A DNA stretch of 64,000 bases from Anolis carolinensis (lineage: Eukaryota). This document shows positions 1 through 64,000 of the stretch, piece after piece. Below the pieces are notes generated by a model. It had not been told where the DNA came from. It did not search any database and worked only from the letters and a program-made list of their open reading frames with translations. Position numbers and translations under genes: made by a program. The stretch is from positions 23,040,782 through 23,104,781 of the forward strand of contig NC_085842.1 of assembly GCF_035594765.1 (NCBI RefSeq). Direction: 5' to 3'. Numbering within the stretch: position 1 is the stretch's first letter; every line of letters begins with the position of its first letter.

Positions 1-272
1 GATAAAAAGGCAAAGATTTAATGCCATAAGTACATCATACTATATCAAAAAAGAGAAATAATATTTAAAAGCTTATTACAGTAAAACTATCAGATTAAAA
101 TGTAGAAATATATTTAAAGAATAACAATTAAACAAAACATGATTGCACAAAGTGTATCCCAGATTAATTAAAATAACCAAACTGCAGCAGGTATCAAGTG
201 TTAGTTGTGATTCAACGTAGACCATAGGAGCTTAAAAGTGCAGGTTGTGTTAATCCTCCTCCTCTCCATACA

Positions 273-1345
273 CTAAGGTACATAGATAAGTTTTGAATAG
301 TTTTTGAAGGAAAGGAAGGGGGGGGGCATTTTTAATTCTTTAGGGAGGAAGTTCCAGAGGTGGGGAGTGATTACAAAGAAGGCCCCCTCTCTCATCCCCA
401 ACAGCCACGCTTGTGTCAGGGATGGGTCCGAGAGCAGGGCCTTCTCCTTTGAATGAAGTGCACAATATGGTCTATATAGGGAGATATGGTTAGACAAACA
501 GGCTGAATTGTTTAGGGCTTTATAGGTAGCGGCTAGCGCTTTGTATTTAGCTCAGAAACGGACTGACAGCCAGTGGAGCTGCCACAACATGGGAATGATT
601 CTCTCCCTGTACGAAGCCCCAGTTAGTAACAGGTTGCCGATCTTTGAACTAGCTGTAGTTTCCAAACTATCTTAAAGGCAACCCCACGTAGAGCATTGCA
701 GAAGTCCAGATGTGGACCAAGGTGTGGACTATCAAGTCAGACATCTCAAGGTAAGGGTGCAGCCAGAGCAAAAGTTTTAACTCTGCAAAGGCCCTCCTGG
801 CCACGGCCGACATCTGAGATTCCAGGGTCAGCAATGAGTCCAGGATCACCTCCAAGCTGTGAACCTGCTTGGAGGCTGGTAGACTCTGTCTTATGGTAGA
901 CTAGGCACTGATACCCTGATCTGCTTTCTAACTGATCAGGAGTACCTCTGTCTTGTTTGGATATAGTTTCAGCTTGTCAGCTCTCATCCAGCCCATTACT
1001 GATGACAGCCACCGGTTTAGGACCAGGACGGCATCCTTGGCTTTGGGTGGAAAGGAGTAATAAAGTTGGAAGTCATCGACAAAATTTGACACAGAAGTCC
1101 AAAACTCTGGATGGTCTCTCCCAGCAGTTTCATGTAAATGTTAAACAGCATGGGGGACAGAATAGAACCCACAGGCCACAAGCCAGGGGGTCGAACAGGA
1201 GTCTCCCAGCACTACATCTGGGTCCGATCCTCCAGGAAGGACTGGCGCCACTGCAGTACAGTGCCCCCTAATCCCATCCCAGAGAGTGGGTATCGAAAGC
1301 CACTGAGAGATCCATGAGAACCAACAGGGACATACTCCCCCTGTC
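273..1345 (-). mobile_element. L2 LINE, degraded RT/3' portion
   Basis: Minus-strand remnants such as SLLVLMDLSVAFDT and AP.LWN.LP, typical of L2 ORF2; many deletions. Confidence 0.7.
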
Positions 1346-1460
1346 TAGCTTTCTTCATATTTGACCTGCTGATCCCAAAAACAGCACCAGTTTCTCTCTA
1401 TCAGCTCTAGTTTTTTTTAGATACAGAACATATGCCATCTACAAATTGCCATCTGCTCAC

Positions 1461-1559
1461 CCACAGAAAACCACAATAGCCATATCCAAGAAACGAGCTG
1501 AGGCCATCTATTCAAGGTAATTTTCTGAATCGATACCACAAATAAGCCCAGGAACAGGC
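1461..1559 (-). CDS. Probable internal exon (99 nt) of an unidentified minus-strand gene; hydrophobic, signal-peptide-like frame
   Basis: Minus strand: ttctggtttttag|GCCTG...TGTGG|gtgagc. Non-repetitive sequence. The phase1-phase1 frame is open (LFLGLFVVSIQKITLNRWPQLVSWIWLLWFSV). Confidence 0.45.
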
Positions 1560-2614
1560 CTAAAAACCAGAACACCAAGGATAAAAAACTTTTTTCTTGG
1601 GCTGTGTAATTATACACAAAAAGTGACAAGAACAGAAACACTATTTATGCTCGTTGCAAGTGACAATGTAGTAAAATGCCAATGTTGTAAGTCCAAGTTC
1701 TGGATAAAATTTCTGCAGTGAAAGCTGACTCTGGTAGACTCTGTCTTATGGTAGACTAGACACTATCTTGGAATTGTTGGGTTTTTTTTGTTTCTGCAGG
1801 ACTATTCAGAGGTTTTGCTCTCTCTTGAATGGAAGTGTATCTCCTATCCAAGTATTATCCAGGCCTGACCTTGTTTTACTTACAAGGTCATTCGGTGGGT
1901 TAATAAACTATTAAAATACAAATGAAAACCATCAGCTCAAGATAGGTGACAACAGCAGACATACTGAGCAGCAAATAATAAAATCATATTCATTTAAAAA
2001 ATAGGAGACTGTTAATATTCACAAAATAAATATTAGAATGTTTTAAAACTGTTAAGATTTTTAAAAAACAAGCCTGTAAAAATAAAAAGGATACAAGAAG
2101 AGGCCTGCTTATCATATCTGCAACCTATCTAGTAGTGTAGGACATGAATTTTTGGTCTACAGTTTACATTTTCCAGATCTTGTCCAACAGTTCTTGCACT
2201 TTGTAAAACAATTACACTACATAAACTGAAATATTTTCTGTTCCTGGTTTGAAAGTGTTATTCCCTGTTTAATTGTACGGTACTTTGAAAGAAATTGTTA
2301 TACTCCAGAAACCTTGTTTTTGTGGCTGCCACAAACTAGGTTAAATTGGTTGAGACTTGATACAGGTTGAAAAACTATAGAAAAAGGTGGTGCAGGATGT
2401 TCCGCAAAAACAAGGTATTTTAAGTTTAATAAACTTTTCCCATGTTTCTATGATAGAACCAATTAGAAAATGACATTTATAACTCAGGAAAAAAATCATG
2501 TTACATATCGTTATTGTTGGAAAAGCAATCACATACATGTTACTTGGTATAAATACTTGTTTCAACAGGAAATATGAAAATCCAGAATTACAGAATTAGT
2601 AAATCTATTCGCAA

Positions 2615-3920
2615 TTTGGTGTCAAATTTGTAGATGACACCAAATTGGGAGGGATAGCTAATACCCCAGAAGACAGGATCAGAATCCAAAATGACCTTAA
2701 CTTATGAGAGAGCTGGATCCAAACTAACAAAGTGAATTTCAACAGGGTGAAATGTTCAACAGCTAGGAATATAAGGTGCTAGACATAGGCCTAAAAGAAA
2801 AAGAAAAAAAGAAACGTAGAGATAAAGACACCAAGTCTGAAAACAGTCCTTGTGAAAAGGAACAAGGAGTTTTAGGCTGGATCTACACTGCCATATAATC
2901 CACTTTCTGAATTCAAATTATCTGCTTTGAACTGGATCCTATGAGTCTACACTTCCATACAATCTACTTTATTTATTGTATCAGAAGCGAACCGAGGGAA
3001 CAGTAGTAATGTATTTAAAAACACAAAGTCAAAAACTTAGCATTAAACTAAATGTCCTTTGACCAGTAGCTGGCCACTGGTGTTGCCTCTGGTGTTGCTA
3101 TAAGAAAGTCCTCCATTGTGCATGCGGCAGAGTTCAGGCTGCATTGTAATAGGTGGTCTGTGGTTTACTCTTCTCCACACTTGCATGTTGTGGACTCCAC
3201 AATATAATTTAGTTGAAAGCAGATAATCTGTGTTCAGAAACTGGATTATATGGCAGTGTAGATGGGACCTTAGCTAACCACAAGCTGAACATGAGTCAAC
3301 AGTGTGATGCAGCAGCTTAAAAAGCTACTGTGATTTCAGGCTGCATCAATGAGAGTACAGTGTTGAGAAGATCAAGGAAAGTCATAGTCCCATTGTATTC
3401 TGCTTTGGTCAGGCCTCACCTGGAATAATACTGTGTCCAGTTCTGGGCTTTGCAATTCCAGATTATCATTAACAAACTGGAATGGGTCCAAAGACGGGCA
3501 ACCAAAATGGTCAAAGGTCTGGATGCCAAGCCTTAAGAGGAGCAGCTTAGGTAGGTGTGTTTAACCTGGAGAAGAGAAGGTTGAGAAGGGACATGATGGA
3601 CATGTTTCAATATTTGAAAAGATATCAAAATGATTAGTTTGTTTTCTGCTAGTCTACAGATTAAATCATGGAACAATGGATTCAAATGACAGAAGTGATT
3701 CCATCTAAATTTTAGAAAGAACTTTGTGATGGCAAGACCATTTCAATAGTGGACTATGCTCCTGCTTGGGAGCAGAGCAGTGTTTCTTCCTCTGGAGGTT
3801 TTAAAACTCTGACTGGATGGCCATCTGTCAAGAGTGCTTTGATTATGTGTTCCTGCTTGGCAGAAAGGGGTTGCACTAGGTAACCTTGGTGGTCTTTTCC
3901 ATTGCTATCATTCTATTATT
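2615..3920 (+). mobile_element. CR1 LINE 3' fragment with a nested hAT-type MITE (~2877-3270) and Vingi-like 3' piece (~2971-3200, minus)
   Basis: KF(V)DDTKLGG RT motif, CVQFW motif and CR1-type 3' end. Nested (tctacactgccatataatcc) inverted-repeat MITE. Confidence 0.7.
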
Positions 3921-4289
3921 CATAACTTGCTGTGGGGTCCCTTTCTCCTCCTCACATTGTCTCATTTTCTCCCACCTAAATAATACTAGTAAACCAAGTA
4001 AACTATTTCTTCCCCCAATTCCTTTCAAAGAGACCTTGTTTAACCTCTGACAACATATACTGGGAATGAAGAGGGGGGCTGGTTAAAAGAGCAAAACCTA
4101 TGGACTGAAATTTCCTTGTTCCAAAGTCTGGCTTAAGCAACTTTACTATCACTCTTTTACCTTCCAACTTTCTAAATGGTGAACAAAACTACTGACTTTT
4201 CTATGAGGATGTTAAGAATGTAAGAAACTTATTATAGGGTATGTATTTTCTTATCTGGAAAACTGACATAGCCCAAAATCACTAAGATC

Positions 4290-4680
4290 ATCTGGAGAGG
4301 CCCTGCTCTCGGTGGTGGCTCCCCGGCTGGGGAACACCCTCCCTGGAGATATCTGACAGGCTCCTACCCTGCTGGGATTCAGAAGGGCCGTGAAAACATG
4401 GTTATGTGCCCAAGCTTTTGATGAGTAAATGACAAAGTTGACATGGCCTGATTTAATGATGAAGCATGAGGATCTCGGACAAATGGAATTAATTATATAT
4501 ATGTTTTTAAGGTTTTTATAATGTGTTTTAACAATGTTATTAATTGATCTGTTTATATTGTTTTTTTATGATTACATTTTGGGCATTACATTTTACCAAT
4601 TTTTGTAAGCCACCCTGAGTCCCCTCGCGTGAGAAGGGCGGGGTATAAATGTTGTAAATAAAAAATAATAAATAAATAAA
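4290..4680 (+). mobile_element. L2 3' end (similar tails at ~12545-12815, ~43368-43780, ~53800-54045)
   Basis: tgtaagccaccctgagtcccc...gggcggggtataaat...(aaat)n tail. Confidence 0.65.
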
Positions 4681-5322
4681 GTGTCTACATAGATTGCTAA
4701 GATAGTGATACATCAGCTTTCTGGCAATTCAATGTACACAAACTATGTTTCATTTAAATTATTACAATATTGCATGTAAAATTACCTTTAGGCTATGCAA
4801 TTAAACTATATTGAAGCAGGAATAGATTTCATGTTCAGACTTGGGTCTCATCCCCAAGATGTCTTATGATATCAATGCAAATATTCAAAAATGAAGAAAA
4901 AATCTAAAATACTTGTAGTGTGCATTCATTTCAGACAAGGGGTACTCAACCTGTACTGATACACAGTTATGTGCACAAACTCAGCTTCCAATAATAATAG
5001 TGATGCATGGCAGCAAAACAAAAACGAATAGTGTTTCTTTGCAGAAAGGAAATTGTATGTGCCTAACCCACACACCATGTTCAATTCCAAGCTGACTGTG
5101 GGCACACACAACCCAGATTTTTCAGAAAATTACAGGGTAAAAGGTCAAGGTCAAATGAATTGAATTAAATTTGAGCATGTTATGCCAGCACTGGAAACAA
5201 GTGTGGTTTTACTTCATTATTCTTCTGCCTGTGTAGACAAGTCCTGAGATAACTTGATTGTGTTATTTCTGCTTCACATTTTGTTAGCGTCCACTGGCTG
5301 TTCTCTGAAACATTGGTCTCAC

Positions 5323-5355
5323 CTGGTATGCCTCCGGGCTGGTCATACTTCATTC
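5323..5355 (-). CDS. Probable 33-nt exon with an ATG of the same minus-strand gene
   Basis: Minus strand: gttgctctgttttag|GAATGAAGTATGACCAGCCCGGAGGCATACCAG|gtgaga. Reads MKYDQPGGIP, ends in phase 1 and joins 1559-1461 in frame. Confidence 0.4.
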
Positions 5356-5867
5356 CTAAAACAGAGCAACAGACAGGCAACCGAAAGGGAAGGCAACGTA
5401 CTTCCTTCCTGGGAAAGAATTATAGTGAGAACATCTTGTTAATATAAAGCACACATGTCAAAACCCAAGGCTCATGGGCCGAATCCAGCCTGCCACATCA
5501 TTTAATGTGACATGCAATGCTTTCAATGCCAGGGCAACATAATTATATTTACAGTCTTACAATTACAAATGGCTCTTTGAAGGCTCATGTCGCCATCAGT
5601 GAAAATGAGTTTGACCACCCTGGAAGAAAGGATTTGGAAATAAAGTCCTATGTGGAGCTGATAATTGTTTAACCAGGAAATGAGAAGATTGAGAGGTGAT
5701 ATGACAATCATGTTTAAAAATCTGAAAAGCTGTCAGTGGATGATGGGGGCAACCTGTCTTTTTTACTCCAGAGAATAGGATTCAAGCCAAGTGATTACAA
5801 TTTCAACAAAGGAGATTCAAAACAAACATCAGAAAGAGCTTTCTAATAGTTAAGTACTATTAGACAC

Positions 5868-6185
5868 TGGAGAGCTCCGGTGGCGGAGTGTGTAAAAGCA
5901 CTGAGCTGGAGACCGAAAGGTCCCAGGTTCAAGCCCCGGGAGCGGCATGAGCGGCCGCTGTTAGCTCCAGCCAACCTAGCAGTTCGAAAACATGCAAATG
6001 TGAGTAGTTCAATAGGTACCGCTCCGGCGGGAAGGTAACGGTGCTCCATGCAGTCATGCCGGCCACATGACCTTGGAGGTGTCTACGGACAATGGCAGCT
6101 CTTCGGCTTAGTAATGGAAATGAGCACCAGCCCCCAGAGTCAGACATGACTGGACTTGACGTCAGGGGAAAACCTTTACCTTTAC
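5868..6185 (+). mobile_element. Sauria SINE inserted in a CR1 fragment
   Basis: tRNA-like head, conserved core (aacctagcagttcgaaaacatgcaaatgtgag) and (acctt)n tail; TSD tactattagacac on both sides. Confidence 0.85.
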
Positions 6186-6500
6186 TATTAGACACAGGAA
6201 TGGAGTATCTCAAACTCTATTTGGGGTGCTTTAGCGGTAGACTGGTTGACCCTTGGAGAGTCTTCCAACTTTATGGGTCTATGATTCTGATGCCTTCTTT
6301 GCCCCATACTAAATACTAACATTGATCAATTGTGGTGGTGTAATTTGAGTGTTGGACTATATTAGAAAGTAGTGTTTGAATGTCCAGTTGGTCATGGAAA
6401 CCCACTGGGTGACCTTGGGCAAGTCCCAGTCGCTCAGCCTCAAAAGCAAATTCCCAATGAACAAATATTACCAAGAAACCCGTGATAGTTTTGTCCTAGA

Positions 6501-6628
6501 CAGGCATCCTCAAGGCCAAGCTCTTTGGGCCTCCAACTCCCAGAATTCTTGACCACTGAACAAGTTGGCTAGGGCTTCTGGAAGCTGGCGGCCCAAACAA
6601 CTGAGGGGGCACAGTTTGAGGATGTCTG
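6501..6628. mobile_element. Short hAT-type MITE
   Basis: Terminal inverted repeats CAGGCATCCTCAA / TTGAGGATGTCTG and an internal hairpin. Confidence 0.6.
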
Positions 6629-7145
6629 TCAGGAAGCTGCAGCCATTTCTTGGAAGAGTACTCAAATTGTTTGTGGTCAACAATAGCAATAGTCCAAACA
6701 GAGTTCAAGGCACAAAGGATTGTCCAAATGTTCGTTTTGAAAGTTAATAACATAAAGTCCAAGTTCCAAAGTACAAGGGTTACTGGCTGAAACATTCCAT
6801 ACACGAAGATTGCTTCCAGCCATGAGCTGTTGCAAATGCCAAGCTTTTATGCTACCTTTGCAAAAGTCCTACAACTGGGCAGTTTTCTTCTGGGCCAACC
6901 TCTTTGACCTGTGCAGCTGAATTGAGTCCACTCTGGGTTGTAACCAGGCAGGGAGTGTTAAATCCTGCTCTTCCTGCTGAAGAACCTCATTTTGCTCACA
7001 CTCCGCTGATTCTGAAGGGTCTGGCTCCTGCTCAGCCATAGCTCTCTCAGAAATATCAGGCTGCTCATTCACCATGGGCTCAGACTCTGCTGTTGGGAAG
7101 CAACCATCCTCCACATCATCCTTGTCTTGCCCCATGGTCCTGACA
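6627..7145 (-). mobile_element. Solo-LTR-like element A (519 bp) with an acidic ORF ending HRSKRLA
   Basis: Perfect 8-bp terminal inverted repeat TGTCAGGA...TCCTGACA; ORF 7144-6869; no TSD visible. Confidence 0.65.
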
Positions 7146-7440
7146 CCATCTTAGGATCACCATAAGAGAGAAATGACTTGAAGAGATACAACAACAGCAA
7201 TATACAGTAACTGTAATCAGACTGCTTGGCTTTTTTTTATACTAAATTTGTAGTGAGGAGACTTTTCTTTGACTTAAATGATCATGGAATCATAGAAATG
7301 GAAGAAACCCCAAGGGCTATCCAGTCTAACCCCATTCTGTCAGCCTGAAACACACCGTCAGAGCACTCCCAACAGATAGCCATCCAGCCTCTGATTGAAA
7401 AATCTCCAGAGAAGCAGACTCTATCACATTTCCAGGTAGT

Positions 7441-7660
7441 TACCCACATCCTTGGGCAAGAACGCAAGGATACCACAGCTGTTGCAGACGACTGCATGAA
7501 CTCTCTCATGATCCATTTTAGAAGTCTTCAATAGGGAAAGGAACAGAACTACGGGCCTGACTCTCAAACTCTAACCCTTCCAAAAAAATTTTTATTTGCC
7601 TCACTTGTTGGCTAAGCAATCATGCAACAAGCTATAAGAACTGGTGCTGTCCCTATAAAG
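7441..7660 (-). mobile_element. CR1 5' UTR and ORF1 start fragment
   Basis: Minus-strand MDHERVHAVVCNSCGILAFLPKDVGNY resembles the CxxC zinc-finger start of CR1 ORF1. Confidence 0.5.
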
Positions 7661-10600
7661 AGCAGTGGTTCCCAACCAAGAAAACAAAATAAAAATTGAA
7701 TGAAATAACAAAAAGGAGAATAAAAATAAGAAAACTAGAAATTACATTATGAATGAAAATTTCCCAAGTAGAATTTCACGCCTCCTGTAGCAAAGGATGC
7801 TTGCTCATTCTGCTGCCACTAACTCCAAAATGATTGTAACATCAGACAGACAGACGTCTAGGCTCTTCTTGCACACAAATAAATGTATTCTCAAAAGGGC
7901 TCCGCGAATCAAGGGGTTGGGAACGCGGCAGCTACCCCCCCCCAAACCAAAAGACTTAGTGGGAGTTAGCTCTTTCCCCAACTAAGCCTTTGACCTACTT
8001 CTTTTGACCTACTTCCTCCATGCAGATGCCCCTCCCTCCTGCGATAAGTTGCTGAGGCTGATGACCGAAAGCTATTCGCACCAGAACAATAAAACCTTAA
8101 GGAGTAAGCAAGCAAGCCTCTTCTCAACTCACACACACTAAGGGCCTGCTTTCAATATACAATACAGCCTTAACACAACCAAATTCTCCACATTACAAAG
8201 AAAAGCATCCATCCTTGTATATAGCAAAAGATGTGTGTGTGAAAGTTGACTGAGGAAGAATCAGATGCTTCTAAAAGAAGCTTTCGAATTAGCTAAGTGG
8301 TTTGAACAGGGAAAAGGAACAAGAATTTTTTTTAAAGGAAACCATTGAAAATTGGCGTATTTTTATTTGGGTTGCCAAATGGACAAAAAACAGAGATAGC
8401 CCTAGTTAGAACTTGGATGGGAGGCTGTCAAGCAATTCCCAGGTGCTGTAGTCTCTATTTCAAAGGCCACCATTAACTGACTTAAGCTTGAAGGCAACCC
8501 TTTCAATGTGTTTATTCAATCAGCTTCCCCTCTCTCTTACACTCACACATATATACATATAGATCATTCAGTCATTTTTGTTCCCCATGGGACAAAGGTT
8601 TCTAAGCAAAACTTTATCCCTCAGTCCAATTGCTAGACCCAAGCAGGATTGACTCAGGATACATCTACATAGACACTATATTGCAGCTAAGCCAGCTCAA
8701 GGTTGGGTTAACCACAAAATGTACACACACCCCCACCCCAAAATGCATTAAGCCAGAAACAGCAGGTTGGAAAAAAACCTCACCAGAAAGTCTGGGATAA
8801 GCCACAAAATCCGCTGCAGCTGATCGGATTATATCCCATGCAAAGATAAAAAAAACGCAGCGCTGTTGTCAGGGCTGACGCACTTTAAAAACCCCAAACA
8901 ATCTGGTCAGAAGATAAACAATTACCCCTCCCCCCCACCCAGAGGGGAAAACCACATCAATCCCATGGGGACGCTTCCTTTTTGGTCCTTTGTTCTCATG
9001 TCCTATACCCTGAAACGGTCTACAGCTGATCCTACAGCTGATCCGCAGTTGGTGGATATTGTGGCCACCATCTCAGCCTCAAATAGCTTCTTGGGATGTT
9101 TGTGTGGGTGCCACACAGCCAAACCAGGTCATTTAAATCAGCAGCTCGCAACATATGGTCCAGGAAGGATTAAATTATGAACTATTATTATAGTGTTCAT
9201 AATATTACATGCAGTCCCCAAATTACAAACAAGATGTCTGTGCTCCTCTTCAGAAGATTTCACTGCACTTTCCGTCCCTGTGAAAACTGGATTTTGAAAA
9301 ATGTGGTTTGTTGTGGGAACAAGGACTCGTAATAAAACTTGGGTGGAGACACCTTTTCTCCATTATAACTCTTCCAGGAGTGATTTTCCCTTCCTAGGGG
9401 TAGATTTCCTCTCATTTCCTGTTGTCTCGCCACCATTCTTAACTATGAATCATATGTAAGTCAGATGTTTATTTGGGTATTGCCTATATTTTACATTTTG
9501 ATGGAATATGTTTAATCAAAATATTATAATAGGAGTGTGTACTAACTTCTATCCCATTCTCTCTAAATTTGAAGGACTTCCATGAGAAAATTGAAATAAT
9601 TATTTGATGTAATCTAGTGCTTAAAATCTTGAGATAAGTCTTGGAGGTTTGCAGCCAAAAGAGGTATTTAAAAGAAGGTTCATGGTGAAGTAAAAGTTGG
9701 GAACCACTGATTTAAATCAATCTACAGCTGCATTATAGTGTCAGTGCAGAAGCAGCCTCACTGAAAAAATACAAACCCGATAATTCCGAGATGAATGCCT
9801 TCATAGCCTAAAGGCACCAGATCCCTTCTGATTTGGAGGCCAAGCCCTGGCTAGTACTTGTATGTGAAATTGCAAACAAATCCCAGGCCTGCCTGTAGTT
9901 TGTATTTCAGAGATAGGAACTGGCAGACCTACAACTAAATATTCATTGCCTAAGGCTGCATCTACACTGTAGGATGAATGCAGTCTGACACCATTTTAAC
10001 TGCCAGATCTCAAGGCAATGGAATCCTGAGATGTGCAGTTTGTTGAGGCACCAGCAGACAAAGTGTAAAACCTTGAATCTGTAGCATTGAGACACAACAG
10101 TTAAAGAAATGCCAGACTGCATTAATTCTGCAGTGTGTTTGTACCTTCAGTCCAACACTCAAACCATTGCACTACTCTGGTCCTTTCCCTTAGTCCCCTA
10201 CTACACTGTCATATAAAATTCAGATTATCTGCTTTGAACCGGATTATATGGCAGTGTAGAAAGGCCTTAAGTCAATCCAGAGCTGCAAAAATATTTACAC
10301 TCATGAATATCTGAAGCTACTTTTCTTATGCAAGAAAACACCTGAATGAAAAAGAAAATTCACTAGAATCATTATTAAAGTTTAGAAAAAATGTTTTCAT
10401 AACAATTACTAGTAATCTGAGATTGAAGATAATTATTTGTTTAGTATTTATTTATATTTATCATTATTTATATCTTGTTTTCTCTTAAAAGAGACTCAAA
10501 TGGCTAACAATGTTAAAATGTACAATTTAAAACCCAAAAACATATAAAAAGTGAGAACATTACTTTCGTTTTTGCAGAAGGCATTGAAACAGAATGAAAA

Positions 10601-11139
10601 TCACACACTTTATTGATTTAACAATCTCCAAAAGGCAGAATTTGGACACACAATTATTACTTTGAAAATACCTTGGCAAAATGCAAATCTTTAAAATACT
10701 TAACCTATTTGGTGTGGAAATGGCCACCTAACCCCCAATGAGATAAAGGGGGAAAATACTGATGGGATATGGAGTCCAATTCCCCTTGGAAACAAAGGGA
10801 GTACAACTGTATGACTAACGCAGTTTGATACCACTTTAATTCCCATAGCTCATTGCTATGGAATCTTTGGAGTTGCTGTTTTACAAGGTCTTTATTCAAA
10901 ATAACTCTAAGTTCCCCCTCCAACTCTCCCATGAGAAAAGCCATTCCCTCAGGAAACTCATCAATCTGCCAAAGCAAAGATAAGCATTACTAACGAATGA
11001 GATATCTCAGTACAAAGCTCAACTTGAGCGACTGATATCAGTGGGTGGAAAGCATAACAACACCCATCACACACACACAGCAAATTACCAAACCAAGACA
11101 AAATAGTAATAGTGTGCATACAATAAAGTAATCCTGTAT

Positions 11140-11690
11140 CCCACATTGTGCAAATGCCCCTTCACTGTATCCCAAAGCATTTACTTTATTCCCAGCTCAA
11201 GAATGGAAAAACGGAATGTCGGTGGACAACAAAAGATTTAAAGATGGCCTTAAAGCTAATCTTAAGAAATGTGGAATAAACTCAGACACTGCAGGCCCTT
11301 CTACACAGTCATCTAATCCAGAATATCAAGGCAGAAAATTCCACAATACCTGCTTTGAATATATCCCCACTGCCATATATTCCAGTTCAAAGCAGATAAT
11401 GTGGGATTTTATTCAGCTGTGTGCAAGGGGCCAGGAAGCCCTGGCCCTGAGCATTGGAACTGGAGGTCAGCTGTTATCAACAGTGATGTGGACTTCAAAG
11501 AAGCACAAATAGAGGGTGAAAGGGAGGAAACATGCCAAGAGGAAGGCGTGTCAGGCAAACCCTTGTCATGACTGCAACCTTCCACAATGTCCTCCTTGTG
11601 AAAGAATTCTGCGGATCCAGAATAGATCTCCAGTCATTTACAGACCCACCGCCAAGACTCTACTTTTGGAAGATTCATACCCATTGCCTA
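11140..11690 (+). mobile_element. Old RTE-clade LINE 3' fragment with a nested MITE, followed by a minus-strand CR1 3' fragment (~11740-12240)
   Basis: Similar to 33000-33450 (KRFKDGLKANLKKCGI); CR1 3' motifs on the minus strand. Confidence 0.6.
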
Positions 11691-12387
11691 GGATGAGTGT
11701 ATCCCAAAGAAACATGGCAGGCTTTAAGCTTAACATCCTAGAATCATAGAGAGACTGACCACAAAGGGCATTCAATCTAACCATGCAGGAACAGTCAAAA
11801 GCACTCCTGACAGAAGGTCATCCAGGCTCTGTTTTAAAAACCTCTAGAGAAGGAGATTCCACCAGACTCCCAGGCAACATCACATTCCCATGCTCAACAG
11901 CTCTTACTGTCAGGATGTTTTTAGTAATGTTTGGGAGGAATCTATTTTCCTACAATCTGAATCCATTGTTCCATGTCCTAGTCCCAGAGCAACAGAAAAC
12001 AAGCTTGCCCCCTCATCAATATGAGATTCTTTCAAATATTGAAACATGGCTATCTTGTCCCCACTCTGCCGCCTTTTCTCCAAGCTCAACAGACCCAAAC
12101 CCTAAAGAAACCATCACTTCAGACCTTTCGCTGTTTTGATTGCCCTTGTCTAGACCGTTTCCAACTTTTTCATATCTTTGCTGAAATTTATGGGCCATAA
12201 CTGGATGCAACATTATTCGAGGTTTAGTCTGACCAAAACAGAGCAATTTGAAGGCCCACTCATGTTTTGATGTAGGCAACTGCCTTCTTAAAGGCACCAG
12301 ATATAGACTGATATTGGATGCTAAGTAGGGTCTGCTCTGGTTGGTCCTTGGGTGGGAGATCTACATGAAATACTTAAAAATTCATAT

Positions 12388-14015
12388 GGGCAGTCCCTCA
12401 GTTACAAACATCCAATTTACAAATGATTCATAGTTAAGAACGGGGGCGAGACAACAAGAAGTGGAAGAAACCTATTCCTCAGAAGGGAAAGTCACTCCTG
12501 GAATGGGGAAAAGTTGCTGCCAATGCAGCTTTATCACCAATTACCTTTTTGAAAACATTTTAAACTTTTATCTTGTTTTGTTTAGATTCCTGCTTGTTTC
12601 CTTAAGTCTTAGTTGTGAAACTGTACATTTATTATATTTACCATTTAATTTTTGATAATGTGATATTATTTTTGATGTGGATTTGTTTTTGGAACATGGG
12701 GGTTATTTTTGTTTTTGTTCATCTTCTTACGGCATTGAATGTTTGCCGATATCTATTGTAAACCACCCTGAGTCCCCTCGGGGAGATAGGATGGGGTATA
12801 AATAATTATTATTATCATCCTTGTTTCCACAACAAGCCAATTTTTTCAAAATCCAAATATTGCAGGGATAGAAGCAAGATATAATCTTCTAAACAGGGGC
12901 ACAGACAGCAACCTTCCGTTTCTTACCCAAAGCTTATATACCCAAAGCTTGTTTATGTATATTATGTGTGTGTGTGTGTGTATGGCTGGAGTTACTCCTA
13001 AAAATGTACTTGTTCCGACTTACAAATTCAGCTCTTCTTGAACACCTCCAGAGAAGGAGACTCTACCAATGTAAAGGTAAAGGCTTTCCCCTGCCATTAA
13101 GTTTTGTTGTGTCAGACTCTGGGAACTTATACAAAAATACAATATTTGGTTGGAGTTAATAATATTGCAGTATAGTGGTATAGTGCAATATAGTAAAATA
13201 TAATACTAATACTTTGCTATACTAATATAATGTAAAAATAATATTGATAATATTATATTATATTACAATAGATAAAGGTAAAGGGATTGGTGCTCATCTC
13301 CATTTCTAAGCCAAAGATCCAGCATTGTTCGTAGACACCTCCAAGGTCATGTGGCCGGCATGACTGAATGGAACGCTATTACCTTCCTGCTGGAGCGGTA
13401 CCTATTGATCTACTAACATTTCCATGTTTTTGAACTGCTAGGTTGGTAGAAGCTGGGGATAACAGTCGGAGCTCACCCCTCTACCCAGATACAAACTGCT
13501 GACCTTTCAGTTCAAGTTCAGCAGCTCAGCTGTTTAATCTGCTGCGCCACCACGGGCTTAAATATATTACAATATAATACTAATAATAATACAATATATA
13601 ATACTGGGACATGAGAGAAACCTCCCACAGGATGGTAAAAACCATCAAAACACCCAGGCGTCCCCTGGCCAGCGTCCTTGCAGACAGCCAATTCTCTCAC
13701 ACCAGAAGCGACTTGGAGTTTCTCAAGTCGCTCGTGACACAAAATAATAACATTAATAATATTGTAATATAGTAATAATAAAATATTAAATATAGTTACT
13801 ACTGATAATATATATTACTATATGATATACTGTATTATTATTACTATTATTATTATATTTGTATACTTTAAGTTGTACTGTTTTTGATTGTGATCCGCTT
13901 TGAGTCTTTGTACGGAGAGATAAAGGATATAAATAAATAAATATACTTTTAAAAGTACCTGTTCTGACTTACATACAAATTCAATTGAAGAACAAACCTA
14001 CAGCTCCTATCTTGT
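12388..14015. mobile_element. Nested cluster: pogo/Tigger-like MITE containing an L2 tail, a split Sauria SINE (13070-13555, minus), AT-rich simple repeats and a Vingi-like 3' piece
   Basis: gcagtccc..agttacaaac terminus (also at ~9210-9487), Sauria SINE core on the minus strand, (taa/ata)n tracts. Confidence 0.5.
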
Positions 14016-14415
14016 ATTGTCGAAGGCTTTTGTGGATGGAATCACTGGGTTGCTGTGAGTTTTCTGGGCTGTATGCTCAGGTTTCAGAAGCATTCCACAG
14101 ATATATATAACCCACTTGCCTAGTTTCCAACAGACCTCACAACTTCTGAAGATGCCTGCCACAGATGTGGGCGAAACGTCAGGAGAGAATGCTTTTGTTA
14201 CATGCATGGACAAACTTGGGTCCTCCAGGTGTTTTGGACTTCAACTCCCACAATTCCTAACAGCCTCAGGCCCTTTCCTTTCCCCCCTCAGCCACTTAAG
14301 CCTGAGACTGTTAGGAATTGTGGGAGCTGAAGTCCAAAACACCTGGAGGGCCCAAGTTTGCCCATGCCTGTTCTGGAACGTGTCCACACAGCCCAGAAGA
14401 CTCACAGCAACCCAG
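14016..14415 (+). mobile_element. Penelope-like element pLTR with inverted piece, hammerhead motif and nested hairpin MITE (14201-14370)
   Basis: ctt CTGAAGA tgcctgccacagatgtgggc GAAA cgTC aggag; inverted gggttgctgtgag / ctcacagcaaccc segments. Confidence 0.75.
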
Positions 14416-14754
14416 ATCTTATCTTGCCCAGAATTTGGTGACTGACTGTATCTATAAATATGGAAATATGGACTTTTCCCAGCCCAAATGTTTTTCCAGT
14501 CTGATCTTGGAAGCTAACCAGGGCCAGCCCTGGTTGATACTTGGATGGAGAACCATACAAAATATCAGGTGCTGTATTTCTGAGGAAAGAGCTGGCATAG
14601 CCACCTCTGAGCATTCTTAGCCCAAGAAAACCCCATGAAATTCGTGGGCTCGCCCTAAACCGATGCGAAGGCGCGTCCCCATTTCCCAATTGGCGCTCAC
14701 TGATTCGAATTAAAAGACATAAATACCTCTTTTGCTGCAATTCTATCAATCCAA

Positions 14755-15240
14755 CCTCACAAGATGGAGAGGGGGGAAGCCACGCTTTGTCCTTCCAGGC
14801 TGTTCTTTCTCTCTCTCCCCCCCCCTCCCCTTTTTTTATCCTTTCTTCCGCAAAGGATTAAAATACCCGGGACCTGGCCTCGTGATCCACTGAGCATGCG
14901 CACAAAGGCCAAGCGTTCCGCGCATGCGCAGTAGCGGGCCGTGAAATTCCCGTCGCCTTTCTCCCAACCGTCTTTTGGCTCCAGGCCCTGAAAGCGGGCG
15001 AGGATTCCCGAAGTCTGGTCTGACAAACGTTTTGGAGGGGAAAGGGAGGGGGAGAAGGAAGGAAGGAAGGAAAAGAAAGAAAAGAGGGAGGAATAGAAGG
15101 AAGATTAAACCTTTTGGGAGGGAAGACTACTCGTCTCGCTTACAAGCCAAGCGCAGAAGAACAGGCCGCCATATTGCCTCACACCGGTTGGACGCGACTG
15201 CGCATGCTCCGAGGCAAGGTTTGGCGCATGCTCAATCACA
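14755..15240. promoter_or_regulatory. CpG-rich housekeeping-type promoter (NRF1 and YY1 motifs) with two candidate minus-strand first-exon donors
   Basis: CGCGCATGCGCA at 14919-14930 (NRF1 consensus), further GCGCATGC-type cores near 14894, 15200 and 15224, and GCCGCCATATTG at 15165-15176 (YY1). Minus-strand donors GTAAGC at 15143 and GTGAGG at 14760. Local CpG enrichment. Confidence 0.7.
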
Positions 15241-15287
15241 GGCTTCCCAGTAGAGCCTCCAACACTATGGAGGAAATGGGTTGAACA

Positions 15288-15692
15288 TCTGGGTTGCTGT
15301 GAGTTTTCTGGGCTATATCGCCATATTCTAGAAGCATTCTTTCCTGACGTTTCGCCTGCATCAATGGCCGGCTAACACCTCCCAACAAAGGATTCCCCCA
15401 AGCAGGAGTCAGCCTGACCTTGAAGCTAAAAGGCTATTCAGTGCTAATCAAGATGGCCAACTGCAACATTCACACCTGCCTCAAGCAGACAAGAGTTCTT
15501 TCTCCCACCCTGAACATTCCACAGATATATAAACCCCACTTGCTTAGTTTCCAACAGTCCTCACAACTTCTGAGGATACCTGCCATAGTTGTGTATGAAA
15601 CGTCAGTAGAGAATGCTTCTGGAACATGGCCATACATCCAGGAAAACTCACAGCAACCCAATGATTCCGGCCATGAAAACCTTCGACGGCAG
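15288..15692 (+). mobile_element. Penelope-like pLTR with 5' inversion
   Basis: Same family as 14016-14415; degenerate hammerhead at 15570-15608. Confidence 0.75.
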
Positions 15693-15823
15693 GTTGAACA
15701 TCTCTTTATCTGAATTGCTTGGGGTCAGGAGGGAGTTTCCCCCACAGATTTTGAAGTATTTACGTATACATTGTAAGATATCCTGGAGATTTGATCCTAG
15801 TCTAAACACGGCATGTATATATA

Positions 15824-16281
15824 CAGTAGAGTCTCGCTTATCCAACCTCCGCTCATCCAACATTCTGTATTATCCAATGCAGTCTGCCTTTTAATAGTCA
15901 ATGTTTTTGTAGTCAATATTTTCAATACATTGCGATGTTTTGGTGCTAAATTCGTAAATACAGTAATTACTACATAACATTGCCATGTATTGAACTGCTT
16001 TTCTGTCGATTTGTTGTAAAACATGATGTTTTGGTGCTTAATTTGTAAAGTCATAATGTAATTTGATGTTTAATAGGCTTTTCCTTAATCCCTCCTTATT
16101 AACCAACAAATTGACTACAAATAAAGCTAGAATTGCATAAAATGAACTTACCGTAACAACATTGTTGGTAGTTAAATCTGTAAAAAGTTCAGTCCTTGCT
16201 GCCTAGAAAACAGCTGTGGATCCGGGCGGGAGGCAGACTGTGTTGGATAATCCAGAACGTTAGATAAGTGAGACTCTACTG
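15824..16281. mobile_element. Tc1/mariner-superfamily MITE
   Basis: TIR CAGTAGAGTCTC(A/G)CTTATC, TA target duplication. Confidence 0.85.
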
Positions 16282-17128
16282 TATGTGATTGGTTAGGGAT
16301 GGCATTTAATTTCATAGTACGATGTACAATGACAATCGAGTTACTATATTCTACTCTATCTACACTGTAGTTTTAAGGCAGTTTCACACCACTTTCACTG
16401 CCATGGTTCAATACTATGGAATTCAGAGAGTTGTTGGAGCTCAACCACATCCTTCTTAAGTCAATAACCCTCAGTGAGGAAATAGATAGGCAGCAAACAG
16501 TATTATGTGAGGGAAGACCTTTCCCATTATCCCTGAATGCCTGTTATCTGTGTCTGTTTTTCATCACTTTTAAACCCTCCTACCATTTCCTTGACATTAT
16601 AATTCTTAGGTTGCATGCCCTTGGTTTTCAGCCCCCCCAAAAAGAGACATCTGTGCTCAGTCTCTCTCTTAAGACTTTGTGTCAGAGTTTGAATGCAGCA
16701 TGTAGTATTTTAATTTTCCCTTTGTTTGACTTTAGAAGGAATAGGGGTCATACTATATCTCTTATTTACTCTTAGTTAGTCTATACCCATCTATACCTAT
16801 CTTTTCTATCTATATATGTACTTCCTTGTGATTTAATAAACTTTCTGAAACTGTTAAGGTAAATTTTGCATCTTATGTTTCTTTAAGCTCAAGATTCCTT
16901 TTCAGCCATGTTATTGCACCCTACTGTGCCTTTGGTTTTTTATAAATGCTTTTGCTGTTTTGAGGGGAATTTCCATACCAGTAGTTTGGTGAGGCATAAA
17001 CTTTATCAGAGAAAGCTAAAACTACATTACATCTAATGTAGATGTATCCTAGCACATTACTGCTAAATAGACTTGAATTTGATTCCAAGATCCCACCTTT
17101 TCCCCCTCTACCCTACTTCTTATATAGA

Positions 17129-18141
17129 CTTACTTACTTAGGAAATCCCTCGCAGCCCAAGGATGATGGCCTTCCAAGTGTGTCTTGACGGTGGCTGAAG
17201 AGACCTATTCTTGACCTGCATGTTCTTCTGCAGTGAGGACATCGGTTTCCAGACGGAAGGCGATCCCGATCAGGGTTGGCTTGGTGCGACTTCCTCTTGG
17301 CACGTTTCTCGCTTAAGCCCTCCATTCGTGCCTCTTCAAATTATGCAGCACTGCTGGTCACAGCTGGCCTCCAATTAGAGCACTGAAGGGTCAGGGCTTC
17401 CCAGTTCTCAATGTCTATGCCACAGTTTTTAAGGTTTGCTTTGAAATCTCTTTTTTAAATCTCTTTTTCTGTCCACCAACATTCCGTTTTCCATTCTTGA
17501 GTTGGGAGTATAGTAACTGCTTTGGGAGACGGTGATCGGGCATTCGAACAACATGGCCAGTCCAGCGGAGTTGTTGGCGTAGGAGCATCGCTTCAATGCT
17601 GACGGTCTTTGCTTCTTCCAGCACACTGACATTTGTCCGCCTGTCTTCCCAAGAGATTTACAGGATTTTTCGGAGACAATGCTGATGGAATCTTTCCAGG
17701 AGTTGAGTGTGACGTGTGTAGACCGTCCACGTTTCGCAGACGTAGAGCAGGGTTGGGAGGACAATGGCTTTCTAAACAAGCACCTTGGTATCTCTACGGA
17801 TGTCCCGATCCCCAAACGCTCTCTGCTTCATTCGAAGAAATGCTGCACTCGCAGAGCTCAGGCAGTGTTGTATTTCAGCATCACTGTTGACTTTTGTGGA
17901 GAGGTGGCTGCCAAGGTAGCAGAAATGGTCAACATTTTCTAATGTTACATCATTAAGCTGTATTCCTGGCATTGCAGAGGGATTGGCTGGTATCTGCTGG
18001 AAGAGCACTTTGGTTTTCTCGATGTTCAATGAGAGGCTGAGCTTCTCATATGCTTCTGCAAAGGTGTTTAGAGTGGCTTGTAGGTCTTCTTCTGAATGCG
18101 CACAGACAACATTATCATCAGCATATTGGAGCAGATGTTGT
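17129..18141 (-). mobile_element. RTE-clade LINE, 5'-truncated
   Basis: YADD RT motif at ~18125 (minus), LRWTGHVVRMPDHRLPKQLLY, C2H2 CPHCRRTC, (taag)n tail. Confidence 0.85.
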
Positions 18142-18531
18142 TATGACCTTGGTTTTAGCTTGGTTTTGGCTTTGGTGTTCTTATATAGAACACCAAAGGC
18201 AAAGCTCTATGTCTGCCAAGCCCCACCCTTGTTTTCTGCTCATCTGAAAGGGGTTTTTTGAACATCAGAAGGCTAGTGAGCTTGTGATGAATGACAGGCC
18301 AAAAGAAAGCCTTCCCCTTAACCATGTCTTTCAGATAGGTTGGATCTAATTTGTACAGATATGTATAGGTTGTGATCAGTCCTTTGAATGAACTGTGCCT
18401 CAAAATATACCATTAGTCAAAGAAGCATTTTTAAGTAAGGGAGTAATATGCTTAGAGAACAACTTGAGGCATTTGGGGAACTCAGATTTTGCAGCACCAG
18501 AGGTTGGGCAGAGGCGGAATCATCAGCTGCT

Positions 18532-18563
18532 TTCCAGTAAGAGAAAGTCTGAGAAACTAAAGT
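18532..18563 (+). promoter_or_regulatory. GAS-like plus degenerate ISRE upstream of TRIM copy 1
   Basis: TTCCAGTAA (18532-18540) and GAAACTAAAGT (18553-18563), positionally homologous to the modules of copies 2-4. Confidence 0.45.
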
Positions 18564-18612
18564 AAGGCCATTAACTCTGTCTGTTTTCTGCAGTGGTGCA
18601 GCATCAGCAGCT

Positions 18613-21600
18613 ATGGCTTCTGGAGACCCTGTGAAGAAGCTCTGCGAGGAACTGGCCTGTCCTATCTGCTTGGAGTATTTCAAAGAGCCTGTGAGCCTCT
18701 CCTGTGGGCACAATTTCTGCCAGTCCTGTCTGGATCTATGCTGGGAGGAGAAAGAGGCCTCCTGCCCACAGTGCAGGGAGAAAGTGCAGGAAGGAGACAC
18801 CAGACCAAATAGGCAGCTGGTGAATCTGGTGGAGATTGCCAAGGAACTGTGGAGCCTTAAGGCAGAAGAAAGGGGGAGAGTCTGCCAGAGGCACCAGGAG
18901 CCCCTCAAGCTCTTCTGCAAGAACCATGAATCCCCCATCTGTCTGGTGTGCGACAAGGCAAAGGAGCACGAAAACCACAAAGTGATTCCTCTGGACGAGG
19001 CATCAAAGGAGTACAAGGTAGGAGGGGGTAAACTTGGGACACCTAACAAGGTGTTGTGGTGCATCTCCATCTCACCATGCAGGTCATGCAGGTCTGTGGC
19101 TGGCAGTTCAGTATTTCTCCAGACCCTGAGATTTTCAGGGATCAGGGGTGCCCCTACACAGTTTGATTCCACTTTAATTACCATGGCTCAATGCTACAAA
19201 ACATGATAGTTGCAGTCGTACAAGATCTTTTGCGTCTTTGCCAAAGTGTGCCAGTGCCTTACGAATCCACAAATTCAAAATCCCATACCATTGAGCCCTG
19301 ACAATTAAGGTAGTGTTAAAGCATGTTCATTCTACAGTGTAGATGCGCCCTGAGACTTGAGCAACAGAATTAAAAAATCCCTGCATATTAGAAAGAATAT
19401 CCTGTTGACAATAGCTGTTCCATGACTGAATATGATGTAAGTAAACATGTTGGAGTATCTTTCTTTAAACAGAGGCTGGATGGCCATCTGTCAGGGAGGA
19501 TGCTTTGATAGTGTGATCCTGAATGGCAGAATGAGGTGGCACTAGTGAACCCTTTCTTCCAGCCAGAAGGTGAACTCAAAGCAGGGCAGAGAATGAGTCC
19601 TGATGGAGAGGGAAGGAAGCCGCTAAATACAGGCAAAACGCAGGAGAAAATGCTGCTAGAACACAGCCATGCAGCCCGGAAACCATACAACACAACAATA
19701 TTTGGTTTAATTGCACAAATCTTCTATTCCACTGCAGTTGGGTTCTCACTAACAGCGGAGCCATACTGAAGGGAGGAGTTTAATATCACACTTTTTCTTA
19801 GTTCTGCCAATTTAGTAATTCAGGGTCCCATGAGTGCACTTTTGCATGCCCTGTTAATCATACTTCAGCTGATTCTTCTAGTACAGTTTGAGCCATTTAT
19901 TTGTATTTAGAGCAATTTTATTTCATGATTTAAGCTTTGAAGAATAACACATGAAAATATAACTGAAATATAAAATAAAATTTAAAAAACAGATAGTTTG
20001 GATTAGCGAGGGAGAGTGGAAGGAGTGAAGGGAAAGACCAACTCCTGATTTGATCTTGCTCTCATCATGCTGGCTCAGAAGGGGACCCATTGCATCAAGG
20101 TAAGCGACAGGACAGTTGTGGGATTATGAACTATAGGTTGGTATTCACTGACAATAACTAGAGATGGGATAATCATGGAGAGGAGGCAAGACAGCAGGAG
20201 GATGAACATGGCATCATGCAATAGGGATGCAATAGCTTGCCTGCCTCCTGTGATAGCACGCATCATGCACATTCTCCAAAATAAAATTGATTAGTACAGG
20301 GATAAAACCTGGGATTTTCAGATCCCTTTTTTGTTTGGCGGGTCTGTTTATAAGTAAAAAAATTGTGGAAGCAGTATTAACATAAGAAGAGAGGGCTGCC
20401 AATAAAGGTCAAGATTGTCCAAAGCACCCATAAAATTCAGTAAATGTGGTGTGGTTGATGGCATTATCTTTGAAAACATTCTAAACACTGAAGAAAATAA
20501 GTGACCAAGAACTTTATCTTCCTCTTCAGGATCAGATTTTGAATTTTTTGGAGACTCTGAAGAAGGAGAAAGAGAATATTCTGGCCTACAAAGCAGACGC
20601 AGCACAGGAAAGCCAAGATTTGCTCGTAAGTGGCATTGCTACTGAAAAAGGAGAGTGTATGAGTGAATGTGAGTCTGAATAATAATAAACTGAATTCCAT
20701 TTGTCAAAACTATCTCTCATTATAAGAGACCTGATAGCCTACAGAAAATATTGAACCAAACCCATTCCAGTGGCAGGCCCTTGAAGGTCTTCACAAAGCA
20801 CTTTCACCACTGGATATTGACATTTTCTTTGTGAGGAGATGTAAGCCCCGCTCCAAAGGAATGCAGATAATTGGGTTGCTGTAAATTTTCTGGCTGTATG
20901 GCCATGTTCCAGAAGCATTCTCTCCCGATGTTTCGCCCACATTTGCAGATAATTTGCTCCAAAGATCTTCTTTCTGCCTGTCACTCCCGTTTCCCTTTCC
21001 ATTTGAAAAGTTCTAATAGCCTACAGACTATATCGACCCATTCCAGTGGCAGGTTTTTGTGGGGATTCACAAAGCTCCTTTTCTTCTGGATACTGATGTT
21101 TTTATGTGAAGAGACACAAATCCCTTTCCAATGTGGAGAATCCATTTCAAAAGCTGACTTTCACTCTTTTCCTTTATTCTAGAAGAAGACCCAAAGAGAG
21201 AAGGATAGGACTGTGGCTGCCTTCAGACACATGCACCAGTTTCTAGAAGAACAAGAGAGGAATCTTCTGGCAAAAATGGAAGAGGTGGAGAAGGAGATTT
21301 CAGCTAAAGGAGAGGAACATCTGGCCAGACTCTCCAAAGAACTCTCCTCTCTCTCGAAACTCATCCAAGAGATGGAGGAGAAGCATCAGCAGCCGGCAAG
21401 TGAACTCCTCCAGGTAAGGCCCAGACTGTCCTCATGGATGGCTGAGAAACGCAGTCTGTCTGTTATATGCAGCCTGGCTGTAGAATTATTTTTAATCAAT
21501 AGGTTGCTGTATGGCCATGTTTCCAGCAGTATTCTCTCCTGACATTTCTCCTGCATCTGTGCTGATGGGCAAGATCAGGACTTTAGGGAGGATGTTTTAA

Positions 21601-24600
21601 CACTTCAAAATAAAGTTTTTACAGAATGTTGACAACAGTTTGTAGGATTGCATTGACATGCAATAATTCAGTGCCCTTGGATAGCAGTCCTCTGCATTGT
21701 GTCTGAATTCTAAGCTTCAGCTCTTCAGTGTAGTGATCACCCAAAGAAACATGATATAAAATGTCCTTCGGAAACTGAACATCCACAAAGCCCTAACGCC
21801 TTAATCTGATCAACTGTCCTGCTGTGATTTTGAGGAAATTCATGGAGCCAAGATTTGGCTGTGACTGTTGACCTTTCCCTCACCTCACAAGCCCCAGCCT
21901 CTCTGCGTGAAGAGAAATACAAATATTCCCTTAACTCTGTTACCCCGAGAAACACTTACACGTACAGATATATAGACATAGATATATGAAATCATACAGT
22001 TCTTTAATAAACAAAGCAGACCCGGCTCTTTCTCTCTTTCCTCGTTTCCTAACTTGTTCATGGTTGCAAAACTTTGTATAATCGAACTACCAGATCCAAT
22101 ATATTACCATTCCATTTCTACATCTCAGAATGTGGCAAAGTCTCCTTCTCTGGAGGTTTTTAAATAGAAGCTGGATGGCCGTCTGGTGGGAGTGCTTTAA
22201 TTGTGCATTCTTTCATTGTATCTGCTTGGACTGAAGAGATCCAGATTCTGGTGCTTGGCTCATTAAAAAGCTGCTTGTAAAATAGTGCCACTATTCTTAG
22301 TTTGTGGAGGGAGGGATGCTTTGCCCTCCTAGGTTTGTGCCAACTATTTCCATGAGTTGGATACCCTGTTTTTTCAGCTATATGGGATTGCTCTCCATGC
22401 AAATACCTCTCCTGAGTTCTTTCTTTTCCTTATTTACAGGATATCAGAAGCTTCTTGCAGGGGTAAGTTAATTTCCTCTCTTCCTCCCACTAAAGCTCAG
22501 ATTTCCACATGAAATACATGACTCTCCAAAGCTGCAGCACATTGTAGGAATCCGTGTTTGGCTGGTGTTCACGGCATTGGACTCGATAGCCAGTGAGACT
22601 ATTTTGACTCTGATTCCGTGGAGCACCTACATTCTAGAATCAATGCAATTTGATAACAACAACAACAATAACAACCACAGCAGCAAACTTGAATTTGTTA
22701 TCCACCTCTCCTCACAACTCGAGACAGGACACAATCCAGCCAAAGCACACCACCAGGAATACATACCATAAAATATGTACTTTACAACACACCATCACAA
22801 AACACATATTAAAATACACAATGCAAGGATTAAAATACAGTATCAATAGAATGTAAATTTAAAGTTCACAGTTTAAAATTTTCTTGAACTGCTATGGCTC
22901 AATGCTCTGGAAAGTAGGCACCAGCATTCTTTGGCAGAAAAAGCCCCTTAAATGACTGCATAGCATTGAGCCATAGGAGAGTGAAAGTGGTGTCAAACTG
23001 CATTCATTGTTGTTTGTACATCCTCTGATATTTTCTTTCTCTCCCAGATATAAGAATAAAGAGAAATCTGAGACTTCTGCAGCCTTTTCTCCTGCCCTAA
23101 AGTGGAAGATCTGGGACGTCTGTGATATCAATCCCTTTCTGGAAGGTGTCATGAAGCAATTCAGAGGTAAGGGAGAATGTCTGCAAGGATTTTCAGTGAT
23201 ATTTGATCTTAGTCTGAAAGGGGAGCGGAAAGGTTTCAAAGAATTTGGAAAGTTAGGGCCATGAAACAGTAGATTGGAAAGCCAATGGAAACAACAGGTT
23301 CATTTTAAATGTGAAGCAAAATTGCATCTATTTGCTCTGTTGATTTTTTTCCTTTTCTATTTTATTTCAAGTGTGGAGTCACATTTCAATTGTGAAGCAA
23401 AACAAAATGAAAATTTACTTACCTTACTCTGGTCCATGTGAGGATTGGTTGAGTACAAGTTACTGATTTGTAAAATCAAATGTTGTGGGGCACCCATTTT
23501 TTATCAGCAATCCATAGTATTTTATGATCTTCATTCAAAGGTGAATGTGAACATTGGACAGTCAGCCCTCTACATTCACAGGCGTTAAGGATGTGGGATC
23601 TCCTGGAAATGGGGGAAAATGTGGATAAAAAACCCTGAGAGAATACTTCTCGAGAAATGTCTGGAGGCCCTTCTACACTGCTATATAATCCAGACTATCA
23701 AAGCAGATAATACACATTATTTACCTTGAACTGGATTATATGAGTCTATACTGCCATATAATCCAGTTCAAAGCAGATAATCAGGATTTTATATGGCAGT
23801 GTAGAAGGGGCGTAGGCTGCCCAGTGAGATATTGACCATCTGAAAGAAGTTGCACTTGGAGGATCTAGAGATTCGTAGAGAGGCGTTTCCTGTAGGGATC
23901 TGTAGTTTCCCAGGTTGACCCTATAGACAACTTCCTGGAGCAGTTTACAATTGCATCACACTGGAGGACACGGAGACTCTTAGAGAGAAGATTTTAATCA
24001 ATGAGACGTAACTCTCAGTGAGTGAAGTCCCACTACGTCTCTTGGGTGCAGGATTTCAGCCCTCCTGTGTTGTTTCCTCCTGGGTTTCTGAGAGTCACCA
24101 TGTTGTGCTAATCCTCACTCTCTTCTTTCTCTCTCCAGCCTCTCTGGAATCTGGGCTTCAGCAGGAAAAAGGTAAACAAACAAACAAACAGATTTTTTAA
24201 CAGAGGGTTGCATTGAGGCTGAGAGAGTGCAGCGTGGCCAATGTGGGTTTCCATTGAAAAAGGGAGGGGATTCAAACCCTGGTCTCCCTGAGCTTTCGTC
24301 CAACCCTCAGACCACTGTTCCACTCTGGATTAAAGTAGACTTGCCTTGGTATAGTCATCTTTGCTTCGAGGGAGCATTTAGGGGTGATTTATCTCCATTT
24401 ATTTGCCTTTTTACCCAGCCTTAACCATGCAAGATATAGCAGAGCCAAGCAAAAAACAAACAAACCCAAAAACCTCCCTTTCTCTCGGTGTATTTACACG
24501 AGAGAATGAATGCAGTTTGACACCACTTTCATTGCCATGGCCTGGAAGTTCAGGGAATAATGTTCTCCCACTCTGCTCATATCAGTATCCATGGCCAATC

Positions 24601-25315
24601 AGGTTTAAAGTATAACCCTCCCAAGAGAGTGACAACAATAAACAACACTTAATTTATATTGATTGGGAAATAGTTGACTGGAAACTAGAATACCTTAATA
24701 TGATAATATCAAACCAGACTTCCAGATGTCTTCCCCCAAACTACTGACACCTATGTTATGCAGCACAGGTGAAGAGGAAATAGCTTTAAAATGAAAGTTC
24801 TTCTCTGATATTGTATGAAGTCTGGTTTCAGACTTCTCGGAGTTGTGATTAAAAGAGTATATTTTTAAAGTTTTGACCAAATGGCATGTATTTGGATTCG
24901 GTATAGAATTCCCAAAAGAGTGTAAAAAAAACCCTGAACACTGACTTTTTATGGCTCCTTGCTTCAAGCTTACTTTAGTGGCACACATTATGCCTCCCTA
25001 GATAAAGAATCAGTCTCCTACCCCAATATGAAATATGTGGGACTTTAATATTGTCATAAAACCGGGTGATTAGTCTGCCTTCAAATTCTTTCTGACTTAT
25101 GGGGCTGAGAGTGTGTGACTGGCACAATGTTACCCAGTGGGATTCCATGACTGAGGGGGAACCAAACCCTGGTCTCCAGAGTCATAGTGTTGCTCTTAAG
25201 AAGGAGACAGCATGATGTAGAACCAGTCCAGATTTGAGAGGGCGAGAGAATATTTCCCTGTCATTTTTTTTTAGAATCAGAGGTGGAAACTGATCTTCTA
25301 TCAATTTTTCTTTTC

Positions 25316-25375
<60 letters not shown>

Positions 25376-25932
25376 TCCCACTTCATCCCGATCTGTTTCC
25401 ACCACCAACAGCACATGTGACTCTGGATCCAGACACAGCCCATCCTCGGCTCATCCTCTCTGAAGATCACAGACGTGTGATGAAGGCAGAGAAAAAGCAA
25501 GATCTTCCTGACAATCCTGAGAGATTCAATTATTGGCCTTTTGTGCTGGGCCTGGAGGGATTCACAGGAGGCAGGCATTTCTGGGAAGTCCTTGTGGGGA
25601 GTGAGGAAGAATGGTTTGTGGGAGTTGCCAGAAAGTCTGTGCAGAGAAAGGGCATCATCCACTGTGGGCCTTGGGCTGGGATCTGGCGAGTGGGAAAGGG
25701 GAAGTGTGGATACAAGTTCTCCTCCGACAAAGATGCATTCCCATTTCTGACTCTGAGCGAGAAGCCCAAGAGGGTCCGAGTGACTCTGAACTACGAAGGG
25801 GGTCGTGTGGCCTTTTACGATGCAGACTCAGCAGCCCAGATCTTTCAATACCCTCCAGCCTCTTTCTCAGGAGAGACCCTCCTTCCCCTGTTTTATGTGA
25901 CTAAAAAAGCCCAACTAGAGCTCTCCCCGTAA
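18613..25932 (+). CDS. TRIM copy 1: intact RING/B-box2/coiled-coil/PRY-SPRY E3 ligase, TRIM27/TRIM39-like, 475 aa
   Basis: Exons 18613-19017, 20530-20625, 21183-21413, 22440-22462, 23048-23166, 24139-24171, 25412-25932 (405/96/231/23/119/33/521 nt, all GT-AG, 1428 nt, no stop). C3HC4 RING CPIC..CGHNFCQSC..CPQC, B-box CQRH..C..CLVC..H..H, and PRY-SPRY motifs VTLDPDTAHP, GRHFWEV, LNYEGGRVAFY. The 96/231/23 exon sizes are typical of class-IV TRIMs. Confidence 0.93.
25310..25377 (+). repeat. (TTTC)n microsatellite in the polypyrimidine tract before the SPRY exon of copy 1
   Basis: Directly visible; paralogs have (TTCA)n at this site. Confidence 0.9.
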
Positions 25933-26181
25933 GGATGGAGAGCAATGCCCAAAGACTCACACATCTGAGACACAAGAGGAGCTTTATCTCTGGAGATTTG
26001 GAGCTGTGGATTCTTTTTGCTCTCTTTCTGAAACCTCTCTACTCTTTCATTAAATATTTGTGAAAACCTGGCTGGAGTCTGGAGTGTGAATGAAGAAGCC
26101 ATTCCTCATGGCAGTGCTCAGCTCATGGATCAGCCAGGGACTTCATGGAAAGCCCAGCTACAACCATAACAACAAAGAGGG

Positions 26182-26187
26182 AATAAA
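26182..26187 (+). terminator. Polyadenylation signal of TRIM copy 1 (homologues at 36657-36662 and 49815-49820)
   Basis: AATAAA about 250 nt after the stop, conserved in copies 1-3 and followed by T-rich sequence. Confidence 0.6.
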
Positions 26188-26429
26188 AGACCTAAATCAG
26201 TTTTTAGTCAAGAATTCAATTGGAATTCAGTTGTAAGTCTATTTGCTCCTGCCTTTCCTGGCGTTTCACAGGGATGGAGGCAGGACTTGGCTGTGAAGTT
26301 AAACATAAGTGTAGCCTTGCTTCATCCCCTTGCCAACTGGAAACAATTCTTTTTCTGTCTTCTGTCCTCATTGTGCCCGCTTGTCCTGAGTAGAAGTTAC
26401 ACATCAGGAAAATCCAATGTCATGGTGCA

Positions 26430-26720
26430 CCTATTTCTTTATGTACAGCGCATCGTTTTTCATGATCTGAATAATCAAAGACTTTGCTGTAAATAATAAA
26501 GCACAGATTGATTTTTCTCTGAAATACGTACTTTTCTGCATTCCATTATCCAACATATGTTTCAATATGATCCCTTGTACCTTTTTGTTTTCTGAAAGCA
26601 GCTTGGACATCTGGCAGTTTCACTCTGTATATAGTGAAATAGTTGTTTTGGTCATGTTTGAGTATCACTTGTTTTATGCCTGGAAGGTCAGTGCAGTTGT
26701 TCTGCTTGTCTGAAATCTCG
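26430..26720 (-). mobile_element. Old BovB-like RT fragment carried in each duplication unit (also ~36930-37200, ~50080-50350)
   Basis: LPDVQAAFRKQKGTRDHI on the minus strand; present after copies 1, 2 and 3. Confidence 0.65.
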
Positions 26721-28473
26721 GGTCTCCTGGAGTGCCTGAGCTTTGATTGATCCACTGAAAACATGCAAGGATGAAGGCAGGATCAGAAATGGTTTGATTC
26801 CGCAAAGGCCAAAGTGGATGCTGGGGGACACAGATTGATCCCACATCTGACATGCCTCTAAGTCACAAGCGTGGGTATTATATAGACATTGGATATGTGC
26901 TGTGACTGGTGCAAATAATGATCCACAATCTCATTGGTTCAAAAGTACATTTACGCTTTGTAATTGGTGCGTAGTGTAGAATAAACTGGCATTGGTGAAA
27001 CTTGAAGCTGTCGGCTGTCTGGTGTGTTCTCCCACTGTGAAAGCGGGAGGGTTTGAGAATGAAGTGCCGTTTGGGTCTTGGGACAATGAGTGTTGGTAGG
27101 TTTATTCCTGGGATATAGGTCCCACGGTGATCCCAGATTTGGGACAGTGGGTGTCCTGGTGTTCAGAGATTAGGACCAAAAGGTAGATTGCTGGGCTTAT
27201 GGTGTTTGCCAAGCATGGATCTTTGTAAGACAGGGAAGCCGGCCGATGGCTGCTCCCTCTTTGCTGTGAAGGTTCAAGTCAGGGGATGTGTAGTGCTTAT
27301 GCACTGGTGAATGAGGAACCACCTGGGGAAATGGCCCTGCTTGATTTTGGGGAATTTGGCAGCTGGGGTGCTTCCTTAGGTCATCCATCTGAGCCCTGGT
27401 GAGTGGAAGGAGGAAGGCAACAAGCTTTTTCCAGCCCAGGGGACATATTGCATGTTTCTGGGGAAATACTTGCTTATGTGAGACAGCAGCCAAATACAGA
27501 TTGAGCTTCCCAGAGCTGAAATTCCACAATCTGAAATACTAGGAAGTTGTCTATATGGGCAGCTGAGAGAGTGACACCTTTGCTTTGCAATGGAGCAGGT
27601 GGCCTTGCAAATGCTTTCAAATCACACACAAACCCAGTGCTAGGCAACATGGACATGGAGAAGCACGCATTGAGCGTCTCTCATCAGGAAATACAAAATA
27701 CTGCAAATTTCACAATTGCCCACAACAGTAAGTGAGATAGTAACACCTTTGATTTCAGAGGATTCAGGTTTCACCAACTTTGTTTCAGGCACTATATTAT
27801 TTAAAATATTGCATATAAAATTACCTTCAGGCTATGTGTTGCAAAGCTCTTGTTTTTCAGTCCCCCCAAAAAGAGACCTCTGTCTTCCATATCTAAGCTT
27901 CTGTGTGAGAGATTGAATGCAGAATGTAGTCTTTGAATCTTTTCCCTTTGTTTGACCTTAGAAGAAACAAGGATTTCTATTTTCTCAGTTAAATAGTCTA
28001 GACACCCATCTTTTCTATCTAGAAATGGACTTCCTTGTGGTTTAAGAAACCTTTTGAAACTTTTAAAGTAAACTCTGCACGTCATGTTTCTTTAAGCTCC
28101 AGAATCCTTTTCATCCATGCTATTGCCAGTTTACCAGCTGTTAGGAATTGTGAGAGCTGACCTTCAAAACACCTGGAGGAGCACAGTTTGAGAAACACTG
28201 CTGTGGGAAGAAGTGGTCTTTCAGGTAGGCTGGACCTAAGCTGCATAGGGATGCATAGGTTGCAACCAGCCCCTTGAATGCATTGTATCTGGAAATGCAC
28301 CAGTAGCCAAAGAAGCATCTTTAAGTAAGGGAGTTATATGCTTAGAGAATAACTTGAGCAGTGTCCAGGAAGGCAGAGAAAGGGGAAGGGTCTCATATCC
28401 AGTTTCCCAAAGCCTGAGGCATTTGAAGAGCTCGGGGGTTGCAGGGCCAAAGGTTGGGTAGTCATCAGCTGTT

Positions 28474-28505
28474 TTCCTGGAACAGAAAGGTTGAGGAACG
28501 AAAGT
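28474..28505 (+). promoter_or_regulatory. GAS plus ISRE-like element upstream of TRIM copy 2
   Basis: TTCCTGGAA (28474-28482) and GGAACGAAAGT (28495-28505). Confidence 0.5.
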
Positions 28506-28572
28506 AAGGCTGTTAGCTGTCTTTGCAGTACTTACTTACTTACTTACTTACTTAGGAGCAGCATCTGCAGCC

Positions 28573-30933
28573 ATGGCCTCTGGAGAACCAATGAAGAAGC
28601 TCTGTGAGCAACTGGCCTGTCGCATCTGCATGGAGTATTTCAAGAAGCCTGTGATCCTCTCCTGTGGGCACAATTTCTGCCAGTCCTGCCTAGACCGATG
28701 GTGGGAGAGGAGAGATGCCTATTGCCCACAATGCAGAGAGGAAGTGCAGGAAGGGGACATCAGGCCAAACAGGCAGCTGGCCAATGTTGTGGAGCTAGTC
28801 AAGGAACTGGAGAGCCAGAAGGCGGAAGAGAAGGGGAGAGTCTGCCAGTGGCACCAGGAGCCCCTGAAGCTCTTCTGCAAGGACCACAAAGCCCCCATCT
28901 CTGTGGTGTGCGACAGGTCGAAGGTGCACGAAAACCACAAAGTGATCCCTCTGGTCGAGGCCTCAAAGGAGTACAAGGTAGGAGGGGGTAAAATAGGGAC
29001 ACCTAACAAGGTGTTGTGGGTCATCTCCACCTCACAATATAGGTCTGTGGCTGGCAGTTCAATATTTCCCCAGACAGGGGGAATATTGTTGTCAGGGATC
29101 AAGGGTGCATCTACACTCTAGAATTAATGCTTTGAAAAACAACACAGGGGAGGGGAACCATTGTATCAAAGTAAGTAACAGGACTGTTGCAGGATTGTGA
29201 ACTATAGGTGGGTTTCACTGACAATACCTAGAGATGGGATAATCATGGAGAGGAGGCAAGGCGGCAGCTGGATAAACATGGCATCATGCAATAGGGATGC
29301 AATCGTTTGCCTGCCTCCTGTGATAGCATCCATCATGTGCATCTCCCAAATAATATTGATTAATACAGGAATAAAACCTGGGATTTCCATATTCTTTTGT
29401 TTTCCTCTGAAGGGCATTTTTACGAGTGAAGAAAATTGTGGAACAATTTTCAAAAGAATTAACAAAAGAAGAGAGGGCTGCCAATAGAGGTCAAGATTGT
29501 CCAAACCTCCCATAACATTCAGTAAATGTGGTTGATGGCATGATCTTTGAAACTATTCAAAACCCTGAACAACAAAAGTGACCAAAGACTTTGCCTTTTT
29601 CTTCATGATCAGATTTGGAATTTTCTGGAGACTCTGGAGAAGGAAGGAGAGAACATTCTGGCCCACAAAGCAGACGCAGCATGGGAAAGCCAAGATTTGC
29701 TTGTAAGTGGCATTGCTTCTGAGAAACGAGAGTGTATAGTTGAATGTGAGTCTGAATAAACTGAATTCCTTTTGTCAAAACTATCTCTCATTATAAGAGA
29801 CCCGATAACCTACAGAAAAATATTGATCCAAACCCATTCCAGTGGCAGGCGCTTGCAGGTCTTCTCAAAGCACTTTCACCACTGGATATTGACATTTTCT
29901 TTGTGAAGAGATGTAAGCCCCACCCAAAAAGAATGAATTCTCTCCAAAGACCCTCTTTCTGCCTCTCACTCCCATGTTTCTTTTCCTTTATTCTAGAAGA
30001 AGACCCAAAGACAGAAGGATAGGACTGTGGCTGCCTTCAGACACATGCACCAGTTTCTAGAAGAACAAGAGAGGAATCTGCTGGCAAAAATGGAAGAGTT
30101 GGAGAAGGAGATTTCAACCAAAGGGGAGGAACATCTGGCCAGACTCTCCAAAGAACTCTCCTCTCTCTCAAAACTCATCCTAGAGACGAAGCATCAGCAG
30201 CCGGCAAGTGAATTCCTCCAGGTAGGGCCCATATTGTCCCCATGGATGGCTGAGATAGTGGCCATCTCATGTTTCTATGAACACAAACTGTTGTATGACA
30301 TTACCTTTGTGCTATGTTTAGAAACAAATAACCATAAATGAACTTAAGACTGACTTGAGTTTCATTGATTGATTGATTGATTGACTGATTGATCAATAGA
30401 TAGATTACACAAACATATCAAAAATTATTTGCAGTCCGGCTATAGAATTTATTTTAATCAATAGTTTGCTGTGAGTTTTTCGGGCTGTATGGCCGTGTTC
30501 CAGAACCATTCACTCTTGATGTTCTGCCTTCATCTGTACCAATGGGCAAGATCAGGACTATAGGGAGGATGTTTGAACACTTCAAGACCAAGGTTTTGCC
30601 GAGTGTTGACAGCAGTGTCCAGGCATGCATTGTCATGGAACATCTTAATGCCCTTGGATAGCAGTCCTCTGCATTTTGCCTAAATTTTAGGCTTCAGCTC
30701 TCCAGTGTAGTGAGCATCCAAAGAAAGATACTATAAAATGTGCTTGGGAAACTCTTGGGAAACTGAACATCCAGGAAGTCCTGAAGCCTTAATCTGATCA
30801 ACTGTCCTGTTGTGATTTTGAGGAAACTCCTGAACCCAAGATTTATTTGGCTGAGACTATTGCCGCAGCCTCTCAGCCTCAAGAGAAATATAAATATTAC
30901 CGTAACCCTGTTACCCTAAGAAACACCTACACA

Positions 30934-30980
<47 letters not shown>

Positions 30981-33900
30981 ATATATATATATACACACAC
31001 ACATGCAATCATACATTTCTTTAATTAGCAATACAGACTCAGCTCTTTCTCTCTTTTCTTTTTTCTTCTTCACTGTTGCAAAATTTTGCATAATCAAACT
31101 GTTTCTACATCTCAGAATGTGGTGAAGTCTCCTCTGGAGGTTTTAAAATAGCAGCTGGATAGCCATCTGGTGGGAGTGTTTTGATTGGGCATTCTTGCCT
31201 TGCATCTGGTTGGACTGAAGAGATCCAGATTCCTATTATACTGAGGCTTGCATTTGACCAGTGTTTTGGTGGCTCTGCAAAAAGCTGCTTGCAAAATAGT
31301 GCCAGTGGTTACATAGATCTACTCGTCTCCTTCTTAGTTTGCGGAGGGAGGGATGCTTTGCGCCCATTATTTCTATTAGTTGGATGCCCTGTTTTTTCAG
31401 ATATATGAGAGTGGTCTCCATGCAAATGCCTCTGCTGAGTTCTTTCTTTCCTTCATTTACAGGATATCAGAAGCACCCTACAGGGGTAAGTTAATATCCT
31501 TTCGTCCACCCATTAAAGCTCTGATTTGCACATGAAATGCATGACTCTCAAAAGCAGTGGTGCATTGCAGGGGTCTGTGTTTGGCTTGTGTTCACAGGAA
31601 GTATGAGACCCCTTCAACTCTGCAATTTGATAACAAAAACAACAACAATAACTTTAATTTGTTATCCACCTCTTCTCATGACTTCAGGCAGGAGACAATC
31701 CAGCCAAAGCAGACCACTATGAATACATACCATAAAATATATACATTACAACACACTGCACTTCACTACACGACCGCTCCAGAAAAATGCAGGGAATAAA
31801 ATCAACCTCTGTACATGGCATTCATCGACCTTGCAAAGAGATTCGACACAGTGAATAGCTGAGCCCTCTGGACCATCCTTCAAAAAATCGGGTGCCCTGA
31901 CAAATTTGTGAGCATCCAGCGGCTCCTCCACGGTGACATGATGGCAACAGTCTTGGACAGCAGTGGCTCCCAAAATGACTCATTTAAGGTGGAATCAGGG
32001 GCCTCTGGTGGCGCAGTGTGTTAAAGCGTTGAGCTGTTGAACTTGCGGACCAAAAAGTCACAGGTTCAAATCTGGGGAGTGGAATGAGCACCCGCTGTTG
32101 GCCCCAGCTCCTGCCAACCTAGCAGTTCGAAAACATTGCAAATGTGAGTAGGTAGTGCTCTGGCGGGAAGGTAACGGTGCTCCATGCAGTCATGACCTTG
32201 GAGATGTCTACGGACAACGGCTTAGAAATGGAGATGAGCACCAACCCCCAGAGTCAGACATGACTGGACTTAATGTCAGGGGAAAGCTTTACCTTTACCT
32301 TTACAGGTGTCAAACAGAGATGTGTTATTGCCCCCACTTTTTTCCCATCTTCATCGCTGTAATACTTTGTTGATGGGAAGTTTCCCACTGGAGTGGAAAT
32401 CATCTATCCGACAGATGGCAAGCTATTTAACCTCAGCAGACAAAGCCAGACAAAGCCAAAACCAAGGTCACAACAACATATGTTATAGAACTCCAATATG
32501 CCAATGACAATGTAGCCTCTGCGCATCCAGAAGAAGACCTACAAGCCACTCTAAACGCCTTTGCAGGAACATATGACAAGCTCGGCCTCTCACTGAATGA
32601 GAAAACCAAAGTGCGCTTCCAGCCGGCACCAGCCAATCCCTCTGCAATGCCAGGAATACAACTTAATGGTGTAATATTAGAAAATGTTGACCATTTCCAC
32701 TACCTTGGCAGTCACCTCTCTACAAAAGTCAACATCGACGCTGAAATACAACACCGCCTGAGCTCTGCAAGTGCAGCATTTCTCCGAATGAAGCAGAGAG
32801 TGTTTGAGGATCGGGACATCCGTAGAGATACCAAGGTGTTTGTTTATAAAGTTATTGTCCTCCCAACCCTGCTGTACACCTGGGAAACATGGACTGTCTA
32901 CAGAAGTCACACTCAACTCCTGGCAAGATTTCATCAGCGTTGTCTCCAAAAAATCCTGTAAATCTCTTGGGAAGACAGGCGGACAAATGTCAGCATGCTT
33001 GAGGAAGCAAAGACCACCAGCATTGAAGCGATGCTCCTACGCCATCAACTCCACTGGACTTTCCACATTGTCCGAATGCCCGATCACCATCTCCCAAAGC
33101 AGTTACTATACTCCCATCTGAAGAACGGGAAACGTAATGTTGGTGGACAGAAAAAGAGATTTAAACATGGACTTAAGCCAATCTTAAAAACTGTGGCATA
33201 GACACCGAGAACTGGGAAGCCCTGGCCCTTGAGTATTATAGCTGGAGGTCAGCTGCAGAATTCGAAGAGGCACAAATGGAGGGCTTAAGGGAGAAACGTG
33301 CCAAGAGGAAGGCGCATCAATCCAACCCTGACCAGGGCTGGAAACTGATGTCTTCACTGTGGGAGAACATGTGGGTCAAGAATAGGGCTCCAAAACCACC
33401 TACGCATCCTCAGCCAGACGCTACACTTGGAGGACCATCATCCTCGAGCTATGAGAGATTAAAATACACAATGCAAAGAGTAAAATGCAGTACCAATAGA
33501 ATGTAATTTTAAAGTACAAAGTTCAACATTTTCTTGAACTGCTATGGCTCAGTGCTCTGGAATGTAGGCACCAGTACTCTTTGGCAGAGAAAGCCCTTTA
33601 AATGACTACATAGCATTGGCCATGCAGTGAGAGAAAAAAGGTCGAACATTGTTAAAGCCATCCACTGCATGACTATCACCCTCCTCCCACCAGACTCAAA
33701 TCAAGGAAAGGGCTTCATGAGAACCACCACTCCTCTTGATGTTCCTCCAGCAGCAGCAAGGGTGTCCCTCTGGGCAGCTAAACCTGGCAATTCTAACTGG
33801 ATGGCCCCCCATGAGGGTCTTTCTCCCGGGGCAAACCAAGAATGGGCAACTTGGAAGTCCCTGAACAGACTCAGAAGCGGAGTGGGCAGATCAAAAGACA

Positions 33901-36396
33901 ACCTGGCGAGGTGGCACTACCTGGAGGAATCCTCCACCTTGTGTGACTGTGGAGCTGAACAAACAACTCCGCATATGTATCCTTGCCCACAATGCCCTGC
34001 CTCATGTACGGAGGAGGAGTTGTTTAAAGCTACGGACAATGCGATTGCTGTTGCCCGCTTTTGGTTCAAAACTATTTAGCTGTTTGTGATTCCTTTATTT
34101 TATCACTTGTAAACTTATTTATTATGCAATGTTTTTGACACGAAATAAATAAATAAAAATTGGCCATGGCGGAGTCAAAGTGGTGTCAAACGGCATTTAT
34201 TCTGTTTGCACATCCTCTGATGTTGTTCTTTCTCCTCCAGGTATAAGAATAAGGAGAAATTTGAGACTTCTGTAGCCTTTCCTCCTGCCCTGAAGTGGAA
34301 GATCTGGGACTTCTGTGATATCGGTGTCTTCCTGGAGGGTATCATGGAGCAATTCAGGGGTGAGAGAGAATGTCTGCAAGGATTTTCAGTGAGATACAAC
34401 CTTGGTCTGAAAAGGGAAAAAATTCCTAAGCATTTGGAAAATTAGGGCCACAAAACAGCAAATTGGAATGGCTACTCGAAACAACTGTTTCATTTCAAAT
34501 GTGAAACAAAATTGTATTATTTGTCTTATTTAATTTTTAGTTATCCAGGGGGTGGCCACAAGGGTGCGCTATACAGAGAAGGAGAGTCCATTTTACAAGG
34601 GAAGACGATATACAGTAGAGTCTCACTTATCCAAGCCTCACTTATCCAAGTTTCTGGATTATCCAAGCGATTTTTGTAGTCAATATTTTCAATATATCGT
34701 GATATTTTGGTGCTAAATTTGTAAATACAGTAATTACAACATAACATTACTGCGTATCGAACTACTTTTTCTTTCAAAATTGTTGTATAACATGATGTTT
34801 TGGTGCTTAATTTGTAAAATCATAACCTTATTTGATGTTTAATAGGCTTTTCCTTAATCCCTCCTTATTATCCAAGATATTCGCTTATCCAAGCTTCTGC
34901 TGGCCCGTTTAGCTTGGATAAGTGAGACTCTACTGTAATAATATAATAATGGAACCTGGAGGACTTAAAGAATCTTACAGAGGCGTTCCCTGTAGGGATC
35001 TCTAGTCCCCCAGCATGACTCTATAGCCAATTTCTTAGAGAGTCTTACAATTGAGACACACTGGAGGGGACTTGGCGACTCCTAGAGAGAACGTTTTAAT
35101 CAATGAGACGTAACTCTCTGTGGGTGAAGTCACACTAGTTCTATTGGGTGCAGGAACTCAGCCCTCCTGTGTTGTTTCCTCCTGGGTTTCTGAGAGTCAC
35201 CCATGTTGTGTTAAGCCTCACTTTTTGCTTTCTCTCTCCAGCTTCTCTGGAATCTGGGCTTCAGCAGGAAAAAGGTAAACAAACAAACATTGAGGCTGAG
35301 AGAGTGGTGCATGGCTAGTCGGTCTGAGTAGATTTTTAAAGCTCTGAACAAATGGCATGTATCTGTATTCTGTATAGAATCCCCAAAAGAGTGTCAAAAT
35401 AACCTGAACACTGACTATTTATGGCTCTCTGCTTCAATCTTACTTTAGTGGCACATCCCTAGATAAAGAATCCGTCTCCTACCCCAATATGAAATATGCG
35501 GGACTTTAACATTCACATAAAACCGGATGATTGGATTGCCTTTAAATTCTTTCTGACATATGGCAAACCAAAACTATCCTATCACAGGGTTTTCTGGGGC
35601 TGAGAGTGTGTGATTGACACAAGTTTACCTAATGGGTTTCCATGACGGAGGGGGAATCGAACCCTGGTCTCCAGAGTCATCATCCCACCAACTCATGCTC
35701 AAGTGTTGCTTGTAAGAAGTAGAGTAGCACAATGTAGAATCGATCTAGATTTGCGGGAGCTAGGGAATATTTCTGTGTTGTTTTTTAGAATCAGATGGAA
35801 GCTGGTCTTTTATCAGTTTGCACTTTCATTCATTCATTCATTCTCTCTTCACCCCTCATTTGTTTCCACCACCAACAGCACATGTGACTCTGGATCCAGA
35901 CACAGCCCATCCTCGGCTCAGCCTCTCTGAAGATCTCAGACGTGTGATCAATGGGGAGAAAGAGCAAGACCTTCCTGACAATCCTGAGAGATTCAGTGGG
36001 TGTCCTTATGTGCTGGGTCAGCAGGGATTCACAGGAGGCAGGCATTTCTGGGAAGTCCTTGTGGAGAATGGGGAAGAATGGTCTGTGGGAGTTGCCACAA
36101 AGTCTGTTCAGAAAAACGGCAAGATCTGCTGTGACCCTGAGGCTGGGACCTGGGATGTGGGAAAGTGGGAAGGTGAATACATCTTCTCAGACAACAATGA
36201 GTCCCCATCTCTGATTCTGAGCGAGGAGCCCAAGAAGATCCGCGTGACACTGAACTATGAAGGAGGTCGGGTGGCCTTTTACGATGCAGACTCAGCAGCC
36301 GTGATCTTGGAATACCCTCCAGCTTCTTTCTCAGGAGAGACCCTCCTCCCGTTCTTTTCTGCGCGTAGAAAATCCCAACTGGAGATCTCCCCGTAA
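28573..36396 (+). CDS. TRIM copy 2: RING/B-box/CC/PRY-SPRY, probably translatable (~470 aa) through a cryptic acceptor
   Basis: Exons 28573-28977, 29607 (or 29613)-29702, 29997-30221, 31463-31485, 34241-34359, 35242-35274, 35879-36396. No stops. The exon-2 acceptor is CAT instead of CAG, but an in-frame CAG lies 6 nt downstream. Exon 3 has an in-frame 6-nt deletion. B-box Cys>Ser at 28900-28902. Confidence 0.8.
31772..33452 (+). mobile_element. RTE-clade LINE in intron 4 of copy 2 with a nested Sauria SINE (~31998-32303)
   Basis: EKCRE.NQPLYMAFIDLAK.FDTV and later RT motifs with frameshifts; absent from paralogous introns. Confidence 0.85.
33625..34158 (+). mobile_element. Vingi (Ingi-clade) LINE 3' fragment
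   Basis: W.TWKSLNRLRSGVGR...CDCG..QT..H...C C-terminus, (taaa)n tail, TSD attggccatg. Confidence 0.75.
34613..34935. mobile_element. Tc1/mariner-superfamily MITE
   Basis: TIR CAGTAGAGTCTCACTTATCCAAG, TA TSD. Confidence 0.88.
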
Positions 36397-37803
36397 GGAT
36401 GGAGAGCAATGCCCAAAGACTCACACCATCCGAGACACAAGAGGAGCTTTATCTCCAGAGATCTGGAACTGTTGATTCTTGTTGCTCTTTTTCTGGAACC
36501 TCTCTGCTCTCTCTATACATATTTGTGAAAACCTGGCTGGAGTCTGGTGTGTGAATGAGGAAGGCATTCCTCATGGCAATGCTCAACTCATAGATCGGCC
36601 GGGGACTACTTCCTCCCATTTGGAAAGCCCAGTTACAGCAGGAACAATGATGAGGGAATAAAAGACCTCAATCAGTTTTTAGTCAAGAATTCCGTTTATT
36701 GGAATTCAGTTATAAGTCTGTTTGCCCCTCCTTTTCCTGGCTTTTCCCAGGGAAGAAAGGGGGTTAAAGAAAGTTAAAGTTAAACAAAGGGAGTGATAAA
36801 GCGCGGCCTTGCTTCATCCCCTTGCCAATGGGAAACAATTCTTTTTCTGTCGCTGGTCTTCATGGTGGGCCCTTGTCCTGAGTAGAAGTTACACATCAGG
36901 AAAATCGAATGTCATGGTGCACCTATTTCTTTATGTACAGCGCATCGTTTTTCATGATCTGAATAATCAAAGACTTGCTGTAAATGATAAAGCACAGATT
37001 GATTTTTCTCTGAAATACGTACTTTTCTGCATTCCATTATCCAACATATGTTTCAATATGATCCCTTGTGCCTTTTTGTTTTCTGAAAGCAGCTTGGACA
37101 TCTGGCCATTTCACTCTGTATATAGTAAAATAGTTGTTTTGGTCATGTTTGAGTATCACTTGTTTCATGCCTGGAAGGTCAGTGCAGTTGTTCTGCTTGT
37201 CTGAAATCTCGGGTCTCCTGGAGTGCCTGAGCTTTGATTGCTCCACTGAAAACACTCACTCAAGGATGAAGGCAGGATCATAAATGGTTTTATTCTGCAA
37301 AGGCCAAAGTGGATGCTGGGGGACAGAGCAAAATCCCACATCTGACGTGCCTCCCAGTCACAAGCGTGGGTATTATATAGACATTGGATATGTGCTGTGA
37401 CTGGTGCAAATAACGATCCACCATCTCATTGGTTCAAAAGAACGTTCATTTACGGTTTGTAATAGGTGCATAGTGTAGAATATAAATACTGTAAATAAAT
37501 AATAGAATAAACTGGCATTGGTGAAACTTGAAGCTGTCGGGTGTCTGGTGTGTTCTCCTACTGTGAAAGCGGGAGGTTTGAGAATGAAGTGCCGTTTGGG
37601 TCTTGGGACAATGAGTGTTGGTAGGTTTATTCCTGGGATATAGGTCCCACGGTGATCCCAGATTTGGGACAGTGGGTGTCCTGGTGTTCAGGACATTAGG
37701 AGAAAAAGGTAGGTTGCTGGGCTTATGGTGTTTGCCAAGCATGGATCTTTGTAAGACAGGTTGCAGCACCAAAGGTTGGGCAGAGGCGGAGTCATCAGCT
37801 GCT

Positions 37804-37840
37804 TTCCTGGAAGAGAAGAGAAAGCCTGAGAAACGAAAGT
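37804..37840 (+). promoter_or_regulatory. GAS plus ISRE upstream of TRIM copy 3
   Basis: TTCCTGGAA (37804-37812) and GAAACGAAAGT (37830-37840), 50 nt before the ATG. Confidence 0.6.
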
Positions 37841-38552
37841 GAGGCTGTTAACTTTGTCTGGTCTTTGCAGTGGAGCAGCATCAGCAGCCATGGCCTCTGG
37901 AGACTCTGTGAAGAAGCTCTGTAAGGAACTGGCTTGTCCCATCTGCTTGGAGTATTTCAAGAAGCCTGTGATGATCATCTCCTGTGGGCACAACTTCTGC
38001 CAATCCTGCCTGGATCAATGCTGGGAGGGGAAAGAGGCCTCCTGCCCACAGTGCAGGGAGAAAGTGCAGGAAGGGGACATCAGGCCAAATAGACAGCTGG
38101 CAAACCTGGTGGAGGTAGCCAAGGAACTGGAGAGCCAGAAGGCGGAAGAGAAGGGGAGATTCTGCCAGTGGCACCAGGAGCCCCTCAAGCTCTTCTGCAA
38201 GCACCACAAAGCCCCCATCTGTGTGGTGTGCGACAGGTCGAAGGAGCACAAAAACCACAAAGTGATTCCTCTGGACGAGGCCTCAAAGGAGTACAAGGTA
38301 GGAGGAGGGGGTAAAATAGGGACCCCTAACAAGGTGTTGTGGTGCATCCCCACCCCACAATGCAGGTCTGTGGCTGGCAGTTCAATATTTCCCCAGGTCC
38401 TGAGGTTTTCAGGGATAAAGAGTTAAATTATTTTTTTAGAATTAATTCAGTTGGATTCCACTTTAGCTGCCATGGCTCAGTGCTACAAACCATGATAGTT
38501 GCAATTGTACAAGGTCTTTTACATTTTTGCCAAAATGTTACAATGCCTTAAA

Positions 38553-38878
38553 GATAAAGGTTTCCTCCTGACATCAAGTCCAGTCGTGTCCGACTCTGGG
38601 GTTTGTTGCTCATCTCCATTCCTAAGCCAAAGAGCCAGCGTTGTCAGTAGACACCCTCTAGGCTATGTGGCCATCATGACTGCTTGGAGCACTGTTACCT
38701 TCCCGCCGGAGCAGTATCTATTGATCTACTCACATTTACATGTTTTCAAACTGCTAAGTTGGCAGAAGCTGGGGCTAACAGTGGGAGCTCACCCTGCTCC
38801 CCAGATACGAACTGCCAACGTTTCAGACAGTAAGTTCAGCAGCTCAGCGTTTTAACTCACTTTGCCACTGGGGGCTCC
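38553..38878 (-). mobile_element. Sauria SINE in intron 1 of copy 3
   Basis: Reverse-complement match to 5868-6185. Confidence 0.8.
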
Positions 38879-38999
38879 TTACCTTACCACAAATCCAAAA
38901 TCCCTTAGCATTGAGTCCTAGCAGTTAAAATAGTGTTAAAGTGTGTTAATTCTACAGTGTAGCTGCACTGTGAGAATTGAGCAACCGAATAAAAAAGTA

Positions 39000-40990
39000 T
39001 TCCCTCAATATACAGTGGAGGTGAAGAATAGATTTCAGGGACTAGATTTAATAAATAGAGTCTCAGAAGAACTATAGACAGAAGTCCACAACATTGTTCA
39101 GGAGGCAACAACAAAGTACGTCCCTAAGAAAAAGAAAACCAAGAAGGCAAGACGGTTGTCTGCTAAGACACTGGAAGTAGCCCAAGAAAGAAGGAAGGTG
39201 AAAGGAAACAGCGATAGGGGGAGACATGCCCAATCAAATGCATAATTCCAGAGGTTAGCCAGAAGAGACAAGGAACTATTTTTAAACAAGCAATGCATGG
39301 AAGTGGAAGAAGACAATAGAATAGGAAGGACAAGAGACCTCTTCCAGAAAATCAGAAACATTGGAGGCAAATTTCAGGGAAAAATGGGCATGATCAAAAA
39401 CAAAGATGGCAAGGACCTAGCAGAAGCTGAAGAGATCAAGAAAAGATGGCGAGAATATACAGAAGATCTGTATAGGAAGGATAATAATATAGAAGATAGC
39501 TTTGACGGTGTGGTGAGTGAATTAGAACCAGACATCCTGAGGAGTGAGGTTGAATGGGCCTTAAGAAGCACTGCTAACAACAAGGCAGCAGGAGACGATG
39601 GGATCCCAGCTGGGTTGTTTAAAAGGTGATGCTGTCAAGGTGACGCATGCCAGATGCTAGCAAATATGGAAAACACAAGATTGGCCATCAGATTGGAAAA
39701 AAATTCAATTTATATCCCCATACCAAAAAAGGGAAACGCTAAAGAATGCTCAAACTTCCGTACAGTGGCACTTATTTCCCATGCCAGTAAGGTAATGCTC
39801 AAGATCCTGCAAGGAAGACTCCAGCAATACATGGAGCGAGAGTTGCCAGATGTCCAAGCTGGGTTCAGAAAAGGCAGAGGAATGAGAGACCAAATTGCCA
39901 ATATCCGCTGGATAATGGAGGAAGCCAGGGAGTTTCAGAAAAACATCTACTTCTGCTTTATTGACTATTCTAAAGCCTTTGACTGTGTGGATCATAATAA
40001 AATATGGCATGTTCTTGGTGGTATGGGGATACCAAGTTACCTTGTCTGTCTCCTGAGAAATCTGTATAAAGACCAAGTGGCCACAGTAAGAACAGATCAC
40101 GGAACAACAGACTGGTTCAAGACTGGGAAAGGAGTGCGGCAGGGCTGCATACTTTCACCCTCCCTATTCAACTTGTACGCAGAACACATCAGGCGACGTG
40201 CGGGGCTTGAGGAATCCAAGGCCGGAGTTAAAATTGCTGGAAGAAACATTAACAACCTTAGATATGCAGATGATACCACTCTGGTGGCCGAAAATGAGGA
40301 AGAGCTGAGGAGCCTTATCACCAAGGTGAAAGAAGAAAGTGCAAAAGCGGGGTTGCAGTTAAACATTAAGAAAACCAAGATCATGGCAACCACACCTATT
40401 GATAACTGGCAAATAGAAGGAGAAAACATGGAGGCAGTGACAGACTTTATATTTCTAGGAGTGAAGATCATTGTAGATGCAGACTGCAGCCAGGAAATCA
40501 GAAGACGTCTACTTCTTGGGAGGAGAGCAATGGCCAACCTTGATACAATAGTGAAGAGCAGAGACATCACACTGGCCACGAAGATCCGCATATTCAAACC
40601 TATGGATGGGAGAGCTGGACCATAAGGAAGGCTGAGCAAAGGAAGATAGACGCTTTTGAACTCTGGTGCTGGAGGAAAATCCTGAGAGTGCCTTGGACCG
40701 CAAGAAAACCCAACCAGTCCATCCTTCAGGAAATAATGCCCGGCTGCTCACTGGAGGGAAGGATATTGGAGGCAAAGATGAGGTATTTTGAGAAGACAGT
40801 AAAGCTTGGAAAAGATCACGATGCTGGGGAAAATGGAAGGAAAAAGGAAGAGAGGCTGACCAAGGGCAAGATGGATGGATGGTATCTTTGAAGTGACTGG
40901 CTTGACCTTGAAGGAACTGGGGGTGGTGATGGCCGACAGGGAGCTCTGGCGTGGACTGGTCCATGCGGTCACGAAGAGTCGGAAACGAAC
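39000..40990 (+). mobile_element. BovB (RTE) LINE, 5'-truncated, relatively young
   Basis: 323-aa RT ORF 39654-40625 (ISHASKVMLKILQ, FIDYSKAFDCVDH, GVRQGCILSP, LRYADDTTL); frameshifts near 39625 and 40600; 3' end catgcggtcacgaagagtcggaaacga. Confidence 0.9.
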
Positions 40991-43900
40991 TTCCTGAAGG
41001 CAATAGCTCTTCTGTGATTGAATACGCTGAATTTCTCTAAACAGAGGCTAGATGGCCATCTGTCAGGGAGGATGCTTTGATTGTGTGTTCCTGAATGGCA
41101 GACTGAGGTTGGAGTAGCGAACCCTTTCCCCTGACATTAAGTCTAGGCGTTGGTGCTCCCTGCCAGAGATTTCAGCAACAGAATAAAAAAGATTCCTGCA
41201 CATTAGAAAGAACTTCCTGAAGGCAATATCTGTTCCGTGATTGAATACGCTGACTCTAAACATGTTGGAGTCTCCTTCTCTAAACAGAGGCTGGATGGCC
41301 ATCTCTCAGGGAGGATGCTTTGATGTGCAGAGTGAGGTGGGACGAGCGAACCCTTTCCTCCAGTTCCATATTTCCCCAGACCCTGATGTTTTCAGGGATC
41401 AGGGACGCATCTGCACTCTAGAATTAATGTTTTGAAAAATAACACAGTGAAATATAAAATAAATAAAAAGAAAATAGACAGCTTTGGATTAGCGAGGGAG
41501 AGTGGAAGGAGTGAAGGGGAAGAAAATCCCAGCTCTTGATGTGATCTTGCTGCCGTCATGCTGGGACAGATGGGTTTTCACTGCTAATAACTGGAGATGG
41601 AACAATCCCAGGGAGGAGGTATGACGGCAACAGGATGAACATGGCATCAGGCATTAGGGATGCAATAGCTTGCTTGCCTCATGCGATAACATTCATCATG
41701 TGCATCTCCAAAATAAAATGGAGCAGCACTGAAACAAAACCTGGGATTTTCAGATACTTTTTGTTTGTTTGCTTGAAGGGCCTTTTTATGAGTAAAGAAA
41801 ATTGTGGAAGCAGTATTAACCAAAGAACAGAGGGCTGCCAGTAGAGATCAACATTGTCCAAAGCTCCCATAAAATACAGTAAATGTGGTGTGGTTGGCGG
41901 CATGATCTTTGAAACTATTCAAAACCTTGAACAACAGAAGTGACCAAGGACTTTGTCTTCTTCTTCAGGATCAGATTTGGAATTTGCTGGAGACTCTGAA
42001 AAAGGAGAGAAAGAAAATTCTGGCCTACAAAGCAGACGCAGCGCGGGAAAGCCAGGATTTGCTCGTAAGTGACATTGCTACTGAAAAAGGAGAGTGTATG
42101 AGTGAATGTGAGTCTGAATAATAATAAACTGAATTCCATTTGTCAAAACTATCCCTCATTATAAGAGACCTGATAGCCTACAGAAAAATATTGACCCAAA
42201 CCCATTCCAGTGGCAGGCCCTTGCAGGTCTTCACAAAGCACTTTCACCACTGGATATTGACATTTTCTTTGTGAAGAGATGTAAGCCCCACTCAAGAAGA
42301 ACACAGATAATTGGGTTACTGTGAGTTTTCTGGCTGTATGGCCATGTTCCAGAAGCATGCTCTCCTGATGTTTTGCCCACATCTGCAGATAATTTGCTCC
42401 AAAGATCCTCTTTCTGCCTCTCACTCCTGTTTCCCTATCCGTTTTCTAATAGCCTACAGACAATATTGACCCATTCCAGGGGCAAGCTTTTGAGAGGATT
42501 CACAAAGCTCCTTCTCTTCTGGATACTGACGTTTTTATGTGAAGAGACACAAATCCCTTTCCAAGGGAATGTGGGGAATCCACTTCAAAAACTGACTTTC
42601 AGTCTTTTCTTTTATTCTAGGAGAAAACCCAAAGAGAGAAAGATAGGACTGTGGCTGCCTTCAGACGCATGCACCAGTTTCTAGAAGAACAAGAGAAGAT
42701 TTTGCTGGCAAAAATGGAAGAGGTGGAGAAGGAGATTTCAGCCAAAGGATAGGAACATCTGGCCAGACTCTCCAAAGAACTCTCCTCTCTCTCGAAACTC
42801 ATCCAAGAGATGGAGGAGAAGCTTCAGCAGCCGGCAAGTGAACTCCTCCAGGTAAGGCCCAGATTGTCCCCATGGGGGGCTGAGACAGGCAGTCTGGATG
42901 TTATACAAAGTCTGGCTGTAGAATTTATTTTAATCAATAGGTTGCTGTGAGTTGTATGGCCATGTTCCAGCAGCATTCTCTCCTGACATTTCTCCTGCAT
43001 CTGTGCCGATCGGCAAGATCAGTACTTTATGGGGGAAGTTTTAACACTTCAAAACAAAGTTTTTGCAGAGTGTTGACAGCAGTGTGCAGGCATGCATTGT
43101 CATGCAACAACTCAACGCCCTTGGATAGCAGTCCTTTTCATTTTGTCTGAATTTTAGGCTTCAGCTCCTCAGTGTAGTGAGTACCCAAAGAGACATGATA
43201 TAAAATGTGCTTGGGAAACTGAACATCCAGGAAGCCCTAACGCCTTAATCTCCTTTTGTGATTTTGTGGAAACCCGTGAAGCCAAGATTTAGCTGTGACT
43301 ATTGGCCTTTCCCTCATCTCCTGAGCCACACCCTCTCAGCCTCAAGAGAAATGCAAATAAAAAGATACAGTTCCTGGCTCTGGAATGCCCCCGTGAGGGA
43401 AATTAGGCTAGCCCCCACTCTCCAATGTTTTTAGTCTAATCTAAAAACTTGGCTCTCTAATTAAGCTTTCCAATAGGTATAGAGCCCAAAAGTTTAAATT
43501 GTAGACCCATTGGTTTTCACTGAAAGAACTTTATATGACTGGTTGGTCCTTATTCATTTTATTTCTATAATTACCGTAATGTTTTATCGATGTCTGTTTT
43601 AGGATTGATTGATTTTATTGTGGTATTGTTTTATGTATTGATGATGTAAATTATGTTTTCCTTTGATATTGATGTATCTGTATTTATTGCATTGTATGCG
43701 TTATTCCATTACGAGTGTTTTTTAAGCCCTTTTGGAAGATGGTGGCAGGGTAGAAATAAATTATTATTATTATTATTAACCCACTTGCCCCAAGAAACAC
43801 CAACATATTAATAGATATAGATATATGGATTCATACATTTCCTTAATAAACAAAGCAGACTCGGCTCTTTCTCTCTTTCCTTGTTTCCTAACTTTTTCAC

Positions 43901-44280
43901 TCTTGCAAAACATTGCACAGTCGAACTGCCAGCTCCAATATGTTACCATTCTGTTTCTATATCTCAGAATGTGGTCAAGTCTCCTTCTCTGGAGGTTTTT
44001 AAATAAAAGCTGGATGGCTGACTGGTGGGAGTGCTTTGATTGTACATTCTAGCATTGCATCTGGTTGGACTGAAGAGATCCAGATTCCTATTATATTGGT
44101 AGTTGCATTTGATCAGTGTTTTGATGGCTCAGCCAAAAAAGCTGCTTGCAAAATAGTGCCAGTGGTTACATAGATCTACCCATCTCCTCAGTTTGTGGAG
44201 GGAGAGCTGCTTCACCCTCCTGAGTTTGCTTCGTTGATTTCATTAGTGTTGTAGTTGGGCCAAGGGGCAGTAATGGTTCT

Positions 44281-44817
44281 ATGGGTGAAACAGCTAGAAG
44301 GAGAAAAAGGGCTAATAGAGAGCAGGTACTTGATGAAGAACAACAAGTAAAGCGGTTCCAGGAAATGCTTATGGCTCCTTCAGAGAATGAGACGTTTTAT
44401 GGGTTTTCTAGTGATGAGGAGTCCATGCTAGATGATGATTTTGCAGAGAGTAGAGGAACTAAAAGGTCTACTCGAGAGCAGGAGTCAGATGAGGAAAGAG
44501 AAAGGAAAAAGATCTGGGATATACTCACTGCTCCCACGAATGAGGAGACTTTTGAGGGATTCTCCGGGAATGATGGGTCTGGGAGTGAGATGGAGAATGC
44601 TGACTGGACTCAAGTTAATGTGGATGATGAGCCAGCCCATGGGGCTGCATCAGGGGATTGGCAAGCCTCTCATACTTCTGGGACATGGGGAGATCTAAGT
44701 CTTGAACAGAGATGGAGGGGCTGGAGGGATGGGAGGCAAGGTCCACTAACAAGATCAAGATCAGCTGTGATTGATGAGGAAAGGGCGGAGGTCTCATCAG
44801 CATCGGACTCCGACTAG
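44281..44817 (+). CDS. LTR-encoded acidic 178-aa ORF with two tandem FxGF (IBM/TIM-like) repeats
   Basis: Open from 44248. Repeats KRANREQVLDEEQQVKRFQEMLMAPSENETFYGFS and KRSTREQESDEERERKKIWDILTAPTNEETFEGFS are conserved at the protein level while the DNA has diverged. Confidence 0.6.
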   Translation: MGETARRRKRANREQVLDEEQQVKRFQEMLMAPSENETFYGFSSDEESMLDDDFAESRGTKRSTREQESDEERERKKIWDILTAPTNEETFEGFSGNDGSGSEMENADWTQVNVDDEPAHGAASGDWQASHTSGTWGDLSLEQRWRGWRDGRQGPLTRSRSAVIDEERAEVSSASDSD

Positions 44818-45022
44818 TAAGTTAAAAGTAGAGTTTGGAAAACTATTGCCTTGCAGAAGGCAAGGTATCGTTTTGGGGACATTGCTTTGTTGCTGCCTGT
44901 TCTCCTTGGGTCCTGGCTGTGCAGCTTCCTGATAATCCGGTTTGAGTCCTGCTTCAGTGTTCCTGGCTTCTGACTCCAGCTCTTGACAACAACGTTCCAG
45001 TTCGACGTTTCCAGTTCAGCGT

Positions 45023-45885
45023 TGTCACGCTCAAGGCAGCGGAGCACCAAGAACCATACACGGAGGCCAATAAACTATCTAATATCTTTATTAAGGAAAT
45101 ATATAAGAATAATAAAAACAAGTAGAAAATATAGTCCAGAGTCAGACCTATCAAAGGAGGTCAAATGTAGTCCAGAAATAGTTTGTCCAATAAATGATAT
45201 TAGAGTCCAAAGATAAAATCCAATAAACCGAAACACACACTATTGCCAAGCAATAGTGTGGGGAATTGTCCAGAGTCTTTCAAGGTCCAAGGTAAATTCA
45301 CAAGAAGGCAGGAATCAAAGCTTGAAACTGAGAACAAGGTCCGTGGCTAGGAACGAGGCAAGGCAAATCTTGAATACTTGAATAAACAAGGCAAGGAAAC
45401 TGGATTGCGGACTTAGCGAAGTCCACACAAGGCTGGAAACACGAACTCACTCCTGAAGCTGCTCTGTTGTCTCCGCACGGAGCCAACCGTGTCAGGCACC
45501 TTTAACTGGGTCTCGTTTTCCCGCCAAACAGGTGTCCAGCGTTCTCTTTCCCTAGAGAACAGGGAACGAACCCCAACTTTCCAGATGTGAGACTCCCTGG
45601 ATTTCCCAGGGGAAACATGGCTAATCAGCGTCTTGTTTGCCTGCAATTCTGACACTCCTGCGAATTCGCTCTTTCACTCCCCTGTCAGCAGCAAAGGATT
45701 GTCTCCTAGCGAAGGGAGGTGAGAGCTGTTCAAGGTCGGTTTTAATTGGTTCTTGGGCAAGAACATCAACATCAGGCATCTGGAAGGATTCCGGCTGTTG
45801 TTGATCCGGAGAAAACCCCATGTTTTCATCCTCATCTGCCACAGTGACACTAGGAGCGGGACTACAAGGCCCATGAGGCATCACA
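45023..45885 (-). mobile_element. Solo LTR C (863 bp, Gypsy-like) nested inside element B
   Basis: TGTGATGCC...GCGTGACA on the minus strand, TSD AGCGT (45018-45022 / 45886-45890), AATAAA near the 3' end; ORF 45884-45621 ending RRSVRIAGKQDAD. Confidence 0.9.
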
Positions 45886-48189
45886 AGCGTTTGCCTTGGC
45901 GTTTCTGATCCATTGTTTCCAGTTCGGTGTTTGCTTTGGCATTTCTGCTCTAGCATTTCCACTTCGGCGTTTGCCTTGGCGTTTCTGCTTCAGCGCTTCC
46001 AGATTGGCGTTTGCCTTGGCATTTCTGCTCCAGCGTTTCCAGTTCGGCATTAGCTTTGGCGTCCCTGCTTTGGTGTCCCTGCTTTGGCGTCCCTGCTTTG
46101 GCGCTCTTACTTTGGCTTTCCTGGCTTCTGAACCCGGTCTGGCTCCTGACCTTCGTCTGTGCTTGCTCCTGGCTTGGCGTCTCCGTTTTTCTCCCTTTGG
46201 TCTTTGGAACTCGGCCTGGCTTCGACTACGATTCTGCTTGCTGCCTTTCGGAGCATTTTGCTCTTTTCCAGCCCTTTGCACCACAGCATTGAGTGGCGTC
46301 GGTTCTGGTAATGTTTCTGTTACATTTGCTGTGGATTATCAAGCCAGATAATCCGGATTATTCTTTTGTTCTTGCTTTTGACTCCTTTTGAACTAAGACG
46401 TTTACTTTTGAAGAGAAACACTGCATTTAAGTGTTTCTGAGTTTAAAATATCTTTTAATAAATATTTAAGAACTTTCCTTTATGTGTGTGGCTTTTTAAG
46501 AGGCGGCTGTGTCACGACAATTAGTAATTGGATACCCTGTTTTTTCAGATATATGAGAGTGGTCTCCATGCAAATGCCTCTGCTGAGTTCTTTCTTTCCT
46601 TCATTTACAGGATATCAGAAGCTTCTTACAGGGGTAAGTTAATTTCATCTCCTCCTCCCACTAAAACTCAAATTTCCACATGAAGTACATGACCCTCAAA
46701 AGCAAAAGCGTGCTGCAGGAGTCTGTGTTTGGCTGGGGTTCACAGGAAGAATTGGACTTGATGATCAATGAGACCCCTTCAGCTCTATGATTCTGTGGAG
46801 CATTTACACTCTAGAATTAATGCCATTTGACAACAACTTTGATTTGTTACCCACCTCTCTTCATGATTCGAGGCAGTACACAATCCAGCCAAAGCACACC
46901 ACCATGAATAAATGCCATAAAATGTGTATATTAAAACACACCATCACAAAACAATATATATTGAAATACACAATGCAAGGATTAAAATGCAGTAGCAATG
47001 GAATATAAATTGAAAGTCCATTCATTCTACAATGAAGATGCATCATCTGATATTTTTATTTCTCCTCCAGGCATAAGAATAAGGAGAAATCCAAGACTTC
47101 TGCAGCCTTTCCTCCTGCCCTGAAGTGGAAGATCTGGGACGTCTGTGATATCAATCCATTTTTGGAGGCCGTCATGAAGCAATTTAGAGGTAAGGGAGAT
47201 TGTCTGCAAGGAATTTCAGTGAGACTTGACCTTGGTCTGGAAAGGGTAACATTCCATGGCATTTCAAAAATTAGGGCCACAGAACAGCAAATTGGAGTGC
47301 TAATGTTTCCTTTCAAATGTGAAACAAAATTGTATCAATTTGCTCAATTGTTTTTTTTTCTTTTCCATTTTATTTCTAGTGAGGAATAACATTTCAGAGT
47401 GAAGCAAAATAAAATGAAAATGTCGAGGGCCCTGATCAGCCTTACTCTGGTCCATGTAACCTGCAAATGTGGAGGACTAGTGGTAGTCTGAACAAACTGT
47501 GTGGCTTGAGTTCTAATATACACATTTTATCCTATTTATTCATGGTGGTGTGCTTTGGCTGGATTGTGTCCTGCTTCGAGCCATGAGGCCAAGAGTTGGG
47601 CCTAGATTTTGATTCAAAGGTGATTATGATCATTGCACAGCCAGCCCTCCACATTCGCAGGGGTTAAGAATGTGGGATCTCAGGGGAAAAAGGGAGCGGG
47701 AATGTGGAGGACTCAGAGATTCCTAGAGAGAACATGTTAATCAATGAGACATAACTCTCTGCTGGTGGCCACACAACGTCTCTTGGGTACAGGATCTCAG
47801 CTTCCCTGTGTTGTTTTCTCCTCATTTTCTGAGAGTCACCATGTTGTGCTAAGACTCACTCTCACCTTTCTCTCTCCAGCCTCTCTGGAATCTGGACTTC
47901 AGCAGCAAAAAGGTAAATAAATGAACACAGACAACAGTAAAAAAGCATTTTATTTCTATTGACTGTGAATGAGTTGATTGGAAACTAGAATGCCTTAATA
48001 CGATAATATCAAATCAGACATCCAGATCTTTTTCCCCAAACGAATGAGAACTATGTTATGCAACACAGGTTAAGAGAAAATAGCTTTAAACTGGAAGTTC
48101 TTCTTTGAGATTGTATGAAGTCTGATTTCTGGCTTCTCGGAGTTGTGATTAAATAGGTAGATTTTTAAAGCTCTGATCATTGGCATGTA

Positions 48190-48512
48190 CAGTAGAGTCT
48201 CACTTATCCAACACTCGCTTATCCAACGTTCTGGATTATCCAATGCATTTTTGTGGTCAATGTTTTCAATACATCATGAAATGTTGGTGCTAAATTCGTA
48301 AATACAGTAATTACTACATAGCATTACTGCATATTGAATTACTTTTTCTGCCAAATTTGTTGTATAACATGATGTTTTGGTGCTTAATTTGTAAAATCAT
48401 AACCTAATTTGATATTTAATAGGCTTTTCCTTAATCCCTCCTTATTATCCAACATATTCGCTTATCCAACGTTCTGCTGGGCCGTTTATGTTGGATAAGT
48501 GAGACTCTACTG
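48190..48512. mobile_element. Tc1/mariner-superfamily MITE
   Basis: Same TIRs, TA TSD; empty site tggcatgtat in paralogs. Confidence 0.9.
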
Positions 48513-50704
48513 TATCTGGATTCTGTATAGAATCCCCAAAAGAGTGTCAAAACAACCTGAACACTGACTATTTATGGCTCCTTGCTTCAAGCCTACTTTA
48601 GTGGCACACATTATGCATTCCTTAAAAAAGAATTGGTCTCCAACTCAATATGAAATATGTGGGACATTAATTTTGTTATAAAACCAGATGATTAGTCTGC
48701 CTTCAAATTCTTTCTGACTTGGCAAACCAAGACGATCCTATCACAGGGTTTTCTGGGGCTGAAAGTGTGTCATTGGCACAAGTTTACCCAGTGGGTTTCC
48801 ATCACTGAGGGGGAATTGAACCCTGGTCTCCATCGTCATAGTCCCACCAACCCATGCTCAGGTGTTGCTTGTAAGTAGCATAATGTAGAATCATCTAGAT
48901 TTGAGATGGAGAGGGAATATTTCTTTGTTACTTTTTAGAATCAGATAGAAGCTGATCTTCTATCAGTTTACACTTTTATTCATTCATTCATTCATTCATT
49001 CTCTCTTCACCCTTCATTTGTTTCCATCACCAACAGCACATGTGACTCTAGATCCAAGCACAGCCCATCCTCAACTCATCTGCTCTGAAGATCTCAGACG
49101 TGTGACCTTTGGAGAGAAAGAGCAAGATCTTCCTGACAATCCTGAGAGATTCAACGAGTATTTTTTCGTGTTGGGTCAGGAGGGATTCAATGGAGGCAGG
49201 CATTTCTGGGAAGTCCTTCTGGGGAGTGAGGGAGAATGGTCTGTGGGAGTTGCCAGAAAGTCTGTGCAGAGAAAGGGCTGCATTCCCTATGTCCCTCATG
49301 CTGGGATCTGGCAAGTGGAAAAGTGTTGGAGTGAATACTGGTTCTTCTCCAACAACGGTGTGGCCTCCCCTCTGAATCTGAGCAAGGAATCGAAGAGGGT
49401 CCGTGTGACACTGAACTACGAAGGGGGTCGGGTGGCCTTTTACGATGCAGACTCGGCAGCCCTGATGTATGAATACCCTCCAGCCTCTTTCTCAGGAGAG
49501 ACCCTCCTCCCGTTCTTTTCTATGTTCTCAGAAGGCCACCTGGAACTCTCTCCGTAAGGATGGAGAGCAATGTCCAAAGACTCACACCATCTGAGACACA
49601 AGAGGAGCTTTATCTCTGGAGATCTGGAGCTGTGGATTCTTTTTGTTCTCTTTGTGAAACCTCTCTGCTCTCTCTTTACACCTTTGTGAAAACCTGGTTT
49701 GGAGGCTGGAGTGTGAATGAAGAAGCCATTCCTCATGGCAGTGCTCAGTGCATGGATCAACTGGGGATTTCTTCCATTTGGAAAGCCTAGCTACAACAAC
49801 AACAACAAAGAGGGAATAAAAGATGCAAATTGATTTTTAGTCAAGAATTCCATTTATTGGAATTTAGTAGTAAGTGGACAGCCTATCTATTTGCCCCTCC
49901 CTTTCCTGGCCTTTCCCAGAGATGTAGGCAGGCCTTGGCTGTGTAGTTAAAGTTAAACAAAACGGGTGATAAAATGCATCCATGCTTCACCCTCTTGCCA
50001 AATTGAAACAATTCCTTTTCTCTGTCTTCGTCCTTCGGCCCTTTGTCCTGAGTAAAAATTACACATTAGGAAAATCCAATGCCGTGTTGCAACCATTTTT
50101 TATGTACAATCCATAGCTTTTCGTGATCTGTACAATCAAGGGCTAAATGATAAAGCACAGATTGATTTTCCTTGATATGTTTCTGCACTCCATTATCCAA
50201 AGTATGTTTCAGTATGATTCCTTGTGTCTCCTTGTTTTCTGAACGCAGCACGGACATCTTGCATTTTTATTCTGTAGAAAGTAAAATACTTGTTTTGGTA
50301 ACATTTGAGTATCACTTGTTTCATCAAGGAATGGTTCTATTTGTCCAAAATCTTGGGTCTCCCAGTGTGCCTGAGCCCACTGAAAACATGCAAGGATGAA
50401 GGCAAGATCAGAAATGGTTTTATGCAGCAGTGGTCAACGTGGATACTACAGGACACAGCGTAATCCCACATCTGACGTGCCTCCCAGTCACAAGTGTGGG
50501 TATTACAAAGTGGTCATTACAAAGAGTGGGCATGTGCTGTGATTCGTGCAGATTACGATCCTTAATCTCATTGGTCCAAAAGTCCATTCATTTATGGTTT
50601 GTAATTGGTGCATAGTGTAGAATAAACTGGCATTGGTTAAACTTGAAGCTGTGGGTTTGAGAATGGAGTGCCGTTTGGGTCTTGGGACAATGGGTGTTGG
50701 AGTG

Positions 50705-51057
50705 TGTGATGTCTCAGGGACCTTTGGCCCATGACCCCGCAGCCATCATAGATCAAACTGAAGAGGATTTGGGCTTTTTCCCATCTCAGCAAGATTCTGT
50801 GCCATTCCAGATGTCCCCTGTTGACATTTTCGTGCCAGAGCCAATTAGGGACGCCCTTGAAACAGAGCCTGGTTCCCTGGAAAGTTTGGTGTTTGATAGG
50901 AAGGCTTTTCTCAAAACACATCGCTCCCATAAGTAGTTTCTAAGGCGAAGCGCGAGATTAGCGGAGAGAGACGATTGTGACTAAACCGTTTCCCTTGGGA
51001 AGTTTCGGGGAGGCAGGCATCTGATACGATGTTGAAACAGCTTCGTTCTCTGGGAAG
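50705..51057 (+). mobile_element. Truncated LTR D, related to C and E
   Basis: Starts TGTGATGTCTCAGGG; ORF 50706-50984 with one internal TAG, ending FLRRSARLAERDDCD; cut off by a Penelope-like insertion. Confidence 0.7.
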
Positions 51058-51770
51058 ATAAATATCAGGATTCACAGCAAAAAGAACTTACATGTCCTTG
51101 AAGGATCCTCTGCAGGGAGGCTTTTTGGATCCACAAATTGAAGACCTTAACCCCACAAGGCCTAAACGATAGGCTAGATCTCACCTGCTTCTTATAATGG
51201 GATAAAAAAATACTTAAGTCTTTACAGAACTACTGCTGAATGCTCGCAACCTGAGGTAGAACACTACATGTAAGGATCCTCCAAGGACATGTAAGTTCTT
51301 TTTGCTGTGAATCCTGATATTTATATACTATATTAGATATTATTGGGGTGTATTATACATGTCTATTTTTAGTATGGTTTGTATTATTTCTAGTATGGTT
51401 TGTATTATTTTGAATCAATTTACATTTAATTCTATGAAAAGAAATAAGACAGCAGAGCAGCAAACAGAGGGAACTCCAGGATTACCTGAAGAAGGTCTAC
51501 CTGAAGAAGGTCACCGAAACTGGATGCATACCCGGGAGACCAGTCGTTACTATTGACATGGAACTTTGTTGCTATTGATATGGAACTTTGATTTACTATT
51601 GACATGGAACTTTGATTTACTTTGAATGATCGAATTTGAAGAAGAGTACTACAAACCTTGAGAACACTATCAAGATTGTATTTGTTAAAATTGGACATTG
51701 AAATATGTACTTATCTGTACAGTTGGAATATATAAATTGATATTACAGTCATAATATATGTGATTATATC
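51058..51770 (+). mobile_element. Penelope-like element (Neptune-type GIY-YIG end) with 5' inversion and hammerhead-like motif
   Basis: REAFWIHKLKTLTPQGLNDRLDLTCFL* at ~51114-51197; 52-bp inverted repeat 51058-51109 / 51273-51324; CTGAAGA..GAAA ctgg..ccag TC at 51501-51545. Confidence 0.7.
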
Positions 51771-53173
51771 ACTTGAGAAAATATAGAACTATAACTTACT
51801 TTAAAGTACAATATATACCATTCTTTTCCTTTTTTCCTTTTTACATGTGGATCAGCAGCCAAATACAGATTGAGCATCCCAGATCTGAAATTCCACAATC
51901 TGAAATAATAGAAAGTTGTCCATATGGGCAGCTGAGAGAGTGACACCTTTGCTTTGCAATGGAACAGATGGTTTTCTAAATGCTAATCACACACACACAC
52001 CCAGTGCTAGGAATCATGGGCATGGAAAGGCACACATTGAGTATCTCTTATCAGGAAATACGAAATACTCAAAAATTCAAAACTCAAAATTGTCCACAAG
52101 GGTGACTAAGATAGCGACATCTTTGCTTTTGTAGGGTTCAATGTACACCAACTTTGTTTCAGGAACATTATTTAATATACTACATATAAAATATCTTCAG
52201 GCTATGCGTATAAGGTGTATATGGAACATAAATGAATTATGTGTTTAGACTTGGGTCCCATCTCCAAAGTATCTCATAACGTATTTTAACTGCTATGGAT
52301 CAATGCTATGGGATCATGGGAGCTGTAGTTTAGCTTCTATAAAAGAGTGTTGGTAGCACACCAAACTACAAATTCCAGAACTCTGTAGCATTGAACTGTG
52401 GCAATTAAAGTGTGTCAAACTGCACTAATTCTACAGTGTAGATGCAGCCTTGCTGAGTGCCAATTTTGGCTTCTTTTCAATGCTTCAAAAAACATGGCTT
52501 TACATTCAATCTTTATTCCACATGTGCAGTTTGAAAGTACAAGCCCCCATCTACACTAACCATTTAATACAGTTCAAAGCTAGTTTCAATCTGTGACAGC
52601 TAGAAAACAAACACCTATGGAAAAAAGCCGGAAATGTGCAGCAAACCCACTTTATTCAATACTGCTTTGAAACTGCATTAAATGGTCGGTGTAGATGGGA
52701 CCTTTGATTCCTGTTTTCATGAAGAATACATTCCTCGATGGAGAACGAGTACAAAAAATCATGGATAATTCAGGAAACGATTAAAAGAAACAATTTCCGG
52801 TCCCAGCATACCACGGATATCGTTCCTGCAGTGAGGCGGGTTTGACTGTTTTTGAGACTTTAAAATCTGCTTCAACCTGGCATGAAATAGTTAAAAACCT
52901 TTAAAATGTGTTGAAATGAATATGGCTTTTCTTTGTTCAGTTATGTTTGTTGAGAATGTATAGGTTGCAACCAGCCTTTTGAATGTATTGTATCTGGAAA
53001 TGCACCAGTAGCCAAAGAAGTAAGGGGGTTACATGTTTAGAGAACTTGAGTAGTGCCCAGAAAGACAGAGAAAGGGGAAGGGTCTCATGTACACGTTCCC
53101 AAAGGCTGAGGCATCTGGAGAGCTCAGAGGTTGCAGCGCCAGAGGTTGGGCAGAGGCGGAGTCACCAGCTGCT

Positions 53174-53205
53174 TTCCTGGAAGAGAAAGGCTGAGAAACG
53201 AAAGT
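53174..53205 (+). promoter_or_regulatory. GAS plus ISRE upstream of TRIM copy 4
   Basis: TTCCTGGAA (53174-53182) and GAAACGAAAGT (53195-53205), 50 nt before the ATG. Confidence 0.6.
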
Positions 53206-55439
53206 AAGGCTGTTAACTTTGTCTGGTCTTTGGGGTGGAGAAGCATTGGCAGCCATGGCCTCTGGAGACCCTGTGAAGAAGCTCTGCGAAGAACTGGCCT
53301 GTCCCATCTGCTTGGAGTATTTCAAGGAGCCTGTGATCCTCTCCTGTGGGCACAATTTCTGCCAATCCTGCCTGGATCAATACTGGGAGGAGAAAGAAGC
53401 CTCCTGCCCACAATGCAGGGAGAAAGTGCAGGGAGGGGACATCAGGCCAAACAGGCAGCTGGCCAATGTTGTGGAGCTAGTCAAGGAATTGGGGAGCCAG
53501 AAGGCGGAAGAGAAGGGGAGAGTCTGCCAGAGGCACCAGGAGCCCCTGAAGCTCTTCTGCAAGGACCACGAAGCCCCCATCTGTCTGGTGTGCGACAGAT
53601 CGAAGGAGCATGAAAACCACAAAGTGATCCCTCTGGATGAAGCATCAAAGGAGTACAAGGTAGGAGGAGGTAAAATCAGGACCCCTAACAAGGTGTTGTG
53701 GTGCATCCCCACCCCACAATACAGGTCTGTGGTTGGTGGTTCCATATTTCTCCAATCCATAGCATTTAGCCCTGGCAGTTAAAGTGTGTTAACTCTACAG
53801 ACATGGTCCGATTGAAGGCTGAAGCATGAGGTTTTTAGACAAATGGATCTAATTTACATATGTTTTAATTGTTATAATGTATTTTAATGATGTATTTTAA
53901 TAGTTTTAATTGATTATACGTACTGTTTTTGTTTTATTATTATGTTCTTGGCATTAAATATTGCCAACTGTTGTAAGCCAACCTGAGTCGTCCCCCCCCC
54001 CCCCCCCCCGGTGAGAAGGGCGGGTATAAATGCTGGAAATAAATGGCCCATGAGGTCTCTTCCAACTCTACTATTCTATGATTCTATGAAATAAATAAAT
54101 ACAGTGTAGCTGCACCATGAGACTTGAGCAGCAGACAAAATAAGGTCCCTGACCATTAGCAAGAACTTCCTGATGTCAATAACTGTTTCATGATTGAATG
54201 TGCTGAATCTAAGCATATTGGAGTCTCCTTATATTTTAGAAAATTTTAGGTTAAATTAAACTGACATGGGAAGCAGGAATAAGAACGCTTTGGTGTAGAA
54301 TATATTGGATTTTATTGCACAAACCTACTAGTCCACTGCACTTCGGTTCTCACTGACAGCAGAGCCATACGGAATTGAGGACGTTAATATCACACTTTTC
54401 TTCCTTGGCTTAGTTCTGCCAATTCAGCAATTCATCAGTGCAGTTTTGCATACCCTGGAAACCCATACTTCAGCCGATCCTTATTATTTCAGTGCAATTT
54501 GAGGAATTGATTTGTGTTTTAGAGCAGTTTTATTTCATGTTTTAAACTTTGAAAAATAACACAGGAAAATATAACTGTGAAATATTGCATTAGCAAGGGA
54601 GAGTGGAAGGAGTGAAGGGGAAGAGAATCCCAGCTCCTGATGTGATTTTGCTCCCATCTTGCTGGCTCAGAAGGGGACCCATTGCATCAAGGGAAGTGAC
54701 AGGACCGTTGTGGGATTGTGAACTGTAGGTTGGTTTTCACTGACAATAACATGGGATGGGATAATCATGGAGAGGAGGCAAGACGGCAGCAGGATGAACA
54801 TGGCATCATGCAATAGCGATGCAGTAGTTTGCCTGTCTCCTGTGATAGCATCCATCATGTACATCTCCAAAATAAAATTGATTAGTACAGGAATAAAACC
54901 TGGGATTTTCAGGTACTGTACCTTTTATGTCTAGAGAAGTTTTTTTGAGTAAAGAAAATTGTGGAAGCAGTATTAGCAAAAGAACAGAGGTCTGCCAGTA
55001 GAGGTCAACATTGTCCAAAGCTCCCATAAAATTCAATAAATGTGGTATGGTTGACGGCATGATCTTGGAAACCATTCTAAACCTTGAAGAAAAGCAGTGA
55101 CCAAGAACTTTATTTTCATCTTTAGGATCAGATTTGGAATTTTCTGGAGACTCTGAAGAAGGAAAGAGACATTCTGGCCCACAAAGCAGACGCAGCACGG
55201 GAAAGCCAGGATTTGCTCGTAAGTGGCATTGCTACTGAAAAACGAGAATGTATTATAGCCTTGAATGTGAGTCTGAATAAACTGAATTCATTTTGTCAAA
55301 ACTATCCCACATTATAAGAGACCTGATAGCCTACAGAAAATATTGCCCTAAACCTATTCAAGTGGCTAGCCCTTGTAGGTCTTCATAAAGCACTTTCACC
55401 ACTAGATATTGACATTTTCTTTCTGAAGAGATGTAAACC

Positions 55440-56299
55440 TGTGATGACTCATGGGCCTTGTAGTCCTGTTCCTAGTACTATTGCGACAGACGAAGAGGAA
55501 AACATGGGATTTTTGCCGGTTCAGCCAGAGCCGGAGCCTCCTCAGTCTCCTCACCTGCAGGATGTTGATGTTTGTCCTCAAGAATCCAGCCAAACAAGCC
55601 TTGGGCAGAATTCTCCCCCGTTTTCCCGAAAGGACAATTATAATAGAGATAGAGGGGCGAGGGAGGCTAATCGCCGGTCTCTCAGAATCGCAGCCAGACA
55701 ATTAGCTGATTAAGCCTGTTTCCCTTGGGAAATTCTAAGGAGTCATGCATCTGGACACAGTTTGGGTTTCACTTCTTGTTCTCCAGGGAAAGTGTTCCTT
55801 GGCGGGAAAACAAGATCCTATATAGGTGTTTTGCCGCAAGGGGAACCTTGCGGAGTCAATTCGTCAGCTCGAGGAGTGAGATCGTGTGTGACTCCAGTTC
55901 CTTGTTTCCCGGATCAAGTTCAAGCCTGCCTTGTTTCGCGTTTGCCACGGACCTTGTTCTTGCTTCTTGTTTTGCCTCGTATCAAGTCTTGTTTGCCAAG
56001 AATCCAGTTTGTTCTCTAGCCTTGTTGTCAAGCTTCAATGGACTAAAAGACCTTGTCATCTCCCCACACTATTGCTTGGCAAAGTGTGTGTTTCGGTTAA
56101 TGGATTATAACTTTGGACTCTAATATCTCATATTGGACATTATTTTCCTGGACTATATTTGACCTTTCCTGAAAGGTCTACTTCTGAAGTTTATTCTTCA
56201 CTTGTTTTTATTGACTTTATATATTCCTAAAATAAAGATATTAGATAGAATCTGGCCTCTGCGCATGGTTATTGGTGTTCTGTAGCCTGGGTCCTGACA
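55440..56299 (+). mobile_element. Solo LTR E (860 bp, Gypsy-like) in intron 2 of copy 4
   Basis: TGTGATGAC...CCTGACA, TSD AAACC (55435-55439 / 56300-56304), TATATA at ~55819, AATAAA at 56232; ORF 55441-55713 ending RRSLRIAARQLAD. Confidence 0.92.
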
Positions 56300-56759
56300 A
56301 AACCCCACTCCAAAAGAATGCGGAGAATTCATTCCAAAAACCCTCTCTCTGCCTCTCTCTCCTGTTTCTCTTTTCCAATATTCTAGGAGAAAACCCAAAG
56401 GGAGAAGAAAAAGGCTGTGGCTGCATTCAGACACATGCATCAGTTTCTAGAAGAACAAGAGAGGAATCTGCTGGCAAAAATGGAAGAGGTGGAGAAGGAG
56501 ATTTCAGTCAAAGGGGAGGAACATCTGGCCAGACTCTCTGAAGAACTCTCCTCTCTCTCGAAACTCATCCAAGAGATGGAGGAGAAGCATCAGCAGCCGG
56601 CAAGTGAACTCCTCCAGGTAAGGCCCATCTTGTTCCCATGGGTGGCTGAGACAGTGACACTTCAGTTTTCTCATGGTTCTATGTACACAAACGGTTGTAT
56701 GACATTAATTTTATGCTGTGTTTAGAAGGCAAATAAGAAACAAATGAATTTGAGACTTA

Positions 56760-57880
56760 CTTGGGGTCCATCTCTAAAAGATCAGATATTTATTTCATTA
56801 TTTACTGTCTTGATTCTAATGTTTTTTTTAATACTGGTAACCAGATTTTGTTTATTTTCATGGTTTCCTCCTTTCTGTTGAAATTGTCCACATCCTTGTG
56901 GATTTCAGTGGCCTCTCTGTCTGACATTATAGATGTTGGAGTGGTCCAGCATTTCTGTGTTCTCAAATGATGTGTGCCGTCCGCCAGACAATAAAAAAAA
57001 CTATAAAGCTGAAACGTGCCGTCCTTTATCCGGGCGAACTGCAAATCCCTATAAGCTGTCCTAAAAATATTGAACGACTGAGTCTGGAAAACTTCAAAAA
57101 AAAAGGATGTTTATTCATACAAAGTTGTAAACTTGCCACAGATCTTAAAGTTACAGAAAATGAAACACATTTCTATAGGTTTTAGTTACAGAATTATCCC
57201 TGGTTCCAGAAGGCAAAGGTGATTATAAAACCACTACACCCTAATCACGCTGTCTATAATAGAAGGAGAAACTCTTTCCTTCCCTATCTTTACAGCAAAG
57301 ATTAGTTCTAGAAGCGACGGAATAACCTTGCTCCTCTAATTAGATTTTCTATTCCAGATCAGTATAATTCAATACTTATCTAATTTGGATAGGCTTAGAT
57401 TGGCCTGGTTTTGAGGATGATTTGTCCCAGTTAGCTTTGCACAGCTGCAGCACATTGGAAGACTATAGCCAAAATGAGGCTCCAAAATGGAGACTAGACC
57501 CTGGTTAAAAAAGGGCGGTCCTAAGATGTTGTACTCTTTGACCAATCATTGCAAAGAAGACTGCAGCCAGCTCTTGCAGACTCCAAGCCACCTTTCCTGG
57601 GCTTTTGCAGCCAGAGGCTGAAACAAAATGTAAAGGAGGGAAAACAAACAAACGACCAATAGGTAAGGCAAACCATCGTCCTGGGGGACGGAACAGATGT
57701 GCTGTGTCCAGGTTGGTTCATCAAGTGCTCTGCTATGGCTGACTTCTCTGGTTGAGTTAGTCTGCAGTGCCTTTCATGTCTGGATAGGGACCATCGAATG
57801 CAGCAATGTCCAGACACGAATCAAACAACATGAAAGGTACTGCAGACTAATTCAACCAGAGAAGTCAGTTATAGCAGATT
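56760..57880 (-). mobile_element. Penelope GIY-YIG fragment with an inverted piece, interrupted by an LTR
   Basis: HERHCRLTQPEKSAIAEHLMNQPGHS ... REATEIHKDVDNFNRKEETMKINKIWLPVL on minus; inverted copy at ~57800-57880. Confidence 0.8.
56973..57695 (-). mobile_element. Solo LTR with a 4-bp TSD (ERV-like), 723 bp
   Basis: TIR TGT(G/T)CCGTCC, TSD GATG (56969-56972 / 57696-57699), minus-strand AATAAA at ~57110. Confidence 0.75.
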
Positions 57881-58194
57881 CCTAATATATTGGGGCTTGC
57901 ATTTGACCAGTGTTTTGATGGCTCGGCAAAAAGCTGCTTGCAAAATAGTGCCAGTGGTTACATAGATCTACTTGTCTCCTCCTTAGTTTGTGGAGGGAGG
58001 GCTGCTTTGCCTGCCTGGGTTTGTCAGTGATTTGTTTTAGTTGGATGCCCTGTTTTTTTCAGCTGTATGAGAATGATCTCTGCTGAGTTCTTTCTTCCTT
58101 TCCTTCATTTACAGGATACCAGAAGCTTCTTACAGGGGTAAGTTAATTTCCTCTCCTCCTCCCACTAAAGCTCAGATTTGCACATGAAATACAT

Positions 58195-58934
58195 TCTCAC
58201 ACTCCAAGTCAGGAACCCTTTGACTGTAAACAGCACACCAGGTTGGTAAAACCAGCAAGCAGGTTATTGTAGAATATATAAAGGCAAAGCAATAGAAAAT
58301 AGTAGAAAAGAATCAATCCAAAAGTATCCAAGATTAACTATAGAGTTTCAACAGAAAATCAAATCCACAGTTTCATAACAACTCCATGAAGCAGGGCACA
58401 AGAAACCAGGAATCAATACAGCAAAGTCCCATAGGCAAACTTGAACTTGATAATATTTTGATATATGAAGCACTTGAAAGCTAGACCGACATGGTTCAGA
58501 GACGTTGACTCAACTGAAAACCGAAAGTACCATAAACCCTTTCCAAAATCCATGACTGAGAGAAAAAAAACAATTCTTTTTTCCTTTCCCACTACATAAT
58601 TGGCTGTTATCTCTCTTCTGTTGTAAACGAGCGAAGCGTCTGAGATGCTGAATGTTTTGCCTGTACTTATTAAAACTCTGCCTTCTAGCAAAGGTTTCAG
58701 TATCATTGCCACCTGGGAAAACAATCTCAGAAGCGCTTTCAGGCTGTTATTCTCAGGTCTGTTATTATTCTGTTATTCTCAGGTCTCTCATTTGAACTTA
58801 GCTCCAGCCCGAGCCCATCAAAAGGAACATCATCAATCTGAACATCCTGAACATCATTCCCACCATGAACATCGGACACAGGCTGAACAGGAACATTAGG
58901 CACAATCACAGGCTGAGCAGGCTGACATACAACA
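58195..58934 (-). mobile_element. Solo LTR F (740 bp) in intron 4 of copy 4
   Basis: TSD TACAT (58190-58194 / 58935-58939); starts TGTTGTATG on minus; acidic ORF, frameshifted at a small tandem duplication near 58745-58790, continues ETFARRQSFNKYRQNIQHLRRFARLQQK. Confidence 0.8.
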
Positions 58935-60580
58935 TACATGACTCTCAAAAGCAGCAGGGCACCGCAGGAGTCTGTGTTTGGCTGGTGTTCACAGGCAGAA
59001 TTGGACTTGATGGCCAACGAGACCGCTTCGATTCTATGATTCTGTAGAGCATCTACACTCTAGAATTAATGCAATGTGATAACAACAACAACAATAACAA
59101 CAATAACAATGATTTGTTATCCACCTCTCCTCACTACTCGAGGCAGGACACAATCCAGCCAAAGCACACCACTTACATGCCATAAAATATGTACATTACA
59201 ACACACCATTGCAAAACATATATATTAAAATACACAATGCAAAGATTAAAATGCAGTACCAAGATAATGTAAATTTAAAGTTCACGGTTTAAAATTTTCT
59301 TGAACTGATATGGCTCAATGCTCTCGAATCTACCAGCACTCTTTGGCAGAGAAAGCCCCATAAAAGATTGCATAGCACTGAGCCATGGGAGAGTTAAAGT
59401 GGCGTCAAACTGCATCCTCTGATATTGTTCTTTCTCCTCCAGGTATTAGAATAAGGAGAAATCCGAGACTTCTGCAGCCTTTCCTCCTGCCCTGAAGTGG
59501 AAGATCTGGGACGTCTGTGATATCAATCCCTTTCTGGAGGGTATCATGAAGTCATTCAGGGGTAAGGGAGAATATCTGCAAGAATATGTGAAACAAAATT
59601 GTATCAGTTTGCTTTGTTGATTTTTTTTTCTTTTCCATTTTATTTCAAGTGTGGAATCACATTTCAGTTGTGAAGCAAAACAAAATGAAAATGTAGAGGG
59701 CCCTGACCAGGCTTACTCTGGTCCATGTGAAGATTGGTTGAGTACAAGTTATACATTAGGAAAAGCAAATGCTGTGGGGCACCCATTTCTTTATCAGCAA
59801 TCCATAGTATTTCATGATCTTCATTCAAAGGTGAATATGAACATTGGACAGCCAGCCCACCCGCATTCACAGGGCTTAAGGATGTGGGATCTCCCAGAAA
59901 TAGGGAAAAATGTGGATGAAAAAAATCTGAGAGAATCCACTCAAAAAATGTCTGGGGGCCCTTCTACACTGCCATGTAATCCAGATTATGAAAGTAGATA
60001 ATCCACATTATTTGCGTTCAACTGGATTATATGGGTCTACACTGCCATATAATCCAATTCAAAGCAGATAATCAGGATTTAATATGGCAGTGTAGAAGGG
60101 GCATAGGTTGCCCCGTGAGATATTGACCATCTGAAAGAAGTTGCACTTGGAGGACTAGAGATTCTTAGAGAGGCGTTTCCTGTAGGGATCTGTAGTTTCC
60201 CAGGTTGACCCTATAGCCAACTTCCTGGAGCAGTTTACAATTGCATCACACTGGAGGACGTGGAGACTCTTAGAGAGAAGATTTTAATCAATGAGACGTA
60301 ACTCTCAGTGAGTGAAGTCCCACTACGTCTCTTGGGTGCAGGATCTCAGCCCTCCTGTGTTGTTTCCTCCTGGGTTTCTGAGAGTCACCATGTTGTGTTG
60401 AGCCTCACTTTTTCCTTTCTCTCTCCAGCCTCTCTGGAATCTGGGCTTCAGCAGGAAAAAGGTAAACAAACAAACAGATGGGTTCATAGAGCATTGCATT
60501 GAGGCTGTGAGAGTGGAAGGTGGCCAATTTTACCCAGTGGGTAACACTGCGTAACCCTTAAATCACTATTCCACTCTGGA

Positions 60581-61036
60581 TTATTTATTTATTTGTTTTG
60601 GTTTTTTTACAGTATTTATATCCCTCCCTTCTCACCCCAAAGGGGACTCAGGGTGGATTACAGTGAATTTATATATGGCAAACATTCAATGCCATCAGAC
60701 AAACAAGATACAGTATAGACACACACAGAGGCATTTAACATTTTCAGCTTCATGATTCTGGCCACAGGGGGAGCTGTTGCTTCACAATCCACTAGTGACT
60801 GTACTTCCTCATTCCTTTCCGGCATGTTGCTGGCAGTTTTATGGTGTTGTAAATAAGTTAAATCAGCCTCTCACATAAAGCCTACTTAAATTTCCTACTT
60901 GACAGATGCAACTGTCTTTCGGCTGCTTAGGTAATGGTCGGGGGGCTTAACCCGACCCGGGCTTCGAACTCATGACTCTCAGTCAGTAGTGATTTATTGC
61001 AGCTGGTTACTAGCCAGCTGCGCCACAGCCCAGCCC
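60581..61036 (-). mobile_element. tRNA-derived SINE with an L2-type tail
   Basis: Minus-strand head gggctgtggcgcagctgg...gagttcgaagccc (A/B boxes) and gtaatccaccctgagtcccc...(aaat)n tail; absent from copy 1 intron 6. Confidence 0.75.
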
Positions 61037-62600
61037 AATAAAAGTAGATTAAAGTAGAATAGCCTTGGTTTAGTAATCCTGGCTCCTAGGGAGCATTTAG
61101 GCATGATTTTTCTCCATTTATTTCCCTTTTTACTCAGCCTTAACTATGCAAGATACAGCAGAGCCAAACACAACAAAACAAACAACCTTCTCCCTTTCTC
61201 TCAGGGTACATTGACACTGGAAAATGAATACAGTTTCCTCTCTCAAACTACTGAGCGCTATGTTATGCAGCACAGGTTAAGAGGAAATGGCTTTAAATTG
61301 AAGGTCTTCTTTGAGATTGTACAAAGTCTGGTTTCTGGCTTCTCATAGTTATGATTAAAAAAGTAGATTTTTTTAAGTTCTGCAGAAAATGCAGAGAGTC
61401 AAAAGAACCTGAAAAATGACTTTTTATGGTGCTTTGCTTCAAGCTTACTTTAGTGGCACACATTATGCCTCCCCAGATAAAGAATCCGTCTCCTACCCCA
61501 ATATGAAATATGTGGGACTTCAATATTGGCATAAAACCAGATTATTAGTCTGCCTTCAAATTCTTTCTGACTTACGGCAAACCAAGACGATCCTATAATA
61601 GGTTTTTCTGGGGTTGAGAGTATGTGACTGGCACTAGGTTATCCTGTGGGTTTCCATGACTGAGAGGGAATCGAACCCTGGTCTCCAGAGTCATCATCCC
61701 ACCAACTCATGCTCAAGTGTTGCTTGTAAGAAGTAGAGTAGCATAATGTAGAATCAATCTAGATTTGTGGGAGCGAGGGAATATTTCTGTGTTGTTTTTT
61801 AGAATCAGATGGAAACTGGTCTTCTATCAGTTTACACTTTTATTCATTAATTCATTCATTCTCTCTTCACCCCTCATTTGTTTCCACCACCAACAGCACA
61901 TGTGACTCTGGATCCAGACACAGCCCATCCTGTGCTCATCCTCTCTGAAGATCTCAGACATGTGATCGATGGAGAGAAAAGGCAAAATCTTCCTGACAAT
62001 CCTGAGAGATTCTGTGACTATGCTTATGTGCTGGGACAGAATGGATTCACAGAAGGCAGGCATTTCTGGGAAGTCCTTGTGAAGAATGGGGAAGGATGGT
62101 CTGTGGGAATTGCAAGAAAGTCTGTGGAGAGAAAGGACCCAGACTTTGGCCCTAACGCTGGGTTCTGGGAAGTGGGAAAGTGGGAGAGTGCATACAGGTT
62201 CTCCTCCGACAACAATGAGTGCCCATCTCTGACTCTGAGCGAGGAGCCCAAGAGGATCCGCGTGACACTGAACTATGAAGGAGGTCGGGTGGCCTTTTAC
62301 AATGCAGACTCAGCAGACCTGATCTTGGAATACCCTCCAGCTTCTTTCTCAGGAGAGACCCTCCTCCCATGCTTTTATGTGACTGAAAAAGCCCAACTGG
62401 GGCTCTCCCCATAAGGATGGAGAGCAATGCCCAAAGACACACCATCCGAGACACAAGAGGAGCTTTATCTCCAGAGATCTGGAACAGTTGACTCTTGTTG
62501 CTCTTTTTCTGGAACCTCTCTGCTCTATTTGTGAAAACCTGGCTGGAGTCTGGAGTGTGGATGAGGAAGCTATTCCTCATGGCAATGCTCAACTCATAGA

Positions 62601-64000
62601 CAGGGCCGGCCGGAGATATTTTTTGATGTAAAGCGGGGGCGCTGAAAAGCGCCCCCGCCACCGGCGCCCTGGCCCCGCCCAGCGTGCCCTGGCCCCGCCT
62701 CCCACGCTGCGTGGGAGGCGGGGCCAGCTCTGACGCCGCTCCCCCCCCCCCCGCCCAGCGTGCCTTGGCCCTGCCTCCCACGCAACGTGGGAGGCGGGGC
62801 CAGGGCACGCTGGGCGGGGGGGCGGCGTCAGAGCTGGCCCCGCCTCCCACGTTACCCCCGCTCGCCCGTCTGGCCTTGTGTAGCAGGCCAGACGGGCGAG
62901 CGGGGGTAACGTGGGAGGCGGGGCCAGCTCTGACGCCGCTCCCCCCCCCCCCCGCCCAGCGTGCCTTGGCCCTGCCTCCCACGCAACGTGGGAGGCGGGG
63001 CCAGGGCACGCTGGGCGGGGGGGGCGGCGTCAGAGCTGGCCCCGCCTCCCACGTTACCCCCGCTCGCCCGTCTGGCCTTGTGTAGCAGGCCAGACGGGCG
63101 AGCGGGGGTAACGTGGGAGGCGGGGCCAGCTCTGACGCCGCTCCCCCCCCCCCCGCCCAGCGTGCCTTGGCCCTGCCTCCCACGCAACGTGGGAGGCGGG
63201 GCCAGGGCACGCTGGGCGGGGGGGGCGGCGTCAGAGCTGGCCCCGCCTCCCACGTTACCCCCGCTCGCCCGTCTGGCCTTGTGTAGCAGGCCAGACGGGC
63301 GAGCGGGGGTAACGTGGGAGGCGGGGCCAGCTCTGACGCCGCTCCCCCCCCCCCCCGCCCAGCGTGCCTTGGCCCTGCCTCCCACGCAACGTGGGAGGCG
63401 GGGCCAGGGCACGCTGGGCGGGGGGGGCGGCGTCAGAGCTGGCCCCGCCTCCCACGTTACCCCCGCTCGCCCGTCTGGCCTTGTGTAGCAGGCCAGACGG
63501 GCGAGCGGGGGTAACGTGGGAGGCGGGGCCAGCTCTGACGCCGCTCCCCCCCCCCCCCGCCCAGCGTGCCTTGGCCCTGCCTCCCACGCAACGTGGGAGG
63601 CGGGGCCAGGGCACGCTGGGCGGGGGGGCGGCGTCAGAGCTGGCCCCGCCTCCCACGTTACCCCCGCTCGCCCGTCTGGCCTTGTGTAGCAGGCCAGACG
63701 GGCGAGCGGGGGTAACGTGGGAGGCGGGGCCAGCTCTGACGCCGCTCCCCCCCCCCCCCGCCCAGCGTGCCTTGGCCCTGCCTCCCACGCAACGTGGGAG
63801 GCGGGGCCAGGGCACGCTGGGCGGGGGGGGCGGCGTCAGAGCTGGCCCCGCCTCCCACGTTACCCCCGCTCGCCCGACTGGCCTTGTGTAGCAGGCCAGA
63901 CGGGCGAGCGGGGGTAACGTGGGAGGCGGGGCCAGCTCTGACGCCGCTCCCCCCCCCCCGCCCAGCGTGCCTTGGCCCTGCCTCCCACGCAACGTGGGAG
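62601..64000. repeat. GC-rich ~200-202-bp palindromic tandem array (at least 6 units), probably internal to a hAT element starting at 62601
   Basis: Homology to the paralogous 3' UTR stops at ...ctcataga|CAGGGCCGGC; unit start gggccagctc recurs at 62721, 62921, 63123 and onward; each unit is two near-perfect hairpins. Confidence 0.9.

What the first reader, a model, noticed from the sequence alone, without database searches (positions are those of the whole stretch)
6627..58934. Five diverged LTRs encode ~90-110-aa acidic micro-proteins ending in an HMGN-like RRSxRLA motif
Seen: LTRs A (7145-6627), C (45885-45023), D (50705-), E (55440-56299) and F (58934-58195) each encode an acidic/Pro-rich peptide with a basic C-terminal motif: HRSKRLA, RRSVRIA, RRSARLA, RRSLRIA and RRFARLQ. 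The Ser is coded TCA, AGT, AGC and TCT in different elements, across both serine codon families, which argues for selection on protein. C and F also share FARRQSF, and C, D and E share an acidic-xGF stretch (DEDENMGF, EEDLGF, EEENMGF). Established: RRSARLSA is the core of the HMGN nucleosome-binding domain, and arginine-anchor motifs in viral proteins (KSHV LANA, foamy virus Gag) bind the H2A-H2B acidic patch. Inference: a family of LTR-borne chromatin-tethering tails. With the FxGF element, this would be a modular system in which U3 carries exchangeable targeting motifs.
Basis: partly seen in the sequence, partly recalled or inferred. Interest (0 to 1): 0.85.

Follow-up and report, generated by a model that had tools for sequence, protein, structure and literature searches.

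The report
LTR-encoded integrase tails with swappable tethers
These short reading frames are not stand-alone micro-proteins: in this lizard genome they are the tail ends of Gypsy retrotransposon integrases, read on into the LTR (seen for three of the five families, inferred for the other two), and their conserved end motif likely grips nucleosomes, while a sister lineage carries instead a motif predicted to bind LEDGF, the tether HIV uses.

Summary
The motifs are at the stated places, but window copies D and F are broken and F has no start codon. In full-length relatives of E and C the pol frame (protease-RT-RNase H-integrase-chromodomain) runs through the polypurine tract into the 3' LTR and ends at RRSxR[LI]A. 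A decayed junction shows the same for A. D and F had no parent among 40 and 33 copies. Changes shared among copies show purifying selection in that frame (dN/dS 0.15-0.25). Changes private to inserted copies are neutral (0.9-1.0). So the tail matters to the replicating element, not as a host micro-protein. The motif carries the residues by which HMGN2, Dsup and yeast Dot5 bind the H2A-H2B acidic patch; binding here is untested. Neighbouring LTR B and a related group (1,459 PPT-LTR pattern matches; 30 of 30 inspected belong to it) lack the chromodomain. They end in helix-acidic-FxGF motifs spaced like the JPO2 motif that binds LEDGF (dN/dS 0.09). Fish relatives carry a third, short tail. Reading pol into the 3' LTR is known from plant CRM elements. 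These two motifs on a retrotransposon integrase were not found in ten literature searches.

The parts
6627..7145 (-). LTR A, old family; 91-codon tail frame 7144-6872, HRSKRLA at 6913-6893
   Evidence: one decayed chromodomain-PPT-LTR junction of this family in L246
44247..46400 (+). LTR B (about 1.3-1.5 kb; right end approximate), split by the insertion of LTR C; tail frame 44248-44817
   Evidence: parent junction L107/L138: integrase SH3 region, no chromodomain, PPT, in frame into this tail
44350..44406 (+). B motif 1: predicted helix, 8-residue acidic linker, FYGF (TIM-like)
   Evidence: definition from PMC9987994 passages
44506..44562 (+). B motif 2: predicted helix, 8-residue acidic linker, FEGF (TIM-like)
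45023..45885 (-). Solo LTR C with 5-bp TSD; 87-codon tail frame 45884-45624; DEDENMGF 45836-45813, FARRQSF 45713-45693, RRSVRIA 45662-45642
   Evidence: pol read-through in full-length copies L017, L019
50705..51059 (+). 5' part of LTR D; frame broken by a stop at 50934-50936; RRSARLA 50943-50963
   Evidence: 40 other copies sampled, none with pol in its flanks
55440..56299 (+). Solo LTR E with 5-bp TSD; 90-codon tail frame 55441-55710; EEENMGF 55492-55512, RRSLRIA 55672-55692; TATA-like box near 55819, AATAAA near 56231
   Evidence: pol read-through in full-length copies L011-L016
58195..58934 (-). Solo LTR F with 5-bp TSD, old family; frame broken, no early Met; FARRQSF 58692-58672, RRFARLQ 58641-58621
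   Evidence: 33 other copies sampled, none with pol

Best explanation
The peptides are the last 90 or so residues of the Pol/integrase protein of chromodomain-bearing Gypsy retrotransposons, read through the polypurine tract into the 3' LTR (seen for families A, C and E, inferred for D and F), and their RRSxR[LI]A end likely anchors the integration complex on the nucleosome acidic patch. Shown: the pol frame crosses the PPT and ends at this motif; the tail is under purifying selection in replicating lineages and neutral in inserted copies; related elements carry other tails. Established for LTR elements: reverse transcription copies 3' U3 to both ends, so every LTR and solo LTR carries the frame as a passenger upstream of its own promoter. 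Inferred: the tail stays on mature integrase behind the chromodomain and, through an arginine anchor of the HMGN/Dsup/Dot5 type, gives general nucleosome or mitotic-chromosome tethering, as p12 and Gag do for MLV and foamy virus. Inferred: in the chromodomain-less sister lineage (LTR B and relatives) a helix-acidic-FxGF motif would instead bind the LEDGF/HRP2 integrase-binding domain and steer insertion to transcribed chromatin.
For: Read-through: in 6 of 6 full-length E copies the chromodomain frame enters the LTR and 5 of 6 reach the motif; in C, 2 of 4 cross the junction and 1 of 4 reaches it. One decayed A junction among 27 copies. Pfam order PR-RT-RNase H-integrase-SH3-chromo. Public Anolis carolinensis Gypsy proteins already end in the tail (P0001, P0002, P0020-P0023). 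All six window LTRs use the same register at the LTR start, as do fish relatives at the protein level. Selection: variants shared by 3 or more copies give dN/dS 0.15 (E, p=2e-4), 0.17 (C, p=5e-5), 0.25 (C+E, p=3e-6); private variants 0.90, 0.98, 1.03; stable to thresholds, kappa and CpG masking; lowest in the last 30 codons, 0.16. Shared indels are multiples of three in 12 of 15 cases in tails against 11 of 57 downstream (p=2e-5). The motif's Arg and Ser switch codon families across families, Ser even within E (TCT 20, AGY 16 of 36). Cryo-EM shows RRSSR/RRSAR on the acidic patch (PMC12487698, passages). Yeast Dot5 RRSARIAT needs R6, R7 and R10 to bind nucleosomes (PMC13347269, passages); P0001, P0002 and P0021 end in RRSARIAA. 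TIM side: dN/dS 0.09 over the motif (variants in 2 or more of 15 copies), 28 of 30 loci match D[IL][FL]x8FxGF, and the only PDB match to that tail among 177,635 sequences is the JPO2 motif in LEDGF complex 6EMO.
Against: No binding or localisation data exist. The motif is 5-7 residues and basic, so nuclear import or nucleic-acid binding could also explain its conservation. Window A has His at position 1 and window F has Phe at position 3. Selection tests on the old families were inconclusive (A 0.84, p=0.32; F 0.71, p=0.17) and D had too few shared variants. The motif-only test is weak (5 synonymous, 2 replacement changes, p=0.03). No parent was found for D (40 copies) or F (33 copies). The tail was seen only in Anolis proteins: 0 of 63 other named vertebrate hits had RRSxR[LI]A. 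The 6EMO match has E=1.6, and B's own motifs gave no LEDGF-complex hit. Whether the protease leaves the tail on integrase is unknown.
Confidence: 0.57

Rival explanations
1. The tail is the integrase C-terminus as shown, but its basic end is mainly a nuclear localisation signal (two basic clusters 13 residues apart, bipartite-like) or a non-specific nucleic-acid-binding tail.
For: Ty1 integrase ends in a bipartite NLS (PMC7459421, passages). An upstream R[RKH] pair is kept in C, D, E and related tails. Many fungal-like and fish Pols end in basic tails.
Against: The conserved cluster has no Lys, which classical importin-alpha signals need (recalled). Ser3 and the hydrophobic residue at position 6 are kept across codon families, as the acidic-patch motif requires and an NLS does not.
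Confidence: 0.22
2. The tail is made as part of Pol but cut off by the element's protease and works as a separate small chromatin tether or adaptor inside the particle, like MLV p12.
For: The tail is a low-complexity acidic/Pro-rich segment behind a variable linker, with no Pfam or atlas match and a much faster-evolving middle (28-53% identity against 88-96% for the chromodomain). p12 precedent (PMC5053271, PMC11054761, passages).
Against: No cleavage site was looked for or shown. Ty1 carries its targeting segment on the integrase C-terminus.
Confidence: 0.1
3. Solo LTRs express stand-alone micro-proteins that matter to the host.
For: ATG at codon 2 in C, D, E and codon 4 in A. 36 of 37 E and 25 of 26 C copies are open for 80 or more codons. 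Three Anolis gene models include such tails next to unrelated domains (P0004, P0019, P0025).
Against: The frame lies upstream of the TATA-like box, the ATG sits 5 bases into the LTR, and F has no early Met. Private variants are neutral: dN/dS 0.90, 0.98, 0.87, 0.99 for E, C, D, B. The open frames are explained by young age. Two of the five window copies are broken.
Confidence: 0.05
4. The apparent peptide conservation is a by-product of DNA or RNA constraints in U3.
For: U3 holds enhancer and att sequences; a palindrome right after the stop is kept in C, D and E. The N-terminal 24 codons show no significant signal (0.49, p=0.22).
Against: Of six frames only the pol frame and its antisense shadow show low dN/dS; codon-family switches at Arg and Ser; in-frame indels.
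Confidence: 0.03

Closest known systems
Vertebrate chromoviral Ty3/Gypsy elements (V-clade: Amn-ichi, Amn-san, sushi; PMC2774666 passages)
   Same: PR-RT-RNase H-integrase order, SH3 (GPY/F) module, chromodomain, PPT; fish relatives also read pol on past a GG[GD][STN]V junction (25 of 63 named hits).
   Different: The lizard tail is about 90-190 aa against about 20 aa in fish and ends in RRSxR[LI]A or carries FxGF motifs. Fish tails end in SP[EDA][FY] or a clipped form of it (17 of 63) and many have a GRP AT-hook-like segment (28 of 63). No named V-clade reference was in my tree; the Amn-ichi paper was not available.
Plant CRM group A centromeric retrotransposons (PMC3059260 passages)
   Same: [quoted passage not shown]
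   Different: Plant lineage; the CR motif replaces the chromodomain and its partner is unknown. Here the RRSxR tail is added behind an intact chromodomain, and replacement goes with an FxGF motif. Sequence similarity to the CR motif was not tested.
HMGN / tardigrade Dsup / yeast Dot5 nucleosome-binding motif (PMC12487698, PMC13347269)
   Same: R-R-S-x-R core with following L/I; RRSARIAA in P0001/P0002/P0021 differs from Dot5 RRSARIAT at one position.
   Different: Sits at the end of a retrotransposon polyprotein, not in a host chromatin protein; binding not shown; a profile of the block found no PDB match.
Foamy virus Gag chromatin-binding sequence and MLV p12 (PMC5072296, PMC11054761, PMC5053271 passages)
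   Same: Arginine-anchor tethering of a pre-integration complex to the H2A-H2B acidic patch.
   Different: Those tethers are Gag-derived in retroviruses; this one is Pol-derived and LTR-encoded in a retrotransposon without env.
TND-interacting motifs of JPO2, MLL1, IWS1 that bind LEDGF/HRP2 (PMC9987994; PDB 6EMO), and lentiviral integrase-LEDGF tethering (PMC5053271)
   Same: B-type tails have helix, acidic 8-residue linker and FxGF with the spacing of JPO2 motif 1.
   Different: HIV integrase binds LEDGF through its folded core, not a linear motif. The xGF of A, C, D, E lacks the first Phe and is not such a motif.
Ty1 integrase C-terminal targeting domain and bipartite NLS (PMC7459421)
   Same: A short C-terminal integrase segment recruits a host factor.
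   Different: Copia-type element, binds Pol III subunit AC40, Lys-based NLS.

Membership tests
Ty3/Gypsy chromovirus | pol order PR-RT-RNase H-integrase between two LTRs, with gag and no env | tested here: met
   E and C full-length copies of about 5.6-6.9 kb; not shown for D, F
Ty3/Gypsy chromovirus | chromodomain at integrase C-terminus | tested here: met
   PF00385 E=1e-9 in L011; remnant in A junction. Absent in the B-type lineage
Ty3/Gypsy chromovirus | TG...CA LTR ends, PPT, target-site duplication | tested here: met
   (30 of the 31 D copies whose end lay in the stretch have a 5-bp TSD with at most one mismatch)
V-clade (Amn/sushi) | groups with named V-clade elements in an RT or integrase tree | tested here: inconclusive
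   Integrase tree groups lizard, frog and fish rows (94/93, midpoint root) but held no named reference
HMGN-like acidic-patch motif | R-R-S-x-R with conserved Arg1, Arg2, Ser3, Arg5 | tested here: met
   C 26 of 26, E 31 of 37 in frame, D 10 of 21; window A (His1) and F (Phe3) deviate
HMGN-like acidic-patch motif | binds nucleosomes through the acidic patch | not testable with these tools
   needs EMSA or structure
HMGN protein family | stand-alone host gene with RRSARLSA domain | tested here: not met
   part of a retrotransposon Pol; no Pfam match for the tail
TND-interacting motif (B-type tail) | helix, 8-16-residue acidic linker, FxGF | tested here: met
   by sequence: 19 of 22 B copies have two, 28 of 30 related loci have one; the helix is inferred from the sequence pattern, not predicted by a tool
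TND-interacting motif (A, C, D, E acidic-xGF) | FxGF preceded by a helix | tested here: not met
   NMGF, DLGF, EEGF lack the first Phe and follow a Pro-rich stretch in C, D, E
TND-interacting motif (B-type tail) | binds LEDGF/HRP2 integrase-binding domain | not tested
   no LEDGF sequence was fetched; the one complex job went to the histone question
Stand-alone or domesticated micro-protein | own promoter upstream of the start codon | tested here: not met
   TATA-like boxes lie downstream of the frame in all six LTRs (pattern scan); start sites not mapped
Stand-alone or domesticated micro-protein | purifying selection on the inserted copies | tested here: not met
   private dN/dS 0.87-1.03 in E, C, D, B
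CRM group A | [quoted passage not shown] | tested here: met
CRM group A | CR motif and centromeric location in plants | not tested
   animal genome; CR motif not compared; centromeres not located

The most novel reading that the evidence does not exclude
One lineage of vertebrate Gypsy retrotransposons uses the U3 part of its LTR as an exchangeable cassette for integrase tethers copied from host chromatin motifs: chromodomain plus HMGN-type acidic-patch anchor in one branch, loss of the chromodomain plus a JPO2-like motif that recruits LEDGF/HRP2 in the sister branch (convergent with lentiviruses, and very abundant in this genome), and an AT-hook plus short tail in fish.
Probability: 0.33. Interest if true: 0.82.

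Novelty: new variant of a known kind. Interest (0 to 1): 0.62.

Why it matters
How vertebrate LTR retrotransposons reach chromatin and choose insertion sites is largely open; known tethers come from yeast elements, plant chromoviruses and retroviruses. Here two related lineages in one genome share the same PPT and pol architecture but differ in a short, selected tail whose predicted partners are well studied. That makes the question testable with peptides and with existing insertion maps: over a thousand junctions of the FxGF type against the chromodomain type. A linear LEDGF-binding motif on a retrotransposon integrase would be an independent arrival at the tether HIV uses. It also warns that ATG-led frames at the start of solo LTRs can be pol tails, not micro-proteins.

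Tried and rejected
Structure prediction of lizard H2A-H2B with the E tail end gave no verdict (score 0.02, controls not folded); it is not used either way. PPT-plus-LTR pattern searches found no parent for D, F or A; the pattern was meant to cover B and F but covered only F, and B's parent came. Sequencing runs: no RNA holder listed; contigs from four runs of guessed type cover the stretch but cannot show strand, start or level. ESM atlas: no usable hit for the E tail; no answer for the FxGF tail. PDB: no match for the RRSxR block profile; only chance-level unrelated matches or none for B's tail and motifs. Pfam: none for B or E tails. A search with the B tail for longer proteins found one chimeric-looking Anolis model. 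The first TSD count for D (0 of 40) used a wrong end point and was redone. The pol-like hit in L212 is the end of another LTR, not pol. One row (L114) was dropped from the tree as too short. For the FxGF group only 15 of the 30 loci entered the dN/dS test after identical LTR starts were merged; there private variants are also low (0.31), so that group has no neutral control. Four look-ups of earlier scan findings returned nothing. Rejected: independent convergence of five LTRs (they are homologous); a DNA-motif explanation; equating the xGF of C, D, E with FxGF.
Full report
Observation. Each element is a repeat with 40-45 listed matches in the own genome, a 1.85 Gb assembly whose closest named proteins are from Anolis carolinensis. 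Only A, C and E are intact frames (91, 87, 90 aa). Window D stops just before its motif and is cut short at 51059. Window F is frame-shifted, has Phe in place of Ser and no Met before codon 113. In all six LTRs of the window, B included, the frame has the same register, the T of the terminal TG being a third codon position followed by a Val codon, and TATA-like boxes lie downstream of it.

What the frames are. Pairs of E LTRs about 5.3 kb apart mark full-length elements. In all six fetched, the chromodomain frame crosses the polypurine tract into the 3' LTR, and five reach RRSxRIA and stop. Pfam gives protease, RT, RNase H, integrase, Tf2-type SH3 and chromodomain in that order. Of four C junctions, two are crossed in frame and one reaches the motif; the others are broken. 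Among 27 A copies one sits behind a decayed SH3-chromodomain-PPT remnant. No pol was found beside 40 D or 33 F copies; 30 of the 31 D copies whose end was in view are solo LTRs by their target-site duplication. D and F are assigned by homology: the D tail matches the E tail by tblastn at E about 1e-4 to 1e-5 in most copies, and D, F and A align with the C-terminal block, with Arg and Ser invariant in 7 of 7 rows. Six public Anolis Gypsy proteins already include the tail (P0001, P0002, P0020-P0023). The frames in solo LTRs are therefore passengers of the 3' end of pol.

Selection. I counted non-CpG single-base variants per codon column among natural copies, split into those shared by three or more copies (taken as arising in replicating lineages) and private ones (mostly after insertion). 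In the pol frame shared variants give dN/dS 0.15 for E (37 copies), 0.17 for C (26), 0.25 for both, and 0.30 for B (22, p=0.03); private variants give 0.90, 0.98, 1.03 and 0.99. Of the five other frames only the antisense frame that shares third positions shows a weaker echo. D had too few shared variants; A (0.84) and F (0.71) were not significant. The result holds for other thresholds, transition weights and without CpG masking; it is strongest in the last 30 codons (0.16, p=7e-5), absent in the first 24 (0.49, p=0.22) and weak for the seven motif codons alone (p=0.03). Shared indels are multiples of three in 12 of 15 cases within tails and 11 of 57 downstream. But it acts on the element, not on inserted copies.

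A second tail type. A PPT-LTR pattern gave 1,459 matches against 24 for the control. The first 30 all belong to a B-related group: open from integrase into the LTR in 30 of 30, no chromodomain, and D[IL][FL]x8FxGF in 28 of 30. This fits the definition of a TND-interacting motif, whose FxGF part is required by LEDGF and HRP2 (PMC9987994, passages). The only PDB sequence matching that tail is the JPO2 motif fused to the LEDGF domain in 6EMO, over exactly this stretch but at E=1.6; B's own motifs gave no such hit. The motif region has dN/dS 0.09 against 0.52 for the tail downstream of it (variants in two or more of 15 copies). An integrase tree places this group as sister to the chromodomain lizard elements with moderate support on a long branch, so loss of the chromodomain is inferred, not shown. 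The NMGF/DLGF/EEGF of C, E, D and A lack the first Phe and do not qualify.

Beyond anoles. One profile search returned 108 proteins from 8,000 scored candidates. None of 63 named non-anole vertebrate hits had RRSxR[LI]A or the FxGF motif near the C-terminus. But 25 read on past a GG[GD][STN]V junction and 17 end in SP[EDA][FY] or a clipped form. Read-through thus appears to be old in vertebrate chromoviruses while the tail content varies. Coverage of other squamates was thin, so restriction to anoles is not established.

Mechanism. Shown: structure, read-through, selection, two tail types. Inferred: function. HMGN2 and Dsup bind the acidic patch through RRSAR/RRSSR, with the fifth Arg as anchor and Ser hydrogen-bonding (PMC12487698, passages). 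Yeast Dot5 RRSARIAT needs its three Arg for nucleosome binding (PMC13347269, passages and Discussion). Foamy virus Gag and probably MLV p12 tether integration complexes the same way (PMC5072296, PMC11054761, PMC5053271, passages). I judge it most likely (0.57) that the tail anchors the integration complex on nucleosomes alongside the chromodomain. The read-through reading alone I put near 0.95. An NLS or nucleic-acid-binding role (Ty1 precedent, PMC7459421, passages) is the main rival; a protease-released tether and stand-alone micro-proteins are less likely.

Novelty. Extension of pol into the 3' LTR to encode a targeting domain is described for plant CRM group A (PMC3059260, passages), and a chromodomain Gypsy element of Anolis was described in 2008-9 (seen only as a reference in PMC2774666; text not held). 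Ten searches of the held library (listings, with passages read for the nine papers cited) found no report of an HMGN-like motif or a TND-interacting motif on a retrotransposon integrase. Subscription journals, Repbase and Dfam were not searchable and no supplements were read, so prior notice of the read-through there is possible. Verdict: a new variant of a known kind; interest 0.62.

Noticed in passing
G000 genome-wide; L108-L137, L139: A young chromodomain-less Gypsy group related to LTR B. The PPT-LTR pattern has 1,459 matches (reversed control 24); 30 of the first 30 belong to it, all open from integrase into the LTR, 28 with a TIM-like motif. Its integrase is sister to the chromodomain lizard clade on a long branch (93/90).
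   Followed up: yes
P0031-P0120 (fish Gypsy Pol proteins): Fish chromoviral Pols read about 20 residues past the PPT-like junction and often end in SP[EDA][FY] (17 of 63 named non-anole vertebrate hits, one of them a clipped form); 28 of 63 have a GRP AT-hook-like segment (name recalled). The conserved terminal motif is unexplained.
   Followed up: partly
one search list, family D: 18 of 40 best D matches lie on the small contigs C7 and up (15% of the assembly), against 2 of 44 for E, 2 of 40 for C and B, 0 of 45 for A, 1 of 43 for F. p is about 4e-5 when computed for 17. The lists are best-candidate subsets, so a tool bias is not excluded. It may reflect a different target preference.
   Followed up: partly
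window C nt 272, D nt 286, E nt 281 of the LTR: A TCCCnnGGGA palindrome is kept just after the tail's stop codon in C, D and E; it resembles the EBF/COE binding site (recalled).
   Followed up: no
window 18500-62420: Five tandem paralogous genes spaced 9-15 kb with RING/B-box, coiled-coil and PRY-SPRY-like exons, a TRIM cluster by my reading of the ORFs (not run against Pfam). LTRs B, C, E and F appear to lie in their introns.
   Followed up: no
window 62740-63960: GC-rich tandem array of 201-202 bp units, each with a long internal inverted repeat.
   Followed up: no
P0004, P0019, P0025: Three Anolis UniRef gene models join an LTR tail to a cation-transporting ATPase or a LINE-like RT; either exonisation or annotation error.
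   Followed up: no
window 44247-46400; L139; L121-L123: Nested and tandem arrangements: C inserted in B; an E-like LTR inside B copy L106; a chromodomain element joined to an FxGF-type element in L139; three FxGF-type junctions 5,205 bp apart.
   Followed up: no

Follow-up and report, generated by a model that had tools for sequence, protein, structure and literature searches.

Which protein does an uninterrupted 189-codon frame inside a lizard long terminal repeat (LTR) belong to, and what might that protein do for the element that carries it? The frame lies in the window, the 64,000-nt stretch of Anolis carolinensis contig NC_085842.1 analysed here, across which TRIM genes (RING/B-box...SPRY) are clustered. 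A first-pass annotation had read it as an accessory protein whose two acidic repeats imitate host ligands of LEDGF/p75, and had likened them to the repeats of JPO2.

A solo LTR in a TRIM gene intron

The element at 44247-46519 is a Ty3/Gypsy solo LTR within a TRIM gene intron (Table 1). Its termini are TG..CA (TGTTGTAG...TCACGACA) and both flanks read ATTAG, in agreement with the first-pass description of a TG..CA element with a 5-bp target-site duplication; because two paralogous TRIM introns of the window are contiguous over the same site, the element is a genuine insertion. The frame was likewise found as described, with two repeats, basic patches and a terminal PLTRSRS over 189 uninterrupted codons, the first base of which is base 2 of the LTR. 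The window copy, being a solo LTR, is not expected to make the tail protein.

Table 1 Features of the focal element and its surroundings (positions in the window).
Feature	Position	Strand	Remarks
RING/B-box exon	37830-38426		flanks the focal element on one side
Left target-site duplication, ATTAG	44242..44246	+	basis: empty site in paralogous TRIM introns
Solo LTR, chromodomain-less Ty3/Gypsy family	44247..46519	+	~1.4 kb plus nested insert
LTR-coded part of integrase C-terminal tail, 189 codons	44248..44817	+	severed from pol in this solo LTR
Basic patch RRRKR	44296..44310	+	possible nuclear localisation signal
TIM-like unit 1	44356..44406	+	hydrophobic helix pattern, acidic S/T linker, FxGF
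TIM-like unit 2	44512..44562	+	counterpart of the unit of the one-motif sister family
DWTQV	44602..44616	+	conserved acidic Trp motif
TRSRS basic motif	44749..44763	+	RSRS conserved
Nested solo LTR, kin of chromodomain-bearing family	45023..45885	-	AGCGT duplication; own integrase-tail frame
Right target-site duplication, ATTAG	46520..46524	+	
SPRY exon	48949-49557		flanks the focal element on the other side

We note several features of the surroundings. Between 18500 and 62400 the TRIM unit, made up of RING/B-box and SPRY exons, is repeated in tandem to give four units at a spacing of 9-13 kb. A broken LINE-type (non-LTR) reverse transcriptase occupies 39246-40891 in the same TRIM intron region, and a GC-rich tandem array at 62740-63960 consists of ~201-202 bp units in both orientations. 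The nested LTR has a tail frame of its own, and a related copy lies at ~55440-56299 (+). The tail of the chromodomain-bearing family, seen in these copies and at L090, contains an acidic xxGF (DEDENMGF in the window) and RRSxRI; we take the latter to resemble the nucleosome-binding motif of HMGN proteins.

The frame as the C-terminal tail of integrase

A DNA search of the genome with the element gave 1190 candidates, 40 of which were scored (identity 92-100%). Copies of the focal family are mostly solo LTRs of ~1.3-1.5 kb; an exact 5-bp duplication borders 18 of the 29 other top copies (2 ends were missed in capture), and the full frame is kept in 10 of these 29 or, counting the window, is open in 11 of the 30 top DNA matches. 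In copies that bear an internal region, the tail continues in frame and without a stop from the integrase SH3 domain, via the polypurine tract, into the LTR. SH3_Tf2-1 runs unbroken into the tail at L032 and L034 (E 5e-14 and 5e-15), the first two junction copies, one chosen for a preceding polypurine tract and one for a long open frame, and is joined to it in frame at L049, L051 and L053 as well as at 10 sister-family loci. The 189-codon frame is the C-terminal tail of integrase, in the position of the chromodomain in related chromoviruses. The domain proposed in the first-pass annotation is thus coded in the LTR but is not free-standing, being fused to SH3, and because the frame is integrase's own tail the idea of a tether becomes more direct.

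Two focal-family loci, L082 and L032, retain RNaseH-IN-SH3 pieces. Among the copies examined in the genome we found neither a complete copy of the focal subfamily nor an intact 5' LTR-gag junction for it; because no complete copy was found, its wider anatomy is borrowed from a sister family (L087), which has gag, an unbroken 1219-aa Pol in the order PR-RT-RNaseH-IN, a polypurine tract, and a homologous tail bearing a single FxGF unit, and has neither env nor a chromodomain. LTR pairs of the sister family are 98-99.6% identical. A self-complementary primer match measures 11 nt in this family and 10 nt in the chromodomain family, and a tRNA-type TGG primer site is absent from the sister family. 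At 95-100% identity among its best 150 matches, the one-motif family is young, and the small number of these that fall in a long pol frame suggests that it probably includes many solo LTRs.

A Chromo (PF00385) match is absent from P0002, P0003, P0012 and L082 and present in P0013, and we file the focal family as a chromovirus relative without a chromodomain rather than as a chromovirus. The tail-bearing families form a single clade in both integrase trees (support 100/98 and 100/100), which held no named reference elements and leave the deep nodes open. Fish SH3+Chromo proteins are among the closest relatives of the SH3 region in the databases. The tail clade presumably lost a chromodomain. 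A distant family in the same genome, to which the nested LTR is kin, retains the chromodomain, and its integrase likewise reads into the LTR. A third kind of family, young and abundant (L099-L128), has neither tail nor chromodomain, its fused gag-pol of ~1600 aa ending just past SH3; its abundance indicates that neither module is needed for mobility, and it makes a useful control.

Within the chromodomain-less clade of this genome the number of FxGF units is one, two or possibly three, with two in related subfamilies and a possible third in the database protein P0138. Named protein relatives come from Anolis; within the best 150 of 11,726 representatives, the tail was matched by P0004, P0137, P0138 (Anolis) and P0139. 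Only P0223, among 113 integrase tails scanned in other elements, fits the unit pattern, which was broadened once P0223 had been seen, although its second unit meets the original pattern. P0223, the integrase of which is 70% identical to a Podarcis protein, carries two helix-acidic-FxGF units behind an intact chromodomain (residues 275-345), apparently upstream of the LTR boundary as judged from the protein alone. An independent origin of its motifs is plausible, and a single clade including P0223 was not rejected (p-AU 0.168); such motifs may have been gained more than once.

Compared with the Tf1/Sushi group of chromoviruses (the vertebrate V-clade), sister copies share gag, the PR-RT-RNaseH-IN order, an SH3_Tf2-1 end and the lack of env, and the 11-nt self-complementary primer site of the sister family would fit the self-priming described for that group in the accessible text of PMC6317226. 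The lizard clade differs in having, in place of the chromodomain, an LTR-coded FxGF tail of 140-190 aa. As described in the part of PMC3059260 available, the integrase frame of plant CRM group A elements (CR motif) also enters the 3' LTR, and a putative targeting domain there replaces the chromodomain; the plant tail, however, is of other sequence and lineage and belongs to centromeric elements, whereas the lizard motif resembles a defined host ligand.

Constraint on the tail and likeness to host motifs

We examined selection in 81 sequences, comprising the window, 29 DNA-search copies, 40 protein-search copies, in the choice of which open frames were favoured, and copies taken from 11 longer loci, with CpG sites left out and variants present in at least 3 copies counted as shared. 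Shared variants included 83 nonsynonymous or stop and 68 synonymous changes (1.22), compared with 195 and 47 (4.15) among private variants (p=1.1e-7, ratio ~0.3). The tail evolves under purifying selection, and the first-pass expectation that the frame and its FxGF motifs are conserved as protein held over copies and families. The shared/private contrast was null in the other two sense frames (p=1 and 0.28); the antisense frame with common third positions gave the same signal (p=1.2e-5), the expected shadow of the sense frame. Consistent with coding constraint, codon position 3 hosts 103 of 208 shared variants compared with 80 of 267 private ones, a bias that ends with the frame and is absent directly downstream, and all 4 shared indels are multiples of three, compared with 9 of 26 private ones.

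The F-G-F residues are retained in 76 of 81 copies for unit 1 and, separately, for unit 2, and the Gly and Phe codons of the motifs vary while the residues persist. When the families were aligned (8 rows), 13 columns were invariant, and 12 of them fall in or just before unit 2. The window itself has residues that are rare among copies (F37 in 2/81, M40 in 1/81, N47 in 3/81 and N98 in 3/81). Within subfamilies the motifs (shared/private ratios 0.76/1.88, p=0.065) are not more constrained than the remaining tail (1.37/5.43), so other motifs of the tail may matter equally.

According to the accessible text of PMC9987994, a TND-interacting motif (TIM) consists of a helix, an acidic linker of 8-16 aa and an optional FxGF, the importance of which is specific to LEDGF and HRP2. 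The lizard units share the helix pattern, acidic S/T linker and FxGF of the JPO2 (CDCA7L) and MLL1 (KMT2A) TIMs: the helix pattern, taken as a sequence pattern alone, aligns to JPO2, the 8 residues from helix end to first Phe reproduce the spacing of JPO2 motif 1, and FxGF is invariant in 17 aligned units, which were selected for it. A profile of these 17 natural units, chosen by a pattern requiring FxGF, gave 4 matches with E up to 10 among 177,635 PDB sequences, the top one being 6emo_A, a fusion of the LEDGF integrase-binding domain (IBD) to JPO2 motif 1 (E=5.3e-4), and the second an MLL1 motif (2msr_A, E=0.15), which bears out the likeness to JPO2 proposed in the first-pass annotation. Searched by itself, window repeat 1 had the MLL1 peptide as its sole match, a weak one (E=0.68), and repeat 2 matched no TIM in the PDB; the whole 189-codon frame had no significant match in Pfam or the PDB, and in the ESM Atlas the tail had no usable match and the P0223 tail scored <=0.80. 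In 200,000 composition-preserving shuffles, the helix/linker/FxGF pattern, drawn up only once the repeats had been seen, matched once in 18 cases and twice in none, compared with two matches in the real frame.

The same genome contains LEDGF-domain genes and a CDCA7L-like gene with a motif of identical spacing, which agrees with element units at 8-11 of 22 residues, and the element's tandem pair of motifs is paralleled in this gene. Together the CDCA7L-like and CDCA7-like genes, which owe their names to domain and likeness to JPO2, carry three such motifs (6-11 of 22 residues identical). We rejected recent capture from CDCA7L or CDCA7, for which nucleotide identity is 0.35-0.58, Ser codon families differ and no blastn match has E <0.39; the absence of DNA likeness to host exons beyond the encoded residues fits convergence or an old capture. 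A complex prediction for the lizard LEDGF IBD with repeat 2 scored 0.02 (alignments unused, controls unfolded) and weighs neither way. An intron-less PSIP1/LEDGF-like copy with a stop within its IBD match (L077, C2:143718346-143718648) is likely a processed pseudogene.

A predicted tether to LEDGF/HRP2

We consider it on balance probable that mimicry of host motifs lets integrase dock on LEDGF/HRP2 and thereby skews insertion towards transcribed chromatin. The tail would remain attached to mature integrase, and its two JPO2-like helix-acidic-FxGF motifs would bind the IBD of host LEDGF/p75 or HRP2, with avidity supplied by their pairing and binding perhaps strengthened by CK2 phosphorylation of S/T-x-x-D/E sites, which occur at residues 45, 54, 55, 97 and 106, within or beside the linkers. 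Through the PWWP domain of LEDGF/HRP2, which reads H3K36 methylation, the integration complex would be tethered to transcribed chromatin and insertions biased to gene bodies; the tail may thereby have taken over the targeting role of an ancestral chromodomain. That a lizard Ty3/Gypsy lineage exchanged a heterochromatin-reading chromodomain for tandem TIM mimics, reaching LEDGF/HRP2 by chemistry unlike that of HIV, is a broader proposal that we make tentatively.

HIV integrase contacts the IBD with a folded pocket in the dimer of its catalytic core rather than with an FxGF linear motif. The host factor and the outcome predicted here are nevertheless those of lentiviral tethering as presented in the part of PMC9987994 available, which names lentiviral integrase as the sole case of viral mimicry and makes no mention of transposons. 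Binding of host factors by integrase tails has precedents: in Ty1-AC40 and MLV-BET ET, as far as the accessible accounts go, a short tail motif likewise contacts a host chromatin or transcription factor, with partners other than LEDGF/HRP2 and with no TIM among the motifs. The literature searched, with sources represented in part and with Repbase, Dfam, subscription journals and supplements outside its range, yielded no retrotransposon that carries an FxGF TIM or is linked to LEDGF; the families as such may well have catalogue entries already. The lizard units, unlike the host TIMs of JPO2 and MLL1, reside on a mobile element and, if the proposal is true, would be the first FxGF TIM to do so. 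Retroelements would then have co-opted LEDGF/HRP2 at least twice, by lentiviral folded pocket and by motif mimicry, and the LTR U3 would serve also as evolving coding space for integrase. The choice of insertion site by vertebrate LTR retrotransposons is largely unknown, and here a named host partner and a 20-residue peptide are directly testable, while young chromodomain, TIM-tail and tail-less families in one genome constitute a natural experiment on insertion landscapes.

It is also conceivable, if unlikely, that LEDGF/HRP2 is bound and that the benefit lies in general capture by chromatin, retention in the nucleus, a more stable integrase or transcription of the newly inserted copy rather than in the choice of gene bodies. 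The motif likeness and selection data fit this too, and the basic and RSRS motifs are likewise conserved. Copies lying off the six largest contigs numbered 5/150 for the focal family, 14/150 for the one-motif family and 22/150 for the tail-less family, compared with 15.3% expected by length, in counts that are coarse and biased, being drawn from the best-scoring 150 per family in lists unequal in age and in solo/full-length make-up. The microchromosomes of lizards are gene-dense, so the lack of an excess of TIM-tail copies on small contigs leans against gene-dense targeting. Set against this, the tail occupies the position of the targeting domain in related elements, as far as the available text of PMC3059260 describes them. 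The position of the focal element in a gene intron counts as one observation. We discarded the contig distribution of the chromodomain family (0/150), in which all scores were tied, as an ordering artefact, and an RNA search with the sister-family integrase-LTR junction listed no match, which carries no weight either way.

We consider it less likely again that the acidic-aromatic units bind another TND protein (IWS1, TFIIS, PNUTS, Elongin A or a Mediator subunit) or an unrelated partner. Helix and linker suffice for TIM binding to many TNDs, and the conserved Trp motifs hint at further partners, but FxGF, the part described as specific to LEDGF/HRP2, is invariant across families (both properties as given in the accessible part of PMC9987994).

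That the LTR encodes an accessory protein of its own, active in trans in the manner of sag or nef, as the first-pass annotation proposed, is very improbable: the frame is open in many solo LTRs, as the 11 of 30 above show, and contains internal Met codons, but open frames would also fit a young age, pol is in frame wherever the internal region is intact, no start codon is conserved (Met12 is found in 43/49 near copies but 1/25 far copies), and in the sister family transcription is predicted to begin downstream of the frame, at the self-priming match near LTR position ~460. Equally hard to sustain, and largely refuted, is the reading of the tail as a read-through by-product of a purine-rich LTR or as a conserved DNA element that resembles the motifs by chance, for although the chromodomain family also reads through into its LTR, an NF-kB-like site overlaps window repeat 2 and the antisense frame gives its shadow signal, the integrase fusion exists in the sense frame only and both the third-position bias and the in-frame indels follow that frame. 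The NF-kB-like site, as a candidate conserved feature, was set aside, being present in 1 of 81 copies.

Two further stretches of the tail bear comment. In PLTRSRS, L and T vary between subfamilies and RSRS alone is kept; TRSRS has a weak likeness to acidic-patch arginine anchors, and its fit to the residue spacing of IE1, as given in the accessible text of PMC9040877, is loose. The Trp motifs DWTQV, GDWQ, TWGD and W..WRD (44602-44730) are conserved between subfamilies, and the sister family has them in part. DWTxV matches an ATG8-interacting pattern.

Follow-up and report, generated by a model that had tools for sequence, protein, structure and literature searches.

Sushi-ichi and Amn-ichi, members of the Tf1/Sushi group (V-clade), have in common with the lizard elements described here a Gag of the DUF4939/Ty3 capsid kind, the order PR-RT-RH-IN-SH3, a self-priming site, a 5-bp TSD and the chromodomain of our E/D-type families; for self-priming and the clade names we follow the sections of PMC6317226 that treat them. 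Tf1/Sushi clade members without a chromodomain have already been noted (PMC3601003). In the plant CRM group A, which is marked by the CR motif, read-through of pol into the 3′ LTR is already known. To our knowledge, the way in which vertebrate LTR retrotransposons select their insertion sites is poorly understood. Here, we analyzed a stretch of 64,000 nt from Anolis carolinensis (“the window”; NC_085842.1, positions 23,040,782 to 23,104,781), in which LTRs carry acidic open reading frames.

A preliminary description of the window had proposed that the acidic frames of LTRs A to F (Table 1) are all locked to nucleotide 2 of the LTR, and this phase lock was confirmed. From nucleotide 2, the frame is open for 91 (A), 189 (B), 76 (C), 87 (D), 90 (E) and 64 (F) codons, versus only 7-12 codons from nucleotide 1 and 0-24 from nucleotide 3. 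Chance was rejected as the cause of the phase. When each ORF's own bases were shuffled, the frame stayed open with P = 0 to 0.026; of random start points in the window, 8.8% are open for at least 64 codons. The phase is inherited: at the junction (...GGATAG/TGTGA), the other two frames hit TAG or TGA at once and are blocked by these stop codons. The range given for the frames, 44247 to 58934, fits B to F but not A, which lies outside it. Likewise, of the relatedness claimed for C, D and E, that of D and E held (68% alike by DNA), but C shares merely a 47-nt match with E. LTR G had been pointed out as an unrelated LTR open for about 58 codons in the same frame. Its 57-58 open codons are confined to the minus strand, and there every phase is open (49/57/62 codons), so that G shows no phase preference. 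G was dismissed as a counter-example, since it derives from a BEL/Pao element in which the upstream pol (L309, with DUF5641) stops ~30 codons before the polypurine tract (PPT), and it serves as a control.

TG...CA ends and a 5-bp TSD are exact in B, D and E; F has an exact 5-bp TSD but an altered end, the 4-bp TSD of G is exact and that of A is inexact. LTR B spans 44247-46519 in total and is interrupted by D. In the window copy of C, another insertion truncates the LTR at about nt 355, and an in-frame stop precedes its basic motif. Other C copies are ~890 nt long, with TG...CA ends and a 5-bp TSD, and their frame reads through to the motif.

Table 1. LTRs, tail frames and motifs in the window
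Feature	Position	Strand	Remarks
Old solo LTR A	6627..7145	-	91-codon tail with HRSKRL
TSD of LTR B	44242-44246 and 46520-46524		ATTAG
Solo LTR B, 5′ part (U3 and start of R/U5)	44247..45022	+	Chromodomain-less Tf1/Sushi lineage; copies joined to integrase in L077 and L139
Integrase tail frame of B, 189 codons	44248..44817	+	Continuous with SH3 domain in L110/L139
LEDGF-binding-type motif 1 of B, FQEMLMAPSENETFYGF	44356..44406	+	Best six-frame window match to the host CDCA7L-like motif; fits published [E/D]xExFxGF
LEDGF-binding-type motif 2 of B, IWDILTAPTNEETFEGF	44512..44562	+	Second-best match to the host CDCA7L-like motif
Solo LTR D, inserted within B	45023..45885	-	TSD AGCGT; 87-codon tail from nt 2; RRSVRI at 45645-45662
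Solo LTR B, 3′ part	45891..46519	+	Ends CA, then TSD
LTR C, truncated	50705..51059	+	Tail frame with in-frame stop at codon 77; RRSARL at 50943-50960
Solo LTR E, chromodomain-bearing chromovirus	55440..56299	+	TSD AAACC; two-LTR copies L031-L036
Integrase tail frame of E, 90 codons	55441..55713	+	Acidic, then RRSLRI at 55672-55689
Self-priming site of E (PBS complement); inferred start of R	55850..55859	+	10-nt complement at LTR nt 411
Solo LTR G, BEL/Pao element	56973..57695	-	Control, no pol tail; 4-bp TSD
Old solo LTR F	58195..58934	-	TSD; frame break in the tail, leaving the basic motif (RRFARL) out of frame

The LTR ORFs are almost certainly C-terminal tails of pol/integrase, one of the two origins that the preliminary description had suggested. 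It had also proposed looking in two-LTR copies for a stop before the 3′ LTR. In all six such copies of E, the frame runs uninterrupted across the PPT, with 318-1282 open codons ahead of the 3′ LTR and a further 82-90 within it, and Pfam finds PR-RT-RH-IN-SH3-chromodomain in the E pol frame. At all 30 PPT junctions sampled, the chromodomain continues into the tail, and 27 of these junctions are open across the whole 1.5 kb upstream; chromodomain-to-tail junctions number 4533 versus 13 of the reversed pattern. The B clade behaves alike: it has an intact 1212-aa pol and LTR pairs that are 96.8-99.4% identical, and in B and its sister family the order is SH3, ~40 aa, PPT, tail, with 205 junctions in the sister family. 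For A, the read-through was seen in one decayed copy (L193, its LTR start one base shorter than the window's), in which an SH3 remnant, a decayed chromodomain, the PPT and the A tail lie in one frame with one stop. Pattern searches had missed this internal part, L193 then being found by protein search, and a protein search with A's tail returned no longer proteins containing it. Thus, read-through into U3 is shown directly for B, D/E and one A copy, in which pol crosses the PPT and stops 82-190 codons inside U3. By analogy, F and C are likely pol tails as well; an internal part of F was not found in the 20 loci and 16 stretches fetched of ~150 matches listed in one search. At the transcript end, U3 prolongs pol; in the 5′ LTR and in solo LTRs, this frame is present but has no upstream part. 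On this reading, an acidic ORF in a lizard solo LTR represents an integrase tail rather than a host gene.

Separately, we observed that the Anolis gene model P0121 has absorbed an integrase tail.

LTRs A to F are solo LTRs of Tf1/Sushi-group chromoviral Gypsy elements. A gag followed by a pol with PR-RT-RH-IN and GPY/F-SH3, and no env, was found in L031, L035, L137, L140 and L141, the loci covered by the domain-order test. No other sense ORF of at least 200 aa occurs in L137, L140 or L141. Self-priming complements of 10-11 nt are present in L031 (E), L141, L137, L138 and L140; a search of window D with E's site did not find one. The E/D-type chromodomain (PF00385) was recognized with E-values of 1.4e-9, 1.2e-7 and 3.1e-9, and in the B clade no chromodomain match was found in L137, L140, L139, P0002 or P0003 (Chromo up to E 0.1 for the 1212-aa pol). 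The B clade is a chromovirus by descent that lacks the chromodomain feature. In a tree (a quick version without bootstrap and with no CRM sequence), the lizard elements form one clade (SH-aLRT 100), the closest relatives are vertebrate and metagenome elements, the B clade lies nested among lizard elements that have a chromodomain, and the sister family of B groups with the chromodomain-bearing P0005 (99). Therefore, the loss of the chromodomain in the B clade is derived.

B-clade tails contain one or two motifs of the LEDGF-binding type (putative helix, acidic linker, FxGF), the acidic FxGF motif being present in 30 of 32 B-clade LTRs. The core of the LEDGF-binding consensus, [E/D]xExFxGF (PMC10538959), occurs in motif 1 of window B, in motif 2 of L139, L077 and L043, and in P0003. 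Window motif 2 (N at the first position), L137, L140 and P0002 are near-misses, and the sister family of B has D rather than E at the third consensus position. When the host CDCA7L-like motif was compared with the six frames of the window, only two matches scored at least 25, both of them the B motifs, and none of 2000 shuffles reached the scores of these two motifs and P0003. The B-clade motifs align in register, and with equal spacing, with the CDCA7L-like motif that the lizard itself encodes, identity reaching 11 of 17 residues in Anolis P0003; the pattern of a putative hydrophobic helix and an acidic Ser/Thr linker is in register with the host motif too, at the level of sequence. On a separate branch, Podarcis P0007 and P0131 also have acidic FxGF motifs. 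P0007 matches the host motif no better than shuffles do (1579 of 2000), and P0131 has both FxGF and a chromodomain recognized by Pfam (E 3.5e-11), so that the motif does not always replace the chromodomain. The genome's single-stretch copy of the LEDGF domain has a stop, and the metagenome matches are single exons.

Of 33 junction copies of the E/D type, 32 have the basic motif RRS.R[IL] at the end of the tail. In window C, D and E, arginine occupies positions 1, 2 and 5 and the next residue is L or I; window A has H at position 1, and the A copy L206 has RR. The same terminal motif occurs in the lizard families L270, L271 and L279, in L268 with C at the first position, and in Podarcis P0005. 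Its commonest form, RRSARIAA, shares seven of eight residues with the yeast Dot5 motif RRSARIAT, which was shown to bind the acidic patch. Only 3 of 109 chromodomain-positive relatives carry the motif, all 3 from lizards, which means that transposition does not in general depend on it. A complex prediction for H2A, H2B and a 40-aa tail scored 0.02 against a mark of 0.34, which carries no weight either way. The RRS.R motifs could instead be nuclear-localization or nucleic-acid-binding signals.

The explanation that we favor, with moderate confidence and from sequence comparison, is that U3-encoded integrase tails anchor the integration complex on chromatin through mimicry of host motifs; the tether as such we regard as fairly probable. 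The B clade would have lost its chromodomain and gained one or two helix-acidic-FxGF motifs, which are predicted to bind the integrase-binding domain of LEDGF/HRP2, a host factor that lentiviruses engage through another surface, and would in that case favor H3K36-methylated gene bodies. In the chromodomain-bearing families, the HMGN-like RRS.R[IL] arginine anchor is predicted to sit on the H2A-H2B acidic patch, alongside the chromodomain. The tails would then likely steer where new copies insert, and they name concrete candidate host partners, LEDGF/HRP2 and the nucleosome acidic patch. Against a tether, no insertion bias was detected in the flanks described below, and the top matches of B were not enriched on small contigs (2 of 40).

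There are three other possibilities for these tails. First, the tail may be a selected part of Pol with another use, such as nuclear import, nucleic-acid binding, particle assembly, kinase control, or recruitment of LEDGF/TND for transcription or post-integration repair. Selection on the frame is silent on its purpose, and basic clusters and SP/TP sites are frequent in the tails. This possibility is also in keeping with the composition of the DNA flanking 20 B-sister, 20 E and 20 fixed-position sites, in which no insertion bias was detected (strand-skew medians 0.038/0.023/0.018, p 0.15-0.23, a trend only). We nevertheless consider it rather unlikely, because a generic acidic or basic signal would not account for so specific an alignment, in register, with the host CDCA7L-like motif, and because the motif occurs twice in B, having emerged in the lineage without a chromodomain. 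Pfam searches with the six tails gave nothing above cut-off, PDB sequence searches with the tails gave chance matches only, and the ESM Atlas returned SH3 clusters only or no usable match.

Second, the tail could be a tolerated run-on of pol, open merely since U3 is conserved as a promoter, or trimmed by the protease. Fish relatives, which end ~20 residues past a similar GGG[ST]V junction (a protein-level reading), would fit such a run-on, as would the dN/dS of 0.40 for the E/D-type tail over 11 copies, weaker than the 0.15 of integrase. However, synonymous divergence of the tail is far above replacement divergence (dS 0.72, dN 0.29), and all four tail indels (6, 12, 15 and 36 nt) keep the frame, whereas non-triplet indels dominate just past the stop, where only 4 of 29 are multiples of three. 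The terminal motifs also persist across LTR families without DNA similarity. The E/D-type tail is under purifying selection, and a mere run-on is improbable.

Third, an independent accessory gene of the nef, sag or bel kind, expressed from its own ATG or a spliced RNA, was the other origin considered in the preliminary description; it is not needed and is very improbable, for although an in-frame ATG lies near the LTR start in A, B, C, D and E, F was correctly described as having none, the frame is continuous with pol without an upstream stop, and the self-priming site puts the RNA start downstream of the ORF, so that transcripts from the promoter of a 5′ LTR or a solo LTR would not include it. 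In E, the tail stop ends at nt 274 and the inferred start of R is at nt 411, which places the tail wholly in U3. Among the joints listed for contigs of four RNA runs covering the element, no GT-AG joint led into the tail frame, a result without weight either way.

Compared with their Tf1/Sushi relatives, the lizard members add 82-190 pol codons in U3 with defined motifs, whereas the fish elements end soon after the junction, and the B clade differs from the group in having no chromodomain. CRM group A has the same architecture as the B clade, but is a plant clade primed by tRNA-Met, whereas the lizard elements are self-primed. The CRM papers name no partner for the CR motif, whereas the lizard tails, which may resemble the CR motif, match named host motifs. 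Retroviral nef, sag and bel have their own frame, start or splice, whereas the lizard tail frame is continuous with pol.

The motifs of CDCA7L (JPO2), IWS1 and KMT2A consist of a short helix, an acidic Ser/Thr-rich linker and FxGF (PMC9987994), a build that the B-clade sequences would share. Those motifs belong to host proteins, whereas the B-clade motif is on a retrotransposon integrase, and the viral-mimicry section of PMC9987994 names only lentiviral integrases, which bind via a structured site and not an unstructured motif. HMGN, tardigrade Dsup and yeast Dot5 have arginines 1, 2 and 5 of RRSxR[LI] in common with the lizard tails. The lizard motif, a predicted acidic-patch binder, differs in its place at the integrase end next to a chromodomain and in lacking the HMGN proline/lysine segment. 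What is new thus appears to be the content of the tails, the HMGN-like and LEDGF-type motifs, and not the read-through itself. If the predicted binding is true, it may hint at a role of the U3-encoded CR motif in plant centromeric elements, and a retrotransposon would have reached the tether of lentiviruses convergently, along another path. In its fullest form, which we offer tentatively, a lizard Gypsy lineage may have dropped its chromodomain and evolved a CDCA7L-type LEDGF-binding motif within its LTR, thus reaching the host tether used by HIV via linear-motif mimicry; sister lineages would use an HMGN-type acidic-patch anchor, FxGF would have been gained at least twice in lizards, and U3 would be a swappable cassette for targeting motifs.

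The LTR frames considered here belong to several solo LTRs in the window, which is a tandem TRIM gene cluster; exon types of the genes (RING, B-box, coiled coil, B30.2-like) were assigned by eye, and their introns house B, D, E, F and G. Outside the phase that opens at nucleotide 2, the LTRs A to F have short frames (7-12 open codons from nucleotide 1, 0-24 from nucleotide 3), and the probability of the long frame staying open after shuffling of each ORF's own bases was 0 to 0.026.

Solo LTRs and neighbouring features (window positions; TSD, LTR ends set by target-site duplication)
Feature	Position	Strand	Codons open from nucleotide 2	Ends	Remark
A	6627-7145	-	91	inexact TSD	outside the range of the preliminary description
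B	44247-46519	+	189	TSD	
C	50705-51059	+	76		truncated LTR
D	45023-45885	-	87	TSD	nested in B
E	55440-56299	+	90	TSD	
F	58195-58934	-	64	TSD	tail frame broken
G	56973-57695	-		TSD	all three phases open
TRIM genes	~18550-62420				four or five in tandem, 9-15 kb apart
Insertion	51057-51700				inverted repeats; truncates C; presumably resembles a Penelope-type end
Array	62740-63960				GC-rich, unit ~201 bp, internal inverted repeats ~140 bp; directly follows a TRIM last exon

The preliminary description had proposed that these ORFs are tails of an internal gene, and full-length elements bear this out: the pol frame crosses the polypurine tract into U3 in both E/D-type and B-clade copies, which makes it nearly certain that the open LTR frames are a pol tail. 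With E as query, the A. carolinensis genome yielded six elements with paired LTRs, each ~6.2 kb long and all open across the tract, with 318-1282 codons upstream of their 3' LTR plus 82-90 inside it. By Pfam, this pol frame encodes protease, RT, RNase H, integrase, SH3 and chromodomain, and upstream of it lies a DUF4939/Ty3-type gag. The junction pattern matched 4533 times, versus 13 for a reversed control. The first 30 junctions on contig C1 all join the chromodomain in frame to a tail 67-110 codons long, and 27 of these junctions are open throughout the 1.5 kb upstream. A site at LTR nucleotides 411-428, 3' of the tail stop, is complementary to the primer-binding site, a self-priming arrangement ascribed to the Tf1/Sushi group in PMC6317226; the tail therefore lies wholly in U3. 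An A. carolinensis protein named as a cation-transporting ATPase (P0121) has an E-type LTR tail at its end; the probable cause is a gene-model artefact, the alternative solo-LTR exonisation.

By pattern search, a B LTR was found behind the same polypurine tract. Among 25 loci retrieved with internal DNA of a B-type copy, four (L109, L110, L114, L115) have a frame that runs on from SH3 via ~40 residues into the LTR. A stop follows SH3 in L111, the frame of L124 shifts at the tract, L117 continues into sequence of no relation, and L116 is of the E type; no motif was matched in L112, L113 and L131. A young B sister family accounts for fourteen loci, with LTR pairs 96.8-99.4% identical, a self-priming site of 11 nt and a complete tail in 11 of the 14. 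Two of its copies (L137, L140) have a pol frame of 1212 aa, in which no chromodomain was found; A. carolinensis proteins P0002 and P0003 share the architecture. The genome holds 205 exact B-sister junctions. Three of them, at G000:C1:26753580-26764016, are spaced exactly 5205 bp and are a tandem array of elements with common LTRs.

For A, one decayed copy (L193) carries an SH3 remnant, decayed chromodomain, tract and tail in a single frame that one stop interrupts; at its start the LTR of this copy is a base shorter than LTR A of the window, so the exact phase is unreadable from it. Two further lizard LTR families (L268, L279) have chromodomain, tract and a tail with a terminal basic motif. 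A search for the internal part of F found none, and by analogy we infer that the tails of F and C would also be pol extensions. G is the LTR of a BEL/Pao element whose pol stops upstream of the tract.

A quick tree (37 rows, none dropped, SH-aLRT only) unites the lizard elements in a single clade, and proteins of fish relatives terminate ~20 residues after a GGG[ST]V, which, from proteins alone, looks like the same junction; the phase is thus most simply inherited. Also, the junction GGATAG|TGTGA itself locks the phase, because phase 1 meets TAG just 5' of the LTR and phase 3 opens with TGA.

Across 11 copies, the E/D-type tail gave dS 0.72, dN 0.29 and dN/dS 0.40, compared with 0.15 for the integrase region. 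The tail has four indels (6, 12, 15 and 36 nt), whereas in the 300 nt after its stop just 4 of 29 indels are multiples of three. The basic motif RRS.R[IL] is retained in 32 of 33 copies. All these figures are descriptive since copy pairs are not independent. The motif also terminates Podarcis P0005. It resembles the HMGN consensus RRSARLSA and yeast Dot5 RRSARIAT, whose three arginines are required for acidic-patch binding (PMC13347269). Instead of an acidic-patch anchor, it could serve as a signal for nuclear localisation or nucleic-acid binding. Among 109 relatives with a chromodomain it occurs in just 3, all from lizards (11 further proteins lacking a chromodomain pattern match excluded). 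A frog (Leptobrachium) chromovirus protein, P0088, has RRSRRL downstream of its chromodomain, so lizards may not be the only carriers of the motif.

The B-clade motif, present in 30 of 32 LTRs examined, fits the layout of TND-interacting motifs, whose FxGF is essential for binding LEDGF and HRP2 (PMC9987994), and the consensus [E/D]xExFxGF (PMC10538959). As host reference we used DNA upstream of both zf-4CXXC_R1 genes of A. carolinensis. One of these has LADVFNAPSDDEDFFGF and a second motif upstream, from which we infer a putative CDCA7L. Against all six frames of the window, the host motif matched only the two motifs of B (scores 43 and 42), with no other match scoring at least 25. P0003 shares 11 of the 17 residues with it, and none of 2000 shuffles reached the scores of B, L137, P0002 and P0003. 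DNA identity is only 27-29 of 51 nt, which would fit capture as well as convergence. In the tree, P0005, which has a chromodomain, falls together with the B sister family (support 99), so chromodomain loss is derived. Acidic FxGF motifs also occur, upstream of the apparent junction, in a separate Podarcis branch, whose member P0131 retains a Pfam chromodomain. An intronless LEDGF/HRP2-family domain with one stop codon (L183, G000:C2:143718346) is probably a processed pseudogene.

Judging from these motifs, we lean slightly towards tails that would serve chromatin tethering; LEDGF tethering by the B-clade tails is conceivable at a little under even chances. Against tethering, no insertion bias was found: the flanks of 20 B-sister sites, 20 E sites and 20 sites at fixed positions differ solely in strand skew, as a trend (p 0.15-0.23), and this skew is a weak proxy for genic position. 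Of the 40 genomic sequences that best match LTR C, 18 lie on the small contigs C10-C15 and several others near ends of large contigs, which suggests family-specific targeting or retention; the shares on the small contigs are 2/40 for B, whose lack of enrichment there also counts against tethering, 2/44 rows for E and 1/40 for G. The tail motifs are open to a specific, cheap test.

In a mostly abstract-level literature with few subscription journals, we found no description of vertebrate chromovirus tails of this kind, nor of a retrotransposon integrase with a LEDGF-binding or HMGN-like motif. The Anolis chromovirus paper of Piskurek et al. (2009) may already note the read-through. Pol read-through into the LTR is an arrangement of known kind: according to PMC3059260, PMC3605345 and PMC6317226, pol of plant CRM group A extends into the 3' LTR, where a targeting motif replaces the chromodomain, and some beet Bingo families have an ORF extension into the LTR. 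What appears new relative to these is that the tails are long, under selection and encoded in U3, and that they carry two distinct host-like motifs, of which one was acquired where the chromodomain had disappeared.
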